This document shows positions 1-64,000 of a stretch of 64,000 nt of DNA, one piece after another (position 1 is the stretch's first letter; each line of letters begins with the position of its first letter). A model generated the notes under the pieces. That model was not told the origin of the DNA and searched no databases. It saw only the letters and a list, made by a program, of their open reading frames with translations. Where the stretch lies: the IMG/VR virus record IMGVR_UViG_3300042938_002732, positions 1-64,000 of that record, one strand, 5' to 3'. This DNA comes from a virus. The position numbers and the translations under genes are program-made.

Positions 1-108
1 TTATTACTATCGCGCCGCGCGCTAAAAGATTCGCGCCGCGCGCCGCGCCGCTTGCGCGCCGCTTTGCTTATTACTATCGCGCCGCGCGCTAAAAGATTCG
101 CGCCGCGC
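1..108. repeat. 41-bp direct repeat (1-41 and 68-108) in a CGCGCC-rich tract
   Basis: TTATTACTATCGCGCCGCGCGCTAAAAGATTCGCGCCGCGC occurs identically twice, 67 bp apart; may be truncated by the window edge. Confidence 0.9.
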
Positions 109-185
109 TAAAGCCCAGGAGAAAAAATCAGATATACATACTTATGTATAAGTATGTATATCCGTCCATCTTAAATGGGTGAGTG

Positions 186-231
186 GCCGTCCATTTGGAA
201 TTGGTGAAGCCGTCCGTGTGGAATTGGTGAA
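186..231. repeat. 23-bp tandem repeat directly upstream of the first GTTGAC box
   Basis: GCCGTCCATTTGGAATTGGTGAA then GCCGTCCGTGTGGAATTGGTGAA. Confidence 0.85.
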
Positions 232-256
232 AGGTTGACCGCTGCCGTGTGGGGGT

Positions 257-499
257 ATGAGCACGGACTGGCTGGAGATTTATAGGGACTACTCGGGGGA
301 GGAGCTTGAGGTGGAGATTACTCGCATGAAGCAGGAAGCGACGGTCTATCTTTCGCAGAATATCGCGGACAAGAGTTATCAGAAGTCCTTGGACGAAGTG
401 CGGAACCGGCTCCATGCGGCGATCCGTGTGCGCAATGAGCGGCGGTATCGGGATGTGCCGAGCTGGGGTGTGCCGGACTTCTCGGGTGGCATTCATTGA
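257..499 (+). CDS. probable gpW-like head-tail adaptor / head completion protein
   Basis: 80 aa, helix - 'SQNIADKSYQK' hairpin - helix layout typical of lambda gpW-like proteins; lies upstream of a lambda-type portal; GTTGAC 17 nt before ATG. Confidence 0.55.
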   Translation: MSTDWLEIYRDYSGEELEVEITRMKQEATVYLSQNIADKSYQKSLDEVRNRLHAAIRVRNERRYRDVPSWGVPDFSGGIH

Positions 500-515
500 C
501 AGGATTTCGGGTTGT

Positions 516-698
516 ATGGAAAAACGACTCGAAGGTGAAGACAAGGTGCGGATGCTGGAGCGCGAGATGCGGCAGTCGCCTTCGGGTGGCGCGGCGTGTC
601 CCAAGTGCGGGGTGCAGGTGCGCGATCCCTTCGGGGGCCGTCTGGTGATGCACGATGTGCCGGGTTGCCGTGTGGTGAGGGCGGATTCCAAGGGCTGA
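516..698 (+). CDS. small putative zinc-finger protein
   Basis: In-frame ATG in ORF 414..698; CPKC...H...C; ATTGAC 15 nt upstream. Confidence 0.55.
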   Translation: MEKRLEGEDKVRMLEREMRQSPSGGAACPKCGVQVRDPFGGRLVMHDVPGCRVVRADSKG

Positions 699-702
699 CA
701 TT

Positions 703-1227
703 ATGGCGGACCGTCTGTGTTTGTGTGGAGTGGCTGGGGCTGGCAAGTCGGCTCTGGCGAGGGTGCTGGCTCGGGACTATGGGTATGAGTTGGTAAAGTT
801 TGCGGACCCCCTCAAGGATATGCTGCGGGTGCTGGGCTTGGGGGCTGACGAGTTGGAGGGCGACAGAAAGGGTGTGCCGAGCGATTTGCTCTGCGCGCAC
901 ACGCCGCGCTGGGCCATGCAAAGTCTGGGCACGGAGTGGGGCCGTATGCGGATCGGTGAATCGCTGTGGGTCGATGCGTGGCGTCGGCGGGTCGAGGCGA
1001 TGCCTGCGGCGAAGATCGTGGTGGATGACTGCCGATTTCCAAATGAGTTGGAAGCGGCGAGGGTGCTGGGCTTTGTGCCCGTGCGGATACGGCGCGAGGG
1101 GGCGCGCGTGCATGGGGAGCGGCATCTCTCGGAGTATGCGCTGGACGAGGTGTGGATGCCGGAGTTCCTCAACGATGGGGCGCCGGAGGCTTTGGCACTC
1201 AACATACTGGGTCTTTATGAGCATTGA
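703..1227 (+). CDS. deoxynucleoside monophosphate kinase
   Basis: P-loop GVAGAGKS, FADPLK, PRWAMQSLGTEWGR, DDCRFPNE, HLSE motifs of phage dNMP kinases. Confidence 0.9.
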   Translation: MADRLCLCGVAGAGKSALARVLARDYGYELVKFADPLKDMLRVLGLGADELEGDRKGVPSDLLCAHTPRWAMQSLGTEWGRMRIGESLWVDAWRRRVEAMPAAKIVVDDCRFPNELEAARVLGFVPVRIRREGARVHGERHLSEYALDEVWMPEFLNDGAPEALALNILGLYEH

Positions 1228-1405
1228 TTTTTCTGTGCGGTTGGTGCTGTGTGCGAACGGGGTGGCCGTGGGGCCGCGCTTGCACAGGGACAAGCCATTC
1301 CCCCGCTATGAGTTGAGCTATCCCGATACGCCCGAGGGCCGTGAGCGGGCGGTGGCGGACCTGGCCCGCATCCAAAAATATGTGGAGGATTATGGAAAAA
1401 AGTAA
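1217..1405 (+). CDS. hypothetical protein
   Basis: In-frame ATG overlapping the kinase end; tight gene packing. Confidence 0.6.
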   Translation: MSIDFSVRLVLCANGVAVGPRLHRDKPFPRYELSYPDTPEGRERAVADLARIQKYVEDYGKK

Positions 1406-1580
1406 GCCCCCCGTCGATTCGCGACTGCTGTTTTTCAATGCGTTGCGCGAGAAGTTTAAGAGGCCGCTGTTGGCGGTTGAGCCGCCGTCCCAGCAGGCTG
1501 ATACGGAGGATGTCCCTCCCAGTCGGCAGATGGGGCTGGCTGAGTATATCGCCGTAAAGCGGCGTGGGGAGGCGCGATGA
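1392..1580 (+). CDS. hypothetical protein
   Basis: GGAGG before ATG 1392; ATGA overlap with next gene. Confidence 0.55.
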   Translation: MEKSKPPVDSRLLFFNALREKFKRPLLAVEPPSQQADTEDVPPSRQMGLAEYIAVKRRGEAR

Positions 1581-1822
1581 GTCGGGACGAGTTGTGGCGC
1601 AAGTTTGCGGCGAGGAACCCCTCCTTCGATGGAGACGGGGCGGTGACGCTCTCGGCGAGGGGTCTTCGCAAGCTCTTCCGCCAGACATGGGATTTTGCTT
1701 ACGAGGCGGGGTTGAGCGGCGAGCCGGACGACATGGACGGCACGGAGGCCGCCCCTCCAGGTGGGGTGCGAGATGACAGCAAGATCGAGGAATTAATGCG
1801 GATGTTTGGCATGAAAAAATGA
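1577..1822 (+). CDS. hypothetical protein
   Basis: ATGA coupling on both sides. Confidence 0.7.
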   Translation: MSRDELWRKFAARNPSFDGDGAVTLSARGLRKLFRQTWDFAYEAGLSGEPDDMDGTEAAPPGGVRDDSKIEELMRMFGMKK

Positions 1823-2118
1823 AAATCGAAGACGAAATCACGGGACTGACAGAGCAGTGGTATGAGCTCATCACTGCGGGGGGGCACAAGGATCGCGACT
1901 GCCACTGGTATGTCGAGGCGCGGTGGAGTTACGGGTTGCCGCAAGTCTATGTGGTCGTGCATGACGGGGGCGTGTTTGAGCGTGTGGAGGAGGAGTTTGA
2001 CACCTACGAGGAGGCTCTGGAGGGGCTCAAGGGTTACGTCGAGCGGGCGATCTCCGAGGAGGAGGCTGAGCGCGAGGATGACAGCGATGAGGATGGCGAC
2101 GAAGAGGAAGATTTATGA
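1819..2118 (+). CDS. acidic hypothetical protein
   Basis: ATGA coupling on both sides. Confidence 0.7.
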   Translation: MKIEDEITGLTEQWYELITAGGHKDRDCHWYVEARWSYGLPQVYVVVHDGGVFERVEEEFDTYEEALEGLKGYVERAISEEEAEREDDSDEDGDEEEDL

Positions 2119-2669
2119 AAACAAAACTGGTGGTCGTGGATGTGGAAACGGGGGGCTTGCGGGCGGATCGCCATGCCTTGCTCTCGATTGCAGCGGTGGA
2201 CTCCGAAAGCGGTGAGGCGTTTCGCGCCTTGATACGCCCTTCGGCAGATTGGCTCGTGGAGGCGGGAGCCTTGGAGGTCAATGGCTTGACCTTGGACTTC
2301 CTCCGTGATGCGGGCCGTGCCGAGCCGGTGGTGCTGGCGGAGTTCGTCGCGTGGATGGAGGCCCGGCGTGGCTTCATGGTGGCGGGCTGCAATGTGGCCT
2401 TCGACCTCGGCTTCTTGGAGGCCGCCGCGAAGCGCTGCAATGTGAAGTGGCAGTCTGGCCGCTCGCTGGATATTCGCGGAGCGGCATGGCTCGCCTATGA
2501 GACGAAGGGGCTGGAACTTGCGATCGGCAAGGATGGCAACCCCAAGCTCTCGCTCGACAGCATCGCAGGGGCGCTCGGCTTGAGCCGCACCAGCGAGAAA
2601 CATGATGCGCTCGAGGACGCCCTGCTCACGTTGGCGTGTTTCCGTGAACTGCTGGAGGGCGCGAAATGA
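2115..2669 (+). CDS. DEDDh 3'-5' exonuclease (DnaQ/RNase T-like)
   Basis: ExoI DVETGG, ExoII NVAFDLGF, ExoIII HDALED. Confidence 0.9.
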   Translation: MKTKLVVVDVETGGLRADRHALLSIAAVDSESGEAFRALIRPSADWLVEAGALEVNGLTLDFLRDAGRAEPVVLAEFVAWMEARRGFMVAGCNVAFDLGFLEAAAKRCNVKWQSGRSLDIRGAAWLAYETKGLELAIGKDGNPKLSLDSIAGALGLSRTSEKHDALEDALLTLACFRELLEGAK

Positions 2670-2995
2670 GTGACACACCAGAAACGGATAAAAATGTCTC
2701 GGTCGGTTTAGAAAATGCAGACCGCGAGTGTGTTCCAGTGGATTTTAGCCGCAAGCTGGAGCGCGAGCGAGACGAAGCACGAGCAGAGCGGGACATTCTC
2801 AAACTCGACGCCCAGCGCGAGGCTGAACACCATGACCGCATGGTGGGCGAGCTTGAAAAGGTCTACAAAGAGCGAGACGAGGCGCGGGAGGCGTTGATGC
2901 AAATTGAGGATTTATTTATAGATGGCACAGACATTTACGCGGACAGAGAAAAAATGGGAACTATTGCCAGGGCCGCATTGGAGGGCGCGCAATGA
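2666..2995 (+). CDS. 'MSDTPETD' family coiled-coil protein
   Basis: N-terminal MSDTPETD and RKLERERDEAR shared with 2992..3468 and 63482..63967. Confidence 0.7.
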   Translation: MSDTPETDKNVSVGLENADRECVPVDFSRKLERERDEARAERDILKLDAQREAEHHDRMVGELEKVYKERDEAREALMQIEDLFIDGTDIYADREKMGTIARAALEGAQ

Positions 2996-3468
2996 GCGAC
3001 ACGCCGGAGACGGATGCTTTTGCCGTTAAATTCAAAACAACTTGTGGTGAAAAATATTGGGTTCCGGTTGACTGTTCTCGCAAACTGGAGCGCGAGCGCG
3101 ACGAGGCGCGGGCGGATTTAGAGTTTCGGCGTGGTCTTTACAAGGTTCAAGAACAATACCTTGAGACGGCAAGGCGCGAGCGCGACGAGTCGAGAAAAAA
3201 CATGAAGAATAAATACTGGATTATCGACCTCGATGGCTTCGGCATGACGGAAGTCACAAAAACGGCCCATGGCCCATTCAAATCCGTCGCGGAGGCTGAG
3301 AAGTGGCTCAAGGAAGATGCGGGGGAGTCGTTTGCATCCTTCAACGAGTTGGAAAAACTCGGGCCAGACCATAGCTGGGCTGCTCCGGTTTTGATCGTGG
3401 AGGAAAAGAAGAGGCTCCAGCAAGTGCCTGTGGTGGGCTTTGAGATTAAGTTGGAGAAAGTGAAGTAA
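2992..3468 (+). CDS. 'MSDTPETD' family protein with an unrelated C-terminal domain
   Basis: Same N-terminal and ERERDE motifs; ATGA coupling. Confidence 0.7.
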   Translation: MSDTPETDAFAVKFKTTCGEKYWVPVDCSRKLERERDEARADLEFRRGLYKVQEQYLETARRERDESRKNMKNKYWIIDLDGFGMTEVTKTAHGPFKSVAEAEKWLKEDAGESFASFNELEKLGPDHSWAAPVLIVEEKKRLQQVPVVGFEIKLEKVK

Positions 3469-4122
3469 ATGGAATTTCAAGAGTTCCCTAAAATGTCGCG
3501 CTTGTCGCGCGAGATGATCGTGACCGAGAAGATCGACGGCACGAATGCCCAGGTCTATATCGTGGCGAATCCCGCTGGGTTTTACACGGAGAAGCATCCC
3601 GCCTCGGTGATCGCCGAGGGGAGTTGCGGCGGCGAGCCTGCGGTGATCTTCGCCGGATCGCGTTCCCGCTATATTACTCCGCAGGATGACAATTTCGGCT
3701 TCGCGGCGTGGGTGCGCGATCACGCGCAGGAGCTTTTCGGCCTCGGCTTTGGGCGGCACTTCGGCGAGTGGTGGGGGCGCGGCATACAGCGCAACTACGG
3801 CTTGCAGGATCGGCGGTGGAGTCTTTTTAATGTGTCGCGCTGGTGCCTCCACGGGCAGGAGCCGCAGTGTATGCCGAGCGCGGATCCCCGAGTAGAAAAA
3901 TACCAAGAGCCTCTGCCCGAGTGCTGTGGCCTTGTGCCGGTGCTCCACAGGGGCAAGTTCAGCACCCTGCTATGCGACTTGGTGCTGGACGGGCTACGCA
4001 TGAGCGGGAGCGCTGCCAGCCCCGGCTTTATGAATCCCGAAGGCATCGTCGCTTTCCATGTCTCGGCCAATGCGGGGTTCAAGAAGACGCTTGGCAGTGA
4101 CGGCGCGAAGGGAAGCTGTTAA
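3469..4122 (+). CDS. RNA ligase (Rnl2-like nucleotidyltransferase domain)
   Basis: Motif I TEKIDGTN, GSR, motif III FGEW, IIIa LFNV, VPVL, motif IV PEGIV, motif V FK. Confidence 0.8.
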   Translation: MEFQEFPKMSRLSREMIVTEKIDGTNAQVYIVANPAGFYTEKHPASVIAEGSCGGEPAVIFAGSRSRYITPQDDNFGFAAWVRDHAQELFGLGFGRHFGEWWGRGIQRNYGLQDRRWSLFNVSRWCLHGQEPQCMPSADPRVEKYQEPLPECCGLVPVLHRGKFSTLLCDLVLDGLRMSGSAASPGFMNPEGIVAFHVSANAGFKKTLGSDGAKGSC

Positions 4123-4279
4123 AAAAACAGCACAGGATTTTCAACAAATTTGAGAGCAATAACGTGGCAATGTGGCGGAATGACCCTTGGCAGGGTTTCA
4201 TCTGGTCAGCATAAAGCCATTTCCGTAACCACATAAAATCGGGAACTCTCATTCCTTGTTGACTGCAAAATTTGGGCGC

Positions 4280-4453
4280 ATGAGCGACGAATATCCCAAG
4301 TGGGTCTGTATGGACTGCGGCAAGAAGCACGGGCGCAAGATTCCCGAGGTGGCGAGTTGGCACTATGGCAAGTGTGATGTGTGCGAGAAAAATCATCCCG
4401 TCAGCGAGCCCCGTGACTTCGGGCATTTCCACCGCTGGTTCCGCAAGAAATGA
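4280..4453 (+). CDS. small zinc-finger protein
   Basis: CMDC...CDVC; GTTGAC 16 nt upstream of ATG 4280. Confidence 0.65.
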   Translation: MSDEYPKWVCMDCGKKHGRKIPEVASWHYGKCDVCEKNHPVSEPRDFGHFHRWFRKK

Positions 4454-4743
4454 ACTGCCCTGAATGCGGCGGCGATACGCGGGTGGTCGATAGCCGTCCG
4501 CACAAGGAAGGTGTGTGGCGGCGGCGCAAGTGCGCGGCGGGGCACCTCTCCTACACATTGGAATGCCAAGCGCCCGCTCCCGCAAAACGTCTGCCGAAGC
4601 CTCCCGCAAAGCCTAAAGAGCCCAAGCCTTTGCCCGCGCCAAAGCGCAAAGCGCAAGTCGCTCCCCCTGCGGAGGACTGGAACTTGAAGGTCACGGATGC
4701 CACGCCGCTATGGGTGCGCTCGATGGCGATGAAGCTCGGTTGA
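4450..4743 (+). CDS. NrdR-like N-terminal zinc-ribbon protein
   Basis: MNCPECGGDTRVVDSR...RRRKC...YTLE matches the NrdR Zn ribbon; no ATP-cone. Confidence 0.75.
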   Translation: MNCPECGGDTRVVDSRPHKEGVWRRRKCAAGHLSYTLECQAPAPAKRLPKPPAKPKEPKPLPAPKRKAQVAPPAEDWNLKVTDATPLWVRSMAMKLG

Positions 4744-4761
4744 CCGCCATGCGCTGTGGGC

Positions 4762-5298
4762 ATGGGGATTCAGCACAAAGAGAGATTGCGCGAGTTGGCA
4801 GAGGTCAGCAGGGAGTTCGGACTGCTTGGACACCCGCTCAAATACTCGCGCCCATACATTTATGGAGACCATAGCCTGCCGAGGGGGAATGGCGAATACG
4901 AGGCGCCCGAGGCATTTCGGCTCACCAACCAAGGGGAAAGTTTCGCTCCCGGTCAAGAAGAGGCAATAGCCAAAGCCAGAAAGGGCGGTGCGATCTCTGT
5001 GGGGCTCAAGAAGACCACAAAGGGAGGGTGGCGGTCGATTGCTGAAGCAAACGGCCTCACCCGCGCGGCGGATATGAAGCACAGCGTGCTCAGGCACGAA
5101 ATCGTCCACTCGATCCAGAGGGCGAAGGCGGCATCCCAAGGGCAATCTTATGTGAGAAACATGATGAACCCCGTCAAGCGATACATCGCCGAGGTGGGCG
5201 CTTACGCCACGCAAAACCGAAGAAGACCCGGCAGAAGCATCGTGGAACGGCTGTTCCCGACATTCAAGGCCATGCTTAGTGCGAGGAGGTCGATGTGA
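4762..5298 (+). CDS. motif-tagged cargo protein with HExxH metallopeptidase-like module
   Basis: N-terminal HKERLRELAEVSREF; HEIVH followed by EVGAY; GTTGAC 17 nt upstream. Confidence 0.7.
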   Translation: MGIQHKERLRELAEVSREFGLLGHPLKYSRPYIYGDHSLPRGNGEYEAPEAFRLTNQGESFAPGQEEAIAKARKGGAISVGLKKTTKGGWRSIAEANGLTRAADMKHSVLRHEIVHSIQRAKAASQGQSYVRNMMNPVKRYIAEVGAYATQNRRRPGRSIVERLFPTFKAMLSARRSM

Positions 5299-6692
5299 TG
5301 ATTAACCACGGACGCAGAGGACACGGGTTGCGGGAATTCGCCCGTAGTGGGCGTCTGGTCGATGTTAATAATGCTGCTGCGGCTCGAATCAGTTTTGGGA
5401 CTGTAAAGAAGGCACTGAGGTGGTTGCGGGGAAAAAATCCTACTGCCACGCGCACTCGCAAGCCTGCCCCTCTTGGTTATGGTGTGGGAAGCAGTGCTTA
5501 TTATGATACAGATAGCAGAGTGATAGGGGTGCCTCGCAACTATCGGCATGGATCACCTGTTATTTCAGCACTGCATGAGCATGGGCACGCGGCCGATCAT
5601 GCGATTACGCATCGCGCTTTAACTCTTGTAGATCGGTTGGCAAATGGTGGATTACCAAATGCTAAGGGGCAAAGGGTTGTGCAAAAAACGGAAAAACGGG
5701 CAAATCGCGAAGTGCTAAAGGCTATTCAAGCAAACGGGTCGGCTGCGGAGGCGCTTGCGTGGAAGCAAGCGGCGAACCGGCAAATGCACAAAAATCGGAA
5801 CAACCATTTGCAAATGACGCATATCAATCTCCAAGGAGGGCTTGGAGCTATGGGGCAAGCCGGATTTAAGCCGTTAAAAGAAATGCCGCTTTCCTATAAA
5901 AAGCACCTTATTCAAACAAACTCTCACTTGCAAAAGTCGAAGAAATGGGAACTGGCGATTGATCGAGACAAAGCAAGATTGCGCGAGTTGGCACAGGTCA
6001 GCGGGCGGTTGGTGGAGTTTTCCGTAGCCTGGGCGCGGCGCTTGAAGAGCTTAAAACCCGAGACGGTGCAGAGATTAAAATCTGGGCTCGACAAGAAAGG
6101 TTTGCCGCTGATGCGCGAGCAGACTCGGCAAGTGGGCGGGCAGCTTGGCGAGGGCTTGGATTTCCGCACCTATGAATCCTTTACCCCTCAGCGGGGGCAT
6201 ACGGTCACGAAGGTTCTTAAAGAGCAAATGGGGGATCCGCCTCTGCCTCTCAAATGGCCCACGCCACCCGCAGTGGTTTCAGCTCTGGATAGAACGAAAA
6301 AAGCCTGGGCGGCGGTGGCGGCATCGCCCGCTGGCGCGCACGCGGCGCTGCCTGTGAGCTGGCACAAGGCGGGGTATGTGCAGGATCGCATGGTTCGCGT
6401 TCGTCCGGGCAAGGCTATCAATCAAGATTTCTTCGATAAAATAACTCCCTTCCCCAAAGTCGACCTCATTGCCAAATACGGTGCGGATGGTATCCGCTTA
6501 TTAAAGGAATCTGGCGGTCGGAAGGCGTGGTATAAAGTCCCCAAAGGCGCGATCGACTCGGAGCTTTATAGTGATGCGCAGCCGTGGCTGGGGCGAAAAG
6601 TGTCTGTGCAGGCGCACAACATCATGTTCGACCCCCGCCGTGGCAAGCGGAAGTTGGTTTTGACCGATCCGTTGGGGCAGGTATCCCGTTGA
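5295..6692 (+). CDS. two-module cargo protein (HExxH module + kinase-like module)
   Basis: LREFA near the N-terminus, KARLRELAQVSGRLVEF in the middle; HEHGH...EKRAN; LGEG, VTK, AHNIM, LTDP. Confidence 0.7.
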   Translation: MMINHGRRGHGLREFARSGRLVDVNNAAAARISFGTVKKALRWLRGKNPTATRTRKPAPLGYGVGSSAYYDTDSRVIGVPRNYRHGSPVISALHEHGHAADHAITHRALTLVDRLANGGLPNAKGQRVVQKTEKRANREVLKAIQANGSAAEALAWKQAANRQMHKNRNNHLQMTHINLQGGLGAMGQAGFKPLKEMPLSYKKHLIQTNSHLQKSKKWELAIDRDKARLRELAQVSGRLVEFSVAWARRLKSLKPETVQRLKSGLDKKGLPLMREQTRQVGGQLGEGLDFRTYESFTPQRGHTVTKVLKEQMGDPPLPLKWPTPPAVVSALDRTKKAWAAVAASPAGAHAALPVSWHKAGYVQDRMVRVRPGKAINQDFFDKITPFPKVDLIAKYGADGIRLLKESGGRKAWYKVPKGAIDSELYSDAQPWLGRKVSVQAHNIMFDPRRGKRKLVLTDPLGQVSR

Positions 6693-6710
6693 CTAGTCCG
6701 CAATGAGCGT

Positions 6711-6833
6711 ATGAACTTTCTTGGTCGAGGACACAAAGCAAGATTGCGCGAGTTGGCACCGGTCAGCAATTGTCGATCTTACACAAAGGCCCGGATACGA
6801 AGTTTCCTACACGCGCCAGCGTTGATATGCTAA
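6711..6833 (+). CDS. 40-aa mini ORF or relic: duplicated portal start fused to cargo motif
   Basis: Translates MNFLGRGHKARLRELAPVS...; its upstream region is a near copy of the portal upstream region. Confidence 0.45.
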   Translation: MNFLGRGHKARLRELAPVSNCRSYTKARIRSFLHAPALIC

Positions 6834-6849
6834 ACCTCCCCTCTCTCCC

Positions 6850-6885
6850 CTCCGTGCTCTCCGTGTCCTCCGTGTCCTCCGTGGT
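6850..6885 (-). repeat. short ACCACaGAGGACACgGAG element, copy 1 (inverted)
   Basis: Reverse complement matches 8601-8627 and 12484-12510. Confidence 0.8.
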
Positions 6886-6920
6886 GAATCCCCGCCCGTT
6901 GACTGCTCCGCAATGAGCGT

Positions 6921-8639
6921 ATGAACTTTCTTGATCGAGCGGTATCTTTTTTTGACCCCGAGGCTGGGGTAAGTCGGGCGCAGGCGCGGGAGCGGTTAAA
7001 GGCATTTGGCTATGATGCCGCTCAGCCTGGCACGAATCGCGGCGGCAGTGGCGGCAGGCAGAAGAACTCCTCCTCCGAGACATGGCGGATGCAGCGGGAT
7101 CGTCTTGTGCTCATGTGGGATGCGCGCGATGTGGTGCGGAATTTTTCGATCCTGCGCGGCATCATTTCGCGCATCGTCCAATACACGGCGGATACGGTTC
7201 AGTATGTTTCTCAAACGGGCGATGAGGAGATCGACTCGATGTATCAGGATTATTTCCATGTGTGGTGCGAGCAGGCGGATATCACGGGCCGTCACCGGCT
7301 CGGGGCTCTCGTTTCCATGGCGATGTGGAGTTTGCTGGTGGATGGCGACCACGGCTGGCACTTGGTGGAGATCGATGAGGGCGGCAAGAAGCAACTCCGC
7401 ATCCAATCCATCGAGGCCGACCGCATCGGGGATCCGAACAATCCGATGAGTCCAGGGAACAACAACGACATCGGCGGCATCATAGTGGACGAGATGGGCA
7501 GGCCGCTCTCCTATCGCATCTTCAAGCGCGAGCGGCGCACGGCATTGTATTCCTTTGAGCGGGAGATTCCTGCCGACCAGTTCATTCACATTTTCGACCC
7601 CATGCGGGTGGATCAATACCGAGGTGTCACGGCGCTCTCGACGGTGATCGCCCCCGCGCGGGATTTGTATGAGGTGTATCACTTTGAGAAGCTCGCCGCC
7701 AAGTGGCAGGTCGGCCATGCGGGATTCATCAAGGTCACAGACCCCACTCGCCGCGATGGCGGCATCTCGGCGTGGAATGGCACTAAGGACAACCGCCCCG
7801 ACTCTCCTGGCACGATGGCGATGGAGGCGGGAAAAATCCAGCGTCTCTCGCAGGGCGAGGACATCCAGTTCGCCCCCGGCACGAACCGCCCGAGCGGAGC
7901 GTTCATGGCGCTGGTGCAGACGATGGTGCGCGAGATCGCCAGCGGGCTGAATATGCCCTACGGGTTCCTCTACGACATGACGGCGTTCTCGGGTCACACG
8001 GGCCGCATCGAGATCGCGCAAGCCATGCGCTCGATCCGCCGCTACCAGAAGCTTCTTAGCGAGAAAGCCCTCGACCCGCTGCGTGATCGGGTGATCGGCC
8101 TCGGCATTTCCATGGGCGAGTTGCCTCCGCATCCGCAGTGGCGCAATGGCCGATGGGGCTTTGGCCGCTCGCTCACAGGCGATTATGGCCACGACACTTC
8201 GGCGAATCTCCAGCTTCTCCAAGCTGGACTCGTCACCGCGAGCGACCTCATCGCCGAGACAGGACAATCTTTCGAGGAAGTGGTGCGCCGCAGCGCCAGC
8301 GAAGTCGCTTACCTGCAACGGGTCGCCACTGAGACAGGTGTGCCGATCGAACTCATCAATCAACGCCTGCCTGGGCCGACTCAAGCCCTCGCCGCCATGG
8401 CCGAGCCGCCACAGCCGCCGCCACCTGGCCTCGTGCCGCAGGGCTTGGATGTGAAGCCGCTCTTGGAGCTTCTGAAAAATGTGGGCGAAGGCATCTTGGA
8501 TCGCGAAAGCGCGATTATCAATTTGATGAACCTGTATGGCGTGGAGCGCAATGCGGCGGAGAAGATGATCCCCGATGGGCCGAAGGAGAAGAAGGGATTG
8601 ACCACAGAGGACACGGAGAACACGGAGGGGGAGAAATGA
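6921..8639 (+). CDS. portal protein, lambda family
   Basis: ARDVVRN, DITGR, IEADRI, GGIIVDEMGRPLSY, FIHIFDPMRVDQYRGV, REIASGLNMPY are lambda gpB-type motifs. Confidence 0.92.
   Translation: MNFLDRAVSFFDPEAGVSRAQARERLKAFGYDAAQPGTNRGGSGGRQKNSSSETWRMQRDRLVLMWDARDVVRNFSILRGIISRIVQYTADTVQYVSQTGDEEIDSMYQDYFHVWCEQADITGRHRLGALVSMAMWSLLVDGDHGWHLVEIDEGGKKQLRIQSIEADRIGDPNNPMSPGNNNDIGGIIVDEMGRPLSYRIFKRERRTALYSFEREIPADQFIHIFDPMRVDQYRGVTALSTVIAPARDLYEVYHFEKLAAKWQVGHAGFIKVTDPTRRDGGISAWNGTKDNRPDSPGTMAMEAGKIQRLSQGEDIQFAPGTNRPSGAFMALVQTMVREIASGLNMPYGFLYDMTAFSGHTGRIEIAQAMRSIRRYQKLLSEKALDPLRDRVIGLGISMGELPPHPQWRNGRWGFGRSLTGDYGHDTSANLQLLQAGLVTASDLIAETGQSFEEVVRRSASEVAYLQRVATETGVPIELINQRLPGPTQALAAMAEPPQPPPPGLVPQGLDVKPLLELLKNVGEGILDRESAIINLMNLYGVERNAAEKMIPDGPKEKKGLTTEDTENTEGEK
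8601..8627 (+). repeat. short ACCACAGAGGACAC element, copy 2
   Basis: Encodes TTEDTENTE at the portal C-terminus, just before the MKEF start. Confidence 0.8.
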
Positions 8640-11170
8640 AGGAGTTTTCGGCTTTGCGGAAGCGGATTCGTGTAAGGTGGCATCCTGATGGGTCGGCGCG
8701 TATGACGATCAGGAACCAGCACGGAGGTTTTAATGAGATCGGGCGGATTGATACTACGGATTCGTCTATTGTTGACTGGCAAAAACAGAAACTCGCCACG
8801 CGCGGACAAATAAAACATGTTCAGATTGATCCAAGGTTTCGTGGAATGGGCCTTGCAACAAAAATGTATGGCGAAGCCATGAAGCAAGCTCCGCGCGGTC
8901 GGCTTGTGAGTGACAGCGCTCAATTTGACGGAGGGTATGCGATTTGGAACAGACTTCAGCGAAACAAGGGATATAGGATTCGCGAGAACCCTAAAGCTGA
9001 TGGGGCTGAAGATGGTTTTTTAAGTCGGGATAAGCGGCCTCTCTTCATTGGAAGAATCAATCCTGCGGCCATAAAGCAGAACAACCTCTCCGCGAAGCTG
9101 CGGTTGCAAGAGTTCGCCCGTGGGGAGTATTTGCGGCGGGTGCTTGGTGGTTTTGAGTTGATTCCGGCGCGTGGGGCTTCGGACGCGAAGAGGGGTGCGG
9201 AAAAATTGAGGTATTATCGGAGTAATCCCGCTGGCAAGGAGATTGATCGGGTGCGTAAGGAAATACTTTCAGATCCGAATCTTGCACAAGCCTACCGCTA
9301 CAAGGACACGCCTGGCCTGACGGTGGTTGATGGATATGACGAGGCGTATCATTTCCCTAAAAGATCAAGGGACACGAAAATAGTCATTGATAATCTTAAT
9401 AAGCACGCCACCCGTGGGAAGTCATGGAGCGTGGGTAAGGGTGCGCTTGGGAATCCGCTTGTTCGGGCTAAGGATATTGATCGCATCTTATCCGCGAAGC
9501 TGCGTTTGCGGGAGTTTGCTGGTAAATTTCACCTCCCCTATTCTGTTGCGAAGAAGATCGTAAAGGGAATTAAGGGTCGAGGGGTTTCAATCGTTAGAAT
9601 GCGCAATGAGCCTTCTAATGTGGGATATCGCGGCTGGGGAGATGTTCCTGTAGCTAAAATTGAGAGGGGTTCCAAGAGGTCGCCTTTTGCGGATTTATTG
9701 CATGAGGCAGGGCATGTTGATGCTGGGCACTTGGGTTCCAATGCCAAGATTAGCGAACGGGGCGCGGAATTATTGAAGGGTGCTGAAGGGTATTATCCGC
9801 GCGCTCATCATGAAAGTAGCGATGATATTCTAAATGCGGCTCGCAGTGTTTTATTGAGAGAAAAGCAAGCCAATCGTGCGGCGGGTAAAATCTTAAAAGA
9901 TTCTGGAGCGTCTCCAGAGCAGATTTCAGCATTTGCCCAAGAGCAAAGAAAGAATTTCCGCACCTACAGAAAGAATGCGTGGCGACATGCGGTAGCGGGT
10001 GAAAGAATTAAAAACCCCTCTGCCACGGAATCCAATGTCATGGGGGTTTTGCAGAGGCAAGCGGCGCGGCGCGGGGTAATCCCAAGCGATGGGGCTTTGC
10101 GCTCAGCGAGAGAGTCGGTTCAGCGACAAATCCGCATGAATCCAATCAATCGAGGGCGCGACCCAATATTCGGTAACGAGAGTTTCGGTGTTGATGGATC
10201 GAAAAGCATTTTGCCGCTCACGATTTCCGAAGCAAAAAGGATACACAAAAACACAAGTAAGTTGTGGCGGGTAAGGGAGTTTGCGCGCGGGGATTATGCG
10301 ATTCCTGCGCTGGGGAAGATGCTGCGGGATCGTTCCATGTTGGAGGAGTTTCTGACAGGCAAGCGTGGGCCGAAGATGGGGGATTTGTCTGTTGGGAAGA
10401 TCTACCCAGGGGGTATAATTTCTGCGAGAAGACCTCCTAAAAAATCAGATTTTCACATTTCAGGATGGACTAAGGGGCAGATGCTGGGCACTGAGCCGGT
10501 GGGGTCTCAGAATGCCCGATGGAGAGATGCCCTCATCGAAGAAAGAATTCGCGGGAGAAAAGAGACCTTCAAAAAAAATAGGAGTTCCCTATCTGATGTT
10601 GCCAGGAATGTGCCGTTTCCTCTGGGTCTCACTGCCGAGGAGGCCGCTTGGGCTCAATCTGCTCGAACTGCTGCTCGAAATAATGCTGCCAAGATGTTGC
10701 GCAAGGGGCGGGCTGGCGGCGATGTGTATGAGGACATAGACCGCAAGTTTTTCTCCGCGAAACTGCGCTTGCGGGAATTGGCGCGTGGAGACTACGCGAT
10801 TCCTGCGCTTGGGAAAATGCTACGGGATCGTTCCATGTTGGAGGAGTTTATGACGGGGAAGCGCGGGCCGAAGATGGGGGATTTTAGGGTTGATAAACTA
10901 ACCGGAAGGATGTGGGTTCCGAATTCCGGAGCATGGGAATTGGGAAAAAACAGCGGGCCGTATGTTAAAAAGATTTCAGACACTATAAAAGCATCCCCAA
11001 GCGACTGGCTCCTTAAGTCTAATCATAATCCGGTTATTGCGCCTGCGTTATACAAGCAAATATACAAGCACAATTTGATTTCTCGCCAGCAAGCCAGAAG
11101 CCAGATCGCCAAAATGATCCGCAAGGGTCGGGCGGGTGGCGATGTGTATGAGGAGGTTAATAGGTCATGA
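8636..11170 (+). CDS. five-module cargo polyprotein (GNAT, unknown, HExxH, two paralogous modules)
   Basis: Starts MKEF; GNAT VQIDPRFRGMGLATKMY; separators at 9086, 9488, ~10256 and 10751; HEAGH at 9701. Confidence 0.8.
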   Translation: MKEFSALRKRIRVRWHPDGSARMTIRNQHGGFNEIGRIDTTDSSIVDWQKQKLATRGQIKHVQIDPRFRGMGLATKMYGEAMKQAPRGRLVSDSAQFDGGYAIWNRLQRNKGYRIRENPKADGAEDGFLSRDKRPLFIGRINPAAIKQNNLSAKLRLQEFARGEYLRRVLGGFELIPARGASDAKRGAEKLRYYRSNPAGKEIDRVRKEILSDPNLAQAYRYKDTPGLTVVDGYDEAYHFPKRSRDTKIVIDNLNKHATRGKSWSVGKGALGNPLVRAKDIDRILSAKLRLREFAGKFHLPYSVAKKIVKGIKGRGVSIVRMRNEPSNVGYRGWGDVPVAKIERGSKRSPFADLLHEAGHVDAGHLGSNAKISERGAELLKGAEGYYPRAHHESSDDILNAARSVLLREKQANRAAGKILKDSGASPEQISAFAQEQRKNFRTYRKNAWRHAVAGERIKNPSATESNVMGVLQRQAARRGVIPSDGALRSARESVQRQIRMNPINRGRDPIFGNESFGVDGSKSILPLTISEAKRIHKNTSKLWRVREFARGDYAIPALGKMLRDRSMLEEFLTGKRGPKMGDLSVGKIYPGGIISARRPPKKSDFHISGWTKGQMLGTEPVGSQNARWRDALIEERIRGRKETFKKNRSSLSDVARNVPFPLGLTAEEAAWAQSARTAARNNAAKMLRKGRAGGDVYEDIDRKFFSAKLRLRELARGDYAIPALGKMLRDRSMLEEFMTGKRGPKMGDFRVDKLTGRMWVPNSGAWELGKNSGPYVKKISDTIKASPSDWLLKSNHNPVIAPALYKQIYKHNLISRQQARSQIAKMIRKGRAGGDVYEEVNRS

Positions 11171-11433
11171 GTAGTAAGGCTGGGGAGAATTCTTTGAAGG
11201 GCTCGGGTTGCTTGTCGTATCGGCAGTCTGGGAAGGTGCGGAAGTATCTCACGCAGGAGCAGCGGGAGCAGATTTGGATGGAGGAGCTCAAGCGGGATGT
11301 GGAGCGGGGGTGCGAGTATTTCTGGCGGCAGACGCCCCAGCGCAGGCGGGTGCAGGATAACTATCTTCACGCGCACAAGGGATTTGGTCGGGGAGGGAAT
11401 GATTTTATTTTTGGAAAGAGAAAACCTATATGA
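11167..11433 (+). CDS. hypothetical protein
   Basis: ATGA overlap with the upstream gene; 88 aa. Confidence 0.55.
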   Translation: MSSKAGENSLKGSGCLSYRQSGKVRKYLTQEQREQIWMEELKRDVERGCEYFWRQTPQRRRVQDNYLHAHKGFGRGGNDFIFGKRKPI

Positions 11434-11483
11434 GTGCGATCAGAAATGGGCGGTTGAGGCTGTTGACGCGGAGGTTGCTGGGT

Positions 11484-14400
11484 ATGAGGCATGAATTCAA
11501 GTCTTATGATAAGACTGGCGACGAGGAGCGGCGTGATTTTTTGAGGGCAGGAATTGTCGGCGCTGGGCTGACGGCTGCTGGAGGTTTGGCGGGATTGGGG
11601 CTTTATAAGGCGGGAGTGAGTGCGGCGGCGAGGAATGCGGCTCAACTTGGTGGCGAGTTGAATCGCGCCAAGAAATCTCTTAAGGGCATCCGCGACTGGA
11701 AGCTCGGGAAAGCTACAACAGCAAGAGCAACAGCGACTGGGCAGAAATCGGTCTATGAGAAGGCAGCTTCCAAGTTCTACGCGAATGGCGGTGCGTTTGA
11801 TAAGCATGTGAACGCTGTATCCCGAGCGCAAGCCGCCAAGGCAAAGGCAGCGGCTAAGGCGACGAGGGATGCCGCAAAAGCTGCGAAGGAGCAGGCTGCT
11901 CAGGCGCCGCCTCCTCCTACACAAGCCGCTAATGCAACAACGATTCCTGAAGCTATTTTCAAGCCTAAGGCCGCTCCGCTTAAGCCAGCTCGAACCTATA
12001 AAACTTGGGCGCTTGCCAGGAGGGCGCTTAACAATAATGAGATAACTCAAGAGGAATTCGATCTGATGCAATTTTCGGTAGGCCGTCGCGATCTGGCGCG
12101 TATGCGCTACTTCAACCAGCTTCAAACCGACGAGGGGGGCATCCCCCTTACGGGGCGTGTGCCTCGCGATCGCTTCGTGAAGAAGATCCGCGATGAGGAC
12201 TTGGATCGCCGCGATGCAAATATCCTGCGCGCTGGTGGTGCGGGGGCGCTGGCGGGTCTTCTGGCACGTGGCCGGATCGGCGCGGGTAAACGGGCATTGA
12301 TCGGGGCGGGGGCTGGCGGGCTTGGTGTGGTGGGAATACGGCAGATCACGAATAACGACCGCGACATCTACGGCGAGCGCAATCGCGGCAGCAAGCGCGC
12401 GGAGTTGCTCCCCGCCGTGGGCGGACTCGGCGCAGCGGCTTGGCTGGCGGGTAAGCGGCTGAAGGCGTTTGCGAGGAAGTTTAACCACAGAGGACACAGA
12501 GAGCACGGAGGAGGGGTGAAGGAATTTACAAGGTATTGGAACCCATCTATGGGTTGGCCAGCAGAGGCTAATACTCCAGATAAAAAGAGGGGGTGGCTTA
12601 AAGGGTATATACGAAGAAGGCAGTTAGCAAAGGCAGGCATATTCCCAAAGCCGCGCGCTGTTGAAATCACTTCAGGCTATGATGTAAAAACAGGCAAGAA
12701 TCTTTCCTCCCGTCTGCGCGGAGTGAAGAACTTTGACGACTACCGGCTCTACTATTTCAAGGGGCGCAATACGGGGATCGCGGCGAAGAGTGTCGAGGAG
12801 GCTCGCTCGAAAAAGAAGCGCGGCGGCGATGAGTTGGTGGCCGTGCGCACACCGAGCGATTCCGAGAAAAGTCAGATGGCACGTGGCGTGTGGGTTCGCA
12901 CTCGGCGCGATGGCAAGTCGCCCGATCAGTCCCGCTACGGCAAGGGGCGTGGGCAGGGTCCGGCGCGGAAGAGCTTATCCGCGAGGCTGCGCGTCAGATT
13001 TTTCGAGAAGCGGGATCGCCGTGAGAAGCGGGAGTTGAACCCCTATGTGGGGGCGGCTCTCTCGGGCGGCGTGAGTGGGGCGGGGCTCGGGGCATTGTCA
13101 TGGCTAAAGCGTGGCACTTCTGTGGCTTCGGCTGGAGCGGCGGCAGCTAAATTGGGCGCGCTGAGTGCGGGTGTCGTTGGCGGCGGGGCTTTGATCGGGA
13201 GTCGCCTCGTGGGTGATCCTCGTAAGGAGGAGGGTGCGCCGTTTATGAAGCGTGTGGCTTTAGGTGGGGCGATAACCGGGGCTTTGGTCGGTGGAGCAGG
13301 CGGTCTTTTGCTCCGCAATACCAAGCTGGTGCGGGATGCCGCAAAAACATGGCGCCCAGCAAAATGGATCATCGATTCTCCGGCTCTCGGGGCTGGTGCT
13401 CTTGGGGCTGCGGGCGGGGCTGTGGTCGGAGCCGCGCAGGGGGCCGATGAGGGGCAGCAGGTTGACTCGATACGCAATCTCCGAAAGGACATAAAGCAAA
13501 AGAATTTTTCCCGACTTATGGAGTTTCGCGCATTCCCCGCACTCGCGGCCAAGCAGGTATGGAAGACTGATCCGGCTCTGCGGGCGGATTTCGCAAAGCG
13601 TGTCGTCGCAAAGGTGAAGGGGGCCGTGGCCGCGAATAAAAAGCAATACGGGGTCAAGGAGTTCCAAGTCTCCCCGCTCAACGTCGAGTCGATGGCTCAG
13701 ACGAAGGAGCGGCGTTCCACCGAAAGGGCGAATTTTCTGAGGGGTATCGGCGCAGCAGCGGCTGTGGGCCTTGCAGGCTTTGGCGGCATCCACATGGGAC
13801 GCATGATGGGTAAGGCACAAGTGCGTGCGGCCAAGAGCGCGGCCAAGGCCGCCGAGTCCGATACGGAGTGGATGAAGATCCGGGCGGACAGGTATCAGGG
13901 TCAGGCGGAGGTGCAACGCCGGAGGGCTGATAATGCTGAACGCCGGTGGTATCGAGAAAATGACTCGACTTCTGGTAGTGCCAGCAGTGGGGCGTCGGCT
14001 TCTGGTAGTGCTAAGGCCAGCAGCGGGTCGGCTTCTGGTAGCGCGAAAGCCAGCAGCGGGTCGAGTTCTGGCTTCGATTGGGAAGATTTATTCCGCACAG
14101 GCGGTAGAAAAAAATCCTACGACGATGACTATGTGCGCCGCAGCCAGGAGGCAGGGCGGCAGAATCGGCAGTCCAGTGCGGGGAGCAATCCCGGAGCGAG
14201 TGGCAAGCCAGGGGCTCAAGGCGTAAAGAATCCCCACGCAGGCACTCCTAAGGCCGAAGCGTGGGAAAAATGGCACTCTATGGATCGTATGGCAAAAGAA
14301 TCCCCACATGAGGGCGAGCGTATGAACGCCGCCATGGCGCGAGACAAGTGGAAGAAACGCTACAATCTGGCTCGCAAGCTTCGTGGCTTGAAGATGTTTG

Positions 14401-15392
14401 GCCGCGATGACCAGCCTCGCTATCGGGAGAGCAAGGCATGGGCGGACCCGATCATGGGGTGGATTCGCGGCGATGATTTAGTGGATAAGGATGGCGCTAA
14501 GTGGAGCCCCTCCTCGCCACAGCTTGTGAATGCGATGCACAACAAGGCGCGTGGCATTCGTGTGAATGTGCAGCGCGGGTCTGGGCTGGCGGGCGATACC
14601 ACGGCGGTGCTCCAGGGCAAGGATCGTGAGCGCGATGCCAGTGGCCGTATCAAGAAGCGCGAGTGGGAGAAGGCGTGGTTCCGCAATGCCGTGACTACGG
14701 CAGGGCTCACCGTCGCTGGCTTGGCTGGCGCGGGGGCATGGCGCTATGGGCGTATGAACCCCGCTTCCACATTGGGGAAATTTGTAACAAACACAGAGTC
14801 TGGTGTCCGCAAGACTAAAGACGATCTCAAGCGCGGCCTTGGTGGATTGATGAAGGGGGCCGATGACCTGACGGGGAAGAAGAATCTGGTGGCTAAGATC
14901 CTTTCCGCCAAGTTGCAGCGTTTGCGGGAATTTGATCTCTTCGCCAGAGAATCGGGCTGGGATGTGCGCGATCCTCGCGGCAAGTCGGCCCGTGTGTATG
15001 CACCAGGGAGCCGGACTCGTGTGCGGCGTGAAAAATACTGGCACGAAAAGACCGAGAACCAACGGAAAATCATGATCGCCGCAGGTGTCGGCGCGGCAGC
15101 TATCGGCGGGCTTGGCGGCGTGGCAGCCTATCGGCTCGCCAAGGGGAAATCGCTGGTTCCGAGCTTTATGCTCAAGAAGTCACCGCAGACTGCTGCGGCT
15201 GCAAAGAGGCAGCTTTCCCCCGAAGAAATGAAGGCTAACACGGATGCCATGTCCAAGATGGCCAAAGATCAGGCTGCGCAGCGGCAGGCTGAAACGGCGG
15301 CAGCGTGGGCGAAGAGACAAGCAGAAGCTGCGCGCTTGAATAAGAAAAAAATCGCTCATCCGAACTGGCATCATGGCGGGACTGCCGCCTAA
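11484..15392 (+). CDS. large basic multi-module cargo polyprotein with glycine-zipper segments
   Basis: ORF 11430..15392; preferred start 11484 (MRHEF, GTTGAC 16 nt upstream); separators at 12702, 12975, 14367 and 14901; many GxxxG hydrophobic helices. Confidence 0.8.
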   Translation: MRHEFKSYDKTGDEERRDFLRAGIVGAGLTAAGGLAGLGLYKAGVSAAARNAAQLGGELNRAKKSLKGIRDWKLGKATTARATATGQKSVYEKAASKFYANGGAFDKHVNAVSRAQAAKAKAAAKATRDAAKAAKEQAAQAPPPPTQAANATTIPEAIFKPKAAPLKPARTYKTWALARRALNNNEITQEEFDLMQFSVGRRDLARMRYFNQLQTDEGGIPLTGRVPRDRFVKKIRDEDLDRRDANILRAGGAGALAGLLARGRIGAGKRALIGAGAGGLGVVGIRQITNNDRDIYGERNRGSKRAELLPAVGGLGAAAWLAGKRLKAFARKFNHRGHREHGGGVKEFTRYWNPSMGWPAEANTPDKKRGWLKGYIRRRQLAKAGIFPKPRAVEITSGYDVKTGKNLSSRLRGVKNFDDYRLYYFKGRNTGIAAKSVEEARSKKKRGGDELVAVRTPSDSEKSQMARGVWVRTRRDGKSPDQSRYGKGRGQGPARKSLSARLRVRFFEKRDRREKRELNPYVGAALSGGVSGAGLGALSWLKRGTSVASAGAAAAKLGALSAGVVGGGALIGSRLVGDPRKEEGAPFMKRVALGGAITGALVGGAGGLLLRNTKLVRDAAKTWRPAKWIIDSPALGAGALGAAGGAVVGAAQGADEGQQVDSIRNLRKDIKQKNFSRLMEFRAFPALAAKQVWKTDPALRADFAKRVVAKVKGAVAANKKQYGVKEFQVSPLNVESMAQTKERRSTERANFLRGIGAAAAVGLAGFGGIHMGRMMGKAQVRAAKSAAKAAESDTEWMKIRADRYQGQAEVQRRRADNAERRWYRENDSTSGSASSGASASGSAKASSGSASGSAKASSGSSSGFDWEDLFRTGGRKKSYDDDYVRRSQEAGRQNRQSSAGSNPGASGKPGAQGVKNPHAGTPKAEAWEKWHSMDRMAKESPHEGERMNAAMARDKWKKRYNLARKLRGLKMFGRDDQPRYRESKAWADPIMGWIRGDDLVDKDGAKWSPSSPQLVNAMHNKARGIRVNVQRGSGLAGDTTAVLQGKDRERDASGRIKKREWEKAWFRNAVTTAGLTVAGLAGAGAWRYGRMNPASTLGKFVTNTESGVRKTKDDLKRGLGGLMKGADDLTGKKNLVAKILSAKLQRLREFDLFARESGWDVRDPRGKSARVYAPGSRTRVRREKYWHEKTENQRKIMIAAGVGAAAIGGLGGVAAYRLAKGKSLVPSFMLKKSPQTAAAAKRQLSPEEMKANTDAMSKMAKDQAAQRQAETAAAWAKRQAEAARLNKKKIAHPNWHHGGTAA
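12484..12510 (+). repeat. short ACCACAGAGGACAC element, copy 3 (inside a CDS)
   Basis: Encodes (N)HRGHREHG, followed by GTGAAGGAATTT (VKEF). Confidence 0.8.
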
Positions 15393-15398
15393 AAATTT

Positions 15399-18317
15399 AT
15401 GAACGACTCAAGACCAAGAAACAACCAAGGCCAATTCGCCTCCGATCAGATGAGCGGCGTAGATGCCAATACCACTTCAGCGGCTTACAATCCCCAAATC
15501 ATCGAGGCCCGTAAGGCGAGTCTTGTTGAGAAGCTGCGCCGTGCGATCGGGCTGCGCCGTGGCGTGGAGGAGACGGTGCCGCAGCAGCAGCAACTCTCCG
15601 CGAAGCTCCGGCTGCGGGAGTTGGCTCAGCGACAGATTATCGACGCACGGGCGCAAGAAGATCCGGCTTTTAATCGCGGAGGAAGTTTGCTTCTTGCGGG
15701 TGGGGTTGGAATTTTGGGAAATGCGGCTGCTGCGGCGGCAGCGCACGGAGTCATGGGGGCGAAAAAGCAGCAGGGGTTGGATTTTTTTGGGCAGCCTCGT
15801 GGCTCGGAGATGAAGCCGATGATGGCGTTTGGCAAGACGACAGAAGAAGCCGATGAGAAGCTTCGCAGGGCTACAGAAGAGGTGAATGTGCGTAACCGTA
15901 AGGTGCAGCGCGAGTATCTGCGTTCCGATCCCGCTGCGCGGCGTAGCGAGGTGCTTGATAGATTTGCTCGCAGGAAGGGGTATGACATCGCTGTTGGTGA
16001 TCCAGGTATCGCTCCCAAGGGGTGGGCTGGTAGGTCGAGGGGTATATTCCAACGAGGGCACGATGCTCCTGATTTTATAAGGGCGCATGAGGCGGGGCAT
16101 GTGGCTCAGAATCTCGGCGGCAAAAATCTTCCTTTAACAAAAATATCCCGACAGGCCTTCATGCTTGCTCCTCTGGGGGCGACTTCCGCTCTTGTGAATA
16201 AGGACAGGTCGAACGACAAGGTCGCGACGGGTATCGCCGCTGCGGGGACTCTGGCTGCGTTGCCGACATTGCATAACGAGGTGGATGCCTCAGTGCGTGG
16301 CTATAAGGTCATGCGTAAGCTCGGCTCAAGCCGGATGCGTGCGGCGGGTGCATTTGTAGGAGTGCCTACCTATGCCACTATCGCCGCCATGCCAGCATTG
16401 GGCTGGGGTGCGCGAAAGCTCCGGCAGGCTCGCTCGGAGAAAAAGGAGCCCAAGCAACTCTCCGCGAAGCTCCGGCTGCGTGAGTTGGCTCGCGTGGCCA
16501 CCGCTCGCGATGCGGGGCAAGTGCCTGCAGAGCCGAGACAGGCTGGCAAAGATTTTCGCAATGCAGCCATAGGGGTCGGCGCAGTCGGGGCTGGCGGCGG
16601 GGTGGCTTATGCCGGTTGGCACAGGGCGCAGGCCGATAAGAGTGTGCGGGCGCTGGCGGATGATGCGTTGCAGACCGCTGAGGCTCGCAAGGCCGAGCGC
16701 GCGGCGCGGATGGCCAAGGCCAAAGGTGTGGGAAGTTGGTTCAAAAAAGCAGCGTCTAAAATGTTTGAAGAAGATATGAAAAATACAAATAAACTACGGC
16801 TGCGGGAGTTGGCCCGCGTCGCGGCTCAACCTTATCCCGAAGAGGAGCGCAAGGGTGGCCTCGGCAAGGTGGGCGCGATAGGCTTGGGGCTCGGCTTGGG
16901 TATCGGCGGCGGTGTCGCTGGCGCTCGGTATCTACGCCCTATTTTGAAAAGAAATATCGGGCGGGCGGCAGAGGGGATTTTTGGTGTTTCTGATGCGGCT
17001 AAGCAGGCGATTCCAAAGATGGCCGCTGAGGTCGAGAATACGGCAAAGTCCGTGCAGAGTGCCGTATTGCAGGCTTCGCAGAATATTGATGATGCCACGG
17101 TGATTCCCCGCACGGCTGGAAAGGTTTTCAAATCAGAAGTCCTCCCGAGGGCTTGGAATGTCATGAACCCCGGCAAGCGCTGGAAAGAGATCCGGGGTGG
17201 GTTTGAGGCAGGAATGGCGGAGGGTGTTCTTCGGGGGAAATATGTAGATCGTATCCAGCGGCGTGCTGCCGCGCGAGGAGTGTCGCAGACGGGTATGAAA
17301 GGGGTTAGGCAGCAGGCAAGCCTGAAACGAGCCGCCATCGAGAACATTCCTTCGGGAACCGTGCCGAACGCTTCGCAAGCATGGAGGCCCAGTTGGGCTC
17401 GTGTCGCTCCAGAGCGCGTGAAGATGGCGGGGCCAAAGGCTGGGGCCAAACTTTACTCGGCCAAGCTGCGTTTGCGCGAGCTGGCCGAGGTGTCTTCGGG
17501 GCTGAGAGAATTTGCGGAAGAAAAACAACCGCTTTCCCTCAAGCAGAAGCTCGGTATCGCGGCGGGCGTGGGCACGGCGGCGGTGGGGGCGACGCTCATG
17601 CCAGCGGCGGGCAAGATGTTCCGTATCGCCACGCGCGATATGGCGCATGAGACATTGACGGGATGGGCGAAGAAGCGCGGCCTGCGTTCATTTATCAAGC
17701 CTCCCAAGAGCGATCCGAATCGGGATGGTCGGTTTGTTGCCGACTACATCGAGGGGGCGCAGTCGATTTTGAACAAGGGAATACAAGGCAAGATCGCTGG
17801 CAAGATTCTCCGGCACGCCAAGGCGAATCCGAATGGCAAGGTAGCCAAGGTGGTGGGCGGTGAGTTGGGAGACTACGGCGTGAGTCACTACGCAAGATTC
17901 CGCTCAGGGCCGAGAGAGGCGATGAAGCATTGGGACAGCGAGGTGGGTGATCTGAAGAACCATATCGGCAAGCGGGACGGCATTTTGGATGCGGATAACA
18001 ATTTCGTGCCTGGAGCCAATCCCGCGAAGGTTAATAATGTCGTGAAGCGTCGGGAACAGATGGCGGCTGGACGCAAGGCTGTGGATGACGAGATCAGCGA
18101 GCAGCTCTGGCACCACGGCAAGAGCGAGAGCGAGGCGTTGCGCCATGTGGCGGAGAACACAAAAAACCCCGCTGCCTTGCAGTATTTTAAGAATCTGGCG
18201 CATCACAACAAGGGGGCGGCTTCCAAGTATGCCAAAATTTCTCTGGCTGCTCCTGGATTGGTGGTTGCCGGTGGAACCACGGCGGGGCTTTCGGTGCGTA
18301 GAAAGGAAAAACAATGA
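15399..18317 (+). CDS. multi-module cargo polyprotein (HExxH module, glycine zippers)
   Basis: (L/Y)SAKLRLRELA at 15594, 16458 and 17454, NKLRLRELA at 16788; HEAGH at 16086 followed by NEVDAS; N-terminal PRNNQGQF. Confidence 0.8.
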   Translation: MNDSRPRNNQGQFASDQMSGVDANTTSAAYNPQIIEARKASLVEKLRRAIGLRRGVEETVPQQQQLSAKLRLRELAQRQIIDARAQEDPAFNRGGSLLLAGGVGILGNAAAAAAAHGVMGAKKQQGLDFFGQPRGSEMKPMMAFGKTTEEADEKLRRATEEVNVRNRKVQREYLRSDPAARRSEVLDRFARRKGYDIAVGDPGIAPKGWAGRSRGIFQRGHDAPDFIRAHEAGHVAQNLGGKNLPLTKISRQAFMLAPLGATSALVNKDRSNDKVATGIAAAGTLAALPTLHNEVDASVRGYKVMRKLGSSRMRAAGAFVGVPTYATIAAMPALGWGARKLRQARSEKKEPKQLSAKLRLRELARVATARDAGQVPAEPRQAGKDFRNAAIGVGAVGAGGGVAYAGWHRAQADKSVRALADDALQTAEARKAERAARMAKAKGVGSWFKKAASKMFEEDMKNTNKLRLRELARVAAQPYPEEERKGGLGKVGAIGLGLGLGIGGGVAGARYLRPILKRNIGRAAEGIFGVSDAAKQAIPKMAAEVENTAKSVQSAVLQASQNIDDATVIPRTAGKVFKSEVLPRAWNVMNPGKRWKEIRGGFEAGMAEGVLRGKYVDRIQRRAAARGVSQTGMKGVRQQASLKRAAIENIPSGTVPNASQAWRPSWARVAPERVKMAGPKAGAKLYSAKLRLRELAEVSSGLREFAEEKQPLSLKQKLGIAAGVGTAAVGATLMPAAGKMFRIATRDMAHETLTGWAKKRGLRSFIKPPKSDPNRDGRFVADYIEGAQSILNKGIQGKIAGKILRHAKANPNGKVAKVVGGELGDYGVSHYARFRSGPREAMKHWDSEVGDLKNHIGKRDGILDADNNFVPGANPAKVNNVVKRREQMAAGRKAVDDEISEQLWHHGKSESEALRHVAENTKNPAALQYFKNLAHHNKGAASKYAKISLAAPGLVVAGGTTAGLSVRRKEKQ

Positions 18318-19441
18318 ACCTTCTCTTGAGACTTCATGAATTGGCGGCGAGGAGCCAGCGCGAGGTAGATCGGCGAGATGCTCTGAATACGGCCAGCGGG
18401 GTCGCGGGTGCCGGATTAGTCGGGGCGGGCGGCGTGGCTGCCTATCGTGCGATCAATCCCAGTGTGGCGATCACCTACGGCAACACGAATGCCTATCGCG
18501 GACATCTCAGCCATGCCGAGGATGTGAAAAAAATCTTGGACGGCGAAGGCATCAAATCCACGATGCGCAATGCCGACGCGCGCGGGTTCTGGGGAGCACA
18601 GAAGGGGGCTGTCGAAGTGAATACGGGGTATGGGCCTAACGTGATTGGCGGCGGCCGCGTCAAATTCAAGCAGGACTATACGGCGGTGACAGATTCTGTC
18701 CTGCCCGTGATGGCAACTGCGATGAGCAAGCCAATCAAGGCTCGCAAGAAGACGGTGGGTGTCTACGGCGGTGGTGGCGGGGTGGATGTAGGCAACAAGG
18801 TTCCCCATCTGGCTAAGGTTCATGAGGATTTTGATGCCATCCATCTTTACGCAGGGCCTAAAGATGGAAAGAAAATCGGATACGCTGGCGGGGGCTTCGA
18901 GGAGGCTCGTGCGGCTGTGGCTGAGTTGGCAAAAACGAATCCTGGTGCGGCTGCGAAATTCAAAATCCATGGGGCTATGAGTCGCAAGGCGATTAAAAAT
19001 GCGGTGCGGTCGCATGCGGTAAATGTTGGAAATTCAGGGGCGGGGACGTTGCATGAGGTAGCAGCAAGCCCGCGCCCCAGCGTTATTTGGCAGTCGGGTG
19101 CGCATCCGTCTCCTCATTTTGGGATTAATGAGGGTATGGTGCATCGGCGGGGGATGCGGGTGGCGCGCGGGGCAAGTAGTATTGAGCGGAATGAGGATGC
19201 GGTTGCACACCTTCGGCACATTTTACGCGACCCGGCGCATGCGGTGGAACGGCAAAAAGAAGTCGCCGAGGGCATGATTCGCGATGGGGCTAAGAGTCGT
19301 TCGGGCTTTGTGGATGAAGTGAAGTCGGCTCTCAAGCGGAGTCGTGGGCGCAATACGATCGCGGCAGCTGGGCTGGGTGGTGTCGGCCTCTTGCTCGGGG
19401 CCAATGCCCTTCGCTCCCGAAATTCCCAGAACAAAAAATAA
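18314..19441 (+). CDS. GT28/MurG-like GT-B glycosyltransferase-like cargo protein
   Basis: N-terminal LRLHELAARS; RGH loop, VYGGGGG, NSGAGTLHEVAASPRPSVIW resembling the MurG RxGAxTxxE...PxI motif; hydrophobic helices at both ends. Confidence 0.6.
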   Translation: MNLLLRLHELAARSQREVDRRDALNTASGVAGAGLVGAGGVAAYRAINPSVAITYGNTNAYRGHLSHAEDVKKILDGEGIKSTMRNADARGFWGAQKGAVEVNTGYGPNVIGGGRVKFKQDYTAVTDSVLPVMATAMSKPIKARKKTVGVYGGGGGVDVGNKVPHLAKVHEDFDAIHLYAGPKDGKKIGYAGGGFEEARAAVAELAKTNPGAAAKFKIHGAMSRKAIKNAVRSHAVNVGNSGAGTLHEVAASPRPSVIWQSGAHPSPHFGINEGMVHRRGMRVARGASSIERNEDAVAHLRHILRDPAHAVERQKEVAEGMIRDGAKSRSGFVDEVKSALKRSRGRNTIAAAGLGGVGLLLGANALRSRNSQNKK

Positions 19442-19444
19442 TCT

Positions 19445-20443
19445 ATGAAAAAAACAACCCAATGGGGAGCGGTGGCGCAGGCGGCGCAGGCGGCGGATCA
19501 CAAATCCAAGCTCGACCAGGCGCTGGCGGATCTCGATGCGGAGCGCAAGGCTCATGCGGAGACGGTGCGGGCGCTGGAGCGGGCGCGCACGGGCACTCGC
19601 CCGATCGTGAAGGCGAAGCCGACTTCGCCGAAGCCAGGGGCGGGCGACATCGTGGAAGTGATTTTTTCGGATGTGCATGGGAACAAGCACGACCCGGCGG
19701 CCTTCTCGGCTTTTCTGGGCGACTTGAAGACGCTTCAGCCGGATCGGATCGTGATCGGCGGCGACTTTATTGATTGCGGGGGCTTCCTGGCGGAGCACCA
19801 CACGCTGGGCTATGTGGCCGAGACGGAGGATAGCTACGAGGACGATGTGCGTGTGGCGAACGACTTGCTCGATGCAGTCATGCACCACTCGGGCTGCGGA
19901 GACATTCATTACGTTGAGGGAAACCATGAATGGCGCGTGGAAAGATGGGCGCTCACGCAGCGGCTCGCGCACCACAAGGATATCGACCTACTTCGCCGCA
20001 CGTTTTGCGCCGAGCATGTGCTCAAGCTCGCGGAGCGCGGGATCAAATACTACCACCAAGGCAAGACGCACGGCGACTGCGATGTGCCAGGGTGGGTCAA
20101 GATGGACAAGATGTATTTCGTCCACAAAATCTCCAACGCCCGCGATGCGGCGGAGGTGGCAATGGCGAAGGCGGGGGGCAATATCTGCTACTTCGACACG
20201 CACCGAGCGAGCTTCAAGCCCAAGAACATTCCTGGGTTGGGACTCATCTCGGCGTGGAATCCCGGCTGCCTCTGCAAGCGGCAGCCGCTCTATGCGAACA
20301 CGCGCCCGACCGAGTGGACGCATGGCTACTTGATCCGCTTCATCTCGCGGAAGACCGGCGCGTTTCAGATGATCAATGTCACAATCAACGACGGTGTGAG
20401 CTACGCGGGGATGTTGCTCAAGGGCAGTCAGAAAATTTCTTAA
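19445..20443 (+). CDS. calcineurin-like metallophosphoesterase
   Basis: SDVH, GGDFID, GNHE, H and DTHR motifs. Confidence 0.85.
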   Translation: MKKTTQWGAVAQAAQAADHKSKLDQALADLDAERKAHAETVRALERARTGTRPIVKAKPTSPKPGAGDIVEVIFSDVHGNKHDPAAFSAFLGDLKTLQPDRIVIGGDFIDCGGFLAEHHTLGYVAETEDSYEDDVRVANDLLDAVMHHSGCGDIHYVEGNHEWRVERWALTQRLAHHKDIDLLRRTFCAEHVLKLAERGIKYYHQGKTHGDCDVPGWVKMDKMYFVHKISNARDAAEVAMAKAGGNICYFDTHRASFKPKNIPGLGLISAWNPGCLCKRQPLYANTRPTEWTHGYLIRFISRKTGAFQMINVTINDGVSYAGMLLKGSQKIS

Positions 20444-20446
20444 AAT

Positions 20447-20959
20447 ATGGCAAACCTCTGGAAACGCATCGTGCGGCAGCAAATGGTCGAGGAGCATGAG
20501 AGTGTTCCTCAATATCAATGGGACACCTACGCCAAAGCGGGGTGGCACAAGCGCGAGCAAGTGGCGGAGGCACTTGAATGCCATGAGGACAAGGTGCAGG
20601 CAGTCCTCAAGAGCGCGATCACCTCGGGCAAGATCGAGCGGCGCGAGATCACGATATGGGACAAGCTCAATAAAGAATTGATCAAGGTGGTGGCCTACCG
20701 CGAAAAGGGCAGGCACGCCGACCCGAAGGAGGAGAAGCCTGCCAAGTCCGCCGAGCCTGCCAGGGGCGGCAGGGGAAGACCTAAAAGCAAGCGGCCCAAG
20801 CCTGCGGCGGGTATGGCTGTGCGGGCTCGCAATTCAGGCAACTTGGGTAGGATCGCCGAAGTGCGCGCGGGGCGCATGAGGGTGGAGTGGGATAGCGGCA
20901 AAATCACCGAGCCTGCCGTGAAGGCGATCGCCAAGGGCGACATTTACCTGGAGTTTTAG
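20447..20959 (+). CDS. hypothetical protein (possible winged-helix plus SH3-like domain)
   Basis: Tight packing; domain guess from pattern only. Confidence 0.6.
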   Translation: MANLWKRIVRQQMVEEHESVPQYQWDTYAKAGWHKREQVAEALECHEDKVQAVLKSAITSGKIERREITIWDKLNKELIKVVAYREKGRHADPKEEKPAKSAEPARGGRGRPKSKRPKPAAGMAVRARNSGNLGRIAEVRAGRMRVEWDSGKITEPAVKAIAKGDIYLEF

Positions 20960-20963
20960 CGAT

Positions 20964-21206
20964 ATGGCCAAGCGCCCGCGCGAGAAATGCGAGACCCGCG
21001 CAGAGGTGGTGGAGCGTGTCGAGCGGATGCTGGCCGAGCATTTTGATGCGGGCGTGGGCATGGTTTCGTGGGCCGAGGAGGGCGAGACGCAATACCTCAC
21101 ACTCAAATTTGGGAATTCGTTTGCCGTGGAGGGTATGAGCGAGCAACTCCCGATGTGTCTGGAGATGCACGGCGAGGATGAGGAAGAGGACGAGGGCGAT
21201 GGTTGA
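20964..21206 (+). CDS. hypothetical protein
   Basis: Tight packing; its stop codon lies within a GTTGAC box. Confidence 0.65.
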   Translation: MAKRPREKCETRAEVVERVERMLAEHFDAGVGMVSWAEEGETQYLTLKFGNSFAVEGMSEQLPMCLEMHGEDEEEDEGDG

Positions 21207-21223
21207 CGCCTGTGCCGTGTGGC

Positions 21224-22546
21224 ATGGCGACGACAGCGAATCTCAAAGAATTTTACACCCCCTATAACTCCGCGCAGAAGGTGGACGCCCTCAATGGCGT
21301 GATTCACGGCGTGGCGGTGATCACCAGCGGGGTGAAGGCGCGCGGGCACGATCTGGAGGTCGATGCGAAGACGCTCAACCAGATCAAGGAGTGCGCTGAA
21401 AAACTCGGCACGGTGCCGGTAAAGTGGAACCACCGCACAGGGGCGGATGCCGTGAACGGATTTCTGGATAATTTCCGCATCGAGGACGCAAAGCTCCTCG
21501 GCGACTGGCATCTTCTCAAGAGCCACGACCGCTTTGCCCAAGCCATCGAAATGGCCGAGCGCATGCCAGGGAACGTGGGCCTCTCAGCGGCATTCATGGG
21601 CGAGGACGAGATGGAGAACGGGCAAAAGAAAGCCCGCTGCTCAGAGCTGATCAGCGTCGATCTGGTGGCAAATCCCGCCGCGAACCCCTCCGGCCTTTTT
21701 GAAGCCAAGCTGCCTGCCGCTCCCACCGAATTCGCGGGGCCGGTTGACACGCCGAGCAAGGAGCGAACCTTTATGGACAACCAAAACAACCAAGCAAGTG
21801 CCGCCGCTGAGCCCTCCATGGGCGATCTTCTGGCTGCTATCCAAAACCTCACTGAGCGCGTCCAAGCGCAAGATGAGACTATCGCGGCTCTTTCGCAAGA
21901 GGGTGCCGAAAACGACAACGAAATTTCCCTGGAAGAGATCATGGATCTGACCCAGGAGGATATCGCCGCCCTCGTCCAAGCTGGCGAGATCAGCGAAGAG
22001 GATGCTGCTGGCATCAATGCCTACCAAGCCGAAGTCATCGCAGCCCTGGATGCGGACGAAGCTGGCGAACAAGGCGAAGACAGTGAACCCGCTGGCGAAC
22101 TCGCCGGTGCTGGCGCAGGAGTCGAAAGCTCCACGGGCGGCTCCGAGGGCACTGCTCTCTCCGCTCTGCAAAATCAAGTCCGTGAACTCTCGGCCCGCTT
22201 CGAGCGCGAAGACGCCGCCGCTGAGAACAACGAGATCTCACATTATTTCTCAACCATCGAAGGCAATATGACCCAACTCGCCGCCGAGCGCGCCGAGCTG
22301 AAGGAATTCGCCGACAACCTCGCCGCCGAAAACGACGCGCTTCGCAATGCACTCAAAACTGGCATCCGCCCGCTGGCCTTTAGCGCCGAGGGAGCAGCCA
22401 TCAGTGGCAAGAACGGGGAACTCCATGAGTTCGAAGCCCGTGTGCAGAACCACAAGGGCCAAGGCAAGACGCACGCCCAGGCCGTGATGCTCGCCCACAA
22501 GGAAAATCCTGACGCGCACCAAGATTGGATCCGCAACCAGGGCTAA
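21224..22546 (+). CDS. prohead protease fused to scaffolding domain
   Basis: KWNH, GLSA, SVDLVANPAANPSGLF (HK97/U35-type protease pattern); acidic coiled-coil C-terminal half; lies before decoration and capsid genes. Confidence 0.85.
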   Translation: MATTANLKEFYTPYNSAQKVDALNGVIHGVAVITSGVKARGHDLEVDAKTLNQIKECAEKLGTVPVKWNHRTGADAVNGFLDNFRIEDAKLLGDWHLLKSHDRFAQAIEMAERMPGNVGLSAAFMGEDEMENGQKKARCSELISVDLVANPAANPSGLFEAKLPAAPTEFAGPVDTPSKERTFMDNQNNQASAAAEPSMGDLLAAIQNLTERVQAQDETIAALSQEGAENDNEISLEEIMDLTQEDIAALVQAGEISEEDAAGINAYQAEVIAALDADEAGEQGEDSEPAGELAGAGAGVESSTGGSEGTALSALQNQVRELSARFEREDAAAENNEISHYFSTIEGNMTQLAAERAELKEFADNLAAENDALRNALKTGIRPLAFSAEGAAISGKNGELHEFEARVQNHKGQGKTHAQAVMLAHKENPDAHQDWIRNQG

Positions 22547-22569
22547 TTCAACCAAAGGAAAAAAATACG

Positions 22570-22929
22570 ATGAACTTCAACACAGTTATTTCGCTCCCCG
22601 CCGCAGTCGATCTGCGCGGCAAAGAGCATGTCTCACTCAAACTCTCCGCCACAGGCGTTGAGATCGCTGGCGCGGCGGATGCCGTGATCGGCACACTCCT
22701 TCGCGGAGCCGAACTCGGTCGGGCAGCGGATGTCTTCCTCACCAAGGGAAATGGCCTGCGCTATGTCCAAGTCGGAAACGCCACGGCGATCCCCATGGGT
22801 AGCCTTCTGGAGCAAGCCGCAAACGGCACCTATGTGCTCAAGACCACTGGAACCACCGCTGGCTACGCCGTAGAGGCCGCGCCTGCAAGCAGCAACGGCG
22901 GCGGCATGATCCGCGCCATCATCCTCTAA
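22570..22929 (+). CDS. head decoration / capsid cement protein
   Basis: 119 aa, Ala/Gly-rich beta protein between scaffold and major capsid; GYAVEAA pattern. Confidence 0.7.
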   Translation: MNFNTVISLPAAVDLRGKEHVSLKLSATGVEIAGAADAVIGTLLRGAELGRAADVFLTKGNGLRYVQVGNATAIPMGSLLEQAANGTYVLKTTGTTAGYAVEAAPASSNGGGMIRAIIL

Positions 22930-22958
22930 GAAAAAAACAAAAATAGAAGACAACGATT

Positions 22959-23915
22959 ATGGCATACAATACTTCAGACTCCGTTCCACGGCAGGACATC
23001 TCCACTCTACTCATGGAAGCCGTCCACCAGGAAAAACACTTCGTCGCCTCCAGCCTCCTGCCCGTTTACGGCAGCGAGCGTGAGGTCGGACGCTATCCGA
23101 AATTCCGCATCGGCAAGGGCGAACTCCTCAAGAAAGAGAGCCAAAAGCGCGGAGCCACCGGCACCTACAACGAATCAGAAGAGCAATTCGAGTGGGACTC
23201 CTACCAGACCGCTGAATACGGGCACGAAAAACGCGTGGACGATGTCGTTCGCAAACAAATGCGCGACTTTTTCGACTCCGATATGGTGACTGCGAAGTTC
23301 TGCATGAATAAACTCATGCTCGACTACGAAGTGGAAGCCGCCACTGCGATCATGGATCCTTCCGTGTTCACGGCATCGGCCGCTGGCACAGCCTACACCG
23401 AAGCGAATCTCGCGACGATGGACTTCCCCGCCGACCTGAATGCAACGATCGAAGCGCTCACGCTCAACGGCGAAGAACCCAACACAATGGTGCTCAGCCT
23501 CTCGGTCTACAATCGCCTGAAGCGCTCCAAGCTGCTCCAGACCTACCTCTACGGCCACCTGAACACAACCCAGGGCGGATCGAACATTACTCCCACCCTC
23601 GTCGCCGAGGCCTTTGGCATCCCGAATATCGTGATCGCCAAGAAGTCCTACGACAGCGGCATCAAGGGCAAGACCAGTGTCGTTCCCGTGTGGGGCAACA
23701 GCTACATCTGGCTTGGCGAAGTGCAAGGGGGCGACTTCATGAACGGCGGCTGCGGCCGCACGATCATCTGGGATGCTGACTCCGAAGGCGGACTCTTCAC
23801 CACCGATCAATACCGCGACGAACCTCGCCGTGGAGACAAGATCCGCGTGCGCAGCAATCGCGTCATCAAGATCGTGAACCCGAACTCTGGCCGACTCATC
23901 GGAACCGGACTCTAA
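22959..23915 (+). CDS. major capsid protein
   Basis: 318 aa; position; EPNTMVLS..VYNRLK, VAEAFGIPNIVI, VWG and GRT patterns as in lambda gpE-like capsids. Confidence 0.85.
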   Translation: MAYNTSDSVPRQDISTLLMEAVHQEKHFVASSLLPVYGSEREVGRYPKFRIGKGELLKKESQKRGATGTYNESEEQFEWDSYQTAEYGHEKRVDDVVRKQMRDFFDSDMVTAKFCMNKLMLDYEVEAATAIMDPSVFTASAAGTAYTEANLATMDFPADLNATIEALTLNGEEPNTMVLSLSVYNRLKRSKLLQTYLYGHLNTTQGGSNITPTLVAEAFGIPNIVIAKKSYDSGIKGKTSVVPVWGNSYIWLGEVQGGDFMNGGCGRTIIWDADSEGGLFTTDQYRDEPRRGDKIRVRSNRVIKIVNPNSGRLIGTGL

Positions 23916-23930
23916 GGAAAAGTATGAAGG

Positions 23931-23976
23931 AGGAAGGATGAAGTAGGAAACTGCTGAATCCTTCCTCTTTTTTTTT
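23931..23976 (+). terminator. probable intrinsic terminator after capsid gene
   Basis: AGGAAGGAT...ATCCTTCCT inverted repeat followed by a T9 tract. Confidence 0.6.
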
Positions 23977-23989
23977 GAAAGGAATTTTT

Positions 23990-24883
23990 ATGATGAACCG
24001 CAGAGACCAGGAGATGTTATCTCCTATTTCAGAATTTAAGAGATCGGCTCGGGAGAGCGAAGCAGCGTTTTTAGATCGCCTCCAGCGTGCTGGCATGCAG
24101 GAAAAAATCCGCATGGATAGTGCCAGGCAGAGGTTGCATGACCAGAGTTATGCATATCCGGCAGCGGGCCTCGGTGCGGGTGCAGGACTCGGCGCGGGCG
24201 CATTGGCGACATTGCCCTTTATTAAGAAGCTCCCTAAGGGGGGGCGTGGCGCAGGAATCCCATTGGCAGTAGGGATGGGGCTATCTGGAAGTCTTATTGG
24301 CGCGCTTGGCGGAATGGAAGTCGGCGGGCGGATTCGTAAGAATAAAGACAAAAATCTCTCCGCAAATCTCAAGCCTGCTCTCCGCGAGTTGGCTGCTCGT
24401 AGTGAGCAGATCACGGAATTCGCCCTGGTGCGGGATGCCAGTGGTCGCTATGTCGAGGTCGAGGAAGGCGGCGGGGGGTTCCCTGTCGGTGGAGCGATCA
24501 AGGCTGGTGTCGGCGCTGCCGCTCTCGGTGGAGCAGGCTACGGAGCCTATCGCGGCCATAAGTCGGTGATGGGCCAGTTTGGAACTTTCGGGCCAATGGA
24601 GGCTGGTAAAAACCGCGTTGTCGAAGCCTACAAAGGTGCTGGCGCTGCGGGTTGGAGCGCCGCTAAGACCGGCGGGCAGGCTGGCCTCGATTCCTTCAGA
24701 GCTGCTGGGCAGGGGGCGATGAATTCGGCTCAAGCCGCCGGAGCTGCTGTCGGGTCTGCTGCTCAGACCGCTGCTGCTGGGGTCGGGAATGCTGCCCAAT
24801 CTGGCATGAACACCGCTAAGAAATCTGGCCTTGGTAGACGCATTCGTGGCGCGCTCGTTGGAGCCGCCCGCTGGATGAAATAA
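23990..24883 (+). CDS. two-module glycine-zipper cargo protein
   Basis: LSANLKPALRELAARSEQITEF at 24356; GxxxG helices. Confidence 0.75.
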   Translation: MMNRRDQEMLSPISEFKRSARESEAAFLDRLQRAGMQEKIRMDSARQRLHDQSYAYPAAGLGAGAGLGAGALATLPFIKKLPKGGRGAGIPLAVGMGLSGSLIGALGGMEVGGRIRKNKDKNLSANLKPALRELAARSEQITEFALVRDASGRYVEVEEGGGGFPVGGAIKAGVGAAALGGAGYGAYRGHKSVMGQFGTFGPMEAGKNRVVEAYKGAGAAGWSAAKTGGQAGLDSFRAAGQGAMNSAQAAGAAVGSAAQTAAAGVGNAAQSGMNTAKKSGLGRRIRGALVGAARWMK

Positions 24884-24891
24884 CTTCAAAC

Positions 24892-24962
24892 TGCAGGATG
24901 GAGAAACGGTATCTCACGAGGCCCATAACCTTGCGTTCCGGGTTCGATTCCCGGTCCTGCTA
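24892..24962 (+). tRNA. tRNA-Met(CAT), initiator-like
   Basis: Cloverleaf: acceptor TGCAGGA/TCCTGCT with 1:72 mismatch, D stem GAGA/TCTC, anticodon stem CGAGG/CCTTG with loop CCCATAA, T arm CCGGG-TTCGATT-CCCGG; no encoded CCA. Confidence 0.85.
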
Positions 24963-24986
24963 ATTTTCCACACCACCACAACCGCT

Positions 24987-25018
24987 GGCAGACCGGCTTA
25001 AAGTCTGCCTCTTTTTTT
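24987..25018 (+). terminator. possible terminator after the tRNA
   Basis: GGCAGAC...GTCTGCC stem followed by T7. Confidence 0.55.
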
Positions 25019-26965
25019 ATGAAAAAACTGCACATTCCTTTGAAGGGTCATCGTTGGCATGGGAGCTCTGATGAGTCTTTGAGATATATTATGAAAGATG
25101 CGGATGAGGCTCGCCAGGCTGTAAGATCGCATGGGACTCTCCAAGGAGCCCAGGCCGCCCTCAAGTATGAGGATCAAATCAATGATGCCTCCACAATTCT
25201 TGGCTGGCGCCGACGGAATCCAAGTTGGCAGAAGCCAGTAAACCTTTCCGCCAACCTCAAGCCCGCCTTGCGCGAGCTGGCGGCCAGTAGTGAACAAATA
25301 AGCCCTACTGAAGCACGCAAGAGAATGCTCAGATACAACCTGCAAAAGTCGATTGATAAAAGCGGCGATGCCATGACGACGCCTGGCCTGTTGCTTGGAG
25401 GTATCACTGGAGCTGGTATCGCAGCTCGCCGAGGAAATGTTCGCGGCGCTCTTGCTGGTGCCGCCATCGGCGCTCCTCTCGGTATGGTGGGATTGCGTAT
25501 GACGGGGCGCTTGGAGGAAAAGCGTCGGTTAGCCGGGATGCTGCAGCCAACGGAAAAGAAGCTCTCTGCTTTTCATGGGAAGCTTCGCGAATTTGCAGGC
25601 GGGTATATGAACACTTCGCAGGGGGTCGTGAAGGAGGAGAGCGTGGGCGGTCACTTGAGGCGTCATGCAGGGGCTTATGTCGGAACGGCGCTGGCCCCTG
25701 TGCTGGGAACTGGAATCGGCGCGCTGATCGATGCCGCGCGCAAAAGGTCGAACTTGATCAAGACTTCCGATGAAAGCGTGGTGTCGGCAAGGACTGCAGC
25801 GGCGCTGGGTGGCCGTGAACGGCTCATGTCCGCCAACCTCAAGCCCGCCTTGCGCGAGCTGGCTTTGGTAAGGGATGCCAATGGGCAGCTTGTCGAAGAT
25901 GGGAATAATGGAGGCAGCGGGTTTAAGACGGCTGCTAAGGTCGGGCTTGGCGCTGCTGGAGTTGCTGGCGGGGCTGTGCTTGGAACGAGATATTATCACG
26001 CAAACAAGGCCGTTCAGGAAGCGGGCGGCTGGAGAAAAAATTGGTCTGATCTTTCAAAAATGAGTCAAGCTGGTGACGCCCAGGGGATGATGGATTGGTC
26101 TAAAAACATAAGCGCCACCGCTCAAAACAGTGCTCGGCAGGGATGGATGGGGAAGCTGGGCAAGGTCGGAAATGTCTTAACAAAATTCTCAGCCAACCTC
26201 AAGCCTGCCTTGCGCGAGCTTGCTGCTCGCAGTGGGCGGATCTTGGAGTTTGGCGATGGCGAGGCCAATGAAGCGGTGATTGCGGCTTTGAAGGCTGTGG
26301 CGAGTGCGGATGAGTCGCCAGCGCAGCGGTCGATGCTGCTCAAGCAGGGGCTCATCGAGATGGTGAAGGGCCAAGTGGTCATCACCGAGCGCGGCTACGA
26401 GATGATGCAGAAGGCAGGCGTGCCGCCGAAACTGACTCCCGAGGAACGCCGCGAGGAAATCGCGGAGTCAAGCGGGGCGAAGCGGGAGTTTGCGCGGGGG
26501 GATTATCTCTTGAAAGCAAGGAAGTGGGCATCAAATGAAGCGCTTATGGGGAGGATGCCTTTGACGCGAGGGAGTTCTCTCAACCCTTTTGCGCCGATGC
26601 CTCCAGCGCCAATTCGTAAGGGGGGCACGCAAAAGAGGGCTGCTGCTTGGCTGCGCAGCGTGAAGAAGGAGCTTTCGAGGATTGAGTTTGCGCGGGGGGA
26701 TTATGCGATTCCGGCGCTGAAGAAGATTTATCGGAATGGAGGTCCCTTGCGAGGGCTGAAAAGCGGGCGTGTCGGCGTAGAGTCATCTCTGCGCGGGGAC
26801 CCGGTTGGCATTCTAAAAGATCGCGCCGATGCCAAATTCGCCTCGCGCATTGACCCGGCAGGTGAACTTCACGGTGCGGGTCATCACATGACAGTAAACC
26901 GCAAGTGGGCCGCAGCAACTATTCGGGATGTTCGTAGCTTGCGTCCTGAATGGCTGCGAGCGTAA
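25019..26965 (+). CDS. multi-module cargo polyprotein
   Basis: SANLKPALRELA at 25244, 25826 and 26186; LSAFHGKLREFA at 25562; EFARGDY at ~26480 and ~26672. Confidence 0.8.
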   Translation: MKKLHIPLKGHRWHGSSDESLRYIMKDADEARQAVRSHGTLQGAQAALKYEDQINDASTILGWRRRNPSWQKPVNLSANLKPALRELAASSEQISPTEARKRMLRYNLQKSIDKSGDAMTTPGLLLGGITGAGIAARRGNVRGALAGAAIGAPLGMVGLRMTGRLEEKRRLAGMLQPTEKKLSAFHGKLREFAGGYMNTSQGVVKEESVGGHLRRHAGAYVGTALAPVLGTGIGALIDAARKRSNLIKTSDESVVSARTAAALGGRERLMSANLKPALRELALVRDANGQLVEDGNNGGSGFKTAAKVGLGAAGVAGGAVLGTRYYHANKAVQEAGGWRKNWSDLSKMSQAGDAQGMMDWSKNISATAQNSARQGWMGKLGKVGNVLTKFSANLKPALRELAARSGRILEFGDGEANEAVIAALKAVASADESPAQRSMLLKQGLIEMVKGQVVITERGYEMMQKAGVPPKLTPEERREEIAESSGAKREFARGDYLLKARKWASNEALMGRMPLTRGSSLNPFAPMPPAPIRKGGTQKRAAAWLRSVKKELSRIEFARGDYAIPALKKIYRNGGPLRGLKSGRVGVESSLRGDPVGILKDRADAKFASRIDPAGELHGAGHHMTVNRKWAAATIRDVRSLRPEWLRA

Positions 26966-26969
26966 TTCA

Positions 26970-27100
26970 TCCGGCGGGGCAGCGAGGGCACTGCGCCACT
27001 CAGTCGTAGCCTGGGGCGGGTCGATGTTCGGTCGGCCCTGACTTGCTGAAAAAGTGCAAGGAAGCGCATCGGGCAGGTGAGCGACCTGGCCCCCGTCGGA
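26970..27100 (+). ncRNA. candidate multibranched structured RNA 1
   Basis: Closing stem TCCGGCGGGG/CCCCGTCGGA encloses several hairpins (GCAG/CTGC, GGGC/GCCC, CTTGC/GCAAG, CAGGT/ACCTG); intergenic. Confidence 0.5.
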
Positions 27101-27125
27101 CCTTTTGTTGACCTGTTGGCTTGAT

Positions 27126-27260
27126 GTGAGGCGAAGCCTGGAGTCAGGCGGCGAGCGGGGAGCCTTGAAACCCGTATCCTAAAAAGGAATCACCACCCAA
27201 GCGGCAACACACGGGGCCGCTACTGAAACCGTGATCCGGAGTCACGCCCGGACGCCTCAC
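27126..27260 (+). ncRNA. candidate multibranched structured RNA 2
   Basis: Closing stem GTGAGGCG/CGCCTCAC with five internal hairpins; GTTGAC box upstream and T7 tract immediately downstream. Confidence 0.6.
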
Positions 27261-27331
27261 TTTTTTTGTCGGAAAAACGCATACATTTTCCCGACAAAAC
27301 TCCTGCTCGTTGACCTGTCGCGGCGGGGCGT

Positions 27332-27772
27332 ATGGCAAATGTAAACAAGGTGATATTGATCGGGAATGTGACGCGGGATGTGGAGGTAAAGTCCACGCCG
27401 AAGGGAACGGCTGTGGCAGGCATCACGCTGGCGGTGAATCGCAGCTACAAGACGGACTCGGGCGAGAAGCGCGAGGAGACGACTTTTGTGGATGTGGAGT
27501 TGTGGGGGCGTGTCGCGGAGATCGCAGGCGAGTATGTGAAGAAGGGGAATCCGCTCTACGTCGAGGGTCGGCTCAAGCAGGATTCCTGGGAGGACAAGGA
27601 ATCGGGCCAGAAACGCACGAAGCTGAAGGTGGTGGCGGAAAACATCCAGCTTCTGGGTTCGCGCCAGGGCGCGGCGAAGGCCACTCCTCCACCCCTGGAG
27701 GACAAGGTGCCTTCCGTGATGCCGCCCGCAGAGACGGAGAGGGAATTCCCGCCTGATGACATCCCGTTCTGA
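27332..27772 (+). CDS. ssb: single-stranded DNA-binding protein
   Basis: NKVILIGNVTRD, YVEGRL, C-terminal DDIPF. Confidence 0.97.
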   Translation: MANVNKVILIGNVTRDVEVKSTPKGTAVAGITLAVNRSYKTDSGEKREETTFVDVELWGRVAEIAGEYVKKGNPLYVEGRLKQDSWEDKESGQKRTKLKVVAENIQLLGSRQGAAKATPPPLEDKVPSVMPPAETEREFPPDDIPF

Positions 27773-27834
27773 GTCAGTTGACCTGAGCGGAGGGGCATTA
27801 TGGAAAATGTTTTTTTACTGTCGGGTGAATAGCC

Positions 27835-28161
27835 ATGGCCTTCGACGATTCATTCGCGCTGTCTGATGCGGTGGCTTTTGTGGAGATGGGTGCGCCGGTG
27901 GCGATCAATGGCACGCAGATCATGGCGATCCGGCAGCCGAACGAGATCACCAGCACGGCGGCGGACGGCGGTTTCGCCCGCGACGACTCGGCGAAGTTTG
28001 AGATATCGCTCTCGGATTTTACGCAGTTTGCCGTGAAGGTGGGCGCGAAGGTCGTGCAGGGCACGGAGAGTTGGCGCGTCGGCGCGGTGCGGCGGCGTGG
28101 CGGCACGGTGGATCTTGTGTGTATGAGCACGAGCGGCCAGTCGGGCCGTGGGGAATTTTAA
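27835..28161 (+). CDS. probable head-tail joining protein (gpFII-like)
   Basis: 108-aa beta-rich protein at the start of the neck/tail module. Confidence 0.5.
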   Translation: MAFDDSFALSDAVAFVEMGAPVAINGTQIMAIRQPNEITSTAADGGFARDDSAKFEISLSDFTQFAVKVGAKVVQGTESWRVGAVRRRGGTVDLVCMSTSGQSGRGEF

Positions 28162-28164
28162 TTT

Positions 28165-28572
28165 ATGGATGAGGTTTTAGGAGCTTTGGAGACGGAGATC
28201 GCCGCGCTTTTCATCGCGGACAATGTGGTGGACTGCCCCGTGCTGGAGGGCGGGGCCACGGGCGACCGCCCCGACGAGTATGTGAGCGTCGTGAGCATGG
28301 AGGCGGAATACCGCGCGGGCAACGCCTACCTGGTGGAGATGGAATTCCGCTCGGTCGTGCCGCTGGATGACATAGGCGCGGTGCATCGGCAGAAGCTCCG
28401 CTTCCGCCAGATGGTGGACTATATCAACGCCCCCGCCTCCCCCTTGCGCGCCTACGAGAGCCCGACGCTTATGATCCACGGCTTGGTGATGCGAACCTTA
28501 TCGAGCAAGACCGGCGAGCGCAGCCGCGCCGAGATCGCCCGGGTCCGCTTCGGGGCCTCGGCGCTGCATTAG
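28165..28572 (+). CDS. probable tail completion/terminator protein
   Basis: 135 aa; syntenic position before tube-like genes. Confidence 0.45.
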   Translation: MDEVLGALETEIAALFIADNVVDCPVLEGGATGDRPDEYVSVVSMEAEYRAGNAYLVEMEFRSVVPLDDIGAVHRQKLRFRQMVDYINAPASPLRAYESPTLMIHGLVMRTLSSKTGERSRAEIARVRFGASALH

Positions 28573-28609
28573 TTGACGGCTGGCAGGAGGGGGAAAAGAA
28601 GGATTTTTT

Positions 28610-28945
28610 ATGGCACTAAAATTAGCATCAGGATCAGACCAGCTTAAGTTTGGCACGAAAGCCGGTGGGGGGCTTGACTTGGATACTCTCAGCCGCTCCA
28701 CGCAGAAGAAATACGGCTCCGAGGTGGAGATCGTAAAGGGTAATGGCGAGGTTAATGACGTGATCTACTCGGGTGCGGAAAATACCATTACCGAAACCAA
28801 GATTATAGACTCTATCACTTTTCCCGCTGAAAAGATTGGTGACGGGACTCTTAATAGTGGCGGGATTATAACTCGTATCTCCCTACAGGCCTCAAATGAG
28901 GATCTGGTGCGTGTGGAGACAGAAAAACTGGAAATTGACATTTAA
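28610..28945 (+). CDS. small tail-tube-like structural protein A
   Basis: Beta-rich 111 aa; similar to the next gene (KGNGEV/NGGGEV, ASNEDL/ATAEDF). Confidence 0.5.
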   Translation: MALKLASGSDQLKFGTKAGGGLDLDTLSRSTQKKYGSEVEIVKGNGEVNDVIYSGAENTITETKIIDSITFPAEKIGDGTLNSGGIITRISLQASNEDLVRVETEKLEIDI

Positions 28946-28957
28946 GGAGAAAATATT

Positions 28958-29314
28958 ATGGCACTCATGCTACTATCTGGTGGAACATTTGACGGCATCA
29001 CTGCTAGTGACGCCGTGCAGGTTGGGATCACGCACATCACGCAGGCCTCGGTCGAAAAAAGCGCAGGCACGGTGGTGCGCGCTAAGAATGGGGGGGGCGA
29101 GGTTAGGGCCGTGCTGACGGGCAAGGAGATTATTACGATGAATGTGAGCGGTTACTCGACCAATGCGGACGGTGCAGCGTTGGGTGCTGATATCAAAGTG
29201 GCGAATATTACTGGAAAAGTCATTTCTTCGAGTATCGAGGCCACGGCAGAGGATTTCACCAAATTCTCGGCACAGGGCCGCGCGCTTTCGCTGACTAAGG
29301 ATGCGCTGACTTGA
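28958..29314 (+). CDS. small tail-tube-like structural protein B
   Basis: Beta-rich 118 aa; followed by a strong terminator. Confidence 0.5.
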   Translation: MALMLLSGGTFDGITASDAVQVGITHITQASVEKSAGTVVRAKNGGGEVRAVLTGKEIITMNVSGYSTNADGAALGADIKVANITGKVISSSIEATAEDFTKFSAQGRALSLTKDALT

Positions 29315-29346
29315 TCGCTTAAAAGAATCGCTGTTGTTTATCAAGG

Positions 29347-29376
29347 AAGCCCGCTGGTCTCCCAGCGGGCTTTTTT
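29347..29376 (+). terminator. intrinsic terminator
   Basis: AAGCCCGCTGG-TCTC-CCAGCGGGCTT followed by a T tract. Confidence 0.85.
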
Positions 29377-29398
29377 GTTGACTCGCCAAATCTGAGGC

Positions 29399-30202
29399 AT
29401 GAATGGTCAGCATTTTGTATTTGATGAGCGGTTTGCGGAGGCGTTTTTGCATGAGGGGCGTCCCGCGAGGGTTATGGGAATGCGGTTGCGGCCGTTTTCC
29501 TACTGGCACAAGGTGCAGTTGGAGTATGTGCAGAGCAAGGTGCTCTTGGGCGGTGCGGGATTGTGGGATGCGTGGGTGGCGGCAAAGGTGTGCGCGACTG
29601 AGTATCCGCAAAACGCGAGCTTCCGCAAAAGCTACTCGAATCTCTGGATGCTCTGCTGGCACGCGAGGTATGGCTGGCGCAGCGCGAAGCGCGAGATGGA
29701 GAAGCTCACGGCACACATCGCCGACTTTGCCAGCCCGCCGAAGCTCTGGAGTGGCAAGGGTAGCTCGAAAGTGCGGCTTGCCGAGGCGTTGGAGGAGATG
29801 GGCCGCCTCACAGGAGATGCTTCACTCCTGCAACGCGCCGCCGCGTGGCGCAACGACGCCGCGCTGGAGAAGGGCAAGCAACGCGATATCGATGACTCGA
29901 TCGAGCAAGTCGCGCTCTACATGAAGCAAGCCGGGCGCTCCGCCGAGGAGGCTTGGAATATGCCTATGGGCGCGCTCCTGTGGCTCAATGCCTGTTTCCT
30001 TAAAATGGAAGGCAGCGAGGTGGCGATCTGGACGCCGATGGATGAGCAGGTCTTCGAAGCGCACAAGCGCACCCGCTACCAAAACATCGCCAAGATCGCC
30101 GATGAGCTTCAGGCGGCGACGCCGATCCTGCCTCGCGACATGGCCTTTGCCCAAGCCTCTGTGCAGTATTGGGAGAAGGTGGTCGAGGCGCAGAAGGCGT
30201 AA
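29399..30202 (+). CDS. probable tail assembly chaperone
   Basis: Directly before the tape measure; C-terminal EEAWNMPM pattern of gpT-like domains. Confidence 0.55.
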   Translation: MNGQHFVFDERFAEAFLHEGRPARVMGMRLRPFSYWHKVQLEYVQSKVLLGGAGLWDAWVAAKVCATEYPQNASFRKSYSNLWMLCWHARYGWRSAKREMEKLTAHIADFASPPKLWSGKGSSKVRLAEALEEMGRLTGDASLLQRAAAWRNDAALEKGKQRDIDDSIEQVALYMKQAGRSAEEAWNMPMGALLWLNACFLKMEGSEVAIWTPMDEQVFEAHKRTRYQNIAKIADELQAATPILPRDMAFAQASVQYWEKVVEAQKA

Positions 30203-30226
30203 AGTTGACCTTGCCGCCTCGGGGAT

Positions 30227-33200
30227 ATGGCGATGCAAATACCAGGTGTGGGCGCTCAGGGCGCTTGGAAGACAATTAAAGGAATGGTAGCCGATACAGT
30301 GGGGCCAATGGCGATTCTGGGTATTGCGGCCCAAAAATTTGTCACTGCGTCGGCTGGGGCAGCGCTCAATGCACAGAGGATGGCCGAGGCGCTCAAGGCG
30401 AGTGATGGGGCGGAGCGGCTGAAGCAGCAGTTTGAGCAACTCATGGGTAGTTCCTCTGCAGCCAAGAAGCAGGTGGAGATGCTGGCGAAGGTGGCATCGG
30501 GGAGCGCGTTTAGTTTCGACTCGCTGGCCGATGCGAGCAAGAACCTGCAGGTGCTCACCAGTGGGGCGCTTAATAGTGAGCGCGCGCTCAAGAAGGTGCA
30601 GGATGTGGCGGCGGCCACGGGGTCGCCTGTGGATACAATGGCGACCGCTGTGGCGGATCTCTATAATGCGCTTAAGAGTGGTGATGGGGTGGAGGCCGCG
30701 AGCGGGCAGTTGCAAAACATGGGGGCCATTTCGATGGTGACGGCCAAAAAGTTGGAGGCGCTTAACGCCTCTGGCGTTGGGCTTGCCACCACCTGGCAGG
30801 TTGTCGAGGCGGATCTAAATAAGGCTAATGGCGCAGCGAGTGCCCTCGGCGGCACGATCGCTGGCTTGCAGCAGCAGCTTGCCAATATCCAGCAGGGCAG
30901 CGATACGAAGATCGGCGAGATGTTTGCCGAGGGCGAGAAGGCGGGGTTGCGTGCGGCGATCGGGTTTAAGAAATTCACTGCCGCTGTGGAGGAGGCGAAT
31001 GCTGGTCCGTGGGCGGAATTTAATGGCGCTATCAACTCGGTGAAAGAGGCGATAGGTGGTTTCTTGGGTGCTGTGGCTGAGACTGATACGGTAAAAAACA
31101 CCTTCAACGCCATAGCGACCGTGGCTGTTTCTGTATTACAGGCGCTTTATGTGTCGTTGATTGCGGCGATTCCTTTCTTCTTAAAGCTTGCGTCAGTCGC
31201 TGGGGGTGCAGCCTTTTCTGCGCTTTCGCGTTTTGCTGCGGTGGCGGGCGTCACCAGCGCGTCTGTTGGCAGGTTGGCGAACTCCTTAAAGGGTGCGCTT
31301 TTTAATGGGTTTACGGTCGGCGCGACCATAGCCACGGTGGCAGCGACGGCTCTTGCGGCTCAGATTTTGAAGGCAGCTTACGCTGTGGACGAGCTTAATA
31401 AGCAATTTCAGCAATCTAGCAAGGAGAGGCTGTCGGGGCTTACTGAATCCTATGTTGAAAGTGAAACAGCGAGAACTCCTGAAGAGCGGGATTCGGCAGA
31501 GAAGAGTATCAAAGCGAGGATCACGCAGTCCAAGGATAGGGAAAAGGCGTTTAGCGACCAATTTGATAAAGGTGGTAAAATGCTCCAGTCTTGGAACCCA
31601 TTTACAAAAATGGCTGGCGAATCGCTTATCGGGACGGCTAACCAGGGCGTAAGGCAAGAAAGGGAATACCAGTTGCAGCAGCAGGATGCCCTGTCTGCTC
31701 TTTCTGAAAACCCAATGGGGGCAGACCAGGAGCTTTTAAAAATCTCTCAAGAGAGAGTGAAGTTGGAGCAGCAAATCCGGGATGCTGCCAGGGATAGGAT
31801 TCAGGCTTCGGCTACTCCTGAGAATGCCGCCAAGATGGCTGCAACACAAAAGGTGAAGGCTCAAAACGAATTAAACTACGCTGAAAAGGCTACGGAAAAC
31901 AAGTATAATGATACTAAGAATTTGAATTCGGCGTCAGTCAAATTTCAAGAATCACAGGAAAAGCGGGATAAATATGTCGGCGATGTTGAAAAGGGTATTT
32001 CTGAGTCCCGTGATCTCATAAAAAAGAGCACCCCTAAAAGCATGAAATGGGAAGTAGATAAGGCTCTCGAAGAAGGTAATTTTGATGATCTGAATAAGTT
32101 TGCTGACAAGGGGATAATAGATAAGGGGGCTCTTGCGCAATATCGCGAAGGGCTGGCTACAAAGCGGAGTATGGGGGCAAGTCGGCCGGAGCTTGACTAT
32201 GGGGCTTTCAATACGAACGCCGTATCTGACAGCGGGAAGATACAAGCCGAGATCGCTAAAAGAACAGCGATGCAGGAAGAAGAGAAGACGGCTTTAAGGG
32301 ACGGGGACTCGGTGGCATTGAATAGCGTTAGGGCTCAAATGGTTGGATTAAAGAATCCGCTCACTGGCAAGTCCGAGCTTGAAGGTAATAAGGAATTTGA
32401 TGACCTGAATAGTGAATTGGCTGAGGCATTAAAAACGATGGATGTGCCGAGAATTCAGGATATTCAAGGGAAAATGGGCGAATTGTCCTCAAAGAGAATG
32501 GCTTTGAGTGATCAGCGGCTTCAGACTGATCTAAAAACAGCTTCTGACAAGGAGGATCCGAATGCAAAAAGAACGGCGCTTGAAAATGCAACTATAGTAG
32601 ATCAGCAAGCCAAAGAGGCTGTCGCGGCGGATACGGCATCCACTGCGGCTGGGCAGCGCAAGCTCAATGTGCAGATGCAGATCAATGCTCTGCAGGGTAT
32701 GGAGGGGGGTGACGGCAAGGCGGCAGCGGCCGAGCTGGAGCCGGAAATCGCGCAGTTGCAGAAAAAGCAAGAGGCCATGAAGAGGTTGGTCGAAGCGGAG
32801 GCGGCTGTCGATGCGGCGGAAAAGGGTGGTGACAAGGGGAAGATCGCCGAGGCGCAGGCGAATTACAACACTCAGCGGGTGGAAGCCATGAAAGCGGGCT
32901 ATAAGGACGGGGATACCGAGGATTCAGTTAAACAAGAAGTCCAGGGTGTGAATCAAGTCTTGCAGATCCGGAAGCAACAGGCTGCGATCGAGCAGGCTGC
33001 GGCGCAGCGACGGCGGGATGATCTCATGAATGAAATGAAGATGGTCAACCAGATCAGCCAATTACGACTACAGCGCACTAATGCCAAGATGGGGGATGAT
33101 AATGATCAGGGTAAGACTGAGCGGGATGTGAAGCTCGGTGACTTGAAGCGCAAGGAGAATGATCTGGAGAAGGCGCGGGGGGCGGCCAGTGAGCGAGATG

Positions 33201-33826
33201 CTGCCATAGAGGCCATGAATGGTGCGGCCACGAACGAGGAGCGTGATCGCTTGTCTGCGGTGGTGGCCGATAAAAAGAAAGAAATGGAGTCTCTGGGAGT
33301 AGATGGGAATGCGAGCGCAGGGGATGTGAGCACGAAGCTGGCTCAAAACAAGGATGAGCAGCAGAATGTGAAGGTGCAGCAGGTGCTTCAGCGCAAGGGT
33401 TATGAGGATGACGCGAAAATCGCCATAGCCCGCACGAAGGAAGACTATGGGGTAACGCGCGGTGAGCGCGAGGCGGGCCGTAATGAGCGCCGTGCGGCAG
33501 AGGATGATAAGATGAAAAAAACCTTGAAAGAAGATTACGAGAATAATCAGGGTATGAGCTCTGGCGAAGCGGAGAAGATGGCTGAGTTGGAGACCAAGAA
33601 GCAACGGCTTTTGGCCGATGATGCCGAGGCGGGCACGCCGCGTATTGATAGTCTTACTGCGGTGGGTGGAGGAGCGACAGGCTCGGTGGGGCCGGTGAAG
33701 GATATTCAGGCGGAAATCAAGAAGGTGAATGAAGAAATGAGGGGGTTGCTGGAATCGATCGTGGCGAGCACAAATGAGCAGATGTCTATAGTGCGTGGGT
33801 ATCAACCGGATAGCCCGGGCATGTAG
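30227..33826 (+). CDS. tail tape measure protein
   Basis: 1199 aa, Ala-rich and helical; N-terminal tape-measure domain (FEQLMGSSSAAK, DVAAATG); central hydrophobic helices. Confidence 0.88.
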   Translation: MAMQIPGVGAQGAWKTIKGMVADTVGPMAILGIAAQKFVTASAGAALNAQRMAEALKASDGAERLKQQFEQLMGSSSAAKKQVEMLAKVASGSAFSFDSLADASKNLQVLTSGALNSERALKKVQDVAAATGSPVDTMATAVADLYNALKSGDGVEAASGQLQNMGAISMVTAKKLEALNASGVGLATTWQVVEADLNKANGAASALGGTIAGLQQQLANIQQGSDTKIGEMFAEGEKAGLRAAIGFKKFTAAVEEANAGPWAEFNGAINSVKEAIGGFLGAVAETDTVKNTFNAIATVAVSVLQALYVSLIAAIPFFLKLASVAGGAAFSALSRFAAVAGVTSASVGRLANSLKGALFNGFTVGATIATVAATALAAQILKAAYAVDELNKQFQQSSKERLSGLTESYVESETARTPEERDSAEKSIKARITQSKDREKAFSDQFDKGGKMLQSWNPFTKMAGESLIGTANQGVRQEREYQLQQQDALSALSENPMGADQELLKISQERVKLEQQIRDAARDRIQASATPENAAKMAATQKVKAQNELNYAEKATENKYNDTKNLNSASVKFQESQEKRDKYVGDVEKGISESRDLIKKSTPKSMKWEVDKALEEGNFDDLNKFADKGIIDKGALAQYREGLATKRSMGASRPELDYGAFNTNAVSDSGKIQAEIAKRTAMQEEEKTALRDGDSVALNSVRAQMVGLKNPLTGKSELEGNKEFDDLNSELAEALKTMDVPRIQDIQGKMGELSSKRMALSDQRLQTDLKTASDKEDPNAKRTALENATIVDQQAKEAVAADTASTAAGQRKLNVQMQINALQGMEGGDGKAAAAELEPEIAQLQKKQEAMKRLVEAEAAVDAAEKGGDKGKIAEAQANYNTQRVEAMKAGYKDGDTEDSVKQEVQGVNQVLQIRKQQAAIEQAAAQRRRDDLMNEMKMVNQISQLRLQRTNAKMGDDNDQGKTERDVKLGDLKRKENDLEKARGAASERDAAIEAMNGAATNEERDRLSAVVADKKKEMESLGVDGNASAGDVSTKLAQNKDEQQNVKVQQVLQRKGYEDDAKIAIARTKEDYGVTRGEREAGRNERRAAEDDKMKKTLKEDYENNQGMSSGEAEKMAELETKKQRLLADDAEAGTPRIDSLTAVGGGATGSVGPVKDIQAEIKKVNEEMRGLLESIVASTNEQMSIVRGYQPDSPGM

Positions 33827-33847
33827 TTGACTAAAGGAAAGAGGCAA

Positions 33848-34564
33848 ATGACATCGACAATGCCTATGCGCCTGGGTAATGATGCGCCTGCTTATCTCTT
33901 AAGTGATGAAGCTGATATTGACAATGGCCGCACGATCGTCTGGCGCAAGCAGAAGGTGCTGGGAGCGAATGTTAAAATCACAGCGACAGATCTGGACCCT
34001 CCTAATCCTGGGGTTCCCTGCGGTTTAGTAAGTGTCGGCGTGCAGTGTGATGGGGGGGTGGCGGATATTATCTGGACATTCCGCTCGGAGTGGGGCAAGC
34101 CTTCCTATGAACTGCAAGGCTCCACTGGGCAAGAGCCGATCACGAGCCACCAGAAATACGCTCAACTTTACGAAAAATACGCGGTCACGGAGCGCGGAGG
34201 GGAACCAATATGGATGGAGAAGGATCCCGATGGCAAGAGTCAAGGCACGGGATTGAGTAAGGATGGAGTGGTTGTCTCCAATATAAGCCCGCTTTACGGG
34301 GTGCGGGACTACTTGGCGGCGCAGGCTGTATATCGGTATACAGAATTTTATACAGACAGGGTGAGTATCCCGCAGGACTTGGTGAGCAAGGTGGGGAAAA
34401 TCGATACGCCGAAAGAACTCAAGAACCCTGGTCCTGATGGGAGGTGGCTGCGCTGCGGGGCCAGTATCCGGCAGACAGGAGACGCTTTTCAGGTCACAAT
34501 CTCGTGGATGTGCAGCCAAAGTTCCAAGCCGGAGGGCCTTTGGAAGAGCGAAATTTATGGTTAA
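33848..34564 (+). CDS. tail-associated protein, paralog set X copy 1
   Basis: EPITSH, PLYGVRDYL, VGKID, WL motifs shared with the next two genes. Confidence 0.65.
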   Translation: MTSTMPMRLGNDAPAYLLSDEADIDNGRTIVWRKQKVLGANVKITATDLDPPNPGVPCGLVSVGVQCDGGVADIIWTFRSEWGKPSYELQGSTGQEPITSHQKYAQLYEKYAVTERGGEPIWMEKDPDGKSQGTGLSKDGVVVSNISPLYGVRDYLAAQAVYRYTEFYTDRVSIPQDLVSKVGKIDTPKELKNPGPDGRWLRCGASIRQTGDAFQVTISWMCSQSSKPEGLWKSEIYG

Positions 34565-35300
34565 GATTCACGGCAAGGCGGCTGAATCCGCGCGGTTGGA
34601 GAGTATCACTTGGCGCAAGCCTGCCTTGATCGAGATTACGCTCTCGCAGTATGAGGAGCCTGGCAAGGAGGCGGCGATGCCAAATTTAGCGGATTTTACA
34701 GATTTCAAGGCGACGCATGTGGGGTCGAAGCTGGAAGTTCATGAGGGGGTTCGGCGGCGGTTTTTCATTTATCGCATGGCAAAGAATATCCCGATGTCGC
34801 CCACTGAGCGGAATAGGCAAAACTACCAGGAGCAGTGGGGTGTGAACACGGTCTTGAATCAGCAAGAGATACAGCAGCATCCGAAATTCCCGCTGATTAA
34901 AAAGAAGTATAATGGCAGTGTGGTGAATGAAGTGGTGGTCTGGCCGAGATATATCCAGGACCCTGAATCGAAGGATAAAAAAGTGATCAAAAATCCGATG
35001 TTTGGCGTTAGGGGGTTTCTTGCGCCGGAGGTGGAGGTGTCTGTAGAGATAGGATATAGTGAATTCCCGATGGATTTCACGCAGATCAACGAAGTGGGGT
35101 ATATCGATCAGCCTTTGGGCTTCGGTTTTTTTGCAGTCTCGGATCCCACGGGGGGTGGGAATGCGGATTGGATTCTGACCGACAAATCTTTTCAAGTAGC
35201 TGGAATGGATCGCATAGAGAAGAAGTCTTGGCGCAGCCAGTGGGGCGGGTGGCCCAGGGCGGTCTATAGCGGTGGAATACAGGGAGCAAATTATGCCTAA
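34557..35300 (+). CDS. tail-associated protein, paralog set X copy 2
   Basis: SITWRKP, IQQHP, NPMFGVRGFL, VGYID. Confidence 0.65.
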   Translation: MVKIHGKAAESARLESITWRKPALIEITLSQYEEPGKEAAMPNLADFTDFKATHVGSKLEVHEGVRRRFFIYRMAKNIPMSPTERNRQNYQEQWGVNTVLNQQEIQQHPKFPLIKKKYNGSVVNEVVVWPRYIQDPESKDKKVIKNPMFGVRGFLAPEVEVSVEIGYSEFPMDFTQINEVGYIDQPLGFGFFAVSDPTGGGNADWILTDKSFQVAGMDRIEKKSWRSQWGGWPRAVYSGGIQGANYA

Positions 35301-36114
35301 AGCAAGTGGAGAAATTCCGTATAAGCTGGACAGTATTTCTTGGCGCAAGCCGGGTATATTGGAGGTGGAGATATCGACTTATGTGCTTTCGGATGGTTTT
35401 ACCATGCCGGCTGATCCGGATATTGCGGATTATTATGTAGCTGGGCCGGGTATCGATCCGGTGATGGAGGCGCGGCGTGCCCAGAACCAAGGCACTGCCA
35501 CGCGAGTCTCGTGGGTCTTCCGGGCGGGCGAAGAGTTGCCGGACTCGCCGACTGATCGGCAGAATAGCGATACCAAGTCGCAATGGGGTATGGCGGTCTC
35601 GCTCATGCAGGTGCCGATTACCACGCATCCGAGTCTAACTCGTATTATGGAAGTGGGGGGGGGTATATTTAAGGATGGCGAGGTGGATTTTCCGAGGATT
35701 TTGAACGGGGCGAGAAATCCGTATTTTGGCCTATCGGATTTTTTGGTTCCTAGTGTAACGATGAGCTGTGAGACTGTCGAGCCGAGTTCGCAGATGTCAT
35801 TCAGCCTTATTGACGCACTGGGATACTCTAAGAAAGGTGTAGAGCAGAAGCCGACCGGAAAGGGTGGCGCGGATATCGCATTCAAGTTTGTGGACATAAG
35901 CAAAGGCTCCGGCCGTCGCCCATGGTTGCTCATTGAGCACAGCGTGCGCCGCGCTGGGCATCAGCAATACGAGGTGAAGACTTGGCGATACGGAGGGGTG
36001 TTGGGGTGGGCTGATGCGATGTATGATGATGGGTTTAATTTTTCAAGCGCGGGAGGGAGTGCCGGGGGTAGCGCTGGTGGTGGTGTATCTGGGGGGGCGC
36101 TCGGCGCGGCATGA
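35293..36114 (+). CDS. tail-associated protein, paralog set X copy 3
   Basis: SISWRKP, PITTHP, NPYFGLSDFL. Confidence 0.65.
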   Translation: MPKASGEIPYKLDSISWRKPGILEVEISTYVLSDGFTMPADPDIADYYVAGPGIDPVMEARRAQNQGTATRVSWVFRAGEELPDSPTDRQNSDTKSQWGMAVSLMQVPITTHPSLTRIMEVGGGIFKDGEVDFPRILNGARNPYFGLSDFLVPSVTMSCETVEPSSQMSFSLIDALGYSKKGVEQKPTGKGGADIAFKFVDISKGSGRRPWLLIEHSVRRAGHQQYEVKTWRYGGVLGWADAMYDDGFNFSSAGGSAGGSAGGGVSGGALGAA

Positions 36115-36749
36115 TTCCTCTCCTGCTTATCCCCCGCAAGGCGAAGCGGGTGCATGTGGATGCCGGGTCTGGCATGGCGGTGCGTAAAATTTCGGGGAGG
36201 AATCTGCTCTCCCTACGGCGGCAGAGTGGGGCGAGGTTTGAGGGGTCGTGGTGGGTCACGGTGGATTCTGCTGGCCCGTCGCCGAAGATTATGGTAGATC
36301 GCGGGTATGTGAATAATATGGAGCCGACGATAGGGGGTGTGCCGATCGGCGGGGTGCTGCCGGACGGGGAGCCTGCGGCGGGCGGGCAGCCCTCGCTGGC
36401 CTACAGCGGCGGTGGTGTGGCTTGGGTGTGCTTGAAGATCACGCCCGATGCCAGTGGCAAGATCAATGCAATGGGCGCGGAGCCGAAGCTCACGGCGGAT
36501 GTAACGGTGGAGATCATGGGGGCGATCTCAGGCAAGGAGGGGGGGAAGAGTTGGTATTACCCCCTGGCCGCGCTATCCCAATACGGCAAGGTTGCGCAGA
36601 TGGCGTATTTTGACCTCTCGTGCAAGGCTTACAAGAAGGGTGGCGACAAGGACTGGCGGTATCGCTTGAGCTTGGAGGCGCTGACTTGGAGGAACTTGGA
36701 GGAAATCATTGCCGAGGATGAGGCGATACGGAAGGCGATCGCATCATGA
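36111..36749 (+). CDS. tail-associated protein, paralog set Y copy 1
   Basis: RGYVNNMEP, GGQP, VCLKI, AQMAYFD. Confidence 0.65.
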   Translation: MIPLLLIPRKAKRVHVDAGSGMAVRKISGRNLLSLRRQSGARFEGSWWVTVDSAGPSPKIMVDRGYVNNMEPTIGGVPIGGVLPDGEPAAGGQPSLAYSGGGVAWVCLKITPDASGKINAMGAEPKLTADVTVEIMGAISGKEGGKSWYYPLAALSQYGKVAQMAYFDLSCKAYKKGGDKDWRYRLSLEALTWRNLEEIIAEDEAIRKAIAS

Positions 36750-37258
36750 AAAAATTTACGGGGGCTTGGGAGGTGCGCGGCGGCCTGAATGGCGTGCAGG
36801 GGTCGAACATGGTCGAGAAGGACATGGAGGGGAATCCCAAGAAAAAAGTGGGCAACGATAAGCTCATCGTCACGGTGGGGCGGGGCACGGTGAATGGCTT
36901 TGAACCGATCGTGAATGGCAGGCCGATCAGTGGCACGGGCGCCGATGGTCGCTTGATGCAGGGCGGTCAGCCGCAGATCGAGGGGCCGCTGGAGTTTGAC
37001 GAGTTTTACCGCTGCTATGTGTGCATCAAAATCAAAATAAATCGATCCACAGGCAAGATGCCCACGCCTCCAGCGGAGGATGATCTCACGGTCGTGATCT
37101 CCAAGGGCACACGGCTCGGGCACTCCTACGGCAACGAATACTGGCTGCACCCGATCGCGACATTTTCCAAGTCGGGGGTTCTCGCGCAGGTGGCCTACTT
37201 CGACTATATGCACTACGTGAGCAATGCTGGCCGCTACCACTATTTTGCCGCCATATGA
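36746..37258 (+). CDS. tail-associated protein, paralog set Y copy 2
   Basis: RGTVNGFEP, GGQP, VCIKI, AQVAYFD. Confidence 0.65.
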   Translation: MKKFTGAWEVRGGLNGVQGSNMVEKDMEGNPKKKVGNDKLIVTVGRGTVNGFEPIVNGRPISGTGADGRLMQGGQPQIEGPLEFDEFYRCYVCIKIKINRSTGKMPTPPAEDDLTVVISKGTRLGHSYGNEYWLHPIATFSKSGVLAQVAYFDYMHYVSNAGRYHYFAAI

Positions 37259-38379
37259 TTATTCGCCCAAGGAAAAAGACCAAAAACACAGTGGACTCGG
37301 GCGCGGGCGTGGGCACCCGCTCGTATGGGGCCAAAAACATCTTCTACGCCCGCGACGGGGTGCAGGTGCGCGAGCGCAAACTCGGCGACCGTATCCTCTA
37401 CAGCGCGGAGGCCCCGGGCAAGTGGATTCACCCATGGTTTACGACGGTGGGGTGGTTCACGGAGGAGTCGGGGGCGCTTAAAAACAACAAGGGTGTGGCG
37501 ATCTCGGGATTCGCTGCTGTGGTGAAACCGGGCTTTGTGAATGGTATAGACCCGGTGTGCCCTGGTTCGCAGAAGATTAAGGTGGGCCAAAAGGAGACTT
37601 CCAGCGACCTTCTGGGCGGCGGCGACGCGCAGGATATACTGGAAGAGCCGGGGTTGATGGACGGGCCGTTGATTCCGTTTTTTGATACTTTTGGGCTGAT
37701 GAGCAGAGGTATACCGGCGGGGCTCACGGACTTGGGTGCCGTGCCTTACGTGGGATCTGAGTCTTTAAGTGGGAATGCGAGTTCTGGATATACGATCAAG
37801 CAAACTCTGCTTGGGTCGTTTGATTCGAGCGAAAGGTATGTCGCGTCGAGCGACATCTACCTGCAATGTGCGCGCCCAACGTCGCAAATGGATGTTTCGA
37901 CCTATAACTATCCGTTTGAAGCGATCGAATACAATGTATCCTTCAATACGAGTGTGCTGGATCGGCTGGGTATCAGGGCTGGCCTGCGCGTAGGCTCGAT
38001 GCCTCCGAACCTGAAGCCAACGATTATGGATAAGCTCTTTGGGACGGGTTATACGGATCCTGGCATCGATTGCTTTTTGATTGCTACGGTCTATCTCCTC
38101 TCGCCCGAGAATCCCGAGATGGGCGCCATGGGGCCGATAGTCACCGAGGCGTGGGTGCCATACGTCAAGCACCATACCTTCTGGAATCTGGAATACCGCT
38201 GGAAGCTGGTCGTGCCGGTGAACAAGCCTGCAAAAACAGACTTGTCGCTCTTGCCGATCACGGGTCGCTACACGCTGGCGGGCCAGGGAATGTTGGCGGC
38301 AGGGGGCTCTGAGTTGAATCGGCTCATGGCGGCGGTCTTTAATGCCAAAAACACAGAGGGAAAATTCTGGACGATATGA
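37255..38379 (+). CDS. tail-associated protein, distant set Y member
   Basis: HPW, PGFVNGIDP; ATGA coupling. Confidence 0.6.
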   Translation: MIIRPRKKTKNTVDSGAGVGTRSYGAKNIFYARDGVQVRERKLGDRILYSAEAPGKWIHPWFTTVGWFTEESGALKNNKGVAISGFAAVVKPGFVNGIDPVCPGSQKIKVGQKETSSDLLGGGDAQDILEEPGLMDGPLIPFFDTFGLMSRGIPAGLTDLGAVPYVGSESLSGNASSGYTIKQTLLGSFDSSERYVASSDIYLQCARPTSQMDVSTYNYPFEAIEYNVSFNTSVLDRLGIRAGLRVGSMPPNLKPTIMDKLFGTGYTDPGIDCFLIATVYLLSPENPEMGAMGPIVTEAWVPYVKHHTFWNLEYRWKLVVPVNKPAKTDLSLLPITGRYTLAGQGMLAAGGSELNRLMAAVFNAKNTEGKFWTI

Positions 38380-38579
38380 GTCTGAATAAAGATGCCGTAT
38401 CCAAGGTGGAGTATCTCAAGAGCCTGCGTCCGGCGGCGGCGCTGGATGTTGATTTCCCGTTTTTTCATGAGTGGGCGCGGAAGACTGAAAGTTTGGGCGA
38501 TGCGGGGTGGAGCGGTAAGTCTCCTTCTGGCTTCGACCCGGCGTATTATGAGGCCGAAATCTCGCTGCCTCTGCCATAG
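38376..38579 (+). CDS. hypothetical protein
   Basis: ATGA coupling; 67 aa. Confidence 0.55.
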   Translation: MSLNKDAVSKVEYLKSLRPAAALDVDFPFFHEWARKTESLGDAGWSGKSPSGFDPAYYEAEISLPLP

Positions 38580-38600
38580 TTGACGTTTGGTGGGGGCAGG

Positions 38601-41600
38601 ATGGCTTCCAACGAGTATATTTACGCGAACCTCAGCACGCGCGAAGCGACGGGATCGACGGGTTCCCCGCTGACTTTTTCTTGGGTGGCGGGGCAGAGCG
38701 TGTCCTACGCGCTGCGGTTTTTGCAGCGGGATAGTGCGGGAGCGCTTGGTGAGACGGGGCTCGATATCCTGAGTCTGCGCGCAGCGATCGGGCGCGAGGG
38801 GGCTTGGCCCGAGAGCGGGTGGTATAAAATAAAGGTGGGTTTTGCGCCTTCCGACTCCGCGAATACCACGGAGAGAATTGATTTTAATGCCGGGGCGCTC
38901 GATGTGGAGGAGGCTCTCAATGCGCTCACGGGCAAGCCTGCCGAATTCCGCTGCGATGAGGGGGCGAATACCGTCTTGATCCGCCGCGTAGATGGTGGGG
39001 AAGTGACGCTCTCTGTGGTGGGCGATGGGCTGAGGCCGACTTCTTTTGGTAAAATACTTGGCGGCAGGAGATTCCCAGAGCGAAAGGCGCGGCTGTCGCT
39101 GGGTGGTGGCAGTGGATTGACCTTCGTCAGTAGGTTGGAGGGCGAGGCGGGTAATGGGATTTCCGTGCAATATGTGGCTCCGAGCACGCTGAATGCCGCA
39201 ATGTCGGTGACTGTTGCTGGCAACAAGATCACGGTGGGCCTGTCGCGGGCATCGGGGGAGCTTACGGCGACGGCGGCGACAATCAAGGCAGCGGTGGAGG
39301 CCAGTGTGGAGGCGAGTGCCTTGGTGGGGGTGGTGATCCTCGATACGGGGCTCAGTGTTGCGGCGGCGCAGGCCGAGGCATTTCTCTCGGGGGGCATGAA
39401 CCCGAGTGGCTACGAATACTCACTACAGCTGGCTCAGGCACCTGTGGTCTTTACGGACTGGGCAACGCGCAATCTACCGGCCGCGCCGGTCGTAACAAGA
39501 ATTCAAACTGGAGGCCGGGTAGACGCCGGTTTTGTCACTACAATCTGGAATACAATTCAGGCCCTCTCCGTGCCGACAGATTTTCGCGGGGCGTATCAAT
39601 TCAAGCGCGGGCTGAAGCGCTCCTCGCTGGTGAGTAAGGATGATGGCACGGTGGCGATCGCGCGGATTCTCAACGCTCTGCTGGCTGAGGAGGGCGGCAC
39701 TGTGGTGGTGACAAACCCGAACAACAATGTGGCGCATATCGAGTTTGGCGGCACTTTTGCGGGCTACGACATTGCGAATCTGGAAATTGCGGTCTACTCC
39801 ACGCCTCCCCCGGACTATGTTTTCAGTCTCGACTTGGGGAGCGCGGATTTGGCGGAAATGCTGCAGGACAAGGAAAGTGTCACGCTGCCCTTTGAGGTGG
39901 AAGCCACGGTGTGGGAGGATGTGAGCGACCCGACTCTGGGCACGAAGGTCATCAAGCTTTGGAAGACCACGGCGGCGATCAAGCGTAATGTGCTCTGGGA
40001 TGCGCTGGCAGTGCGCCCGCCGATTGATTGGCTGCGCAGGCCCATGCCTGTGGACTATGTGCCGTTCGCGGGCACGCAATTTCTTGTCGGCCAGCAGGCG
40101 GCTTACACGACAGTGATTGGCAACGGGAGCACAAAAGTTTTCTCGGTGGCTCACGGTTTGGGCGGCGGGCTGGAGCAGGTGGGGCAGAGCGTGATTTACA
40201 GGGACGAGGGGGTGGTCTCGGTGGATGTGAGGGAGAACAAGGCCTCGGGTCGCCAACTGCGGGATGATGAGTATGTGCTACGATTTGTCTCGGCGGGCAG
40301 TGTTTCTCTGGAGTTTGACGAGCCGCCCGATGAGGATGGCTTGGTGGTGGTCGTGCTCGGCTACGGGCAGGAAAGCGCCTTTACGAGCCACACGCACCCC
40401 ATCGACCAGATCAAGACAATCGGCTTTGACGGGGCTACTGGCGAGTCGCTGCGCGTGATTTTGGAGGACTTCCAGCGCCGTATAGCGCGCTTGGAACTAT
40501 TGATTCCACGAGGCAGCATAAGCCTCGGGAGTGGGTTGGAGAAGAAAAAGACGCAGATTCCGGCGATCGGCGAGATACTGCCGGATATAGCGATGGAAGG
40601 CGGTGAGGGCGAGCCGCTCTCGCTGGCGAGCCAGATCATCGCGCCCGCGCTCAAAGGCGATGCGCCGAGGGTCGTGGCTGGCACGGAGCTGGAAGACCAG
40701 AAGAAACTTTTCGATGCCGAGTTGCTGCGGGTCAAGGCCGAGGCGGCAGCAGAGCTCAAGGCCGCGCAGGAGGCCGCCAACAAGGCGGCTGAGGAGGTGA
40801 AAGTGAAGGTGGATCAAGAGGCTGCGCAAAAGAAAACCAGCATGATCTCTCGCGTTTCGATCGCCGAATTTGCCACGCGCCTCACGGCGACTGGCACGGC
40901 ATCGCTCGTCGCATTGCCCAATCTTTATCCCTCTATGCGCAACGGCAAATACGCCTGGTTGCTTCCTGCTATTCATGATGCGGTCGCGCAGGATGTGTCG
41001 GCACTGCCGACGGCTGCAGCGGGAAATGTGTATCGCAATGCGGGGTCGCTGCCACTCGTGCTGCCTGGCGGTGGCGGGCGCAAGGGGCAGAGTGTGCCTG
41101 CGGGCGGATTTTTCGGTGGCGACGGGCGCGCTCTCTATGCGCTGCGGCGGGCAGGCACGACCACGAGCTACCACCCGATCGAGATGGAGCGCGAGCTCAT
41201 TCGCTTGGTGGTGCGCGAGGGTCAGTTCCCGCTGGCCTCCGAGTTGAGCCTCGCGTGGCAACTAAATCTTTCCTTCCTGACTGAGACGCTGGTCGCGGGG
41301 GCGGGGTATCTCATGCCGGTAGAGGTGGCTCCCCTCCCCTCGGCCAGCACACCCGCTACCACGGGCGCAAATGTGGGTGCTGTCGGACAGGCCGTGCTCC
41401 TGGCCTCGCCGCGCATCGGATTTTCCAGAGGCGTCTCGGAGACGCGGCAATTCTCGCTCAAGCTCGCTCGCAAGCTCAACGAAAGCGGGCAGCCTGTCGG
41501 CACAAGTCAATTCACCGATTACGTCGAGTCGATCGGGCTGGAATTCCCCCAAGGGGACTTCCTGCTCACTGTGCGCTTGGTGCAATGGGATGTGGATGAC

Positions 41601-41675
41601 AGCACACCTGTGCCGACTGGCCAGGTTGGCGTCTTGATGCCTGCCACTCAGATGACAGTGGAGCAAACGATATGA
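38601..41675 (+). CDS. large tail/baseplate structural protein
   Basis: 1024 aa from ATG 38601 (GTTGAC 16 nt upstream); C-terminal domain paralogous to the next gene. Confidence 0.7.
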   Translation: MASNEYIYANLSTREATGSTGSPLTFSWVAGQSVSYALRFLQRDSAGALGETGLDILSLRAAIGREGAWPESGWYKIKVGFAPSDSANTTERIDFNAGALDVEEALNALTGKPAEFRCDEGANTVLIRRVDGGEVTLSVVGDGLRPTSFGKILGGRRFPERKARLSLGGGSGLTFVSRLEGEAGNGISVQYVAPSTLNAAMSVTVAGNKITVGLSRASGELTATAATIKAAVEASVEASALVGVVILDTGLSVAAAQAEAFLSGGMNPSGYEYSLQLAQAPVVFTDWATRNLPAAPVVTRIQTGGRVDAGFVTTIWNTIQALSVPTDFRGAYQFKRGLKRSSLVSKDDGTVAIARILNALLAEEGGTVVVTNPNNNVAHIEFGGTFAGYDIANLEIAVYSTPPPDYVFSLDLGSADLAEMLQDKESVTLPFEVEATVWEDVSDPTLGTKVIKLWKTTAAIKRNVLWDALAVRPPIDWLRRPMPVDYVPFAGTQFLVGQQAAYTTVIGNGSTKVFSVAHGLGGGLEQVGQSVIYRDEGVVSVDVRENKASGRQLRDDEYVLRFVSAGSVSLEFDEPPDEDGLVVVVLGYGQESAFTSHTHPIDQIKTIGFDGATGESLRVILEDFQRRIARLELLIPRGSISLGSGLEKKKTQIPAIGEILPDIAMEGGEGEPLSLASQIIAPALKGDAPRVVAGTELEDQKKLFDAELLRVKAEAAAELKAAQEAANKAAEEVKVKVDQEAAQKKTSMISRVSIAEFATRLTATGTASLVALPNLYPSMRNGKYAWLLPAIHDAVAQDVSALPTAAAGNVYRNAGSLPLVLPGGGGRKGQSVPAGGFFGGDGRALYALRRAGTTTSYHPIEMERELIRLVVREGQFPLASELSLAWQLNLSFLTETLVAGAGYLMPVEVAPLPSASTPATTGANVGAVGQAVLLASPRIGFSRGVSETRQFSLKLARKLNESGQPVGTSQFTDYVESIGLEFPQGDFLLTVRLVQWDVDDSTPVPTGQVGVLMPATQMTVEQTI

Positions 41676-42745
41676 TTATAAGTTCCATGAAATCGATCGA
41701 GTCGGTGCCGGTTCCTGCCTTGGGGCTGCTGCCCGCGATTCACGATGCCGAGGCAGAGGAAGTGCCGCTGGTTGATGGGTTGCCAGTCCTGCCGCTGGCT
41801 GAAGCCTGCAAGGGCCGCATTTTTCGCAACCAGACGGCCAAGGCGATCACGCTCCCGCAGACGAGTAGGTGGCCGGCACGCAGCCTGGAGGCGGGCGGCG
41901 TCTTCGGGAGCGATGGGCGGCTCTTCTACAAGGTGCGCCAGAAGCTGGGAACGACGAGTTACTACCCTGAGACTTTTGAGCGCACGCTCTATACTTTTGC
42001 CTTCTCGCCGCAGAGTTTCTCGGTCGGATCGGAATTTGAGCTCTCGCGGCTTTTTTATTTCCGCCTGCTGGCTAATACCTCCTCTGCGGTGTGGAGCGTG
42101 ATCTTCGAGATCGGCGTGCGCGCTGCCCAGGTAACTCCTACGCTGGTGCTCACGATGCCGGGCACGCTCACCAGTGGCTCGGCGAATGTCGCGATCTCCG
42201 ATCCTCAGCTTGGGAGCCTTTTTTACCGCATGGTCGTGGCGGGTGATGGTATCTCCAGCGGCCTCGATGGCACGACCTATATCAAGAGCATAGACCTCGC
42301 CACCAGCACGCTTGTGCTGAGCCGGGCGGCCACGCAGAGCGGGGTAGAGGCACTCACCTTTACGGCTCCCCTGGGGCCAAACTTGGGTGATTTCCTTTGG
42401 CTGCCGCCTCTCATGGAGCAGGAGGTGCTCCTTACGGAGATGAAAACGGTAAATCCCATGGGCATCTGGATCAAGAACTGGGGCGACAAAAATGTGCTGG
42501 GGCCGGATGGCACCACCGCGCCCGACCAGTATCGCAATGATCTCGGCTACCAAGGCTATGCCAAGGCCTTTGACAAGGCGACTCCCGTGCCACTCGACTC
42601 CCTCCCAACCGACGGTGACTTCCTGCTGCGCGCGCGCATAGGCCAGTTTGACACCGAAAACAGCGTAGCCGACCCGAAGGGCTACGCCGCCTACATGGTG
42701 CGCGCGATCGATGATGAAGAGGATCCGGCAGCCTCGATGACTTAG
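41672..42745 (+). CDS. tail structural protein
   Basis: LLPAIHDA, AGGVFGSDGR, TTSYYP..ER shared with the upstream gene. Confidence 0.65.
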   Translation: MIISSMKSIESVPVPALGLLPAIHDAEAEEVPLVDGLPVLPLAEACKGRIFRNQTAKAITLPQTSRWPARSLEAGGVFGSDGRLFYKVRQKLGTTSYYPETFERTLYTFAFSPQSFSVGSEFELSRLFYFRLLANTSSAVWSVIFEIGVRAAQVTPTLVLTMPGTLTSGSANVAISDPQLGSLFYRMVVAGDGISSGLDGTTYIKSIDLATSTLVLSRAATQSGVEALTFTAPLGPNLGDFLWLPPLMEQEVLLTEMKTVNPMGIWIKNWGDKNVLGPDGTTAPDQYRNDLGYQGYAKAFDKATPVPLDSLPTDGDFLLRARIGQFDTENSVADPKGYAAYMVRAIDDEEDPAASMT

Positions 42746-42767
42746 AGTTGACTATTTGATCGAGCGT

Positions 42768-43574
42768 ATGGCTGTTCCAGTAATCAGTAAGACGGCGGGG
42801 GTGTTGGCTTACGCGGTGGGGCGGGATTTTGTGTTCCAGCTCGCAGCGGAAAATGACCCTGTGGCATGGCGGATCGGGGAAGCGCAGCAATTGCCTCCTG
42901 GGGTGTTTTTTTCGCCGGTGTCAGGCACGCTCTCGGGCGCTGGCACTTCTCCTGGCGTATGGGGACTGACTTTTGTGGCGAGCAATGCGGATGGGGACTC
43001 CTCGCCGGAGACTTTCACGGTGGGGGTCTACGATGTGGGTGGGCAAACGGAATACTCGAAACGGGTGCTGATCAATTTGAAGACGCTGGCGGTGACATGC
43101 GATGACCCGGCGGCGGTGGACTCGGAGAGTGCGCTGGGGGCTGCGGCGGGCCAGGTGCGCTATGGGGATGAGGTGGTTTTCCAGATGGTGTTTACCGATG
43201 GGACGATCGCGGCGGGCACGGGCGCGAGTGCGATCTACTCGGAAATCTCGCCAAATATTCGGATGGCGCGGTTTTCGATGAAGGGGAATGAGACGGAGCC
43301 GACATTTTTTGTGACCCCGCCGCCTGCTTTCAAGCGCAGCGCGGAATATGAGGCAGGTGAATATCGCACGACATATTATGTTTTCGCCCATATCGCGGGA
43401 TCGGCATTGCAGTCGTATCTTGGAGATTTTGAAAATGATGCGGGGACGCAGGCGAATGTGATTTGCGAGTTTGAGATCGAGTTTGACCGCCCGGCGGGGG
43501 CGAGCGGCCCGCTGATAACCCGCGTGACAACCCAACCTTTCCTGCTTCGCGTGAGCAGGGATTTGATCTCGTAG
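42768..43574 (+). CDS. Ig-like domain plus baseplate-upper-like domain protein
   Basis: LPPGV...SGTLSG putative Ig (He_PIG-like) repeat; GTTGAC 15 nt upstream. Confidence 0.65.
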   Translation: MAVPVISKTAGVLAYAVGRDFVFQLAAENDPVAWRIGEAQQLPPGVFFSPVSGTLSGAGTSPGVWGLTFVASNADGDSSPETFTVGVYDVGGQTEYSKRVLINLKTLAVTCDDPAAVDSESALGAAAGQVRYGDEVVFQMVFTDGTIAAGTGASAIYSEISPNIRMARFSMKGNETEPTFFVTPPPAFKRSAEYEAGEYRTTYYVFAHIAGSALQSYLGDFENDAGTQANVICEFEIEFDRPAGASGPLITRVTTQPFLLRVSRDLIS

Positions 43575-43575
43575 C

Positions 43576-46500
43576 ATGGGCGTCATCACATCCGGGCAAA
43601 CGCTGACTGGCAAAGTCGGCGTGGCGTTTTCTCAAACGCCTGCCTACACCGGAACGTTCTCCGCAAGCAATCCATGGGTATTGCAAACCAGTTTACCGCT
43701 TGGGCTGACGTTGAATTCATTGAGTGGGCTGATTTCCGGAACGCCGACGCAAAAAGGCAACTTTACTTCAGCGTTGCTGAGTTACATAGAAAACACTGAC
43801 ATCGCTTGCGGAACAGATGTAGGATTTAGGCTTTTTGGCGATAGGGTGCTGGGAGTGATTTACCGATCCAGCAATCTCCCAGAGGCGAATATCCCTAGCA
43901 CATTGCAAAGTGGCGTCACAGCTATTTCGGGGACGCATTATCATTTCCTTGCGTTAAAGAGTGATGGCACGGTTGTTTCTTGGGGGAGAGGCAATGCGGT
44001 GGTGCCGCCATTATCTAATGTTGTAGCCGTTTCAGCGGGGTATTACCAATCGATTGCGTTAAAGGCAGACGGCACTGTGATCGGATGGGGCGAGACATTT
44101 GGCACTTATGTCCCTCCTGCTGTTCCTGATGGCCTTGCAGGGGTAATTGCAATTTCGGCAGGGAGTCATAATCTTGCGCTCAAAAGCGATGGAACAGTTG
44201 TTGGGTGGGGGTATAGTGGAAGCTTTGCGGAGAATGTCCCAGCGGGATTGAGCGATGTAATAAAAATATCAGCAGGCGCGGTTCATTCGTTGGCGTTAAA
44301 AAGCAATGGTGAAGTTGTTGCATGGGGGGGGAATTCTTACGGGCAAAGTTCCGTTCCTGCTGATGCGAAGTCGGGGGTAATTGCGATTGCGGCGGGAGCT
44401 AGGCATTCTCTTGCATTAAAAAACAATGGGCAGGTGATTAGTTGGGGGGAGCAAATCCCCAACTCTGGCGTTCCGTCGGCCTTTAGTGGATCTCCGCCTA
44501 CTCTTCCGGCGATAAAAATTGCGGCAGGCGGGTTTTCGATGGCTATTTCAGTGAATGGCACAAATCAGTTTGCGAATCCCGTATACCACTGGGGGATGTC
44601 CGCAAACACCAGCGGGAGCTCATTTCAAAATTCGCAAGAGACGGCCGCTACGACTATCGCCTTCTCGATCGCGGATGGCGTGCCAATCATTACAGCGGGG
44701 CAGACTGCATCCGGAACCGTTGGCACGGCGTTTACCAAGACATTTTCGCTCACCGACAGCGCGAACCGCCCTGTGACGAGCTGGAGTGCGACAGGGCTGC
44801 CAAGCTGGGCAACGCTGAATACGACCACGGGAGCGATCACGGGCACGCCGCAGGATAGCGGGAGTGCGACGATCACGCTGACGGCGACAGGGCCTGGGGG
44901 CTCGGATACGCAGACGGCGACAATTTCGATCGCGGTGGGGCCGCCGATTATTACGGCTGGGCAGAGCTTTACGGGCAAGGTTGGCGTGGCGTTTTCCCAA
45001 ACTCCTGCTCTTGATGACGCGCTGGATCGGCCCGCGACCTCTTGGGGCGTGACGGGGCTGCCAGCAGGGCTGGCGCTCAATACGACCACGGGCGCGATCA
45101 CGGGCGCGCCGACGGCCAAGGGATCATTTACAGCGAGCTTCACGGCCACGGGCGGCGGGGGCACGGGCACCGCAACAAGTGTGAGCTTCACAATCGCCGA
45201 GGGCGTGCCGATTATCACGGCGGGGCAGACTGCTTCCGGAACCGTTGGCACGGCGTTCAGCAAGACATTTTCGCTCACCGACAGCGCGAACCGCCCTGTG
45301 ACGAGCTGGAGTGCGACGGGGTTGCCGAGTTGGGCAACGCTGAATACCTCGACAGGTGCGATCACGGGGGCGCCCCAGGATAGCGGGAGTGCGACGATCT
45401 CGCTCACGGCCACAGGTCCTGGGGGCTCGGATACGGAGACGGCGACAATTTCGATCGCGGTGGGGCCGCCGATTATTACGGCTGGGCAGAGCTTTACGGG
45501 CAAGGTGGGTGTGGCGTTTTCCCAAACTCCTGCTCTTGAAGATGCCTTGGATCGGCCTGCGACTTCTTGGGCGCGGACGAGTGGCGCGCTCCCTACAGGG
45601 CTGGCGCTGAATACCAGCACAGGAGCGATTACCGGAACGCCGACAGCCAAGGGCTCGTTCACGGCTACCTTCACGGCCACGGGCGGCGGCGGCACAAGTG
45701 CGGCGACGAGCTTGAGTTTCACGATTGCGGAGGGTGTGCCGTTGATTGTCTCCGGGCAGGGGTTTTCTGCTTTTCTGAATAGTTATTTCAAGCGGGATGT
45801 GGCGCTGGAAAATGAAGCGAATCGCTCGGTGACGGGGTGGAGTGTCTCGGGAGCGGTGTGGGCGCAAGTCTCGGCGTCAGGGGAGATTTTTGGAACGCCA
45901 GTGGATAGTGGGGACTTCACGCTGGTGGTGACGGCAACAGGTCCGGGCGGCACGGATACAGAAGAGGTATCTGTCTTGGTGCGGGCAGGAGGCAAGGTGG
46001 TCTTCCAAGTGCCGAAGTTTGATAGCCCGCCGGTGCCTACGAATGATATCTTGGTGCGTGGTGGGGAGTATATTTATGGCCGGTGGACGGGAAAGGGAGC
46101 GATCCCCCCTGGTATAAATTGGGTGGGCATGGAAGAGGGTCTTCGTTTCTGGGGCACGCCGACGCGCACGGGGCAGTGGGAAGCGGAGTTCGAGGGGCCG
46201 TATCCAGCAAATTTCGAGAGTGATCTGACGCAGGGGGGCTCGGGTGTGCCGCCGCTGCGCCTGGATGCGGGGGATGTGCCGGAGGAGATCGTAGTGTCGA
46301 AATTCACATTGCAGTTTGAGGCGGTGGAGCAGACGGGATATACCTACGGGCAGGTATTGAAGGAGCTTTTCTCGAACCCGAGCGGCACGCAGACGGCGCG
46401 GCGATTGTCTTGGAGTGGGTCGCGGTGCATTGGCGCGCGGGGGTTGAGTCCGGTGGTGCTGGAGAGCGGTGTGGCGGCGGCGGTGGATTTGAGTGTAGCG

Positions 46501-46761
46501 ACAAGCGGCAAGCCGAAGGCGGGGCTATGGCTGTATGCGGCGCCTGCAAACGCGGCGGTTCCCGAGGGAGCGACAGCGCGAGGGATCCAGAATGGGGACT
46601 TGAACGAGAATGATTATTCGGCGGCGGATTGGGTATTTTCGGAGGCGGTGGTGATCGATCGCTCTTATGGCGGGTGCTTGCTGACGGCGGGCGTGGGAGG
46701 CAGGAGCCTTTTGGATGGCGTGAAGCGGGCAGTGGCGGTGAATGGAGTGATCTCGATCTGA
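43576..46761 (+). CDS. RCC1-repeat plus putative Ig (He_PIG-like) repeat adhesin/fibre, copy 1
   Basis: Repeated AGxxHSLALKSDGTVVxWG and LPxGLxLNxxTGAITGTP. Confidence 0.85.
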   Translation: MGVITSGQTLTGKVGVAFSQTPAYTGTFSASNPWVLQTSLPLGLTLNSLSGLISGTPTQKGNFTSALLSYIENTDIACGTDVGFRLFGDRVLGVIYRSSNLPEANIPSTLQSGVTAISGTHYHFLALKSDGTVVSWGRGNAVVPPLSNVVAVSAGYYQSIALKADGTVIGWGETFGTYVPPAVPDGLAGVIAISAGSHNLALKSDGTVVGWGYSGSFAENVPAGLSDVIKISAGAVHSLALKSNGEVVAWGGNSYGQSSVPADAKSGVIAIAAGARHSLALKNNGQVISWGEQIPNSGVPSAFSGSPPTLPAIKIAAGGFSMAISVNGTNQFANPVYHWGMSANTSGSSFQNSQETAATTIAFSIADGVPIITAGQTASGTVGTAFTKTFSLTDSANRPVTSWSATGLPSWATLNTTTGAITGTPQDSGSATITLTATGPGGSDTQTATISIAVGPPIITAGQSFTGKVGVAFSQTPALDDALDRPATSWGVTGLPAGLALNTTTGAITGAPTAKGSFTASFTATGGGGTGTATSVSFTIAEGVPIITAGQTASGTVGTAFSKTFSLTDSANRPVTSWSATGLPSWATLNTSTGAITGAPQDSGSATISLTATGPGGSDTETATISIAVGPPIITAGQSFTGKVGVAFSQTPALEDALDRPATSWARTSGALPTGLALNTSTGAITGTPTAKGSFTATFTATGGGGTSAATSLSFTIAEGVPLIVSGQGFSAFLNSYFKRDVALENEANRSVTGWSVSGAVWAQVSASGEIFGTPVDSGDFTLVVTATGPGGTDTEEVSVLVRAGGKVVFQVPKFDSPPVPTNDILVRGGEYIYGRWTGKGAIPPGINWVGMEEGLRFWGTPTRTGQWEAEFEGPYPANFESDLTQGGSGVPPLRLDAGDVPEEIVVSKFTLQFEAVEQTGYTYGQVLKELFSNPSGTQTARRLSWSGSRCIGARGLSPVVLESGVAAAVDLSVATSGKPKAGLWLYAAPANAAVPEGATARGIQNGDLNENDYSAADWVFSEAVVIDRSYGGCLLTAGVGGRSLLDGVKRAVAVNGVISI

Positions 46762-46785
46762 GTTGACCGCGAGGCGCGGCGGTAT

Positions 46786-47184
46786 ATGAGCGCATTCTCT
46801 GACTTTCTTGAAAACAAGGTGCTGGACCACCTCATGGGCCGCACGACTTACACGGCCCCTGCGACGATTTATTTCGCTCTCTTTACGGCGTCTCCCTCGG
46901 ACAGTGGGGGTGGCACGGAGGCGACCGGTGGGGCGTATGCGCGCGTGGCGGTGACAAATGATGCGACGAACTGGCCTGCGGCGAGTAATGGCATTAAGCG
47001 CAATGCGAGTGTGATCACCTTCCCGGAGGCAACTGGAAACTGGGGCACGATCACGGCGATAGGGATCTACGATGCGGCCTCGGCGGGAAATCTCCTATTC
47101 TGGACGACGATCACGGCCCGCACAGTGGTGCAGGGCGATATTCCTCGCTTCAACGCCCAAGGCATCTCGATCTCGCTGAACTAA
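46786..47184 (+). CDS. conserved phage structural (tail) protein
   Basis: SDFLENKVLDH, ALFTA, GGAYAR, WGTIT..GIYDAA..GNLL pattern common in phage tail regions. Confidence 0.7.
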   Translation: MSAFSDFLENKVLDHLMGRTTYTAPATIYFALFTASPSDSGGGTEATGGAYARVAVTNDATNWPAASNGIKRNASVITFPEATGNWGTITAIGIYDAASAGNLLFWTTITARTVVQGDIPRFNAQGISISLN

Positions 47185-47270
47185 CGCCGGGGAGCCGAAA
47201 AGGCATGACAACCCGCGTGACAACCAAACCCTTCCTGCTTCGCGTGAGCAGGGATTTGATCGCTTAGGAT

Positions 47271-50200
47271 ATGGGCGTAATTACTTCAGGGCAAACGCTG
47301 ACGGGGAAAATCGGCGTGGCGTTTTCTCAAACGCCCGCTTACACGGGGATACTCGATTCTTGGGCCGCAACAGGGCTTCCTGCCGGGCTGGCAATCAATA
47401 CGACCAGCGGGTTGATTTCGGGAACGCCGACGACGAAGGGGGGCGCGACAGCTACGGTGTCGGGAACTGCGGCTCCAACTGCGACGAAAATTGCATCGGG
47501 ATACAGTCACCACCTTGCGCTGAAAAGTGACGGCACGGTTGTTGCATGGGGCGTCACCTCCGGGCTGGCGGGAGGTTTCCACGTTTCGGTCCCCGCCGGG
47601 CTTTCTGGAGTGGTAGCGATTGCGGCAGGAGGCAGTCACTCCCTTGCGCTGAAAAATGACGGCACGGTTGTCGGATGGGGTAACAACTCCAGCGGGCCAC
47701 AAACAATCCCCGCCGGGCTTTCCGGAGTGGTAGCGATTGCAGCTGGGCTTAGTCACTCTCTTGCGCTGAAAAGTGACGGCACGGTTGTTGGATGGGGTAA
47801 CAACGCCAACGGGCAAACAACAATCCCCGCTGGGCTTTCCGGAGTCACGGCTATTGCAGGGGGGGGTTACCACTCCCTTGCGCTGAAAAATGACGGCACG
47901 GTTGTTGGATGGGGTGGCAACGCCAACGGGCAAAGGACAATCCCCGCCGGGCTTTCCGGAGTCACGGCTATTGCAGGGGGCGATTCTCACTCCCTTGCGC
48001 TGAAAAATGACGGCACGGTTGTTGGATGGGGTGACAACGCCAACGGGCAAAGGACAATCCCCGCCGGGCTTTCCGGAGTCACGGCTATTGCAGGGGGCGA
48101 TTCTCACTCCCTTGCGCTGAAAAATGACGGCACGGTTGTTGGATGGGGTAACAACTACTATGGGCAAACATCTGATTTTTATGATTTTTCCAAAGGCGAT
48201 TGGGGCAGAGGAATCGTGCTTTCCGGCGTCACGGCTATTGCAGCGGGATTCACCAGCTCCATTGCGCTTAGAAATGACGGCACACTCGCGATTGGAGGGG
48301 CATTGTCCAGTGGATACCCTTACACTTTGCCGGATGGGACAGTTGAGGCGACGGCCATTTCATTTACGATCACCGATGGCGTGCCGATCATCGCGGCAGG
48401 GCAGACTGCATCCGGAACCGTAGGCGCGGCGTTTAGCAAGACCTTTTCGCTGACTGACACCACTAACCGCCCGGCGACTTCATGGAGTGCGACGGGGCTT
48501 CCCGCAGGGCTTTCCATCAACGCCTCCACAGGAGCCATCACGGGCACGCCGCAGGATAGTGGCAGCGCGACGATCTCGCTTTCGGCAACCGGGCCGGGGG
48601 GAACTGGCACGGCAACGGCAACGATCTCGATCGCGGTGGGGCCACCGATCATCGTTGCTGGGCAGAGCTTTACTGGTAAGGTGGGTGAGAGTTTTTCGAA
48701 TTCGATTGCCTTGGAGGATGCTTTGGATCGGCCTGCGACCTCCTGGGCGCGCACCAGCGGCACGCTGCCTGCGGGCCTGACCCAGAATACGAGCACGGGC
48801 GCGATCACGGGCACGCCGACGACCAAGGGCTCGTTTACGGCCTCCTTCACGGCGACGGGCGGCGGGGGCACAAGCGCGGCGACGAGCATCGCCTTCACGA
48901 TTACCGATGGCGTGCCGATCATCGCGGCAGGGCAGACTGCATCCGGAACCGTTGGCACGGCGTTTAGCAAGACCTTTTCGCTGACTGACACCACGAACCG
49001 CCCGGCGACTTCATGGGGCGCGACGGGGCTTCCCGCAGGGCTTTCCATCAACGCCTCCACAGGAGCCATCACGGGCACGCCGCAGGATAGTGGCAGTGCG
49101 ACGATCTCGCTCACGGCGACAGGGCCTGGCGGCTCGGATACGGAGACGGCGACAATTTCGATCGCGGCGGGGGCGCCGATTATTACGGATGGGCAGAGCT
49201 TTACGTGTAAGGTGGGCGTGGCGTTTTCCCAAGCTCCTGCGCTTAATGACGCGCTGGATCGGCCTGCGACTTCTTGGGGTGTGACGGGGCTGCCAGCAGG
49301 GCTGGCGCTCAATACGACGACAGGCGCGATCACAGGCACGCCGACAGCCAAAGGCTCGTTCACTGCTTCGTTTACGGCTGCAAATAGTAGCGGCACAAGC
49401 GCGGCGACGAACATTTCTTTCACGATCGCCGAAGGCGTTCCAATCATCACAGCGGGGCAGACTGCCTCGGGGGCGGTAGGCACGGCGTTTAGCAAGACCT
49501 TTTCGCTGACTGACAGCACGAACCGGCCCGTGACGAGCTGGAGTGCGACAGGGCTGCCAAGCTGGGCAACGCTGAATACTTCCACGGGAGCGATCACGGG
49601 CACGCCGCAGGATAGCGGGAGTGCGACGATCTCGCTCACGGCCACAGGTCCTGGGGGGTCGGATACGGAGACGGCGACAATTTCGATCGCGGCGGGGGCG
49701 CCGATTATTCAGACTTCCGTTTTCCCCGACCCGAACGGCTCGTCATTAACATGGACGGGGCAGTTGCTTCACGGCACGGTGGGTGTGGCGTTTAGCCAAA
49801 CTCCTGCTCTTGTTGATGCCTTGAATCGTCCTGCGACTTCTTGGTTAGTGACGAGTGGCTCGCTACCTGGAGGCCTAACGCTGAATGCCGCCACGGGGGA
49901 GATATCAGGCACTCCCACGCGGGGAGGATCACAATGGGGGAATAATGGTGGTTCGTTTATAGCCTACTTCACTGCTACGGGGCCGGGTGGAACCAGTGCG
50001 GTAGCGGCTATTCTTTTTCAATTCGGCCCTGGTGCGCCGATCATTATGGCGGGGCAGACTGCTTCCGGCAAAGTAGGCGTGGCTTTTAGCAAGACACTTT
50101 TGCTCACCGACAACAACAGCACGGACCGTCCGGTAACAGGCTTGGCGGCGACGGGGTTGCCTGCGGGGCTAGTGATCATTTTCACGGAAGCCAGGATGGG

Positions 50201-51407
50201 GCTTTCATCCACGGGGGCGATTACTGGGACGCCGCTGGACGGAGGGGAATATACGGCTTCGCTAACGGCGACAGGGCCGGGAGGGACGGATACGAAGACG
50301 GCGGTGATCTCGATCGCGGCGGGGGCGCCGATTATTACGGCTGGGCAGAGCTTTACGGGCAAGGTGGGTGTGGCGTTTTCCCAAACTCCTGCTCTTGAGG
50401 ATGCGCTGGATCGCCCTGCCACTTCTTGGAGCGCGACGGGGCTCCCCGCAGGGCTGGCGCTGAATACCAGCACAGGAGCGATTACCGGAGCGCCGACAGC
50501 CAAAGGATCGTTTACGGCTACCTTCACGGCCACGGGCGGCGGCGGCACAAGCGCGGCGACGAGCTTGAGTTTCACGATTGCGGATGGCGTTCCAATCATC
50601 ACGGCGGGGCAGACTGCATCCGGAACCGTTGGCACGGCGTTTACCAAGACATTTTCGCTCACCGACAGCGCGAACCGCCCTGTGACGAGCTGGAGTGCGA
50701 CAGGGCTGCCAGCAGGGCTGGCGCTCAATACGACCACAGGCGCGATCACGGGGGCGCCGCTGGACGGAGGGGAATATACGGCTTCGCTAACGGCGACAGG
50801 GCCGGGAGGGACGGATACGAAGACGGCGGTGATCTCGATCGTAAGGGACTTGAATCTGAGTGTATCGCTCTCGGCGACAGCAGTGGTGGGAACTTCGCTG
50901 GTGATCGACTACCGGGCGGCGTTGGCGGGGGTGACGGCGCTGGATGCGGGTGGGTCGTGGGAGTTATATCGGGATGTGGAGCCTATTTTCCTCGGCGAGT
51001 CGCGGTGGGGTGGTTCACCCGGGGTGCAGGAGCCGGGCTTTGTGACGATTGATTTGGTGAGGTTTGTGTGGGGAGAGTTTGATATTGTGCGGGGGTTCAC
51101 GGGGCGTGTGGGGGTGTTTTGCTTCACGACGCTGGATGGCAGGATCACGCCGGAGCCATTGGTGCAGGTGGGATTGCGATTTTTGGAGGGGCGGGGCGCG
51201 GAGCGGTTGCAATACAGGTCGGCGTTCACGGGGCCTGGAAGGCCGTTTGATTATGTATCTGTGCCTGAGGGCGGTAGCGTGATCGAGGATGAGATCGTGA
51301 TCACGGAGGGACGGGCCTACGGGGTCTATAATATATGGGCAACAGAGAACCTGCCGCCGGGGCAGGTGAAGGTGCATTTCTCAGTGCATCTCTATCGGGA
51401 TGCGTGA
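47271..51407 (+). CDS. RCC1-repeat plus putative Ig repeat adhesin/fibre, copy 2
   Basis: Six to seven 40-aa RCC1 repeats (near-identical 120-bp units) and about ten Ig-like repeats. Confidence 0.85.
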   Translation: MGVITSGQTLTGKIGVAFSQTPAYTGILDSWAATGLPAGLAINTTSGLISGTPTTKGGATATVSGTAAPTATKIASGYSHHLALKSDGTVVAWGVTSGLAGGFHVSVPAGLSGVVAIAAGGSHSLALKNDGTVVGWGNNSSGPQTIPAGLSGVVAIAAGLSHSLALKSDGTVVGWGNNANGQTTIPAGLSGVTAIAGGGYHSLALKNDGTVVGWGGNANGQRTIPAGLSGVTAIAGGDSHSLALKNDGTVVGWGDNANGQRTIPAGLSGVTAIAGGDSHSLALKNDGTVVGWGNNYYGQTSDFYDFSKGDWGRGIVLSGVTAIAAGFTSSIALRNDGTLAIGGALSSGYPYTLPDGTVEATAISFTITDGVPIIAAGQTASGTVGAAFSKTFSLTDTTNRPATSWSATGLPAGLSINASTGAITGTPQDSGSATISLSATGPGGTGTATATISIAVGPPIIVAGQSFTGKVGESFSNSIALEDALDRPATSWARTSGTLPAGLTQNTSTGAITGTPTTKGSFTASFTATGGGGTSAATSIAFTITDGVPIIAAGQTASGTVGTAFSKTFSLTDTTNRPATSWGATGLPAGLSINASTGAITGTPQDSGSATISLTATGPGGSDTETATISIAAGAPIITDGQSFTCKVGVAFSQAPALNDALDRPATSWGVTGLPAGLALNTTTGAITGTPTAKGSFTASFTAANSSGTSAATNISFTIAEGVPIITAGQTASGAVGTAFSKTFSLTDSTNRPVTSWSATGLPSWATLNTSTGAITGTPQDSGSATISLTATGPGGSDTETATISIAAGAPIIQTSVFPDPNGSSLTWTGQLLHGTVGVAFSQTPALVDALNRPATSWLVTSGSLPGGLTLNAATGEISGTPTRGGSQWGNNGGSFIAYFTATGPGGTSAVAAILFQFGPGAPIIMAGQTASGKVGVAFSKTLLLTDNNSTDRPVTGLAATGLPAGLVIIFTEARMGLSSTGAITGTPLDGGEYTASLTATGPGGTDTKTAVISIAAGAPIITAGQSFTGKVGVAFSQTPALEDALDRPATSWSATGLPAGLALNTSTGAITGAPTAKGSFTATFTATGGGGTSAATSLSFTIADGVPIITAGQTASGTVGTAFTKTFSLTDSANRPVTSWSATGLPAGLALNTTTGAITGAPLDGGEYTASLTATGPGGTDTKTAVISIVRDLNLSVSLSATAVVGTSLVIDYRAALAGVTALDAGGSWELYRDVEPIFLGESRWGGSPGVQEPGFVTIDLVRFVWGEFDIVRGFTGRVGVFCFTTLDGRITPEPLVQVGLRFLEGRGAERLQYRSAFTGPGRPFDYVSVPEGGSVIEDEIVITEGRAYGVYNIWATENLPPGQVKVHFSVHLYRDA

Positions 51408-51410
51408 GCT

Positions 51411-52754
51411 ATGAGCTGGATTCGCGTGAAGGAGGTGGGGTCGGTGCCTGGCGGGGGAAGTAGATTGGTGCGCTATGAATCGGGCGAGGCGGGAGGGCTG
51501 GATGCTCGTGGGGTATGGGTAGAACAGATCTTGGAGGAGAGGCCAGAAAAGATATATCTTACTGATGAAGTGACTCTTGAGCAAGGCGATTGGGCGAGCC
51601 AGGAGATGGAGGCTCGGGAAAAGAGGGATTTCTGCCCTGAGGTGGCTCAGGAGGTGGCGGATGCGGTGTATCATGAGGGGCTGAGCAGGCCGGTGCGGCG
51701 GGTGGCGTGGGACTTGTGCGATGATCGCCCTGATCTCTGCGGGGTGCTGCCTGCTGGGTGGGGGCCAGGATCTGAGGGCGTGCCGACTCCGACGATTTTC
51801 TTGCAGTCGAATCCTGTGATGGCTGAAAATTGCCTGCCGCTAAATAGGCTGGTGCGGGGTGTGGGGCCTGCGGCTTGGATTGCGCACTTAAAGAATCAAG
51901 GGTCTGTGGTGGCGAATTTTGCTCAAGGTAATGAGGTATTGATGTTCGTGGAATTTGATGGGGCGGGGTCGCTTGCGGGGGTTTTGCTGACGGGCTTGTG
52001 GAGTCCTGCTGATATCGCGACGGGGCTATGGCTGGATGCAGCGGATGAGGCAACGGTGACGCTGACGCTTGATGGTCTTGTATCGCAGTGGGTAGATAGG
52101 AGTGGGAATGGCGTTGTCGTGGATCAGACAAGCAATCTCTTGCGCCCGACTTACGATGGGCAAATTGGCGGGGTCAAGGCGCTAAACTTCCTTGGTAGCA
52201 ATGAATTCTTGGAAGCGCGGAGTTATGTCAAGTCGCCCGGGTTTTACATTATCCTGGTCGCAAAGCATGACCTGAGCCTCCCTGACGCGCCGGTTTTTTC
52301 GTATTTTGATTCAAATAATTCCAATGAGCGTGTAAATCTGAGGTCGCGATCTGGGCGAAGTAGCATGCAGGTGATATCGAGGGGCGTGAATGAGGGGGAT
52401 GGTGATACTGAGGGTTTCTTTCTCTACGATCTCCCAGGGATGGGTCAAGGTTTTGTGCTCTCGATGTCAGATACGGGAGGGGCAGGGTCATTTATCAATT
52501 ATAATGCAAATCAAAAGGTGGCGAGCGGGAGTTTAGGAAGCGAAAGATTGCTGGGGCTGCGAATCGCCAATTCAGTAGGGGCGGCTGGGTCGCTTGGCGG
52601 TGCGCTTGGCGAGTTTATTTTGCTGGACCAAGTGCCGGATGCGGACACGCAACGAAGGTTGGAAGGTTACTTGGCTCACAAGTGGGGGATAGCGGGGCAG
52701 ATTCCAGAGGACCATCCTTACAAAGTAAATCCTCCGACTCCAAGGGCTGGTTGA
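51411..52754 (+). CDS. virion protein with LamG/lectin-like domain
   Basis: LWLDAAD...VSQWVDRSGNG...LEGYLAHKWG...HPY pattern. Confidence 0.7.
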   Translation: MSWIRVKEVGSVPGGGSRLVRYESGEAGGLDARGVWVEQILEERPEKIYLTDEVTLEQGDWASQEMEAREKRDFCPEVAQEVADAVYHEGLSRPVRRVAWDLCDDRPDLCGVLPAGWGPGSEGVPTPTIFLQSNPVMAENCLPLNRLVRGVGPAAWIAHLKNQGSVVANFAQGNEVLMFVEFDGAGSLAGVLLTGLWSPADIATGLWLDAADEATVTLTLDGLVSQWVDRSGNGVVVDQTSNLLRPTYDGQIGGVKALNFLGSNEFLEARSYVKSPGFYIILVAKHDLSLPDAPVFSYFDSNNSNERVNLRSRSGRSSMQVISRGVNEGDGDTEGFFLYDLPGMGQGFVLSMSDTGGAGSFINYNANQKVASGSLGSERLLGLRIANSVGAAGSLGGALGEFILLDQVPDADTQRRLEGYLAHKWGIAGQIPEDHPYKVNPPTPRAG

Positions 52755-52772
52755 CGCCTGGCACTTCTGCAA

Positions 52773-53237
52773 ATGCGCATCTCGATAAATTTAGATACTC
52801 TTGCGGTGGGTGACTCTACGGGGAGCGCCCTGCAAACGCTCTCGACGAGGCGGAGCGATGCCTTCCCTATCCGGTTGGGATTTCTGCAAGGGGGCGTGGG
52901 CAAGGAATTACCGAGCGGCGCGGTCGGGAGGTTGGCTATAAAGAACACCCGTGACTACTCGGGCGTATTGGTGGCGGGAAGTCCGGCTTGGCGCAAGGTC
53001 GGGTATGGGTCTTCGGCATACTATGTTTTCATCTTGAATCTTGCCACGCAGCAGATGGATGAGGCTTTTTTCACCCTTAGCGGAGAGCTCGCCCAAGTGA
53101 GTTTTACGATGGAAATCGAGTGGGCCTATCGTGGCGTGCGTCAAACAAGTCGCCCTGTGGCGTTTGTGGTGGATAACGACTATACCCGCTCCGGCGATGT
53201 GCCTCCCACGCCCATAGCTGGGGCGTCGGGGAGTTGA
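52773..53237 (+). CDS. baseplate-upper-like structural protein
   Basis: Paralog of the next gene (LPSGA, EIEW/ELEW, VxNDY); GTTGAC 17 nt upstream. Confidence 0.6.
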   Translation: MRISINLDTLAVGDSTGSALQTLSTRRSDAFPIRLGFLQGGVGKELPSGAVGRLAIKNTRDYSGVLVAGSPAWRKVGYGSSAYYVFILNLATQQMDEAFFTLSGELAQVSFTMEIEWAYRGVRQTSRPVAFVVDNDYTRSGDVPPTPIAGASGS

Positions 53238-53253
53238 CGTTTGCTGAATCTGT

Positions 53254-53847
53254 ATGCGGATAGCTATTGATCTCGACAGCAGGAGGGTTTTGACGTGGAC
53301 GGGCGTCGCTGTCGAGGTGTTGGCTATGACTTGTCGGGATAAGTTCCCTGTGGATGTGAAGTTTATCAGCTTGGGGAGGTATGTAGATCTTCCGTCGGGG
53401 GCTCTGGGGGCGCTCTCTCTGAAGGTGCCTGGTTCTTGGTCGGGCGTGGTTAGGGCTACGGGAGGTCAGTGGACGAAGACGGGTGTAGGCAAGGACGCGG
53501 TGTATGGATTTTTCCTGCGGCTCGACACGGTTGAGCTTCTGGAGTTGTTTGCCGGTGAACCGAGTAGCGTGGATTTGGCGATGGAATTGGAGTGGTCGTA
53601 TGGAGCTCCTTCCGTGCGCAGCACCTCTGTTCCGGTGCCTGTGGTGGTGTCCAATGATTATATCCGTGAAAACGATGGCGTGCCGGTCGAGGCGATCGAT
53701 CGCAAGGCGACTCAGGCTGAGGCCGAAGAGGGCCTTGTGAACGACAAGTGGATGACTCCGCTGCGTGTGGCGCAGGCGGCTGCGAAAATTTTAGGGGGCT
53801 CCGATGGTTCCGGCGGGATCGCTGTGATCGATGCGGGAGTCTACTAA
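53254..53847 (+). CDS. baseplate-upper-like/fibre adaptor protein
   Basis: KATQAEAEEG...MTPLRV fibre-type motif; ends IDAGVY. Confidence 0.6.
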   Translation: MRIAIDLDSRRVLTWTGVAVEVLAMTCRDKFPVDVKFISLGRYVDLPSGALGALSLKVPGSWSGVVRATGGQWTKTGVGKDAVYGFFLRLDTVELLELFAGEPSSVDLAMELEWSYGAPSVRSTSVPVPVVVSNDYIRENDGVPVEAIDRKATQAEAEEGLVNDKWMTPLRVAQAAAKILGGSDGSGGIAVIDAGVY

Positions 53848-53891
53848 CAACAAACAACAAACAACAAACAAAAAACAAATAAATAAATATC

Positions 53892-54998
53892 ATGGCGAAC
53901 CCAATCATCAAAATCTTGCGCGGCGTTACCCCTCCTCCGACTCTGGAGGCAGGACGCATCGCGATTGACCAAGCGGCTAAAAATCTTTACGTCGGCATAG
54001 ACGACGGGGACGGCGGAACGATTAACGAAATCGTCGGCGGCTCAGGCACATTCGCGACCAAGGCGTTCGTTGCGGATGCGATCACCACAGCCACAGGCGA
54101 TCTCGGCACGATGTCCACGCAGAATGCCGATGCGGTTGAGATTACTGGCGGCACGATTGACGGGACAGCTATCGGCGCGACTACCCCTTCGACGGGTGCA
54201 TTTACTAGTGTTGCGACACCCGAACTTACATCACCTACTGGTTTCATAGAGGCTGGGTTAGTCATAATCCAAAATACATCCCTAACTAATGCGGTTCTGG
54301 AGGGTTCGGTAATTCGGAATGGGTCAGAAATAGATGATTCACCTATCGGCAGATTTACCCCTTCGACTGGTAAGTTTACCACGCTCAAGGCATCATCTGC
54401 CCCCGTTGACCCGACTGATGTTGTTCGCAAAACCGAACTCGATTCTGCCGTTTCCGCTCTCGGTTCGGTATTCCACTTCGTAGGTGATGTTAGCTCCGCA
54501 TCCACTCCCCTTGACCTAAGCACTCTGAGCGATCAAACTACTGGTTCTTACTACAAAGTTGATGTTGCTGGAACCTACACGGCAGGAGAGAATAGCTTCG
54601 CGGCCAAGGCGGGCGATGCGTTTGTAAAAACCTCAACAGGCTGGCAAAAGCTCGACAATGTGGACGTCGAAGTCCTCGGCACCGCAAACGAAATCTCCGT
54701 AACTGGCGGCGAGAATGCTGGCTACACAGTTGCCCTCGATTCTGTTTTCTCAGGACGGGTTACGACTGCGGAAGGTGACATCGATGACCTCGAAACCAAG
54801 ACGCAGAACATTACCGCCGACGCTAACATGACCACGGTCGCTGGTGCCATGCGGAGCGGAAACGGAAGCAGTGTCGTTGATTTCGGCAACGGGGAGTTGA
54901 TATTTGGCGCGGCAAATTTCGGATCGGCTTTTGTCAGCGGCGACCTTTCGGTAACAGGAGACATCACTGACGCCATCATCGACGGTGGAGTTTACTAA
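53892..54998 (+). CDS. tail fibre-like protein
   Basis: N-terminal I.ILRG..P..L..G.IA motif; ITGGTIDGT.IG repeats; ends IDGGVY. Confidence 0.65.
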   Translation: MANPIIKILRGVTPPPTLEAGRIAIDQAAKNLYVGIDDGDGGTINEIVGGSGTFATKAFVADAITTATGDLGTMSTQNADAVEITGGTIDGTAIGATTPSTGAFTSVATPELTSPTGFIEAGLVIIQNTSLTNAVLEGSVIRNGSEIDDSPIGRFTPSTGKFTTLKASSAPVDPTDVVRKTELDSAVSALGSVFHFVGDVSSASTPLDLSTLSDQTTGSYYKVDVAGTYTAGENSFAAKAGDAFVKTSTGWQKLDNVDVEVLGTANEISVTGGENAGYTVALDSVFSGRVTTAEGDIDDLETKTQNITADANMTTVAGAMRSGNGSSVVDFGNGELIFGAANFGSAFVSGDLSVTGDITDAIIDGGVY

Positions 54999-55058
54999 AA
55001 ATCCCTAACCCAAAAGACCCTCGCGGGTTCCAATCCCGCGAGGGCAACCCATTCTATA

Positions 55059-56384
55059 ATGGCTTCTCCAAAAATAATTCCGAAGAAGAGCACTATTGCT
55101 GACAAGGTTCCTCTCCCAGAGCAACTTGAGGGGGGAGAGGTATCCGTAAACTGGGCCGATCAGGTCTGGCACGGCAAACACCCGTCCTCGAATGCCGTAG
55201 TGCCGATTGGTGCGCCTGCCTTGCACAGCCACGACGAGTTGTATTCGCTCGATAAGTCCCAGCACATTGAGTTGCAAAATAATGGCGATTTAACTTTACC
55301 CAACGGCGGCACGATTTCGGATTCTGCCGCCGATGAAGGATCGCTCACCCTCACCCCTCCAAACGCCACTGCGGGTCAAGGGCTTGTCATTCGACCAACT
55401 GTGGGCGTCGCGCTCACAAACGATATTGGGTTTTCTGCTGGAGCAACCATAACAGTCACTCTTACTGACGCTGGTTCCCATATCTCCGACGATTGGACAG
55501 CTAATGGCGGCAAGGATGCTAACTGGGCTTACACCATCACCGGAATCACCTCTGGCAATCTCGGCTCCGCTCTGACTGGAATTTTTGCCGCTGGCGATTG
55601 GTTTATTTCTGGTGGGAATTACGTAAATCAAAAAGTATTTACCATCCCAGCAGGCAGCACGGGAACAGGATTCAGTATACGATTAGACGATCCGATCACA
55701 TCCGCTTACTCAGGGTATCCAACCCCACCTAATTTGGAGCTTACTGTTGGGGCAACCTCAATGCTCCCTGAAACGGGACATCTTCACTTAGTTACAGCAG
55801 ACCCCGGCAATGTTGATCTCTACTTGGGGGATGATTACCAATTTGTAAAAATCGAGCGGAACTCAGGCGGGATTGTTATTGGGAATAATAATAACACGAA
55901 CCAATGGAGTTTTAAGACGGACGGGACTCTTGAGTTGCCTTCCGGGGGAGATATAACGCTCGGCGGAACTTCGGTTTTGGGTGGTGGCACACAAGCAAAT
56001 TGGGCTTCCACATCTGGGCCTTCTGAAATTCTCAACAAGCCCACCCTCGGCACGGCGGCGGGGACCAATTCAACTGATTACGCAACTGCCGCTCACACGC
56101 ACCCGCTTTCTGAGATCACTCAGTCTAATGCTATCAATGGCCAAGTAGCCACATGGGACGGGGCTGCATGGGTTCCATCAACCCCGGCGGCGGCGGGGGT
56201 ATCTTCTGTGGCTGGTCGCACGGGTGCTGTCACTCTCGCTGTGGCCGATGTCGCGAACGCAGTCGGGTCGCTTACAACGGGGATCGCTAACACAACGCCG
56301 ATCACAAACATGATGCAGATCACGCAAGCGGGCTACAGCGCACTAACTCCTGAGACTAACACCCTCTACATAATCGTTGGATGA
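55059..56384 (+). CDS. tail fibre-like protein
   Basis: IIPKKS...P...L..GEVSVN, HTH, VSSVAGRTGAVTL, TLYIIVG. Confidence 0.65.
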   Translation: MASPKIIPKKSTIADKVPLPEQLEGGEVSVNWADQVWHGKHPSSNAVVPIGAPALHSHDELYSLDKSQHIELQNNGDLTLPNGGTISDSAADEGSLTLTPPNATAGQGLVIRPTVGVALTNDIGFSAGATITVTLTDAGSHISDDWTANGGKDANWAYTITGITSGNLGSALTGIFAAGDWFISGGNYVNQKVFTIPAGSTGTGFSIRLDDPITSAYSGYPTPPNLELTVGATSMLPETGHLHLVTADPGNVDLYLGDDYQFVKIERNSGGIVIGNNNNTNQWSFKTDGTLELPSGGDITLGGTSVLGGGTQANWASTSGPSEILNKPTLGTAAGTNSTDYATAAHTHPLSEITQSNAINGQVATWDGAAWVPSTPAAAGVSSVAGRTGAVTLAVADVANAVGSLTTGIANTTPITNMMQITQAGYSALTPETNTLYIIVG

Positions 56385-57226
56385 TTTTGAACAATTCCAG
56401 TGCGGCAAAAGTAGGAACCAGCAATGTAACTGCAATTGCATCTGCAACAACATCATTTCGGCAATTCATGTGCTACTCCGCGACAACTATTTCGCATGCA
56501 ATTGGCGGCACAATTGGTCTTGTAAAAAATGGAATCGGAGGTTTAACATTAACGGGAGGAGCTAACTATACTGGGCCAACAATAATTAATCAAGGGCAAC
56601 TTATAATTTCATCAATCGTCACGCTCAATGGGGTTATTAGTGGAGCGGGATCGATTTTTAAAAACGGCTCTCATGCTATAACTATTGGCGGCAACAATAC
56701 TTATACTGGTGGAACAATATCTGCGGGTGGGACGATAACATATTCGTCTGGCAATGCTTTTGGAACTGGATCGTTTACGGCTCAGACAGCATCGCAAATT
56801 ATTACACCAAACAATGTAACTTTGCCAAATAATTTTATAATAAACGCTGGAGCTACTTTGCAATATCGCACCACAGGCGCACCTACGATAACAGTTACAG
56901 GCAATATCACAGGTAGCGGAAACCTAAACAAAACAGCAAATGGAATTCTCATTCTGTCTGGAACATTAACCTACACAGGGCAAACAATTATTACAGCGGG
57001 AACAATACGAGCTTCAAAAACAACTGGCTCTTCAACAGCAACGGCATCGTTTACAACAGCTACAACTTTAAGCGTTTCGTTCAATGCCCCCCCTGATGCT
57101 GGAACTCAAGCCTTCCGCTTCTTCCAAGGTTCTACGAATAGAACATATACAGCGGTGACATTAGTAAATGCACCGGGACGAACAGCAACATACAACTCTA
57201 CAACTTCAACCCTAACAGTAACATGA
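56381..57226 (+). CDS. autotransporter-associated beta-strand repeat (PATR-like) protein
   Basis: LVKNGIGGLTLTGGANYTGPTIINQGQL plus two further copies; AT-rich. Confidence 0.75.
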   Translation: MILNNSSAAKVGTSNVTAIASATTSFRQFMCYSATTISHAIGGTIGLVKNGIGGLTLTGGANYTGPTIINQGQLIISSIVTLNGVISGAGSIFKNGSHAITIGGNNTYTGGTISAGGTITYSSGNAFGTGSFTAQTASQIITPNNVTLPNNFIINAGATLQYRTTGAPTITVTGNITGSGNLNKTANGILILSGTLTYTGQTIITAGTIRASKTTGSSTATASFTTATTLSVSFNAPPDAGTQAFRFFQGSTNRTYTAVTLVNAPGRTATYNSTTSTLTVT

Positions 57227-57432
57227 TAATTCAACCCAACGAAAACGGATGGTCATTTGACGAATCAAACTCATGGAAACTCGTCCATGATGGAGCCAAT
57301 ATTATTTTTTTTGAGCAAACCGACAAAGCAATATCGACACAAAGTATTTTATTTGTGGGAACAAAAGAGGAATGTGATCCGGAAATCGAGCGTTTAGGGC
57401 TGAAATTCACACACGAAAACGACGAGCTATGA
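57223..57432 (+). CDS. hypothetical protein
   Basis: ATGA coupling. Confidence 0.6.
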   Translation: MIIQPNENGWSFDESNSWKLVHDGANIIFFEQTDKAISTQSILFVGTKEECDPEIERLGLKFTHENDEL

Positions 57433-57674
57433 GCATCGAAAATATAAATAAAACTCTGGACGTTGCATTGAAATTAAGCGCCCCAATCGGCGTTGCGGTA
57501 ATGCTTTATCTCCAGACGCAATTTGTCACGCGCCCAGAGTTTCTAAAAGCTTATGAGCGAACCGACGTGCGCCTAACCAAAATCGAAGAACTGCTCATTC
57601 GCATGGAGCGACATGACAAGATTTTGGCCGACCATGAAGACAGGCTTAGAATTGTTGAAAGAACCATCAAATGA
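57429..57674 (+). CDS. small membrane/coiled-coil protein (holin-like)
   Basis: One hydrophobic helix plus coiled coil ending DHEDRLRIVE. Confidence 0.55.
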   Translation: MSIENINKTLDVALKLSAPIGVAVMLYLQTQFVTRPEFLKAYERTDVRLTKIEELLIRMERHDKILADHEDRLRIVERTIK

Positions 57675-58075
57675 CTTGGGATATACCGGCCACGATTAGC
57701 GCTGTAACGAATCTTGTAAACAAATTCGTCCCCGACCGGGACGCGCAGATTCAGTTGCAAGCCGAGCTTCATCGGCAGCTCATCCAAATCGAGAGTGACG
57801 GAGCAAAGGCTCAGGCGGCGATAAATCAGACGGAGGCGGCATCCAGCAACATCTTCGCTTCGTCCTGGCGTCCGGCGGTCGGCTGGGTGTGTGCGCTCGC
57901 GTTCGCCTGGCAATTTGTGGGCCAGCCGTTTTTCAGCTTTTTCTACACGCTCGCTACCAAGCAGCCCGCACCTGTGGTCGCGCTCGACTCCGAGGCTCTC
58001 AATACCGTTCTCTTTGGTCTCCTCGGGCTCGGCGGCTTCCGCACATGGGAAAAAATCAAGGGGGTCGCCAGATGA
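57671..58075 (+). CDS. holin (3-TM holin family)
   Basis: KFVPD, INQTEA, SSWRPAVGWVC, LLGLGGFRTWEKIKG. Confidence 0.85.
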   Translation: MTWDIPATISAVTNLVNKFVPDRDAQIQLQAELHRQLIQIESDGAKAQAAINQTEAASSNIFASSWRPAVGWVCALAFAWQFVGQPFFSFFYTLATKQPAPVVALDSEALNTVLFGLLGLGGFRTWEKIKGVAR

Positions 58076-58152
58076 GCGATGCCTCCAAAATCGCTCTCGC
58101 GCTCATTCTCCTGAGCTTTCTCTTCCTGAGCCTCGCCTTCCTCACACGATGA
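58072..58152 (+). CDS. 26-aa single-TM peptide in the lysis cassette
   Basis: MSDASKIALALILLSFLFLSLAFLTR; ATGA coupled to both holin and endolysin. Confidence 0.55.
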   Translation: MSDASKIALALILLSFLFLSLAFLTR

Positions 58153-58733
58153 CAACCGAGCAAATCCAAAAAATGCAGCGCATCATCGGCGTGAATCCCG
58201 ATGGGTTCTGGGGGCCAAAGTCGCAGGCCCGATGCCGCGAGCATCTCAAGAGCCTCATGCCGACCCCGAATCCCTGGCCTTTCTCAACGAGGGAGGGGCT
58301 GCGCGATTTCTACGGCGAGCCGGGGGATGAGGGCAACCTCGTCACCATCGAATTCCCCTACCCCATGTATTATGGCGGTCAGCGCGTGACAAAATCCCGC
58401 TGCCACAAAAAGGTCGCCGCCTCGCTCCTCCGCATCCTCACCGCCATAGGCCAGCGCGGCGCAGGCACACGCGAGATCATGGAGCCCGCCGAGGACTACG
58501 GCGGCATCTACAACTTTCGCAACAAACGCGGCGGCACGAGCCTCTCCGTCCACGCCTGGGGGGCCGCAATCGACCTCGATGCGGACGACAATTCCTTCCG
58601 CGATCCCTGGCCGCTTGTGGCCGATATGCCGCTGGCCGTCATGGAAGAATTCGCCAAAGAAGGATGGCAGTCGGCCGGGGCGTTCTGGGGGTTCGACGGG
58701 ATGCATAGCGAAGCAACGCGCCCAAGAGTGTAA
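58149..58733 (+). CDS. endolysin, M15-family peptidase with peptidoglycan-binding-like N-terminus
   Basis: QRIIGVNPDGFWGPKS; YNFR...SVHAWGAAID...DGMH Zn ligands. Confidence 0.85.
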   Translation: MTTEQIQKMQRIIGVNPDGFWGPKSQARCREHLKSLMPTPNPWPFSTREGLRDFYGEPGDEGNLVTIEFPYPMYYGGQRVTKSRCHKKVAASLLRILTAIGQRGAGTREIMEPAEDYGGIYNFRNKRGGTSLSVHAWGAAIDLDADDNSFRDPWPLVADMPLAVMEEFAKEGWQSAGAFWGFDGMHSEATRPRV

Positions 58734-59010
58734 AAAAAATGCTTGACACCCGCAGAAGCCGATAAAATCTACTTCTCCGGTCTTTCGTGTTTAATACCGA
58801 GATCTTTTTCAACAAGATTTCGCAGGTATCCAGCAAGGCTTCGGTTTTCAATTTTAGCCTGGGCTTTGGCTCGGGCTGCGAGGCTTTTAGATGCGCGAAA
58901 TCCAACAAACTTTATTTGCTTTTCCATAATGTAAGTTCCGTTTTTTCAAAAGGGGTTCAACATTTTTTGCGTTTGCAAAATGAGCACGCTTTGCTAACAA
59001 CAATGGCGAG

Positions 59011-59175
59011 ATGAAAAAAACGGGTGAAGTATTGGGCTTCCACTGCGAAGTGGAGCTTGCCGCTCTCATAGAGAGCCGGGCAAGGGACGAGGGGAAGACC
59101 GTCTCTGAATACATCCGAGAGGTTTTAATTCGCGGGCTGGAGGATGAGTCTCCAGCAGAGGGGCAACACTCTTAG
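59011..59175 (+). CDS. ribbon-helix-helix DNA-binding protein (not in the ORF track)
   Basis: MKKTGEVLGFHCEVELAALIESRARDEGKTVSEYIREVL. Confidence 0.7.
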   Translation: MKKTGEVLGFHCEVELAALIESRARDEGKTVSEYIREVLIRGLEDESPAEGQHS

Positions 59176-59206
59176 AGAATAATTCCATTTAGCCCCCCAG
59201 GCCCCC

Positions 59207-59413
59207 TCAGGCGCGCCGTTTCATTTCCTCCCGCACAATCGCGCGAATCTGATCCACGCCCAAAGCGGGCTCCCCGTCTGTCTGGGCGATCAGAATCTCA
59301 ATGAACTGGCTCACACTCAATCCCCGTTTCTCGGCAAGGCGCGCAGCCTTCTTCTTCAGCTCCAGATCAAGCCGGAGCGTGATCTTGGGGTCGTCAAGAT
59401 TTATTTTTCGCAT
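59207..59413 (-). CDS. ribbon-helix-helix repressor candidate
   Basis: ITLRLDLELKKKAARLAEKRGLSVSQFIE; divergent from the next genes. Confidence 0.75.
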   Translation of the reverse strand: MRKINLDDPKITLRLDLELKKKAARLAEKRGLSVSQFIEILIAQTDGEPALGVDQIRAIVREEMKRRA

Positions 59414-59507
59414 ACGTCTAATATACGGCAAAGAGTTTTTTTCGCAAATTTATCTTTGAGCGGAAAAGAAAGTCCGATAGAAAACATTCCGTCATCAAAA
59501 AGTATTC

Positions 59508-59759
59508 ATGACCTTAAAAAATATGAAATCAGGAGATCACCCCACCAAAAAAAGGCCACTCAAGATGGCAGTCCGCAAGCCTTCGGAACCCCGGCTGGCA
59601 ACCGCCAAGCGGGGCCGTGCAGTGCGGCGGGACAACCCGCAAACCCTCACCCTCCACCTCGCTCTCGAATTCAAGCGCCGGGCCTTCGATCTCGCCACGG
59701 CGCGCCGCTGCTCGATCAGCCGACTGGTCGAGGATTTGATCGCGGCCTGCAGGGAGTAG
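59508..59759 (+). CDS. ribbon-helix-helix protein, paralog 1
   Basis: LTLHLALEFKRRAFDLATARRCSISRLVEDLI. Confidence 0.7.
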   Translation: MTLKNMKSGDHPTKKRPLKMAVRKPSEPRLATAKRGRAVRRDNPQTLTLHLALEFKRRAFDLATARRCSISRLVEDLIAACRE

Positions 59760-59815
59760 TTTTTTTTTATAGTTGGGGAAAACCACGTCAAATAATCCGT
59801 CATCAAAAAGTATAC

Positions 59816-60103
59816 ATGGCCAATAAAAACATGAAATCAGGGGAACACCCCATAACGGTAAAAACGCTGGCTTGCATGCCATCGGTGCGGGCGGCACGAT
59901 CGCTCGCGTTTGCCAACTCCCCCAAGTCCGAAAGCAGTGTCGGCGCGTTCAAGCGGGGGCGCCCTCAGCGGCAGGACAACCCGCAAAAAACCACCCTCAA
60001 TATCGCACCGGCAATAAAGGCGAAGGCCTTCGACCTCGCGACAGCCCGCCGATGCTCAATCGGCCGCCTGGTCGAAGACTTGATCGCCGCCTGCAAGGAG
60101 TAA
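59816..60103 (+). CDS. ribbon-helix-helix protein, paralog 2
   Basis: TTLNIAPAIKAKAFDLATARRCSIGRLVEDLI; duplicated upstream region. Confidence 0.7.
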   Translation: MANKNMKSGEHPITVKTLACMPSVRAARSLAFANSPKSESSVGAFKRGRPQRQDNPQKTTLNIAPAIKAKAFDLATARRCSIGRLVEDLIAACKE

Positions 60104-60107
60104 GAAT

Positions 60108-60365
60108 ATGGCGAGCTATTCTGTCATTATGGCCGAGCGGCGCGGCGCAGTCGGTGTCGAGGACGCTGAGCGCATCGTGGGTGGGGCTCAGATGCTCTCC
60201 CTTGTGCGGCGAGCTGGATGGCTCACTCCGAAGGTGCAGGGCAACCGGCTCACCCTTTTCGACTACGACGAGTGCCTTGGGGCTTGGAAGCGCGTGTGTC
60301 TGGAGGGTGTGGAGGCGTTGCGAGCGGCGGCGACCGGAACCCCACTTCAATCTCCGAATCATTAG
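60108..60365 (+). CDS. probable excisionase-like protein
   Basis: 85 aa with winged-HTH-like pattern; convergent on and overlapping the integrase. Confidence 0.5.
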   Translation: MASYSVIMAERRGAVGVEDAERIVGGAQMLSLVRRAGWLTPKVQGNRLTLFDYDECLGAWKRVCLEGVEALRAAATGTPLQSPNH

Positions 60366-61413
60366 GAAGAAGATGAGCGTAATGTTTTTGAACCACTTTC
60401 ACATCGTCGCCCATCCACTCCGCGATCTTGAAGATCGAGCAGCCAGCGCTTGCGAGCAGGCTCGCAAAGGTGTGGCGCATGACGTGGGGCGTGACCCACG
60501 GGCATCCCTTCCCCTCCATGTATTGGGCGAAGGGTCGTTTGAAGTCGTATCTGTAGCGGCTGCGGCCCTTCTTGGTGTCGGGGGCGACGATGTAGGGCTC
60601 CTCCAGTTCGAATTCCTTCAAAAAAGCACGGAATGCCGCCGTGAGAGGGATCGTGCGCTCCTCGCTATCCTTGAAGGCGATTCCAGCGTGCTTGGTCAAG
60701 TGCAGCAGGCCCGCCTTCAGGTCGAACCACTCGGCCTTGGACTCAATAATTTCATTTTTCCTCAAACCAGCATGAAATCCACAAAGCAAAATATATTTAA
60801 GTTGTGCGTCCCTGCACTCAGCGATCAGGCGGTCGCGAAGCTCGGGGCGGCAGAATTTTTTTCTAACGCCCGTCTTCGGGGTCTTGATCTTCTGTTTGCT
60901 CCTGCGCGTCGTCAGCGGGATCACGGGGTTCGAGGCGCAGGAGCGTTTGATCTCGGTGCACCAGTTGAAAAAACTCTGAATGGTCATCAGGTTCCCGTAA
61001 GCCGTGCTCGGCTTGACGCTCTTGCAGCGCATGTCGTGGTAGGCTCGCATGTCCTCCGTCGTGACTTTGGAGGGCGGAATCCTTCCCGCCCATTTCGCCC
61101 ATTGGCGCAGCACGCAACGCTTCGCCTCCAGCGACGCCTCCGTCCAGTTGCCTGTGCGCACGCAGAACGCAGCGTAATCATCGACCGCGAACTCAAGGTG
61201 GGAGCCATCGCTCAAAACCTCCGCTCCGTTAAGCGCGGCGATCTTTTTAACGGCCTCGAAGGGGTCGTTAGTCTCCAGGGACACGAAATCCCTCTTGCCG
61301 TTGAGCTGGCGGGCATACCAGTAAAAGGCCCCGCGCTTGTAGAGACCCTTCACTTTGATCGTCGGTGCGGTGCTGGCCTGGGTTTGCGGCGGTTTTCGGG
61401 GCGGTGTTCTCAT
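60250..61413 (-). CDS. int: tyrosine recombinase / phage integrase
   Basis: HAGLRKNE, K, HVMRHTFAS, WMGD, HYAH catalytic motifs; adjacent att site. Confidence 0.93.
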   Translation of the reverse strand: MRTPPRKPPQTQASTAPTIKVKGLYKRGAFYWYARQLNGKRDFVSLETNDPFEAVKKIAALNGAEVLSDGSHLEFAVDDYAAFCVRTGNWTEASLEAKRCVLRQWAKWAGRIPPSKVTTEDMRAYHDMRCKSVKPSTAYGNLMTIQSFFNWCTEIKRSCASNPVIPLTTRRSKQKIKTPKTGVRKKFCRPELRDRLIAECRDAQLKYILLCGFHAGLRKNEIIESKAEWFDLKAGLLHLTKHAGIAFKDSEERTIPLTAAFRAFLKEFELEEPYIVAPDTKKGRSRYRYDFKRPFAQYMEGKGCPWVTPHVMRHTFASLLASAGCSIFKIAEWMGDDVKVVQKHYAHLLPNDSEIEVGFRSPPLATPPHPPDTRASKPQGTRRSRKG

Positions 61414-61415
61414 AA

Positions 61416-61629
61416 AAGTGTTACAATTTCACTGTCACACTTTGCTGTCACACTTTCAAGTTCCGTATGGGGACGTATGGGGCTATATGGGCTTGGGGAG
61501 TGGTGCGCGGTACAGGGTTCGAACCTGTGGCCCCTACCGTGTCAAGATGGGAAATCAGTAGGCAATGTAACACTTCCATGTAACACCGGCTTTTTCTTCG
61601 CCTCCGGCACTACCGCAAATGTAACACTT
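61416..61629. promoter_or_regulatory. attP region with six arm-type repeats TGT(A/C)ACAC(TT)
   Basis: Copies at 61416 (inverted), 61433, 61446, 61566, 61579 and 61620 flank the tRNA fragment. Confidence 0.7.
61501..61546 (-). other. att core: 3' half of tRNA-Val(GAC)
   Basis: Reverse complement CTTGACACGGTAGGGGCCACAGGTTCGAACCCTGTACCGCGCACCA gives anticodon loop, T arm, acceptor 3' strand and CCA; 5' half absent. Confidence 0.85.
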
Positions 61630-61646
61630 TTCGGGGGGGTGGCCTT

Positions 61647-62780
61647 ATGAGCGTGGATGACGAGTATCACGCTCACAAGCGACGGGAAGAGGCGCGCTAC
61701 GTTCTTGCTTTTGACGAGTTCGAGCAAAACCTCACTCCTGAGCAGCGCAGGATGCTGGGTTCGGCGGCGGTGCCGGATGTCGAGGATACGCGTTCACATG
61801 GGTCGAGGCGCGTGTCGCTGGGCGTGTTGACGGATGCGGCGGAGCGCGTGTCCGCCTCCTACACCCCTAATATGACGGAGGCGCTGGATGGGACATTTGA
61901 TAATCCTTCGCCTGAGTTGCTGGCGGAGATGCTGGGGGTTCCTCTGAATGTGGTGGCGGAGGCTGTGCTGGAGGATTTGAAGCCAACGCCAGAACTCTTG
62001 GCTGAGAAACTGGGGGTGTCCCTGGATGTGGCGCAGAGGATTTTCGATTGGCACAACGCGGCGGCGGCACGCAATGCAGAGAGAATCAAGATGCGGGCGA
62101 TCGTTCGTATCGCGGGGGTTTTCCTCGATTGCGCGAATTCCAAGCTATCTGCGGCGGGGCTCACCTTCGCTGGCGGCTTGGCTCTACAGTATGGGATCGG
62201 CTCGATCCAAGATTACGCAGCAAGCATCGATGTGTCTCGGGCGGCCATCTACAAGAATGTGAAGTTCTGGCAAAGCGAGTTGGATTTGCCTGAGCGTTTT
62301 GCTCCAGGGCTGCGACATCCGAATCTTTCGGATCAGCATTATCTCCTCGTCCAAAAACTGGCTTTCCCGAGCGAACAAAAGCTCGCCTCGGGGGTTCGCG
62401 GGATTCTGGCTTGGCACAGGCGGGCTTCGGCGCGGAAGGCTGAGAATATCAAGGTGCGTGCGATCGAGCGGATTGCAGGAGCGTTTCTCGATTGCGCAAA
62501 TTCGAAGCTCACGGCGGCGGGTCTGGCTTATGCGGCGGACCTCGCTCTCACGGCGGGGCTCGGAACCATGCAGGATTACGCTCTCAAGATCGCGGTGTCG
62601 CGGGCGGCGATATCCAAGAATGCAAAATTCTGGCAACGCGAATTGGACCTGCCTGCGGCGTCCAATATGCGGGCTGCCGAAAAATGTCGGGCCTATAGCG
62701 AGGCTCAGAAAGCCAAACACTGGCGCAACCAAAAATTCACCTTGAGCCACGAGGCACTTAAGCGCTTCGCCGGGGTGTAA
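61647..62780 (+). CDS. protein with an internally duplicated HTH-containing domain
   Basis: Two copies of RAI.RIAG.FLDCANSKL.AAGL...QDYA..I.VSRAAI.KN.KFWQ.ELDLP. Confidence 0.7.
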   Translation: MSVDDEYHAHKRREEARYVLAFDEFEQNLTPEQRRMLGSAAVPDVEDTRSHGSRRVSLGVLTDAAERVSASYTPNMTEALDGTFDNPSPELLAEMLGVPLNVVAEAVLEDLKPTPELLAEKLGVSLDVAQRIFDWHNAAAARNAERIKMRAIVRIAGVFLDCANSKLSAAGLTFAGGLALQYGIGSIQDYAASIDVSRAAIYKNVKFWQSELDLPERFAPGLRHPNLSDQHYLLVQKLAFPSEQKLASGVRGILAWHRRASARKAENIKVRAIERIAGAFLDCANSKLTAAGLAYAADLALTAGLGTMQDYALKIAVSRAAISKNAKFWQRELDLPAASNMRAAEKCRAYSEAQKAKHWRNQKFTLSHEALKRFAGV

Positions 62781-62798
62781 CACGCAGAAATAAAAAAC

Positions 62799-63485
62799 AT
62801 GGAAAACACAAAAGAAAAAGAAATCTGGGAGTTGATGCTCTCGGTATCGGTTGATGGCAAGGAACTGGAGGACGGGGCGAAGGCCCGGTGGACTCCGATG
62901 GGGCTTGATTTGCCCGAAACGACGACGCTGGAAAACATCAAGGAAATCCTCACGGCCTTCAAGGCTTGGGATACGGCTGGCGCTGTGGCGCTGGCGGATC
63001 TTTTCACTTTCGTCCGTGCGAATGGCTGGGAGCGCGAGGTGGAGGTGTTTCTGGCTCAGATGGAATTTGACCTCGCCTTGGTTAAGCGAGCTCGGGCGGT
63101 GAGCGATGTTCCTCGCGGGCTGCGGCATTCGAGGCTGACGGCGGAGCATTATTTTGTCGTCGCTGGGCTCGAGTATGATTGGCAGGCGCATTGGCTCCAT
63201 AAGGCGGTGAAGCACAAAATGACGGGGCTTGTCCTGAAGCGTTCGATCGAAGCCAAGAGGGTGTTGAGCAAGGAGCAGATTGAGATGATGAGCGGCCAGG
63301 GCAGCGGAATCCTGAACTACCACGGGGTGCTGAACCGCTGGGAGCGTTGGGAGAAGAAGGTCGGCGGCGAGGAGGGGATTCTCTCCTGGCCGACCGATAC
63401 GCTGGAGCGTTGGATCGAGGATGTGGCTCCGATCGCGAAGCTCCATGACAAGGCTGTGGCCAAGGTGAAGGAGGCATTGAAATGA
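62799..63485 (+). CDS. hypothetical protein
   Basis: 228-aa ORF with A-rich leader; coupled to the next gene. Confidence 0.7.
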   Translation: MENTKEKEIWELMLSVSVDGKELEDGAKARWTPMGLDLPETTTLENIKEILTAFKAWDTAGAVALADLFTFVRANGWEREVEVFLAQMEFDLALVKRARAVSDVPRGLRHSRLTAEHYFVVAGLEYDWQAHWLHKAVKHKMTGLVLKRSIEAKRVLSKEQIEMMSGQGSGILNYHGVLNRWERWEKKVGGEEGILSWPTDTLERWIEDVAPIAKLHDKAVAKVKEALK

Positions 63486-63967
63486 GTTACACACCTGAGA
63501 CGGATTCGATGGTTGAAGAAAGTTTTCATCGAATAAATTTCCCGACCAGTCCAGTTCCTGCCGAATTTGCTCGCCGCTTGGAGCGCGAGCGCGACGAGGC
63601 GAGAACCTTGGGCGCGGATTTGCAAGACGTGCTGTTGGAGGCGTTGGATTTTTCCTCAACAGGGCGCGAGGAGACAGCGGCGAAGGCTGCGGTGTTGACC
63701 GAGCGCGGGGCGCATGTGTCGGGCTTCGTATTGAGGCCCGACGATGGAATCTCGGATGTGGCGATCGTGTGCAACGGCTGCACGCGGCGGCTCTCGCCTG
63801 CGGAGATGCAGTGGCTCATGCACGAGTCGCACTCGCCGATCACGATGGATGTGGCTGGGCTTCTGGAAGAGAACCGGAAACTGGCTCGCAGACTGGATGA
63901 CATGACTTCGGTGAACATGCTGCAGCAGGCGGTGGTGCGCGAGCTGCGGGCAAAACTTAAAAAATAA
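63482..63967 (+). CDS. 'MSDTPETD' family protein, third copy
   Basis: MSYTPETD...VP.EFARRLERERDEAR. Confidence 0.7.
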   Translation: MSYTPETDSMVEESFHRINFPTSPVPAEFARRLERERDEARTLGADLQDVLLEALDFSSTGREETAAKAAVLTERGAHVSGFVLRPDDGISDVAIVCNGCTRRLSPAEMQWLMHESHSPITMDVAGLLEENRKLARRLDDMTSVNMLQQAVVRELRAKLKK

Positions 63968-64000
63968 GGAGGCTAAATCTGTGGTGGATGTGAGCGAAAT

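Follow-up and report, generated by a model that had tools for sequence, protein, structure and literature searches.

Throughout much of this viral genome, start codons are preceded by the hexamer GTTGAC at a nearly constant distance. The question raised is what such a box does: does it start transcripts, or does it help ribosomes to start translation? The stretch analysed here (the window, 64,000 nucleotides) belongs to the 95-kb genome of an uncultured phage whose host is probably a member of the Verrucomicrobiota. The first-pass annotation offered two answers, a phage-specific late promoter producing leaderless or near-leaderless mRNAs and a non-canonical signal for translation initiation. 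As set out below, the evidence favors the former over the latter.

All 17 GTTGAC boxes that had been listed proved right in coordinates and spacer length, and each of their ATG codons opens a coding frame. The two copies with longer spacers and the copy ahead of a non-coding RNA (ncRNA) are also real. The sites are as follows:

234-259 (+), box at 234-239, spacer 17 nt, ATG 257; gene for an 80-aa protein, which in relatives adjoins the portal gene on its upstream side
4258-4282 (+), spacer 16 nt, ATG 4280; starts a 57-codon Cys-rich ORF
4739-4764 (+), spacer 17 nt, ATG 4762; the TGA within the box is the stop of gene 4450-4743
6688-6713 (+), spacer 17 nt, ATG 6711; 40-codon ORF duplicating the portal N-terminus; the TGA within the box is the stop of gene 5295-6692
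6898-6923 (+), spacer 17 nt, ATG 6921; portal gene
11462-11486 (+), spacer 16 nt, ATG 11484; large virion "cargo" protein
21202-21226 (+), spacer 16 nt, ATG 21224; protease/scaffold gene
21743-21775 (+), spacer 24 nt, in-frame ATG 21773 within the protease/scaffold gene
27107-27267 (+), box at 27107-27112; heads an ncRNA about 140 nt long
27309-27334 (+), spacer 17 nt, ATG 27332; single-strand DNA-binding protein (SSB)
27777-27802 (+), spacer 17 nt, ATG 27800; 10-codon mini-ORF that stops shortly before gene 27835
28572-28612 (+), spacer 32 nt, ATG 28610; Shine-Dalgarno-like GGAGG/AGGA in the leader
29377-29401 (+), spacer 16 nt, ATG 29399; terminator-like hairpin and T-run directly upstream
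30204-30229 (+), spacer 17 nt, ATG 30227; 1199-aa protein
33826-33850 (+), spacer 16 nt, ATG 33848; the upstream TAG stop ends on the first G of the box
38579-38603 (+), spacer 16 nt, ATG 38601; 1024-aa protein; the upstream TAG stop again ends on the first G of the box
42747-42770 (+), spacer 15 nt, ATG 42768
46762-46788 (+), spacer 18 nt, ATG 46786; the upstream TGA stop adjoins the box
52750-52775 (+), spacer 17 nt, ATG 52773; the TGA within the box is the stop of gene 51411-52754
53233-53256 (+), spacer 15 nt, ATG 53254; the TGA within the box is the stop of gene 52773-53237

The ATTGAC at 495, which had been counted as a further box, is doubtful, as one-mismatch variants are not enriched in this phage family. 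The label "late region" was slightly loose, since the SSB gene and the ncRNA carry the box in addition to what are otherwise mainly virion genes. Reuse of the upstream stop codon was borne out in eight overlaps (495, 4739, 6688, 21202, 33826, 38579, 52750, and 53233), and three further boxes (30204, 42747, and 46762) lie no more than 1 nt from such a stop. As the register between box and stop varies, it is the start codon, not the stop, to which the box is tied. Genes 257, 4280, 6921, 27332, and 29399 have a box and no upstream ORF. Most boxes stand within long co-directional gene arrays, a setting that would suit an RNA-level signal too.

The hexamer is not over-represented in the window as a whole (27 copies vs. 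21 ± 4 in shuffled sequence), and 26 of these 27 copies are on the coding strand. The positional enrichment proposed in the first-pass annotation is clear: over the first 71 kb, the late arm, an ATG follows at a spacer of 14-18 nt for 18 of the 27 plus-strand copies, against a background of 9.5% (binomial p = 8e-13). GTTGAC is likewise the top hexamer at -26 to -15 of called starts (13/66), the next unrelated hexamer reaching 3. Start codons linked to the box are ATG in 48 cases, GTG in 5 and TTG in 1, with GTG and TTG near chance. The signal is limited to one temporal class and one strand. The GTTGAC pattern has a density of about 20 per Mb in Verrucomicrobiota genomes vs. about 280 per Mb on one phage strand, which suggests that the box is specific to the phage and not host-wide.

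A profile of 92 non-redundant box sites revealed a signal that extends beyond the hexamer: GTTGAC, 15-18 nt that contain no -10 hexamer, and then GGG-Y-ATG-R. Spacers of 16 nt (n = 42), 17 nt (n = 24), and 15 nt (n = 18) prevail over 18 nt (n = 7) and 14 nt (n = 1). Within these 92 sites no sequence is conserved 5' of the box and no spacer position is conserved; positions -12 to -7 carry at most 0.14 bit of information. By contrast with this empty spacer, G occupies positions -4 to -2 in 66-68% of sites, a pyrimidine position -1 in 86% and a purine position +4 in 89%. GTTGAC is enriched 78-fold, whereas all 18 one-mismatch variants give 0-1 matches, the G-U-type variants GTTGAT and GTTGGC among them. 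All six bases are required.

The same box was sought in related phages, and the layout is kept down to 62% identity of the major capsid protein. Box and spacer length are constant across relatives, which share neither the sequence of the spacer nor that to the left of the box. At the portal gene, 15 relatives have an invariant box and a 17-nt spacer, except that one has 18 nt; the letters of the spacer and the sequence left of the box vary, and changes after the ATG are synonymous. The box also marks the exact left edge of exchanged gene modules and is kept at mosaic junctions. The 21202 spacer can form a small covarying hairpin in relatives, although across sites a spacer hairpin is weak and often impossible. 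At 21743, the box and its fixed 24-nt spacer are conserved at nucleotide level in all relatives, and the in-frame ATG 21773 is possibly a nested scaffold start. One relative (G415) carries an integrase, which indicates that some of these phages are temperate.

As the first-pass annotation had argued, the box does not belong to an ordinary sigma-70 promoter. It shares the TTGAC core of the -35 hexamer TTGACA, but it needs a preceding G, avoids a following A (present in only 2 of 48 sites, with TTGAC invariant), tolerates no degeneracy and has no -10 partner. It stands about 12 bp too near to any possible start site: at normal promoter spacing the -10 would begin no earlier than the ATG itself, and a -35 role would put transcription initiation about 12 nt into the ORF. 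That ATG is where translation truly begins, as the portal protein aligns from residue 1 and changes after the ATG are synonymous. A -10 placed 14-15 bp from the box would read YATGRN, without the T at -7, and matches to the consensus promoter are not enriched (10 vs. 8.2 ± 2.6 in shuffles). The box is not a Shine-Dalgarno site either, being 15-18 nt from the ATG with the G-run only 1-4 nt away. The remark that many box genes lack a Shine-Dalgarno sequence is true of 12 of 17, the other 5 having a properly spaced one. However, its use is low across the whole phage (14/46 non-box genes), so its absence at box genes is not diagnostic.

On balance, we consider it fairly likely that GTTGAC serves late promoters of a phage-specific class as their upstream element, and that transcripts begin on the A of the ATG or no more than a few nt from it. 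The box would then lie at about -22 to -17, and the late messages would be leaderless or nearly so. Each box would open a unit, whose later genes may be translated by overlap coupling or from Shine-Dalgarno sequences. A promoter is favored because the box heads the ncRNA in four genomes and because the signal keeps to one temporal class and one strand. In these four genomes the DNA to the left of the ncRNA box is unrelated and a small ORF at the locus is not conserved; the closing helix of the RNA sets in 15-16 nt past the box, and in this phage it spans 27126-27260 with a run of seven T behind it. The same reading is favored by the Y-R dinucleotide sitting at the ATG, by box-linked starts that are almost exclusively ATG, and by the leaderless -10-to-ATG geometry of early genes of the same phage, in which a TAYNAT hexamer ends 7 nt before the A of ATG (three cases). 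A precedent comes from Akkermansia, where leaderless transcripts make up 10% of the mapped start sites (PMC4782308).

Several observations count against this promoter. Terminators precede boxes in only 1 of 53 cases (29377). DNA opening is left unexplained by the lack of a -10 element, and no characterized promoter is known to us that has a lone hexamer near -20 and lacks a -10. Two further points concern where transcripts begin. Conservation in the ncRNA starts about 7 nt after the box, and a start 16 nt after the box would cut off the Shine-Dalgarno-like GGAG of the long-spacer boxes at 21743 and 68293, which favors a start closer to the box. Both would be accounted for if the box itself took the place of the -10, in a promoter made of one element like the late ones of T4, with a start about 7 nt downstream and leaders of 9-11 nt carrying the G-run; the lack of conservation upstream of the box, as in T4 late promoters, agrees with this. 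We nevertheless regard it as unlikely. A leadered mRNA would not need the tight 15-18 nt distance, the G-run at -4 to -2 is too near the ATG for Shine-Dalgarno pairing, the Y-R preference falls exactly at the ATG, and the Shine-Dalgarno-like motif at 21743 is not kept in relatives. Neither a sigma region 2 nor a gp55-like protein was found. The near absence of terminators could instead mean that GUUGAC acts in the RNA, at -22 to -17, as an enhancer of initiation or re-initiation bound by the ribosome or a phage protein at internal cistrons of long late transcripts. A distance fixed to the start codon and to nothing upstream of it, the eight overlapped stops and the low Shine-Dalgarno use all agree with such a role, and a function in translation was proposed for the analogous start-associated sequences of Cluster K mycobacteriophages (PMC3203893). 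It accords poorly with a box that heads an ncRNA or a gene without an upstream ORF, with the intolerance of G-U-type variants and with the weak spacer hairpin. The box also lies outside the usual ribosome contact zone and, to our knowledge, has no complement in the conserved 16S 3' tail. We judge a role in translation to have a similarly small chance of being right.

Less probable still is that the boxes are operators, or "stoperators", at which a phage DNA-binding protein, for example one of ParB/KorB fold, silences or paces late transcription. Like the stoperators of Cluster A mycobacteriophages, they are asymmetric sites that share one orientation and occupy short gaps between genes, close to stops and starts (PMC3203893). 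Some relatives are temperate, and the protein that co-occurs with the box has a ParB/KorB-like fold, KorB being a repressor. Against this stand the 15-18 nt distance tied to GGG-Y-ATG, the ncRNA headed by a box, and the placement of boxes exactly at the left edge of exchanged modules, as expected for the start of an expression unit; we know of no fixed distance between stoperators and start codons. Finally, the box might guide an enzyme that cuts a fixed distance downstream and frees leaderless mRNAs from polycistronic precursors. Such cutting would account for both the fixed ATG distance and the missing terminators, but box users have no nuclease candidate in common, no RNase that measures off its cut in this ruler-like way is known to us, and the scheme is less simple than a promoter. 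We hold it to be very improbable.

If the box is a late promoter, what would read it? Sigma70_r2 gave no match in six frames at E ≤ 1, T7-like RNA polymerase gave no match, and the DxDGD motif is absent from every long ORF. With no phage RNA polymerase or sigma factor detectable, the reader would most likely be the host RNA polymerase redirected by a phage protein. Only two non-structural genes are common to all complete box users:

62799-63485 (+), candidate reader of 228 aa; ParB/Noc/KorB-like DNA-binding fold, a borderline match
61647-62780 (+), 377-aa protein with no assigned function; adjoins the candidate reader in all three complete box-using relatives

The 62799 family is present in every box-using genome tested, including the distant G416-G418, and absent from five box-less genomes, a co-occurrence confounded by shared ancestry. 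It also accompanies the box in Verrucomicrobiota prophages, where TTGAC(A)-N13-17-ATG is enriched beside it (G256, p = 0.0014; G259, p = 0.027; G081, p = 0.055). The gene itself has no GTTGAC box. The 228-aa model resembles the DNA-binding domains of ParB, Noc, and Spo0J (VIA-align Z 8.2-8.4, rmsd about 4 Å over 106-110 residues; Foldseek E-values of 0.4-0.6), values that are borderline for a helical protein. Its first ~40 residues are short strands modeled with low confidence, and no Pfam match, to the N-terminal CTP-binding ParB_N domain or to any other, was obtained at E ≤ 0.05. ParB-type proteins usually bind palindromes, which counts against this protein as the reader. It is offered only as a lead, the best candidate at present, perhaps together with its neighbor. 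The first candidate, a LuxR/GerE protein (genome positions 71233-71712, minus strand) and itself a clear GerE-domain protein (E = 6e-18), was rejected as reader, since neither GerE nor sigma region 4 has a match in the complete box users G412, G413, and G414. It is conceivable, although we would not call it probable, that a ParB/KorB-fold phage protein acts as a promoter-specificity factor, setting host polymerase on a single 6-bp box at about -22 to -17, without a -10, to start on the A of ATG. If so, a large clade of Verrucomicrobiota phages would make its late genes as leaderless mRNAs by a route unknown for any bacterial polymerase.

No published description matching the GTTGAC box was found in the literature, yet it has partial counterparts. 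The start-associated sequences (SAS/ESAS) of Cluster K mycobacteriophages are likewise asymmetric motifs that share a single orientation and stand a fixed, short way ahead of starts, with strong ATG preference and occasional overlap of the upstream stop; they too are kept across subclusters ahead of unrelated genes, and function is putative in both (PMC3203893). However, SAS is 13 bp long, contains the Shine-Dalgarno core AGGAG and lies 3-7 bp from the start of non-structural genes (PMC3203893), whereas the GTTGAC box, with its 6 bp, stands 15-18 nt from the ATG, has no Shine-Dalgarno sequence and marks mainly virion genes. P1 late promoters have a phage-specific element near -22 in place of the -35 and are spread along morphogenesis genes, but this element is a 9-bp inverted repeat, and P1 keeps the canonical -10 hexamer and leadered mRNAs. 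The late promoters of T4 consist of TATAAATA and use gp55/gp33/gp45. They resemble the box in being a single short and strict element that lacks a second conserved hexamer and recurs immediately ahead of late genes in many copies. AT-rich and placed at -13 to -6, the T4 element is recognized by a sigma-like protein; the GTTGAC word, in contrast, contains GC and is -35-like, and no sigma-like protein was found in the box phage.

Thermus phage Lalka27a has dense late promoters and leaderless transcripts, for which a phage factor was inferred (bioRxiv 10.64898/2026.04.20.719267). In Lalka27a and phiYS40 the element is a -10-type hexamer, TAGGGT, 6 nt before the start site, together with a conserved C at -25, whereas the GTTGAC phage has no -10-like element and its sole strong element is the -35-like word, 15-18 nt ahead of the ATG. 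The Thermus start sites are mapped, those of the box phage predicted. In both, nevertheless, many late promoters, putative in the box phage, follow closely without terminators between them, a short stretch of fixed length separates the start codon from an element specific to the class, and a phage factor redirecting the host RNA polymerase is inferred (bioRxiv 10.64898/2026.04.20.719267).

The phage contig (95,362 bp, 56% GC, with direct terminal repeats; the window is its first 64 kb) carries plus-strand genes from 257 to ~70.8 kb and, at 71-95 kb, early genes on the minus strand. Megablast against cultured phages gave no match at all, and the nearest capsids are 22% identical. The plus-strand landmarks are as follows:

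6921, plus strand: portal
21224, plus strand: protease/scaffold
22959, plus strand: major head protein
27332, plus strand: SSB
43576 and 47271, plus strand: tail proteins
57671, plus strand: holin
68324, plus strand: small terminase
68919 (start of ORF; likely start codon 68988), plus strand: large terminase

The number of GTTGAC copies in the window (27, of which 26 lie on the coding strand) is not above chance, and it is their placement that is non-random. The first-pass annotation had proposed positional enrichment relative to start codons as a check, and such enrichment is present: an ATG follows 14-18 nt downstream of 18 of the 27 plus-strand copies in the first 71 kb, against a background of 9.5% (p=8e-13). 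All 17 GTTGAC coordinates and spacers that it listed are correct. GTTGAC is also, by a wide margin, the commonest hexamer at -26 to -15 of called starts. The box contains TGA, and eight boxes overlap the upstream stop codon while three more lie within 1 nt of it; the register varies, which ties the box to the start codon and not to the stop. Judged from sequence comparison, the box-linked ATG is the real start, because the match of the portal to its PHROG profile begins at residue 1 and substitutions after the ATG in relatives are synonymous. Start codons following boxes are 48 ATG, 5 GTG and 1 TTG, with GTG and TTG at about chance level.

The box is a real and strict signal common to the clade. 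Relatives were retrieved from IMG/VR using the portal and capsid proteins, and in those whose capsids are 96% to 62% identical, almost all GTTGAC copies on the coding strand have an ATG 15-18 nt further on; the annotation had proposed such a look at related phages. Whole-contig scans of relatives gave 10/0, 10/0, 8/1, 11/0 and 6/0 on coding versus other strand, with controls at 0-1. The box ahead of the portal gene shows no variation, and 14 of 15 relatives have a 17-nt spacer there, of freely varying sequence. The DNA to the left of this box is unrelated among relatives, which places the box at the edge of exchanged modules. In the phage under study, ~40 nt comprising box, spacer and first portal codons are duplicated (6688-6730 and 6898-6940); the upstream copy, which leads into a mere 40-codon ORF, was probably left behind when modules were exchanged at the box.

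Across 92 non-redundant sites the spacer is 16 nt in 42, 17 in 24, 15 in 18, 18 in 7 and 14 in 1. In this set there is zero information 5' of the box, and the spacer is GC-rich and holds no conserved hexamer. Near the ATG, G occupies -4 to -2 in 66-68%, a pyrimidine -1 in 86% and a purine +4 in 89%. Start context holds 48 of 129 GTTGAC copies, a 78-fold enrichment, and each of the 18 one-mismatch variants scores at most one hit there. The next base is A in only 2 of the 48, so that canonical TTGACA is avoided. An obligatory spacer hairpin was rejected, since the folding tendency is weak (MFE -2.1 versus -1.4 kcal/mol in shuffles, p=0.002) and many spacers are unable to fold.

At 21743-21775, inside the protease/scaffold gene, a GTTGAC written in the same codons in all relatives stands a fixed 24 nt from an in-frame ATG, and by analogy with lambda C/Nu3 it may be the separate start signal of a scaffold gene nested there. 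At 27800-27832 a 10-codon mini-ORF behind a box stops 2 nt short of the gene 27835 ATG, which may be a leader peptide or re-initiation arrangement. A near-identical 45-nt sequence without a box (43530-43575 and 47225-47270) lies upstream of each of the two paralogous RCC1-like tail genes.

The annotation's view that this is no ordinary sigma-70 promoter was borne out: a -10 hexamer is missing, any usable start site would be ~12 bp too near the box, and consensus sigma-70 promoter matches are not enriched. A ribosome-binding site was likewise rejected, the distance to the ATG being too great for the box and too small for the G-run. Nor is it a host-wide promoter type; 31 Verrucomicrobiota genomes contain the pattern ~20 times per Mb, mainly within genes, a density more than 10-fold below that of the phage.

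Several lines of evidence favour a start signal acting at the DNA level. Downstream of the box at 27107 lies a structured RNA, ~140 nt long with a T-run at its end, for which Rfam gives no family. This box is kept in four relatives, again with unrelated DNA to its left. In one relative, the short GTG-initiated ORF that the RNA contains no longer has its stop codon. The helix that closes the RNA begins 15-16 nt after the box, the distance that separates box and ATG elsewhere. Starts after boxes are dominated by ATG, a Y-R step falls exactly at the ATG of box genes, and the signal is confined to one strand and one gene class. The layout of gene units agrees with this: 17 genes begin with a box, 28 adjoin or overlap the one before them, and 4 follow a gap and have a Shine-Dalgarno (SD) sequence. 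The early genes point the same way. A palindrome, GTCTTAYNATAAGAC, occurs in ~10 copies in the early arm (genome 82-93 kb; loci L018 and L036) and also at window position 11501. In three early genes a TAYNAT hexamer inside it ends 7 nt before the A of the ATG, the palindrome being followed on the coding strand by 1 nt and then the ATG. By its spacing this is the classical leaderless geometry, which suggests that early genes are leaderless and that an operator covers their -10; these elements showed no -35 partner.

Other observations caution against over-reading a DNA-level start. Terminators precede only 1 of 53 boxes (p=0.32), so that a terminator-then-box rule was rejected, and SD use is low across the whole phage. 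SD absence is not diagnostic of leaderless translation, since SD and box are both missing from 14 other genes. One possibility is that transcription starts close to the box, as boxes with long spacers carry an SD-like GGAG and sequence conservation of the structured RNA begins ~7 nt past the box; the points listed here, taken together, also make an RNA-level role of the box possible. On balance we lean, by a modest degree, toward the box being a variant of a phage late promoter that yields leaderless or near-leaderless messages. Separately, T-run terminator-like hairpins at 25019 and 23975 (TTTTTTT then ATG) directly adjoin the next start codon, and the genes that follow must therefore be translated without SD and without box.

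What reads the box was approached through gene content. Neither a sigma region 2 match nor a two-barrel polymerase DxDGD motif was found in the phage, and no T7-like polymerase was matched in a search run without a positive control for that family. A LuxR/GerE protein (159 aa, genome 71233-71712) was attractive for its fold, akin to that of sigma region 4, and for a gene position directly next to the late arm. It was ruled out as general reader since three complete box-using genomes lack any such domain. No enrichment of the box was seen in phages carrying distant LuxR homologues. The phage (G000) and its complete box-using relatives G412, G413 and G414 have two non-structural genes in common, 61647-62780 and 62799-63485, for neither of which a family assignment was found. 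The model of the 62799 family, built from alignment A4, is confident (pLDDT 83), and its residues 40-154 match ParB/Noc/Spo0J/KorB DNA-binding domains at a borderline Z of 8.2-8.4. The family also occurs in the distant box users G416 (12 vs 1), G417 (3 vs 0) and G418 (11 vs 0) and is absent from five box-less genomes. It is found in 3 of 401 Verrucomicrobiota genomes, around whose copies same-strand TTGAC(A)-N13-17-ATG is enriched (G256, 11/56, p=0.0014; G259, p=0.027; G081, p=0.055). As shared ancestry confounds this co-occurrence, the 62799 family is a lead as candidate box reader.

Around the start of gene 61647 and ahead of 62799 there is a cluster of five TGTAACAC copies (window 61424-61627 and 62777). 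As a second start box this sequence was rejected, being a local cluster in this genome only and unconserved in relatives; the copies may together serve autoregulation. A further repeat family, CTCYGTGTCCTCYGTGGT(T/C)AAT, lies at window 6859, 8627 (minus) and 12501 (minus) and genome 80103, 81891 and 90598 (minus), sometimes directly upstream of a box. Related copies occur near boxes in relatives, accompanied by AGTTTTAAG, a repeat that flanks the structured RNA in L019 and L020.

The host is probably a member of the Verrucomicrobiota. A response regulator found almost exclusively in that phylum shares 62-65% identity with the LuxR domain, and the 62799 family is present in Verrucomicrobiota prophages. 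A tail-fibre-like protein (window 56381-57226) contains PATR autotransporter-type repeats (PF12951, E=8e-12), which are associated with PVC bacteria and are a possible host-range clue. Leaderless start sites make up 10% in Akkermansia versus 0.4% in E. coli (PMC4782308), in line with such a host. No prophage relative was found in the genome contigs database, and a capsid search of 401 Verrucomicrobiota genomes gave two weak matches, the better of which (G190) has no boxes. A related provirus, G415 (63% capsid identity), ends in a tyrosine integrase (L156:1-1149) without host flank; on this gene content, part of the phage group is temperate.

If the box proves to be a promoter, it would raise the questions of how polymerase opens DNA without a -10 and which protein reads the box. 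It would also provide a simple sequence rule by which true start codons, late transcription units and the edges of exchanged gene modules could be located in many uncultured phages that probably infect Verrucomicrobiota, and the candidate reader gene would make this rule directly testable.

A literature search found no description of a GTTGAC start box. Neither class-specific late promoters nor leaderless messages are new in phages; the unusual feature is a promoter-like signal consisting of a single invariant -35-like word, ~20 bp from the start codon and without a -10 element. P1 late promoters combine an element near -22, a feature in common with the box, with a -10 hexamer that the box lacks. 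The start-associated sequences of Cluster K mycobacteriophages resemble the box most in appearance, although they lie 3-7 bp from the start and contain an SD. Closest in logic are the Thermus phages, whose late promoters are likewise dense and leaderless but have a -10-type element.

What the first reader, a model, noticed from the sequence alone, without database searches (positions are those of the whole stretch)
26970..27267. Two tandem ~130-nt multibranched RNA structures between the last cargo gene and ssb
Seen: RNA1 (26970-27100) is closed by TCCGGCGGGG/CCCCGTCGGA and contains four to five hairpins. RNA2 (27126-27260) is closed by GTGAGGCG/CGCCTCAC and contains five hairpins (GCCTG/CAGGC, CGGG/CCCG, TCCT/AGGA, GCGGC/GCCGC, TCCGG/CCGGA). 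RNA2 has its own GTTGAC box and ends in T7. Each has a possible pseudoknot: loop CGATG with linker CATCG in RNA1, and loop CACGG with linker CCGTG in RNA2. The two have similar size and architecture without obvious sequence identity, and neither has a tRNA T-loop. Inference: a possibly undescribed phage ncRNA class (structural, decoy or ribozyme-like).
Basis: partly seen in the sequence, partly recalled or inferred. Interest (0 to 1): 0.75.

Follow-up and report, generated by a model that had tools for sequence, protein, structure and literature searches.

The report
Two phage small-RNA genes; one founds a family
Upstream of the ssb gene of an uncultured 95-kb phage lie two structured small-RNA modules: the first belongs to a previously unannotated, pseudoknotted RNA family found in about 40 related viral contigs with strong covariation support, and the second is a lineage-specific candidate whose fold cannot yet be verified.

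Summary
Both segments fold better than shuffled controls on the + strand only (z -2.0 and -2.8, against -0.7 and -1.2 on the - strand). Both have sharp borders at their closing stems and stay 93-98% identical in four related contigs whose flanks are unrelated.

RNA1 (26970-27100) belongs to a large family: 42 full copies (35 distinct) in IMG/VR contigs, plus one on a Verrucomicrobia MAG contig. It has no Rfam 15 match. On 34 distinct sequences, 96% of cells pair, 24 of 40 pairs show changes on both sides, and 0 of 500 shuffles reach this. It has a terminal P1/P1a helix, a P2 hairpin whose loop forms a covarying pseudoknot, and a long-range P5 helix enclosing a variable P3 and P4. About 55 nucleotides are invariant. 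Promoter-like boxes end just before P1 in some members, and a U-rich tail or terminator follows. I read this as a stand-alone small-RNA gene in the head and packaging module. Its function is unknown.

RNA2 (27126-27260) exists in only five near-identical copies. It has its own GTTGAC start box, but no covariation test is possible. RNA1 and RNA2 are not homologous.

The parts
26970..27100 (+). RNA1: member of a new pseudoknotted structured-RNA family (131 nt here, 131-159 nt in relatives)
   Evidence: CM hits in 45 viral loci and one Verrucomicrobia MAG contig. Covariation on A7: 96.2% canonical cells, 24 of 40 pairs with changes on both sides, 0 of 500 shuffles as good. No Rfam hit.
26970..26979 (+). 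P1 5' strand; pairs with 27091-27100
   Evidence: The 10-bp terminal helix has 7 pairs with compensatory changes, for example UA/GC/CG at cols 1-169 and AU/GC/GU at cols 9-161.
26982..26987 (+). P1a 5' strand GCGAGG; pairs with CCUGGC at 27085-27090, with an invariant G.G mismatch
   Evidence: Cols 13-159 show UA:24, GC:9, UG:1. Cols 14-158 show CG:28, UA:3, UG:3.
26988..26996 (+). P2 hairpin (GC/GC stem); loop nucleotides 26990-26992 (ACU) form a pseudoknot with 27076-27078 (GGU)
   Evidence: The three pseudoknot pairs (cols 21-147, 22-146, 23-145) all covary (GC/AU/GU; GC/CG/AU; UA/CG/UG) and are canonical in 33-34 of 34 sequences.
27009..27014 (+). P5 5' strand GCCUGG; pairs with UCGGGC at 27069-27074; this long-range helix encloses P3 and P4
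   Evidence: 4 of 6 pairs show changes on both sides (for example cols 45-140: UA:19, UG:8, GC:5, CG:2). 98% of cells pair.
27018..27038 (+). P3 hairpin with an invariant GGG/CCC base and a variable-length distal part (21 nt here, up to about 45 nt in relatives)
   Evidence: Alignment A7. In relatives the distal part is replaced by unrelated hairpins that often end in GAAA- or GUAU-type loops.
27042..27060 (+). P4 hairpin CUUGC/GCAAG with an A-rich loop; long forms carry a GNRA- or UUCG-capped insert
   Evidence: 3 of 5 pairs covary (cols 103-125: AU:18, GC:10, CG:3, UA:3). 4 of 5 pairs of the P4a insert covary.
27101..27106 (+). CC plus U-rich tail after P1 (CCUUUU): probable 3' end, with P1 acting as the terminator stem
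   Evidence: CC follows P1 in 25 of 36 copies. A U-rich tract or a separate canonical terminator hairpin follows in most. The terminator scan flags 27086-27099 plus ACCTTTTGTT.
27107..27112 (+). GTTGAC start box 13-14 nt before the RNA2 closing stem
   Evidence: Conserved in all four relatives. The same box sits 15-18 nt before the ATG of at least 18 long ORFs of the window, and 26 of 27 copies are on the + strand.
27126..27260 (+). RNA2: lineage-specific candidate structured small RNA (135 nt)
   Evidence: Five near-identical copies with sharp borders. z -2.82 on the + strand against -1.24 on the - strand. Substitutions fall in loops or keep pairs. No homologue was found beyond these copies.
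27261..27299 (+). T7 run, then hairpin UUUUGUCGG...CCGACAAAA; specific to the window and replaced by other sequence in relatives
   Evidence: Fold z -5.06. Alignment A1 shows the replacement.
27309..27772 (+). GTTGAC box (27309-27314) and the ssb gene (27332-27772), the downstream neighbour
   Evidence: Pfam SSB E 8e-37 and phrog_44. Spacer of 17 nt from box to ATG.

Best explanation
The segment holds two independent small-RNA genes on the + strand of an uncultured 95-kb phage with direct terminal repeats. The host is probably a member of Verrucomicrobiota.

RNA1 is one copy of a conserved RNA family. Its 5' and 3' ends pair in a long terminal helix (P1/P1a). The interior forms two stacked three-way junctions (P1a-P2-P5 and P5-P3-P4), locked by a pseudoknot between the P2 loop and the strand joining P5 to P1a. 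About 55 junction and loop nucleotides are invariant, whereas P3 and P4 are freely resized and capped by stable tetraloops. This part is shown.

The rest is inferred. The RNA is made as a discrete molecule of about 130-160 nt. Its 5' end is set by a start signal that ends 15 nt (TTGAC) or 6 nt (extended -10 TGCTATAAT) before P1, or by processing where it directly follows a stop codon, as in this window. Its 3' end is set by P1 plus a U tract, sometimes backed by a separate terminator. It is expressed with the head and packaging genes and acts in trans through its invariant core. That core most likely binds a conserved phage or host protein, as an RNP component or a decoy. Catalysis or ligand binding are less likely alternatives.

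RNA2 is a second, unrelated module with its own GTTGAC start box and a U-rich end. It is probably also a small stable RNA, confined to this phage's close relatives. The slot upstream of ssb is a small-RNA island where such modules are gained, lost and shuffled.
For: Conservation. The RNA cores stay 93-98% identical with sharp borders while the flanks are unrelated. RNA1 and RNA2 occur together, separated by about 580 nt, or singly. RNA1 keeps about 75% nucleotide identity between phages whose portal, protease and capsid proteins are only 31-45% identical.

Structure. Covariation is strong in P1, P1a, P5, P4, P4a and the pseudoknot: 96% canonical cells, 24 of 40 pairs with changes on both sides, 0 of 500 shuffles as good, and slid controls at or below 50% paired. 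G-U/A-U/G-C exchanges and the strand asymmetry of folding z-scores point to RNA on the + strand. Family lengths of 131-159 nt differ by non-multiples of 3, so the segment is not coding.

Transcription signals. Promoter-like boxes sit at a fixed distance before P1: TTGAC in L250, L251, L262, L273, L282 and L288, and TGCTATAAT or TGCTATACT in L277 and L258. A U tail or a canonical terminator lies after P1. The same GTTGAC box precedes RNA2 and at least 18 genes of the window.

Distribution and context. The family is phage-specific: it was found in 1 of 151 genomes of the MAG's order and in 0 of 120 bacterial loci that matched the 3' pattern. The genomic context is always the head and packaging module.
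Against: There are no expression data, so the RNA ends are inferred from sequence only.

In the window and in the largest subgroup (L120 type), RNA1 starts 4-20 nt after a stop codon with no convincing promoter. There it may simply be the 3' end of the upstream mRNA.

No partner protein, ligand or target was identified. The same layout (promoter, RNA, terminator, then genes) would also fit a cis-acting antiterminator.

For RNA2 there are no compensatory changes at all: five copies with about 10 variable columns, one of which breaks a predicted pair. Its fold z-score is modest.

Whether GTTGAC is a promoter, a processing site or something else is unresolved. G-rich, Shine-Dalgarno-like stretches lie between it and many ATGs.
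Confidence: 0.5

Rival explanations
1. RNA1 is a cis-acting transcript element rather than a trans-acting RNA. It could be a put-like RNA that makes the transcribing polymerase resistant to the terminators directly behind it, so that the long unidirectional late operon is read through. Alternatively it could be a structured 3' end that terminates and stabilises the upstream mRNA.
For: RNA1 always lies on the coding strand, inside the structural operon, immediately before a U tract or a strong terminator hairpin and then further late genes. In many members it follows a stop codon with no promoter of its own. All genes of the window are on one strand.
Against: A GTTGAC start box precedes nearly every late gene junction, so long-range readthrough may not be needed. 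A simple hairpin is enough for 3' protection, whereas this RNA keeps about 55 invariant nucleotides, two junctions and a pseudoknot. HK022 put RNAs are two simple stem-loops of about 70 nt, and no similarity to them was seen. That comparison rests on my own knowledge, not a test.
Confidence: 0.2
2. RNA1 is a riboswitch aptamer or a self-cleaving ribozyme of a new class. As a riboswitch, a ligand would stabilise P1, which with the U tract terminates transcription before the head genes. As a ribozyme, the core would cleave the polycistronic transcript.
For: The anatomy resembles that of aptamers and small ribozymes: a compact pseudoknotted multi-junction fold, invariant junction nucleotides, and expendable peripheral stems capped with tetraloops. 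P1 is followed directly by CC and a U tract, and then by the protease, scaffold and capsid genes in most members.
Against: There is no alternative pairing between the P1 3' strand and the downstream terminator. Where a separate terminator exists, it is a self-contained palindrome. The downstream gene carries its own start box after the terminator. The genomic position varies: after terminase, before the protease, or after capsid and cargo genes. No Rfam riboswitch or ribozyme model scores even at E<=10.
Confidence: 0.1
3. The elements act as DNA, not as RNA. They could be an origin, a single-strand initiation site next to ssb, a recombination site or a packaging site.
For: They lie next to ssb in this phage. 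The blocks are very highly conserved in sequence and have sharp borders.
Against: Helices tolerate G-U and exchange G-U, A-U and G-C, which would be A.C mismatches on the other strand. Only the + strand folds better than shuffles. In most family members RNA1 is nowhere near ssb; it lies before the protease gene. Peripheral stems are capped with GNRA or UUCG tetraloops, which is an RNA signature.
Confidence: 0.03
4. RNA2 is not a functional folded RNA. It would be a recently spread piece of intergenic or mobile sequence whose conservation reflects recent common descent or transfer, with a chance-level fold.
For: Only five copies exist, all at least 93% identical, so conservation alone proves little. 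No compensatory change is seen, and one substitution breaks a predicted pair. The region in relatives is littered with small repeat elements that insert in either orientation.
Against: The borders of identity coincide with the closing stem. The flanks diverge completely while the 135 nt carry about 10 variable columns, in contigs whose SSB proteins are only 81-83% identical. The GTTGAC start box is conserved before it. Folding z is -2.82 on the + strand only. Most substitutions lie in predicted loops or convert G-C to G-U and G-U to G-C.
Confidence: 0.25

Closest known systems
Unnamed candidate structured RNAs (csRNAs) predicted from IMG/VR by comparative genomics (PMC10690425, 8,495 DNA-virus candidates)
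   Same: Same kind of object and same data source: intergenic, covarying, phage-encoded structures of unknown function, absent from Rfam.
   Different: That paper names no motif with this anatomy in its text, and its supplementary tables are not held here. Overlap can therefore be neither shown nor excluded. The fold, the pseudoknot, the family borders and the genomic context given here are worked out independently.
phi29 packaging RNA (pRNA, Rfam RF00044)
   Same: A phage-encoded stand-alone RNA of about 120-170 nt. Its 5' and 3' ends pair in a bulged terminal helix, and its core is a three-way junction bearing two hairpins. It is associated with head assembly and packaging. The pRNA anatomy is from my own knowledge.
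   Different: No score against the Rfam model. RNA1 also has a second junction and a pseudoknot. These phages are large and tailed, with a TerL, portal and HK97-type capsid module, not phi29-like.
HK022 put RNAs (cis-acting polymerase-modifying antiterminators)
   Same: A phage RNA element placed just downstream of a promoter and just upstream of terminators, on the strand of a long operon.
   Different: put RNAs are two simple stem-loops of about 70 nt (my own knowledge). RNA1 is a pseudoknotted double-junction RNA of 131-159 nt whose terminal helix plus U tract itself looks like a terminator. No sequence or model similarity could be tested, because put is not among the hits of any scan.
T4 small stable RNAs (species 1 and 2, RNA C and D) in the tRNA gene cluster
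   Same: Phage-encoded stable RNAs of about 120-140 nt and unknown function, lying in tandem near a phage tRNA gene. Here a tRNA-Met lies 2 kb upstream.
   Different: No sequence relation is known or was tested. This is a resemblance recalled from memory only.
Junction-plus-pseudoknot riboswitch aptamers (for example SAM-I, THF-I, cobalamin)
   Same: A P1 closing helix, multi-helix junctions, a pseudoknot between a hairpin loop and a junction strand, invariant junction nucleotides and variable peripheral stems. A few short words recall cobalamin and THF motifs (GCCACU, GACCUG, GAAGCG).
   Different: None of these Rfam models scores at E<=10 on three different family members. RNA1 has no expression platform and is followed by self-contained terminators.

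Membership tests
Any Rfam 15 family (4,227 models) | Score at or above the gathering threshold, or at least a suggestive E-value, against the family covariance model | tested here: not met
   In the whole window at gathering threshold, only tRNA-Met at 24892-24962 is found. Over 26800-27450 at E<=10 there are four chance-level hits, the best being BASRCI27 on the - strand at 20.9 bits against a cut-off of 59.8. Typical family members L279 and L277 at E<=10 give nothing relevant. Relatives' loci at E<=0.1 give only tRNA.
tRNA, tmRNA and tRNA-like elements | Cloverleaf with T-loop, or a tmRNA tRNA-like domain with tag reading frame | tested here: not met
   ARAGORN finds only tRNA-Met(CAU) at 24892-24962. 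The Rfam tRNA and tmRNA models do not hit RNA1 or RNA2. A CC dinucleotide after P1 in 25 of 36 copies is the only tRNA-like trait.
   The P3 and P4 loops across 34 sequences are GAAA, GCAA, UUCG, GUAU or A-rich loops with no 4-nt mutual complementarity.
phi29-type pRNA | 5'/3' terminal helix plus three-way-junction core | tested here: met
   P1/P1a plus the junctions P1a-P2-P5 and P5-P3-P4, supported by covariation. This is resemblance only.
Bacterial Y RNA (YrlA) with Ro60/Rsr | A co-encoded Ro60 (TROVE) protein and a tRNA-like module on a long terminal stem | tested here: not met
   There is no TROVE (PF05731) match in the phage genome, while the controls were positive. No YrlA or Y RNA model hit was found.
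New RNA1 family (defined here) | P1/P1a terminal helix; GAGGGC-N4-CGCCACUNAGUCGU block; P5 long-range helix; GGG/CCC-based P3; P4; GAAGCGCAU and GAGCGACCUGG blocks; pseudoknot between the P2 loop and J5/1a | tested here: met
   The window copy scores 121 bits (E 1e-21) against model R3, built from 34 sequences, and carries every block and helix.
Riboswitch (generic) | An aptamer followed by an expression platform whose alternative pairing overlaps the aptamer | tested here: not met
   Downstream terminators are self-contained palindromes with no complementarity to the P1 3' strand. The next gene has its own start box.

The most novel reading that the evidence does not exclude
RNA1 is the founding member of a new functional RNA class with a compact pseudoknotted double-junction fold. 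It would be kept by a whole lineage of uncultured Verrucomicrobia phages because it does something essential late in infection. Candidate roles are an RNA subunit of the head-assembly or DNA-packaging machinery (a second, unrelated 'pRNA'), a new self-cleaving ribozyme, or a polymerase-modifying antiterminator. The ssb-proximal slot would be a shuffling island of such RNA genes (RNA1, RNA2 and a third conserved element seen in relatives).
Probability: 0.25. Interest if true: 0.85.

Novelty: new variant of a known kind. Interest (0 to 1): 0.6.

Why it matters
Complex-folded RNAs that combine a pseudoknot, stacked junctions and dozens of invariant nucleotides have mostly turned out to be ribozymes, riboswitches or RNP cores. 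RNA1 is such a fold. It is conserved better than the capsid, portal and protease proteins of the phages that carry it, and it is embedded in the head and packaging module of a phage lineage with no cultured member.

This work provides a defined family with an alignment, a covariance model and exact borders. The family can be synthesised and probed directly for structure, self-cleavage and protein pull-down, and it can be looked for in lake metatranscriptomes.

The fixed spacing of the (G)TTGAC box before both protein starts and RNA 5' helices gives a handle on how these phages mark gene starts.

If RNA1 is only a stable by-product, the result is still a clean new entry for RNA family databases.

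Tried and rejected
1. Known families. Rfam at gathering threshold and at E<=10 on the window and on three relatives gave nothing. ARAGORN gave nothing.
2. Homology between RNA1 and RNA2. Models R1 and R2 do not cross-hit.
3. A host copy of RNA2. A 20-mer scan of 185,579 species genomes gave only 20-24-nt chance-like matches, mostly in Comamonadaceae.
4. A host copy of RNA1. The 3' pattern gave 120 chance hits and no CM match in the 100 of them that were scanned; a word search for the 5'-block motifs over all 120 found nothing coinciding with the 3'-pattern sites. The 5' pattern gave one true hit (a Verrucomicrobia MAG) and one chance hit. The CM found RNA1 in only that MAG among 151 genomes of its order.
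5. More RNA2 copies. The last viral scan, the only metagenome scan and CM searches of about 60 loci and 20 whole viral records found only the five known copies.
6. One viral scan was wasted on a pattern with a wrong spacer: N5 instead of N4.
8. Isolate phages. No DNA match was found, and the capsid protein is only about 22% identical to those of Arthrobacter phages.
9. Y RNA idea. There is no TROVE protein.
10. Resemblance to cobalamin, THF or SAM riboswitches was considered because of short shared words. It was rejected because no model scores.
11. The RNAalifold hairpin CGC-UCG/CGA-GCG was rejected in favour of P5, which covaries.
12. Literature. A full-text search for the core 14-mers found nothing relevant. 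The supplements of PMC10690425 are not held.

Full report
**Setting.** The window is the first 64 kb of a 95,362-bp IMG/VR virus record with direct terminal repeats. All long ORFs are on the + strand, with strong positive GC skew. Around the finding lie, in order:
- the major head protein (22959-23915, phrog_1005);
- a 302-aa ORF;
- tRNA-Met(CAU) (24892-24962);
- a 648-aa ORF with no family match (25019-26965);
- the two elements under study;
- ssb (27332-27772; Pfam SSB E 8e-37);
- a head-closure protein (27835-28161).

No isolate phage is close: there is no DNA match, and the capsid protein is about 22% identical to those of Arthrobacter phages. The nearest cellular SSBs are from Verrucomicrobiae and Terrimicrobiaceae. 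The only bacterial-genome copy of RNA1 sits on a Verrucomicrobia MAG contig. The host is therefore probably a member of Verrucomicrobiota.

**Checking the observation.** The sequence is as described.
- RNA1 (26970-27100) folds to -65.0 kcal/mol, z -2.04 against dinucleotide shuffles.
- RNA2 (27126-27267) folds to -57.4 kcal/mol, z -2.82.
- The reverse complements give z -0.66 and -1.24.

The folding signal is modest but strand-specific. The closing stems and the listed RNA2 hairpins appear in the MFE structures. Rfam (gathering threshold on the whole window, E<=10 on 26800-27450) and ARAGORN find nothing at these coordinates.

**Close relatives show two separable modules.** Four other viral contigs with SSB 81-83% identical carry the elements.
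- L009 has both, 27 nt apart.
- L039 has both, 78 nt apart.
- L008 has RNA1 and RNA2 about 580 nt apart, with another conserved element and a minus-strand ORF between them.
- L007 has RNA2 only.

Identity is 93-98% inside the modules and vanishes exactly at the closing stems. The few substitutions fall in predicted loops or turn G-C into G-U and the reverse. Covariance models of the two modules do not hit each other, so they are not homologous.

**RNA1 belongs to a large family.**
- Searching whole records of SSB-related phages with the RNA1 model found a diverged copy in a contig whose SSB is 69% identical. It lies 10 kb from ssb, at E 1e-5.
- The blocks shared with that copy gave patterns for collection scans.
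- The 3' block found 6 further members.
- The 5' block GAGGGC-N3-6-CGCCACNNAGTCGT found 46 viral stretches, of which 43 are true.
- cmsearch confirms 45 copies, of which 42 are full length and 35 distinct. Three contigs carry a remnant that lacks the 3' third.
- Lengths run from 131 to 159 nt in steps that are not multiples of three, so the element is not coding.
- These phages share portal, protease and capsid proteins with the window at only 31-45% identity, while the RNA core is about 75% identical. RNA1 is thus among the best-conserved features of the lineage.

**The comparative structure of RNA1.** On a MAFFT alignment of 34 distinct sequences (A7), a scan of all column pairs and explicit counts support this fold:
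- P1 (26970-79 with 27091-100).
- P1a (26982-87 with 27085-90, containing an invariant G.G).
- A short P2 hairpin (26988-96).
- A long-range P5 (27009-14 with 27069-74) that encloses P3 and P4.
- P3 (27018-38) has an invariant GGG/CCC base and a freely variable distal part.
- P4 (27042-60) carries a GNRA- or UUCG-capped insert in long forms.
- A three-pair pseudoknot between the P2 loop (26990-92) and 27076-78.

Overall, 96.2% of cells are canonical pairs and 24 of 40 pairs show changes on both sides. None of 500 shuffles reaches any of the five measures. Sliding the 3' partners by 1-3 columns drops pairing to 34-49%.

About 55 columns are invariant, mostly in the junctions: CGCCACU-AGUCGU, GGGGCGGG, CCCUUAC, GGAAGCGCAU and GAGCGACCUGG. 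Roughly half of the single-sequence MFE fold is wrong, including the CAGGU/ACCUG and GUGC/GCGC hairpins.

**Context and ends of RNA1.**
- RNA1 always lies on the coding strand in the head and packaging module. In the largest group (L279, L285) it sits between portal-associated genes and the head maturation protease. In L252 it follows the large terminase. In the window it follows the capsid and cargo genes.
- In six contigs a TTGAC box ends 15 nt before P1.
- In two contigs an extended -10 (TGCTATAAT or TGCTATACT) ends 6 nt before P1.
- In others, including the window, P1 starts a few nucleotides after a stop codon.
- CC follows P1 in 25 of 36 copies. After that comes a U-rich tract or a separate perfect terminator hairpin, and then the TTGAC box of the next gene.

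I read this as a discrete RNA whose terminal helix doubles as the terminator stem. It would be either self-transcribed or cut from the 3' end of the upstream message.

**The GTTGAC box.** 26 of the 27 GTTGAC copies in the window are on the + strand. For at least 18 long ORFs the ATG follows TTGAC after 15-18 nt, which agrees with an earlier first-stage note on the other half of the genome. The same box lies 13-14 nt before the RNA2 closing stem in all five contigs, and at a similar distance before P1 of several RNA1 genes. A signal that keeps a fixed distance from both protein starts and RNA 5' helices marks the start of a transcript or a processing product, not a translation signal. Whether it is a promoter (which would imply very short or absent leaders) or a cleavage site cannot be decided here.

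**RNA2.** Only five copies exist in all collections searched: two viral scans, the metagenome scan, a genome scan, and CM searches of about 60 loci and 20 whole records. In its favour are sharp borders, its own start box, a U-rich end, strand-specific folding, and substitutions that avoid or preserve pairs. There is no compensatory change, so the five-hairpin fold and the proposed pseudoknot remain unverified.

**What it is not.**
- It matches no Rfam family.
- It is not a tRNA or tmRNA.
- It is not a Y RNA system, since there is no TROVE protein.
- It is not a host housekeeping RNA: it was found in 1 of 151 genomes of the MAG's order.
- It is not a DNA-level site, given the G-U tolerance, the strand asymmetry and the RNA tetraloops.
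- A riboswitch is unlikely, because the terminators behind it are self-contained and the next gene has its own start box.

**Mechanism and rivals.**
- Best reading (0.5): stand-alone, trans-acting structured small RNAs expressed with the late genes, with the invariant core of RNA1 serving as a binding surface for a conserved protein.
- Cis-acting antiterminator or 3'-end element: 0.2.
- New riboswitch or ribozyme: 0.1.
- DNA element: 0.03.
- Separately, the chance that RNA2 is not a functional fold is about 0.25.

**Novelty.** The family is absent from Rfam 15, and its core 14-mers occur in no indexed paper. A 2023 survey predicted 8,495 unnamed candidate structured RNAs from IMG/VR (PMC10690425). 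Its tables are not available here, so prior listing as an anonymous candidate cannot be excluded. I rate the finding as a new, well-supported structured RNA family of unknown function (interest 0.6), with a 0.25 chance that it represents a functionally new RNA class.

Noticed in passing
window, 27 sites, e.g. 6898, 11462, 21202, 27309, 29377, 30204, 33826, 38579, 46762, 52750, 53233: GTTGAC occurs 26 times on the + strand and once on the - strand. At gene junctions it lies 15-18 nt before the ATG of at least 18 long ORFs, often with a G-rich stretch in between. The same box precedes RNA2 and several RNA1 genes in relatives. It is a gene-start signal (promoter giving very short leaders, or a processing site).
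   Followed up: partly
window 24892-24962, with terminator hairpin at about 24984-25018: The phage tRNA-Met(CAU) has a mismatched first acceptor pair (U1.U72 here, C1.U72 in L010), an initiator-like trait. It is conserved in relatives L007, L008, L010 and L011, and is followed by a GGCAGAC/GTCTGCC terminator.
   Followed up: no
L008 about 2236-2345; L007 about 2583-2700; L010 2838-2934; L011 2843-2945: A third conserved element (about 100 nt) lies upstream of ssb in relatives, with core G(G/U)(C/A)AAGCCGUGAGUGCC ... GCCGC..GCGGC ... AACCACGG(A/G)GGCGG. CCGUG and CACGG are complementary. It is absent from the window and has no Rfam hit. The slot before ssb looks like a small-RNA island.
   Followed up: partly
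L007 2541-2575, 2709-2724, 2944-2973; L008 2190-2225, 2900-2935; also after RNA1 in L250, L273, L276, L282, L288: A short repeat element (AGTTTTAAGTTTTAAGCATTAAGTTTTAAG joined to CCTCTGTG/CACGGAG-type repeats) occurs in both orientations at the borders of the RNA modules. It resembles a miniature mobile element or a recombination scar.
   Followed up: no
L252 10779-10945 and 11160-11215; L277 5900-5960: In L252 an extended -10 (TGCTATAAT) is followed by an extra segment of about 155 nt before RNA1, possibly another RNA module. After the RNA1 terminator come four iteron-like GGTTGATTTC repeats.
   Followed up: no
L257, L271, L283 (about 100-nt CM hits): These are natural deletion variants. RNA1 lacks its 3' third (P5 3' strand, pseudoknot partner, P1a and P1 3' strands), and the break is fused to a damaged start of the protease gene.
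   Followed up: no
window 27777-27832: A near-duplicate of the ssb start region (GTTGACCTG...GGGGC.TTATGG.AAATG) heads only a 10-codon mini-ORF just before the head-closure gene.
   Followed up: no
window 27264-27299: A strong hairpin UUUUGUCGG...CCGACAAAA (z -5.06) lies between RNA2 and ssb. It is specific to this phage; relatives carry other inserts there.
   Followed up: partly
window 26484-26505 and 26686-26707: The motif EFARGDY (gagtttgcgcggggggattat) is repeated inside the 648-aa ORF upstream of RNA1. The C-terminal part of this ORF is shared with the gene upstream of the RNA modules in L007, L039 and L010.
   Followed up: no
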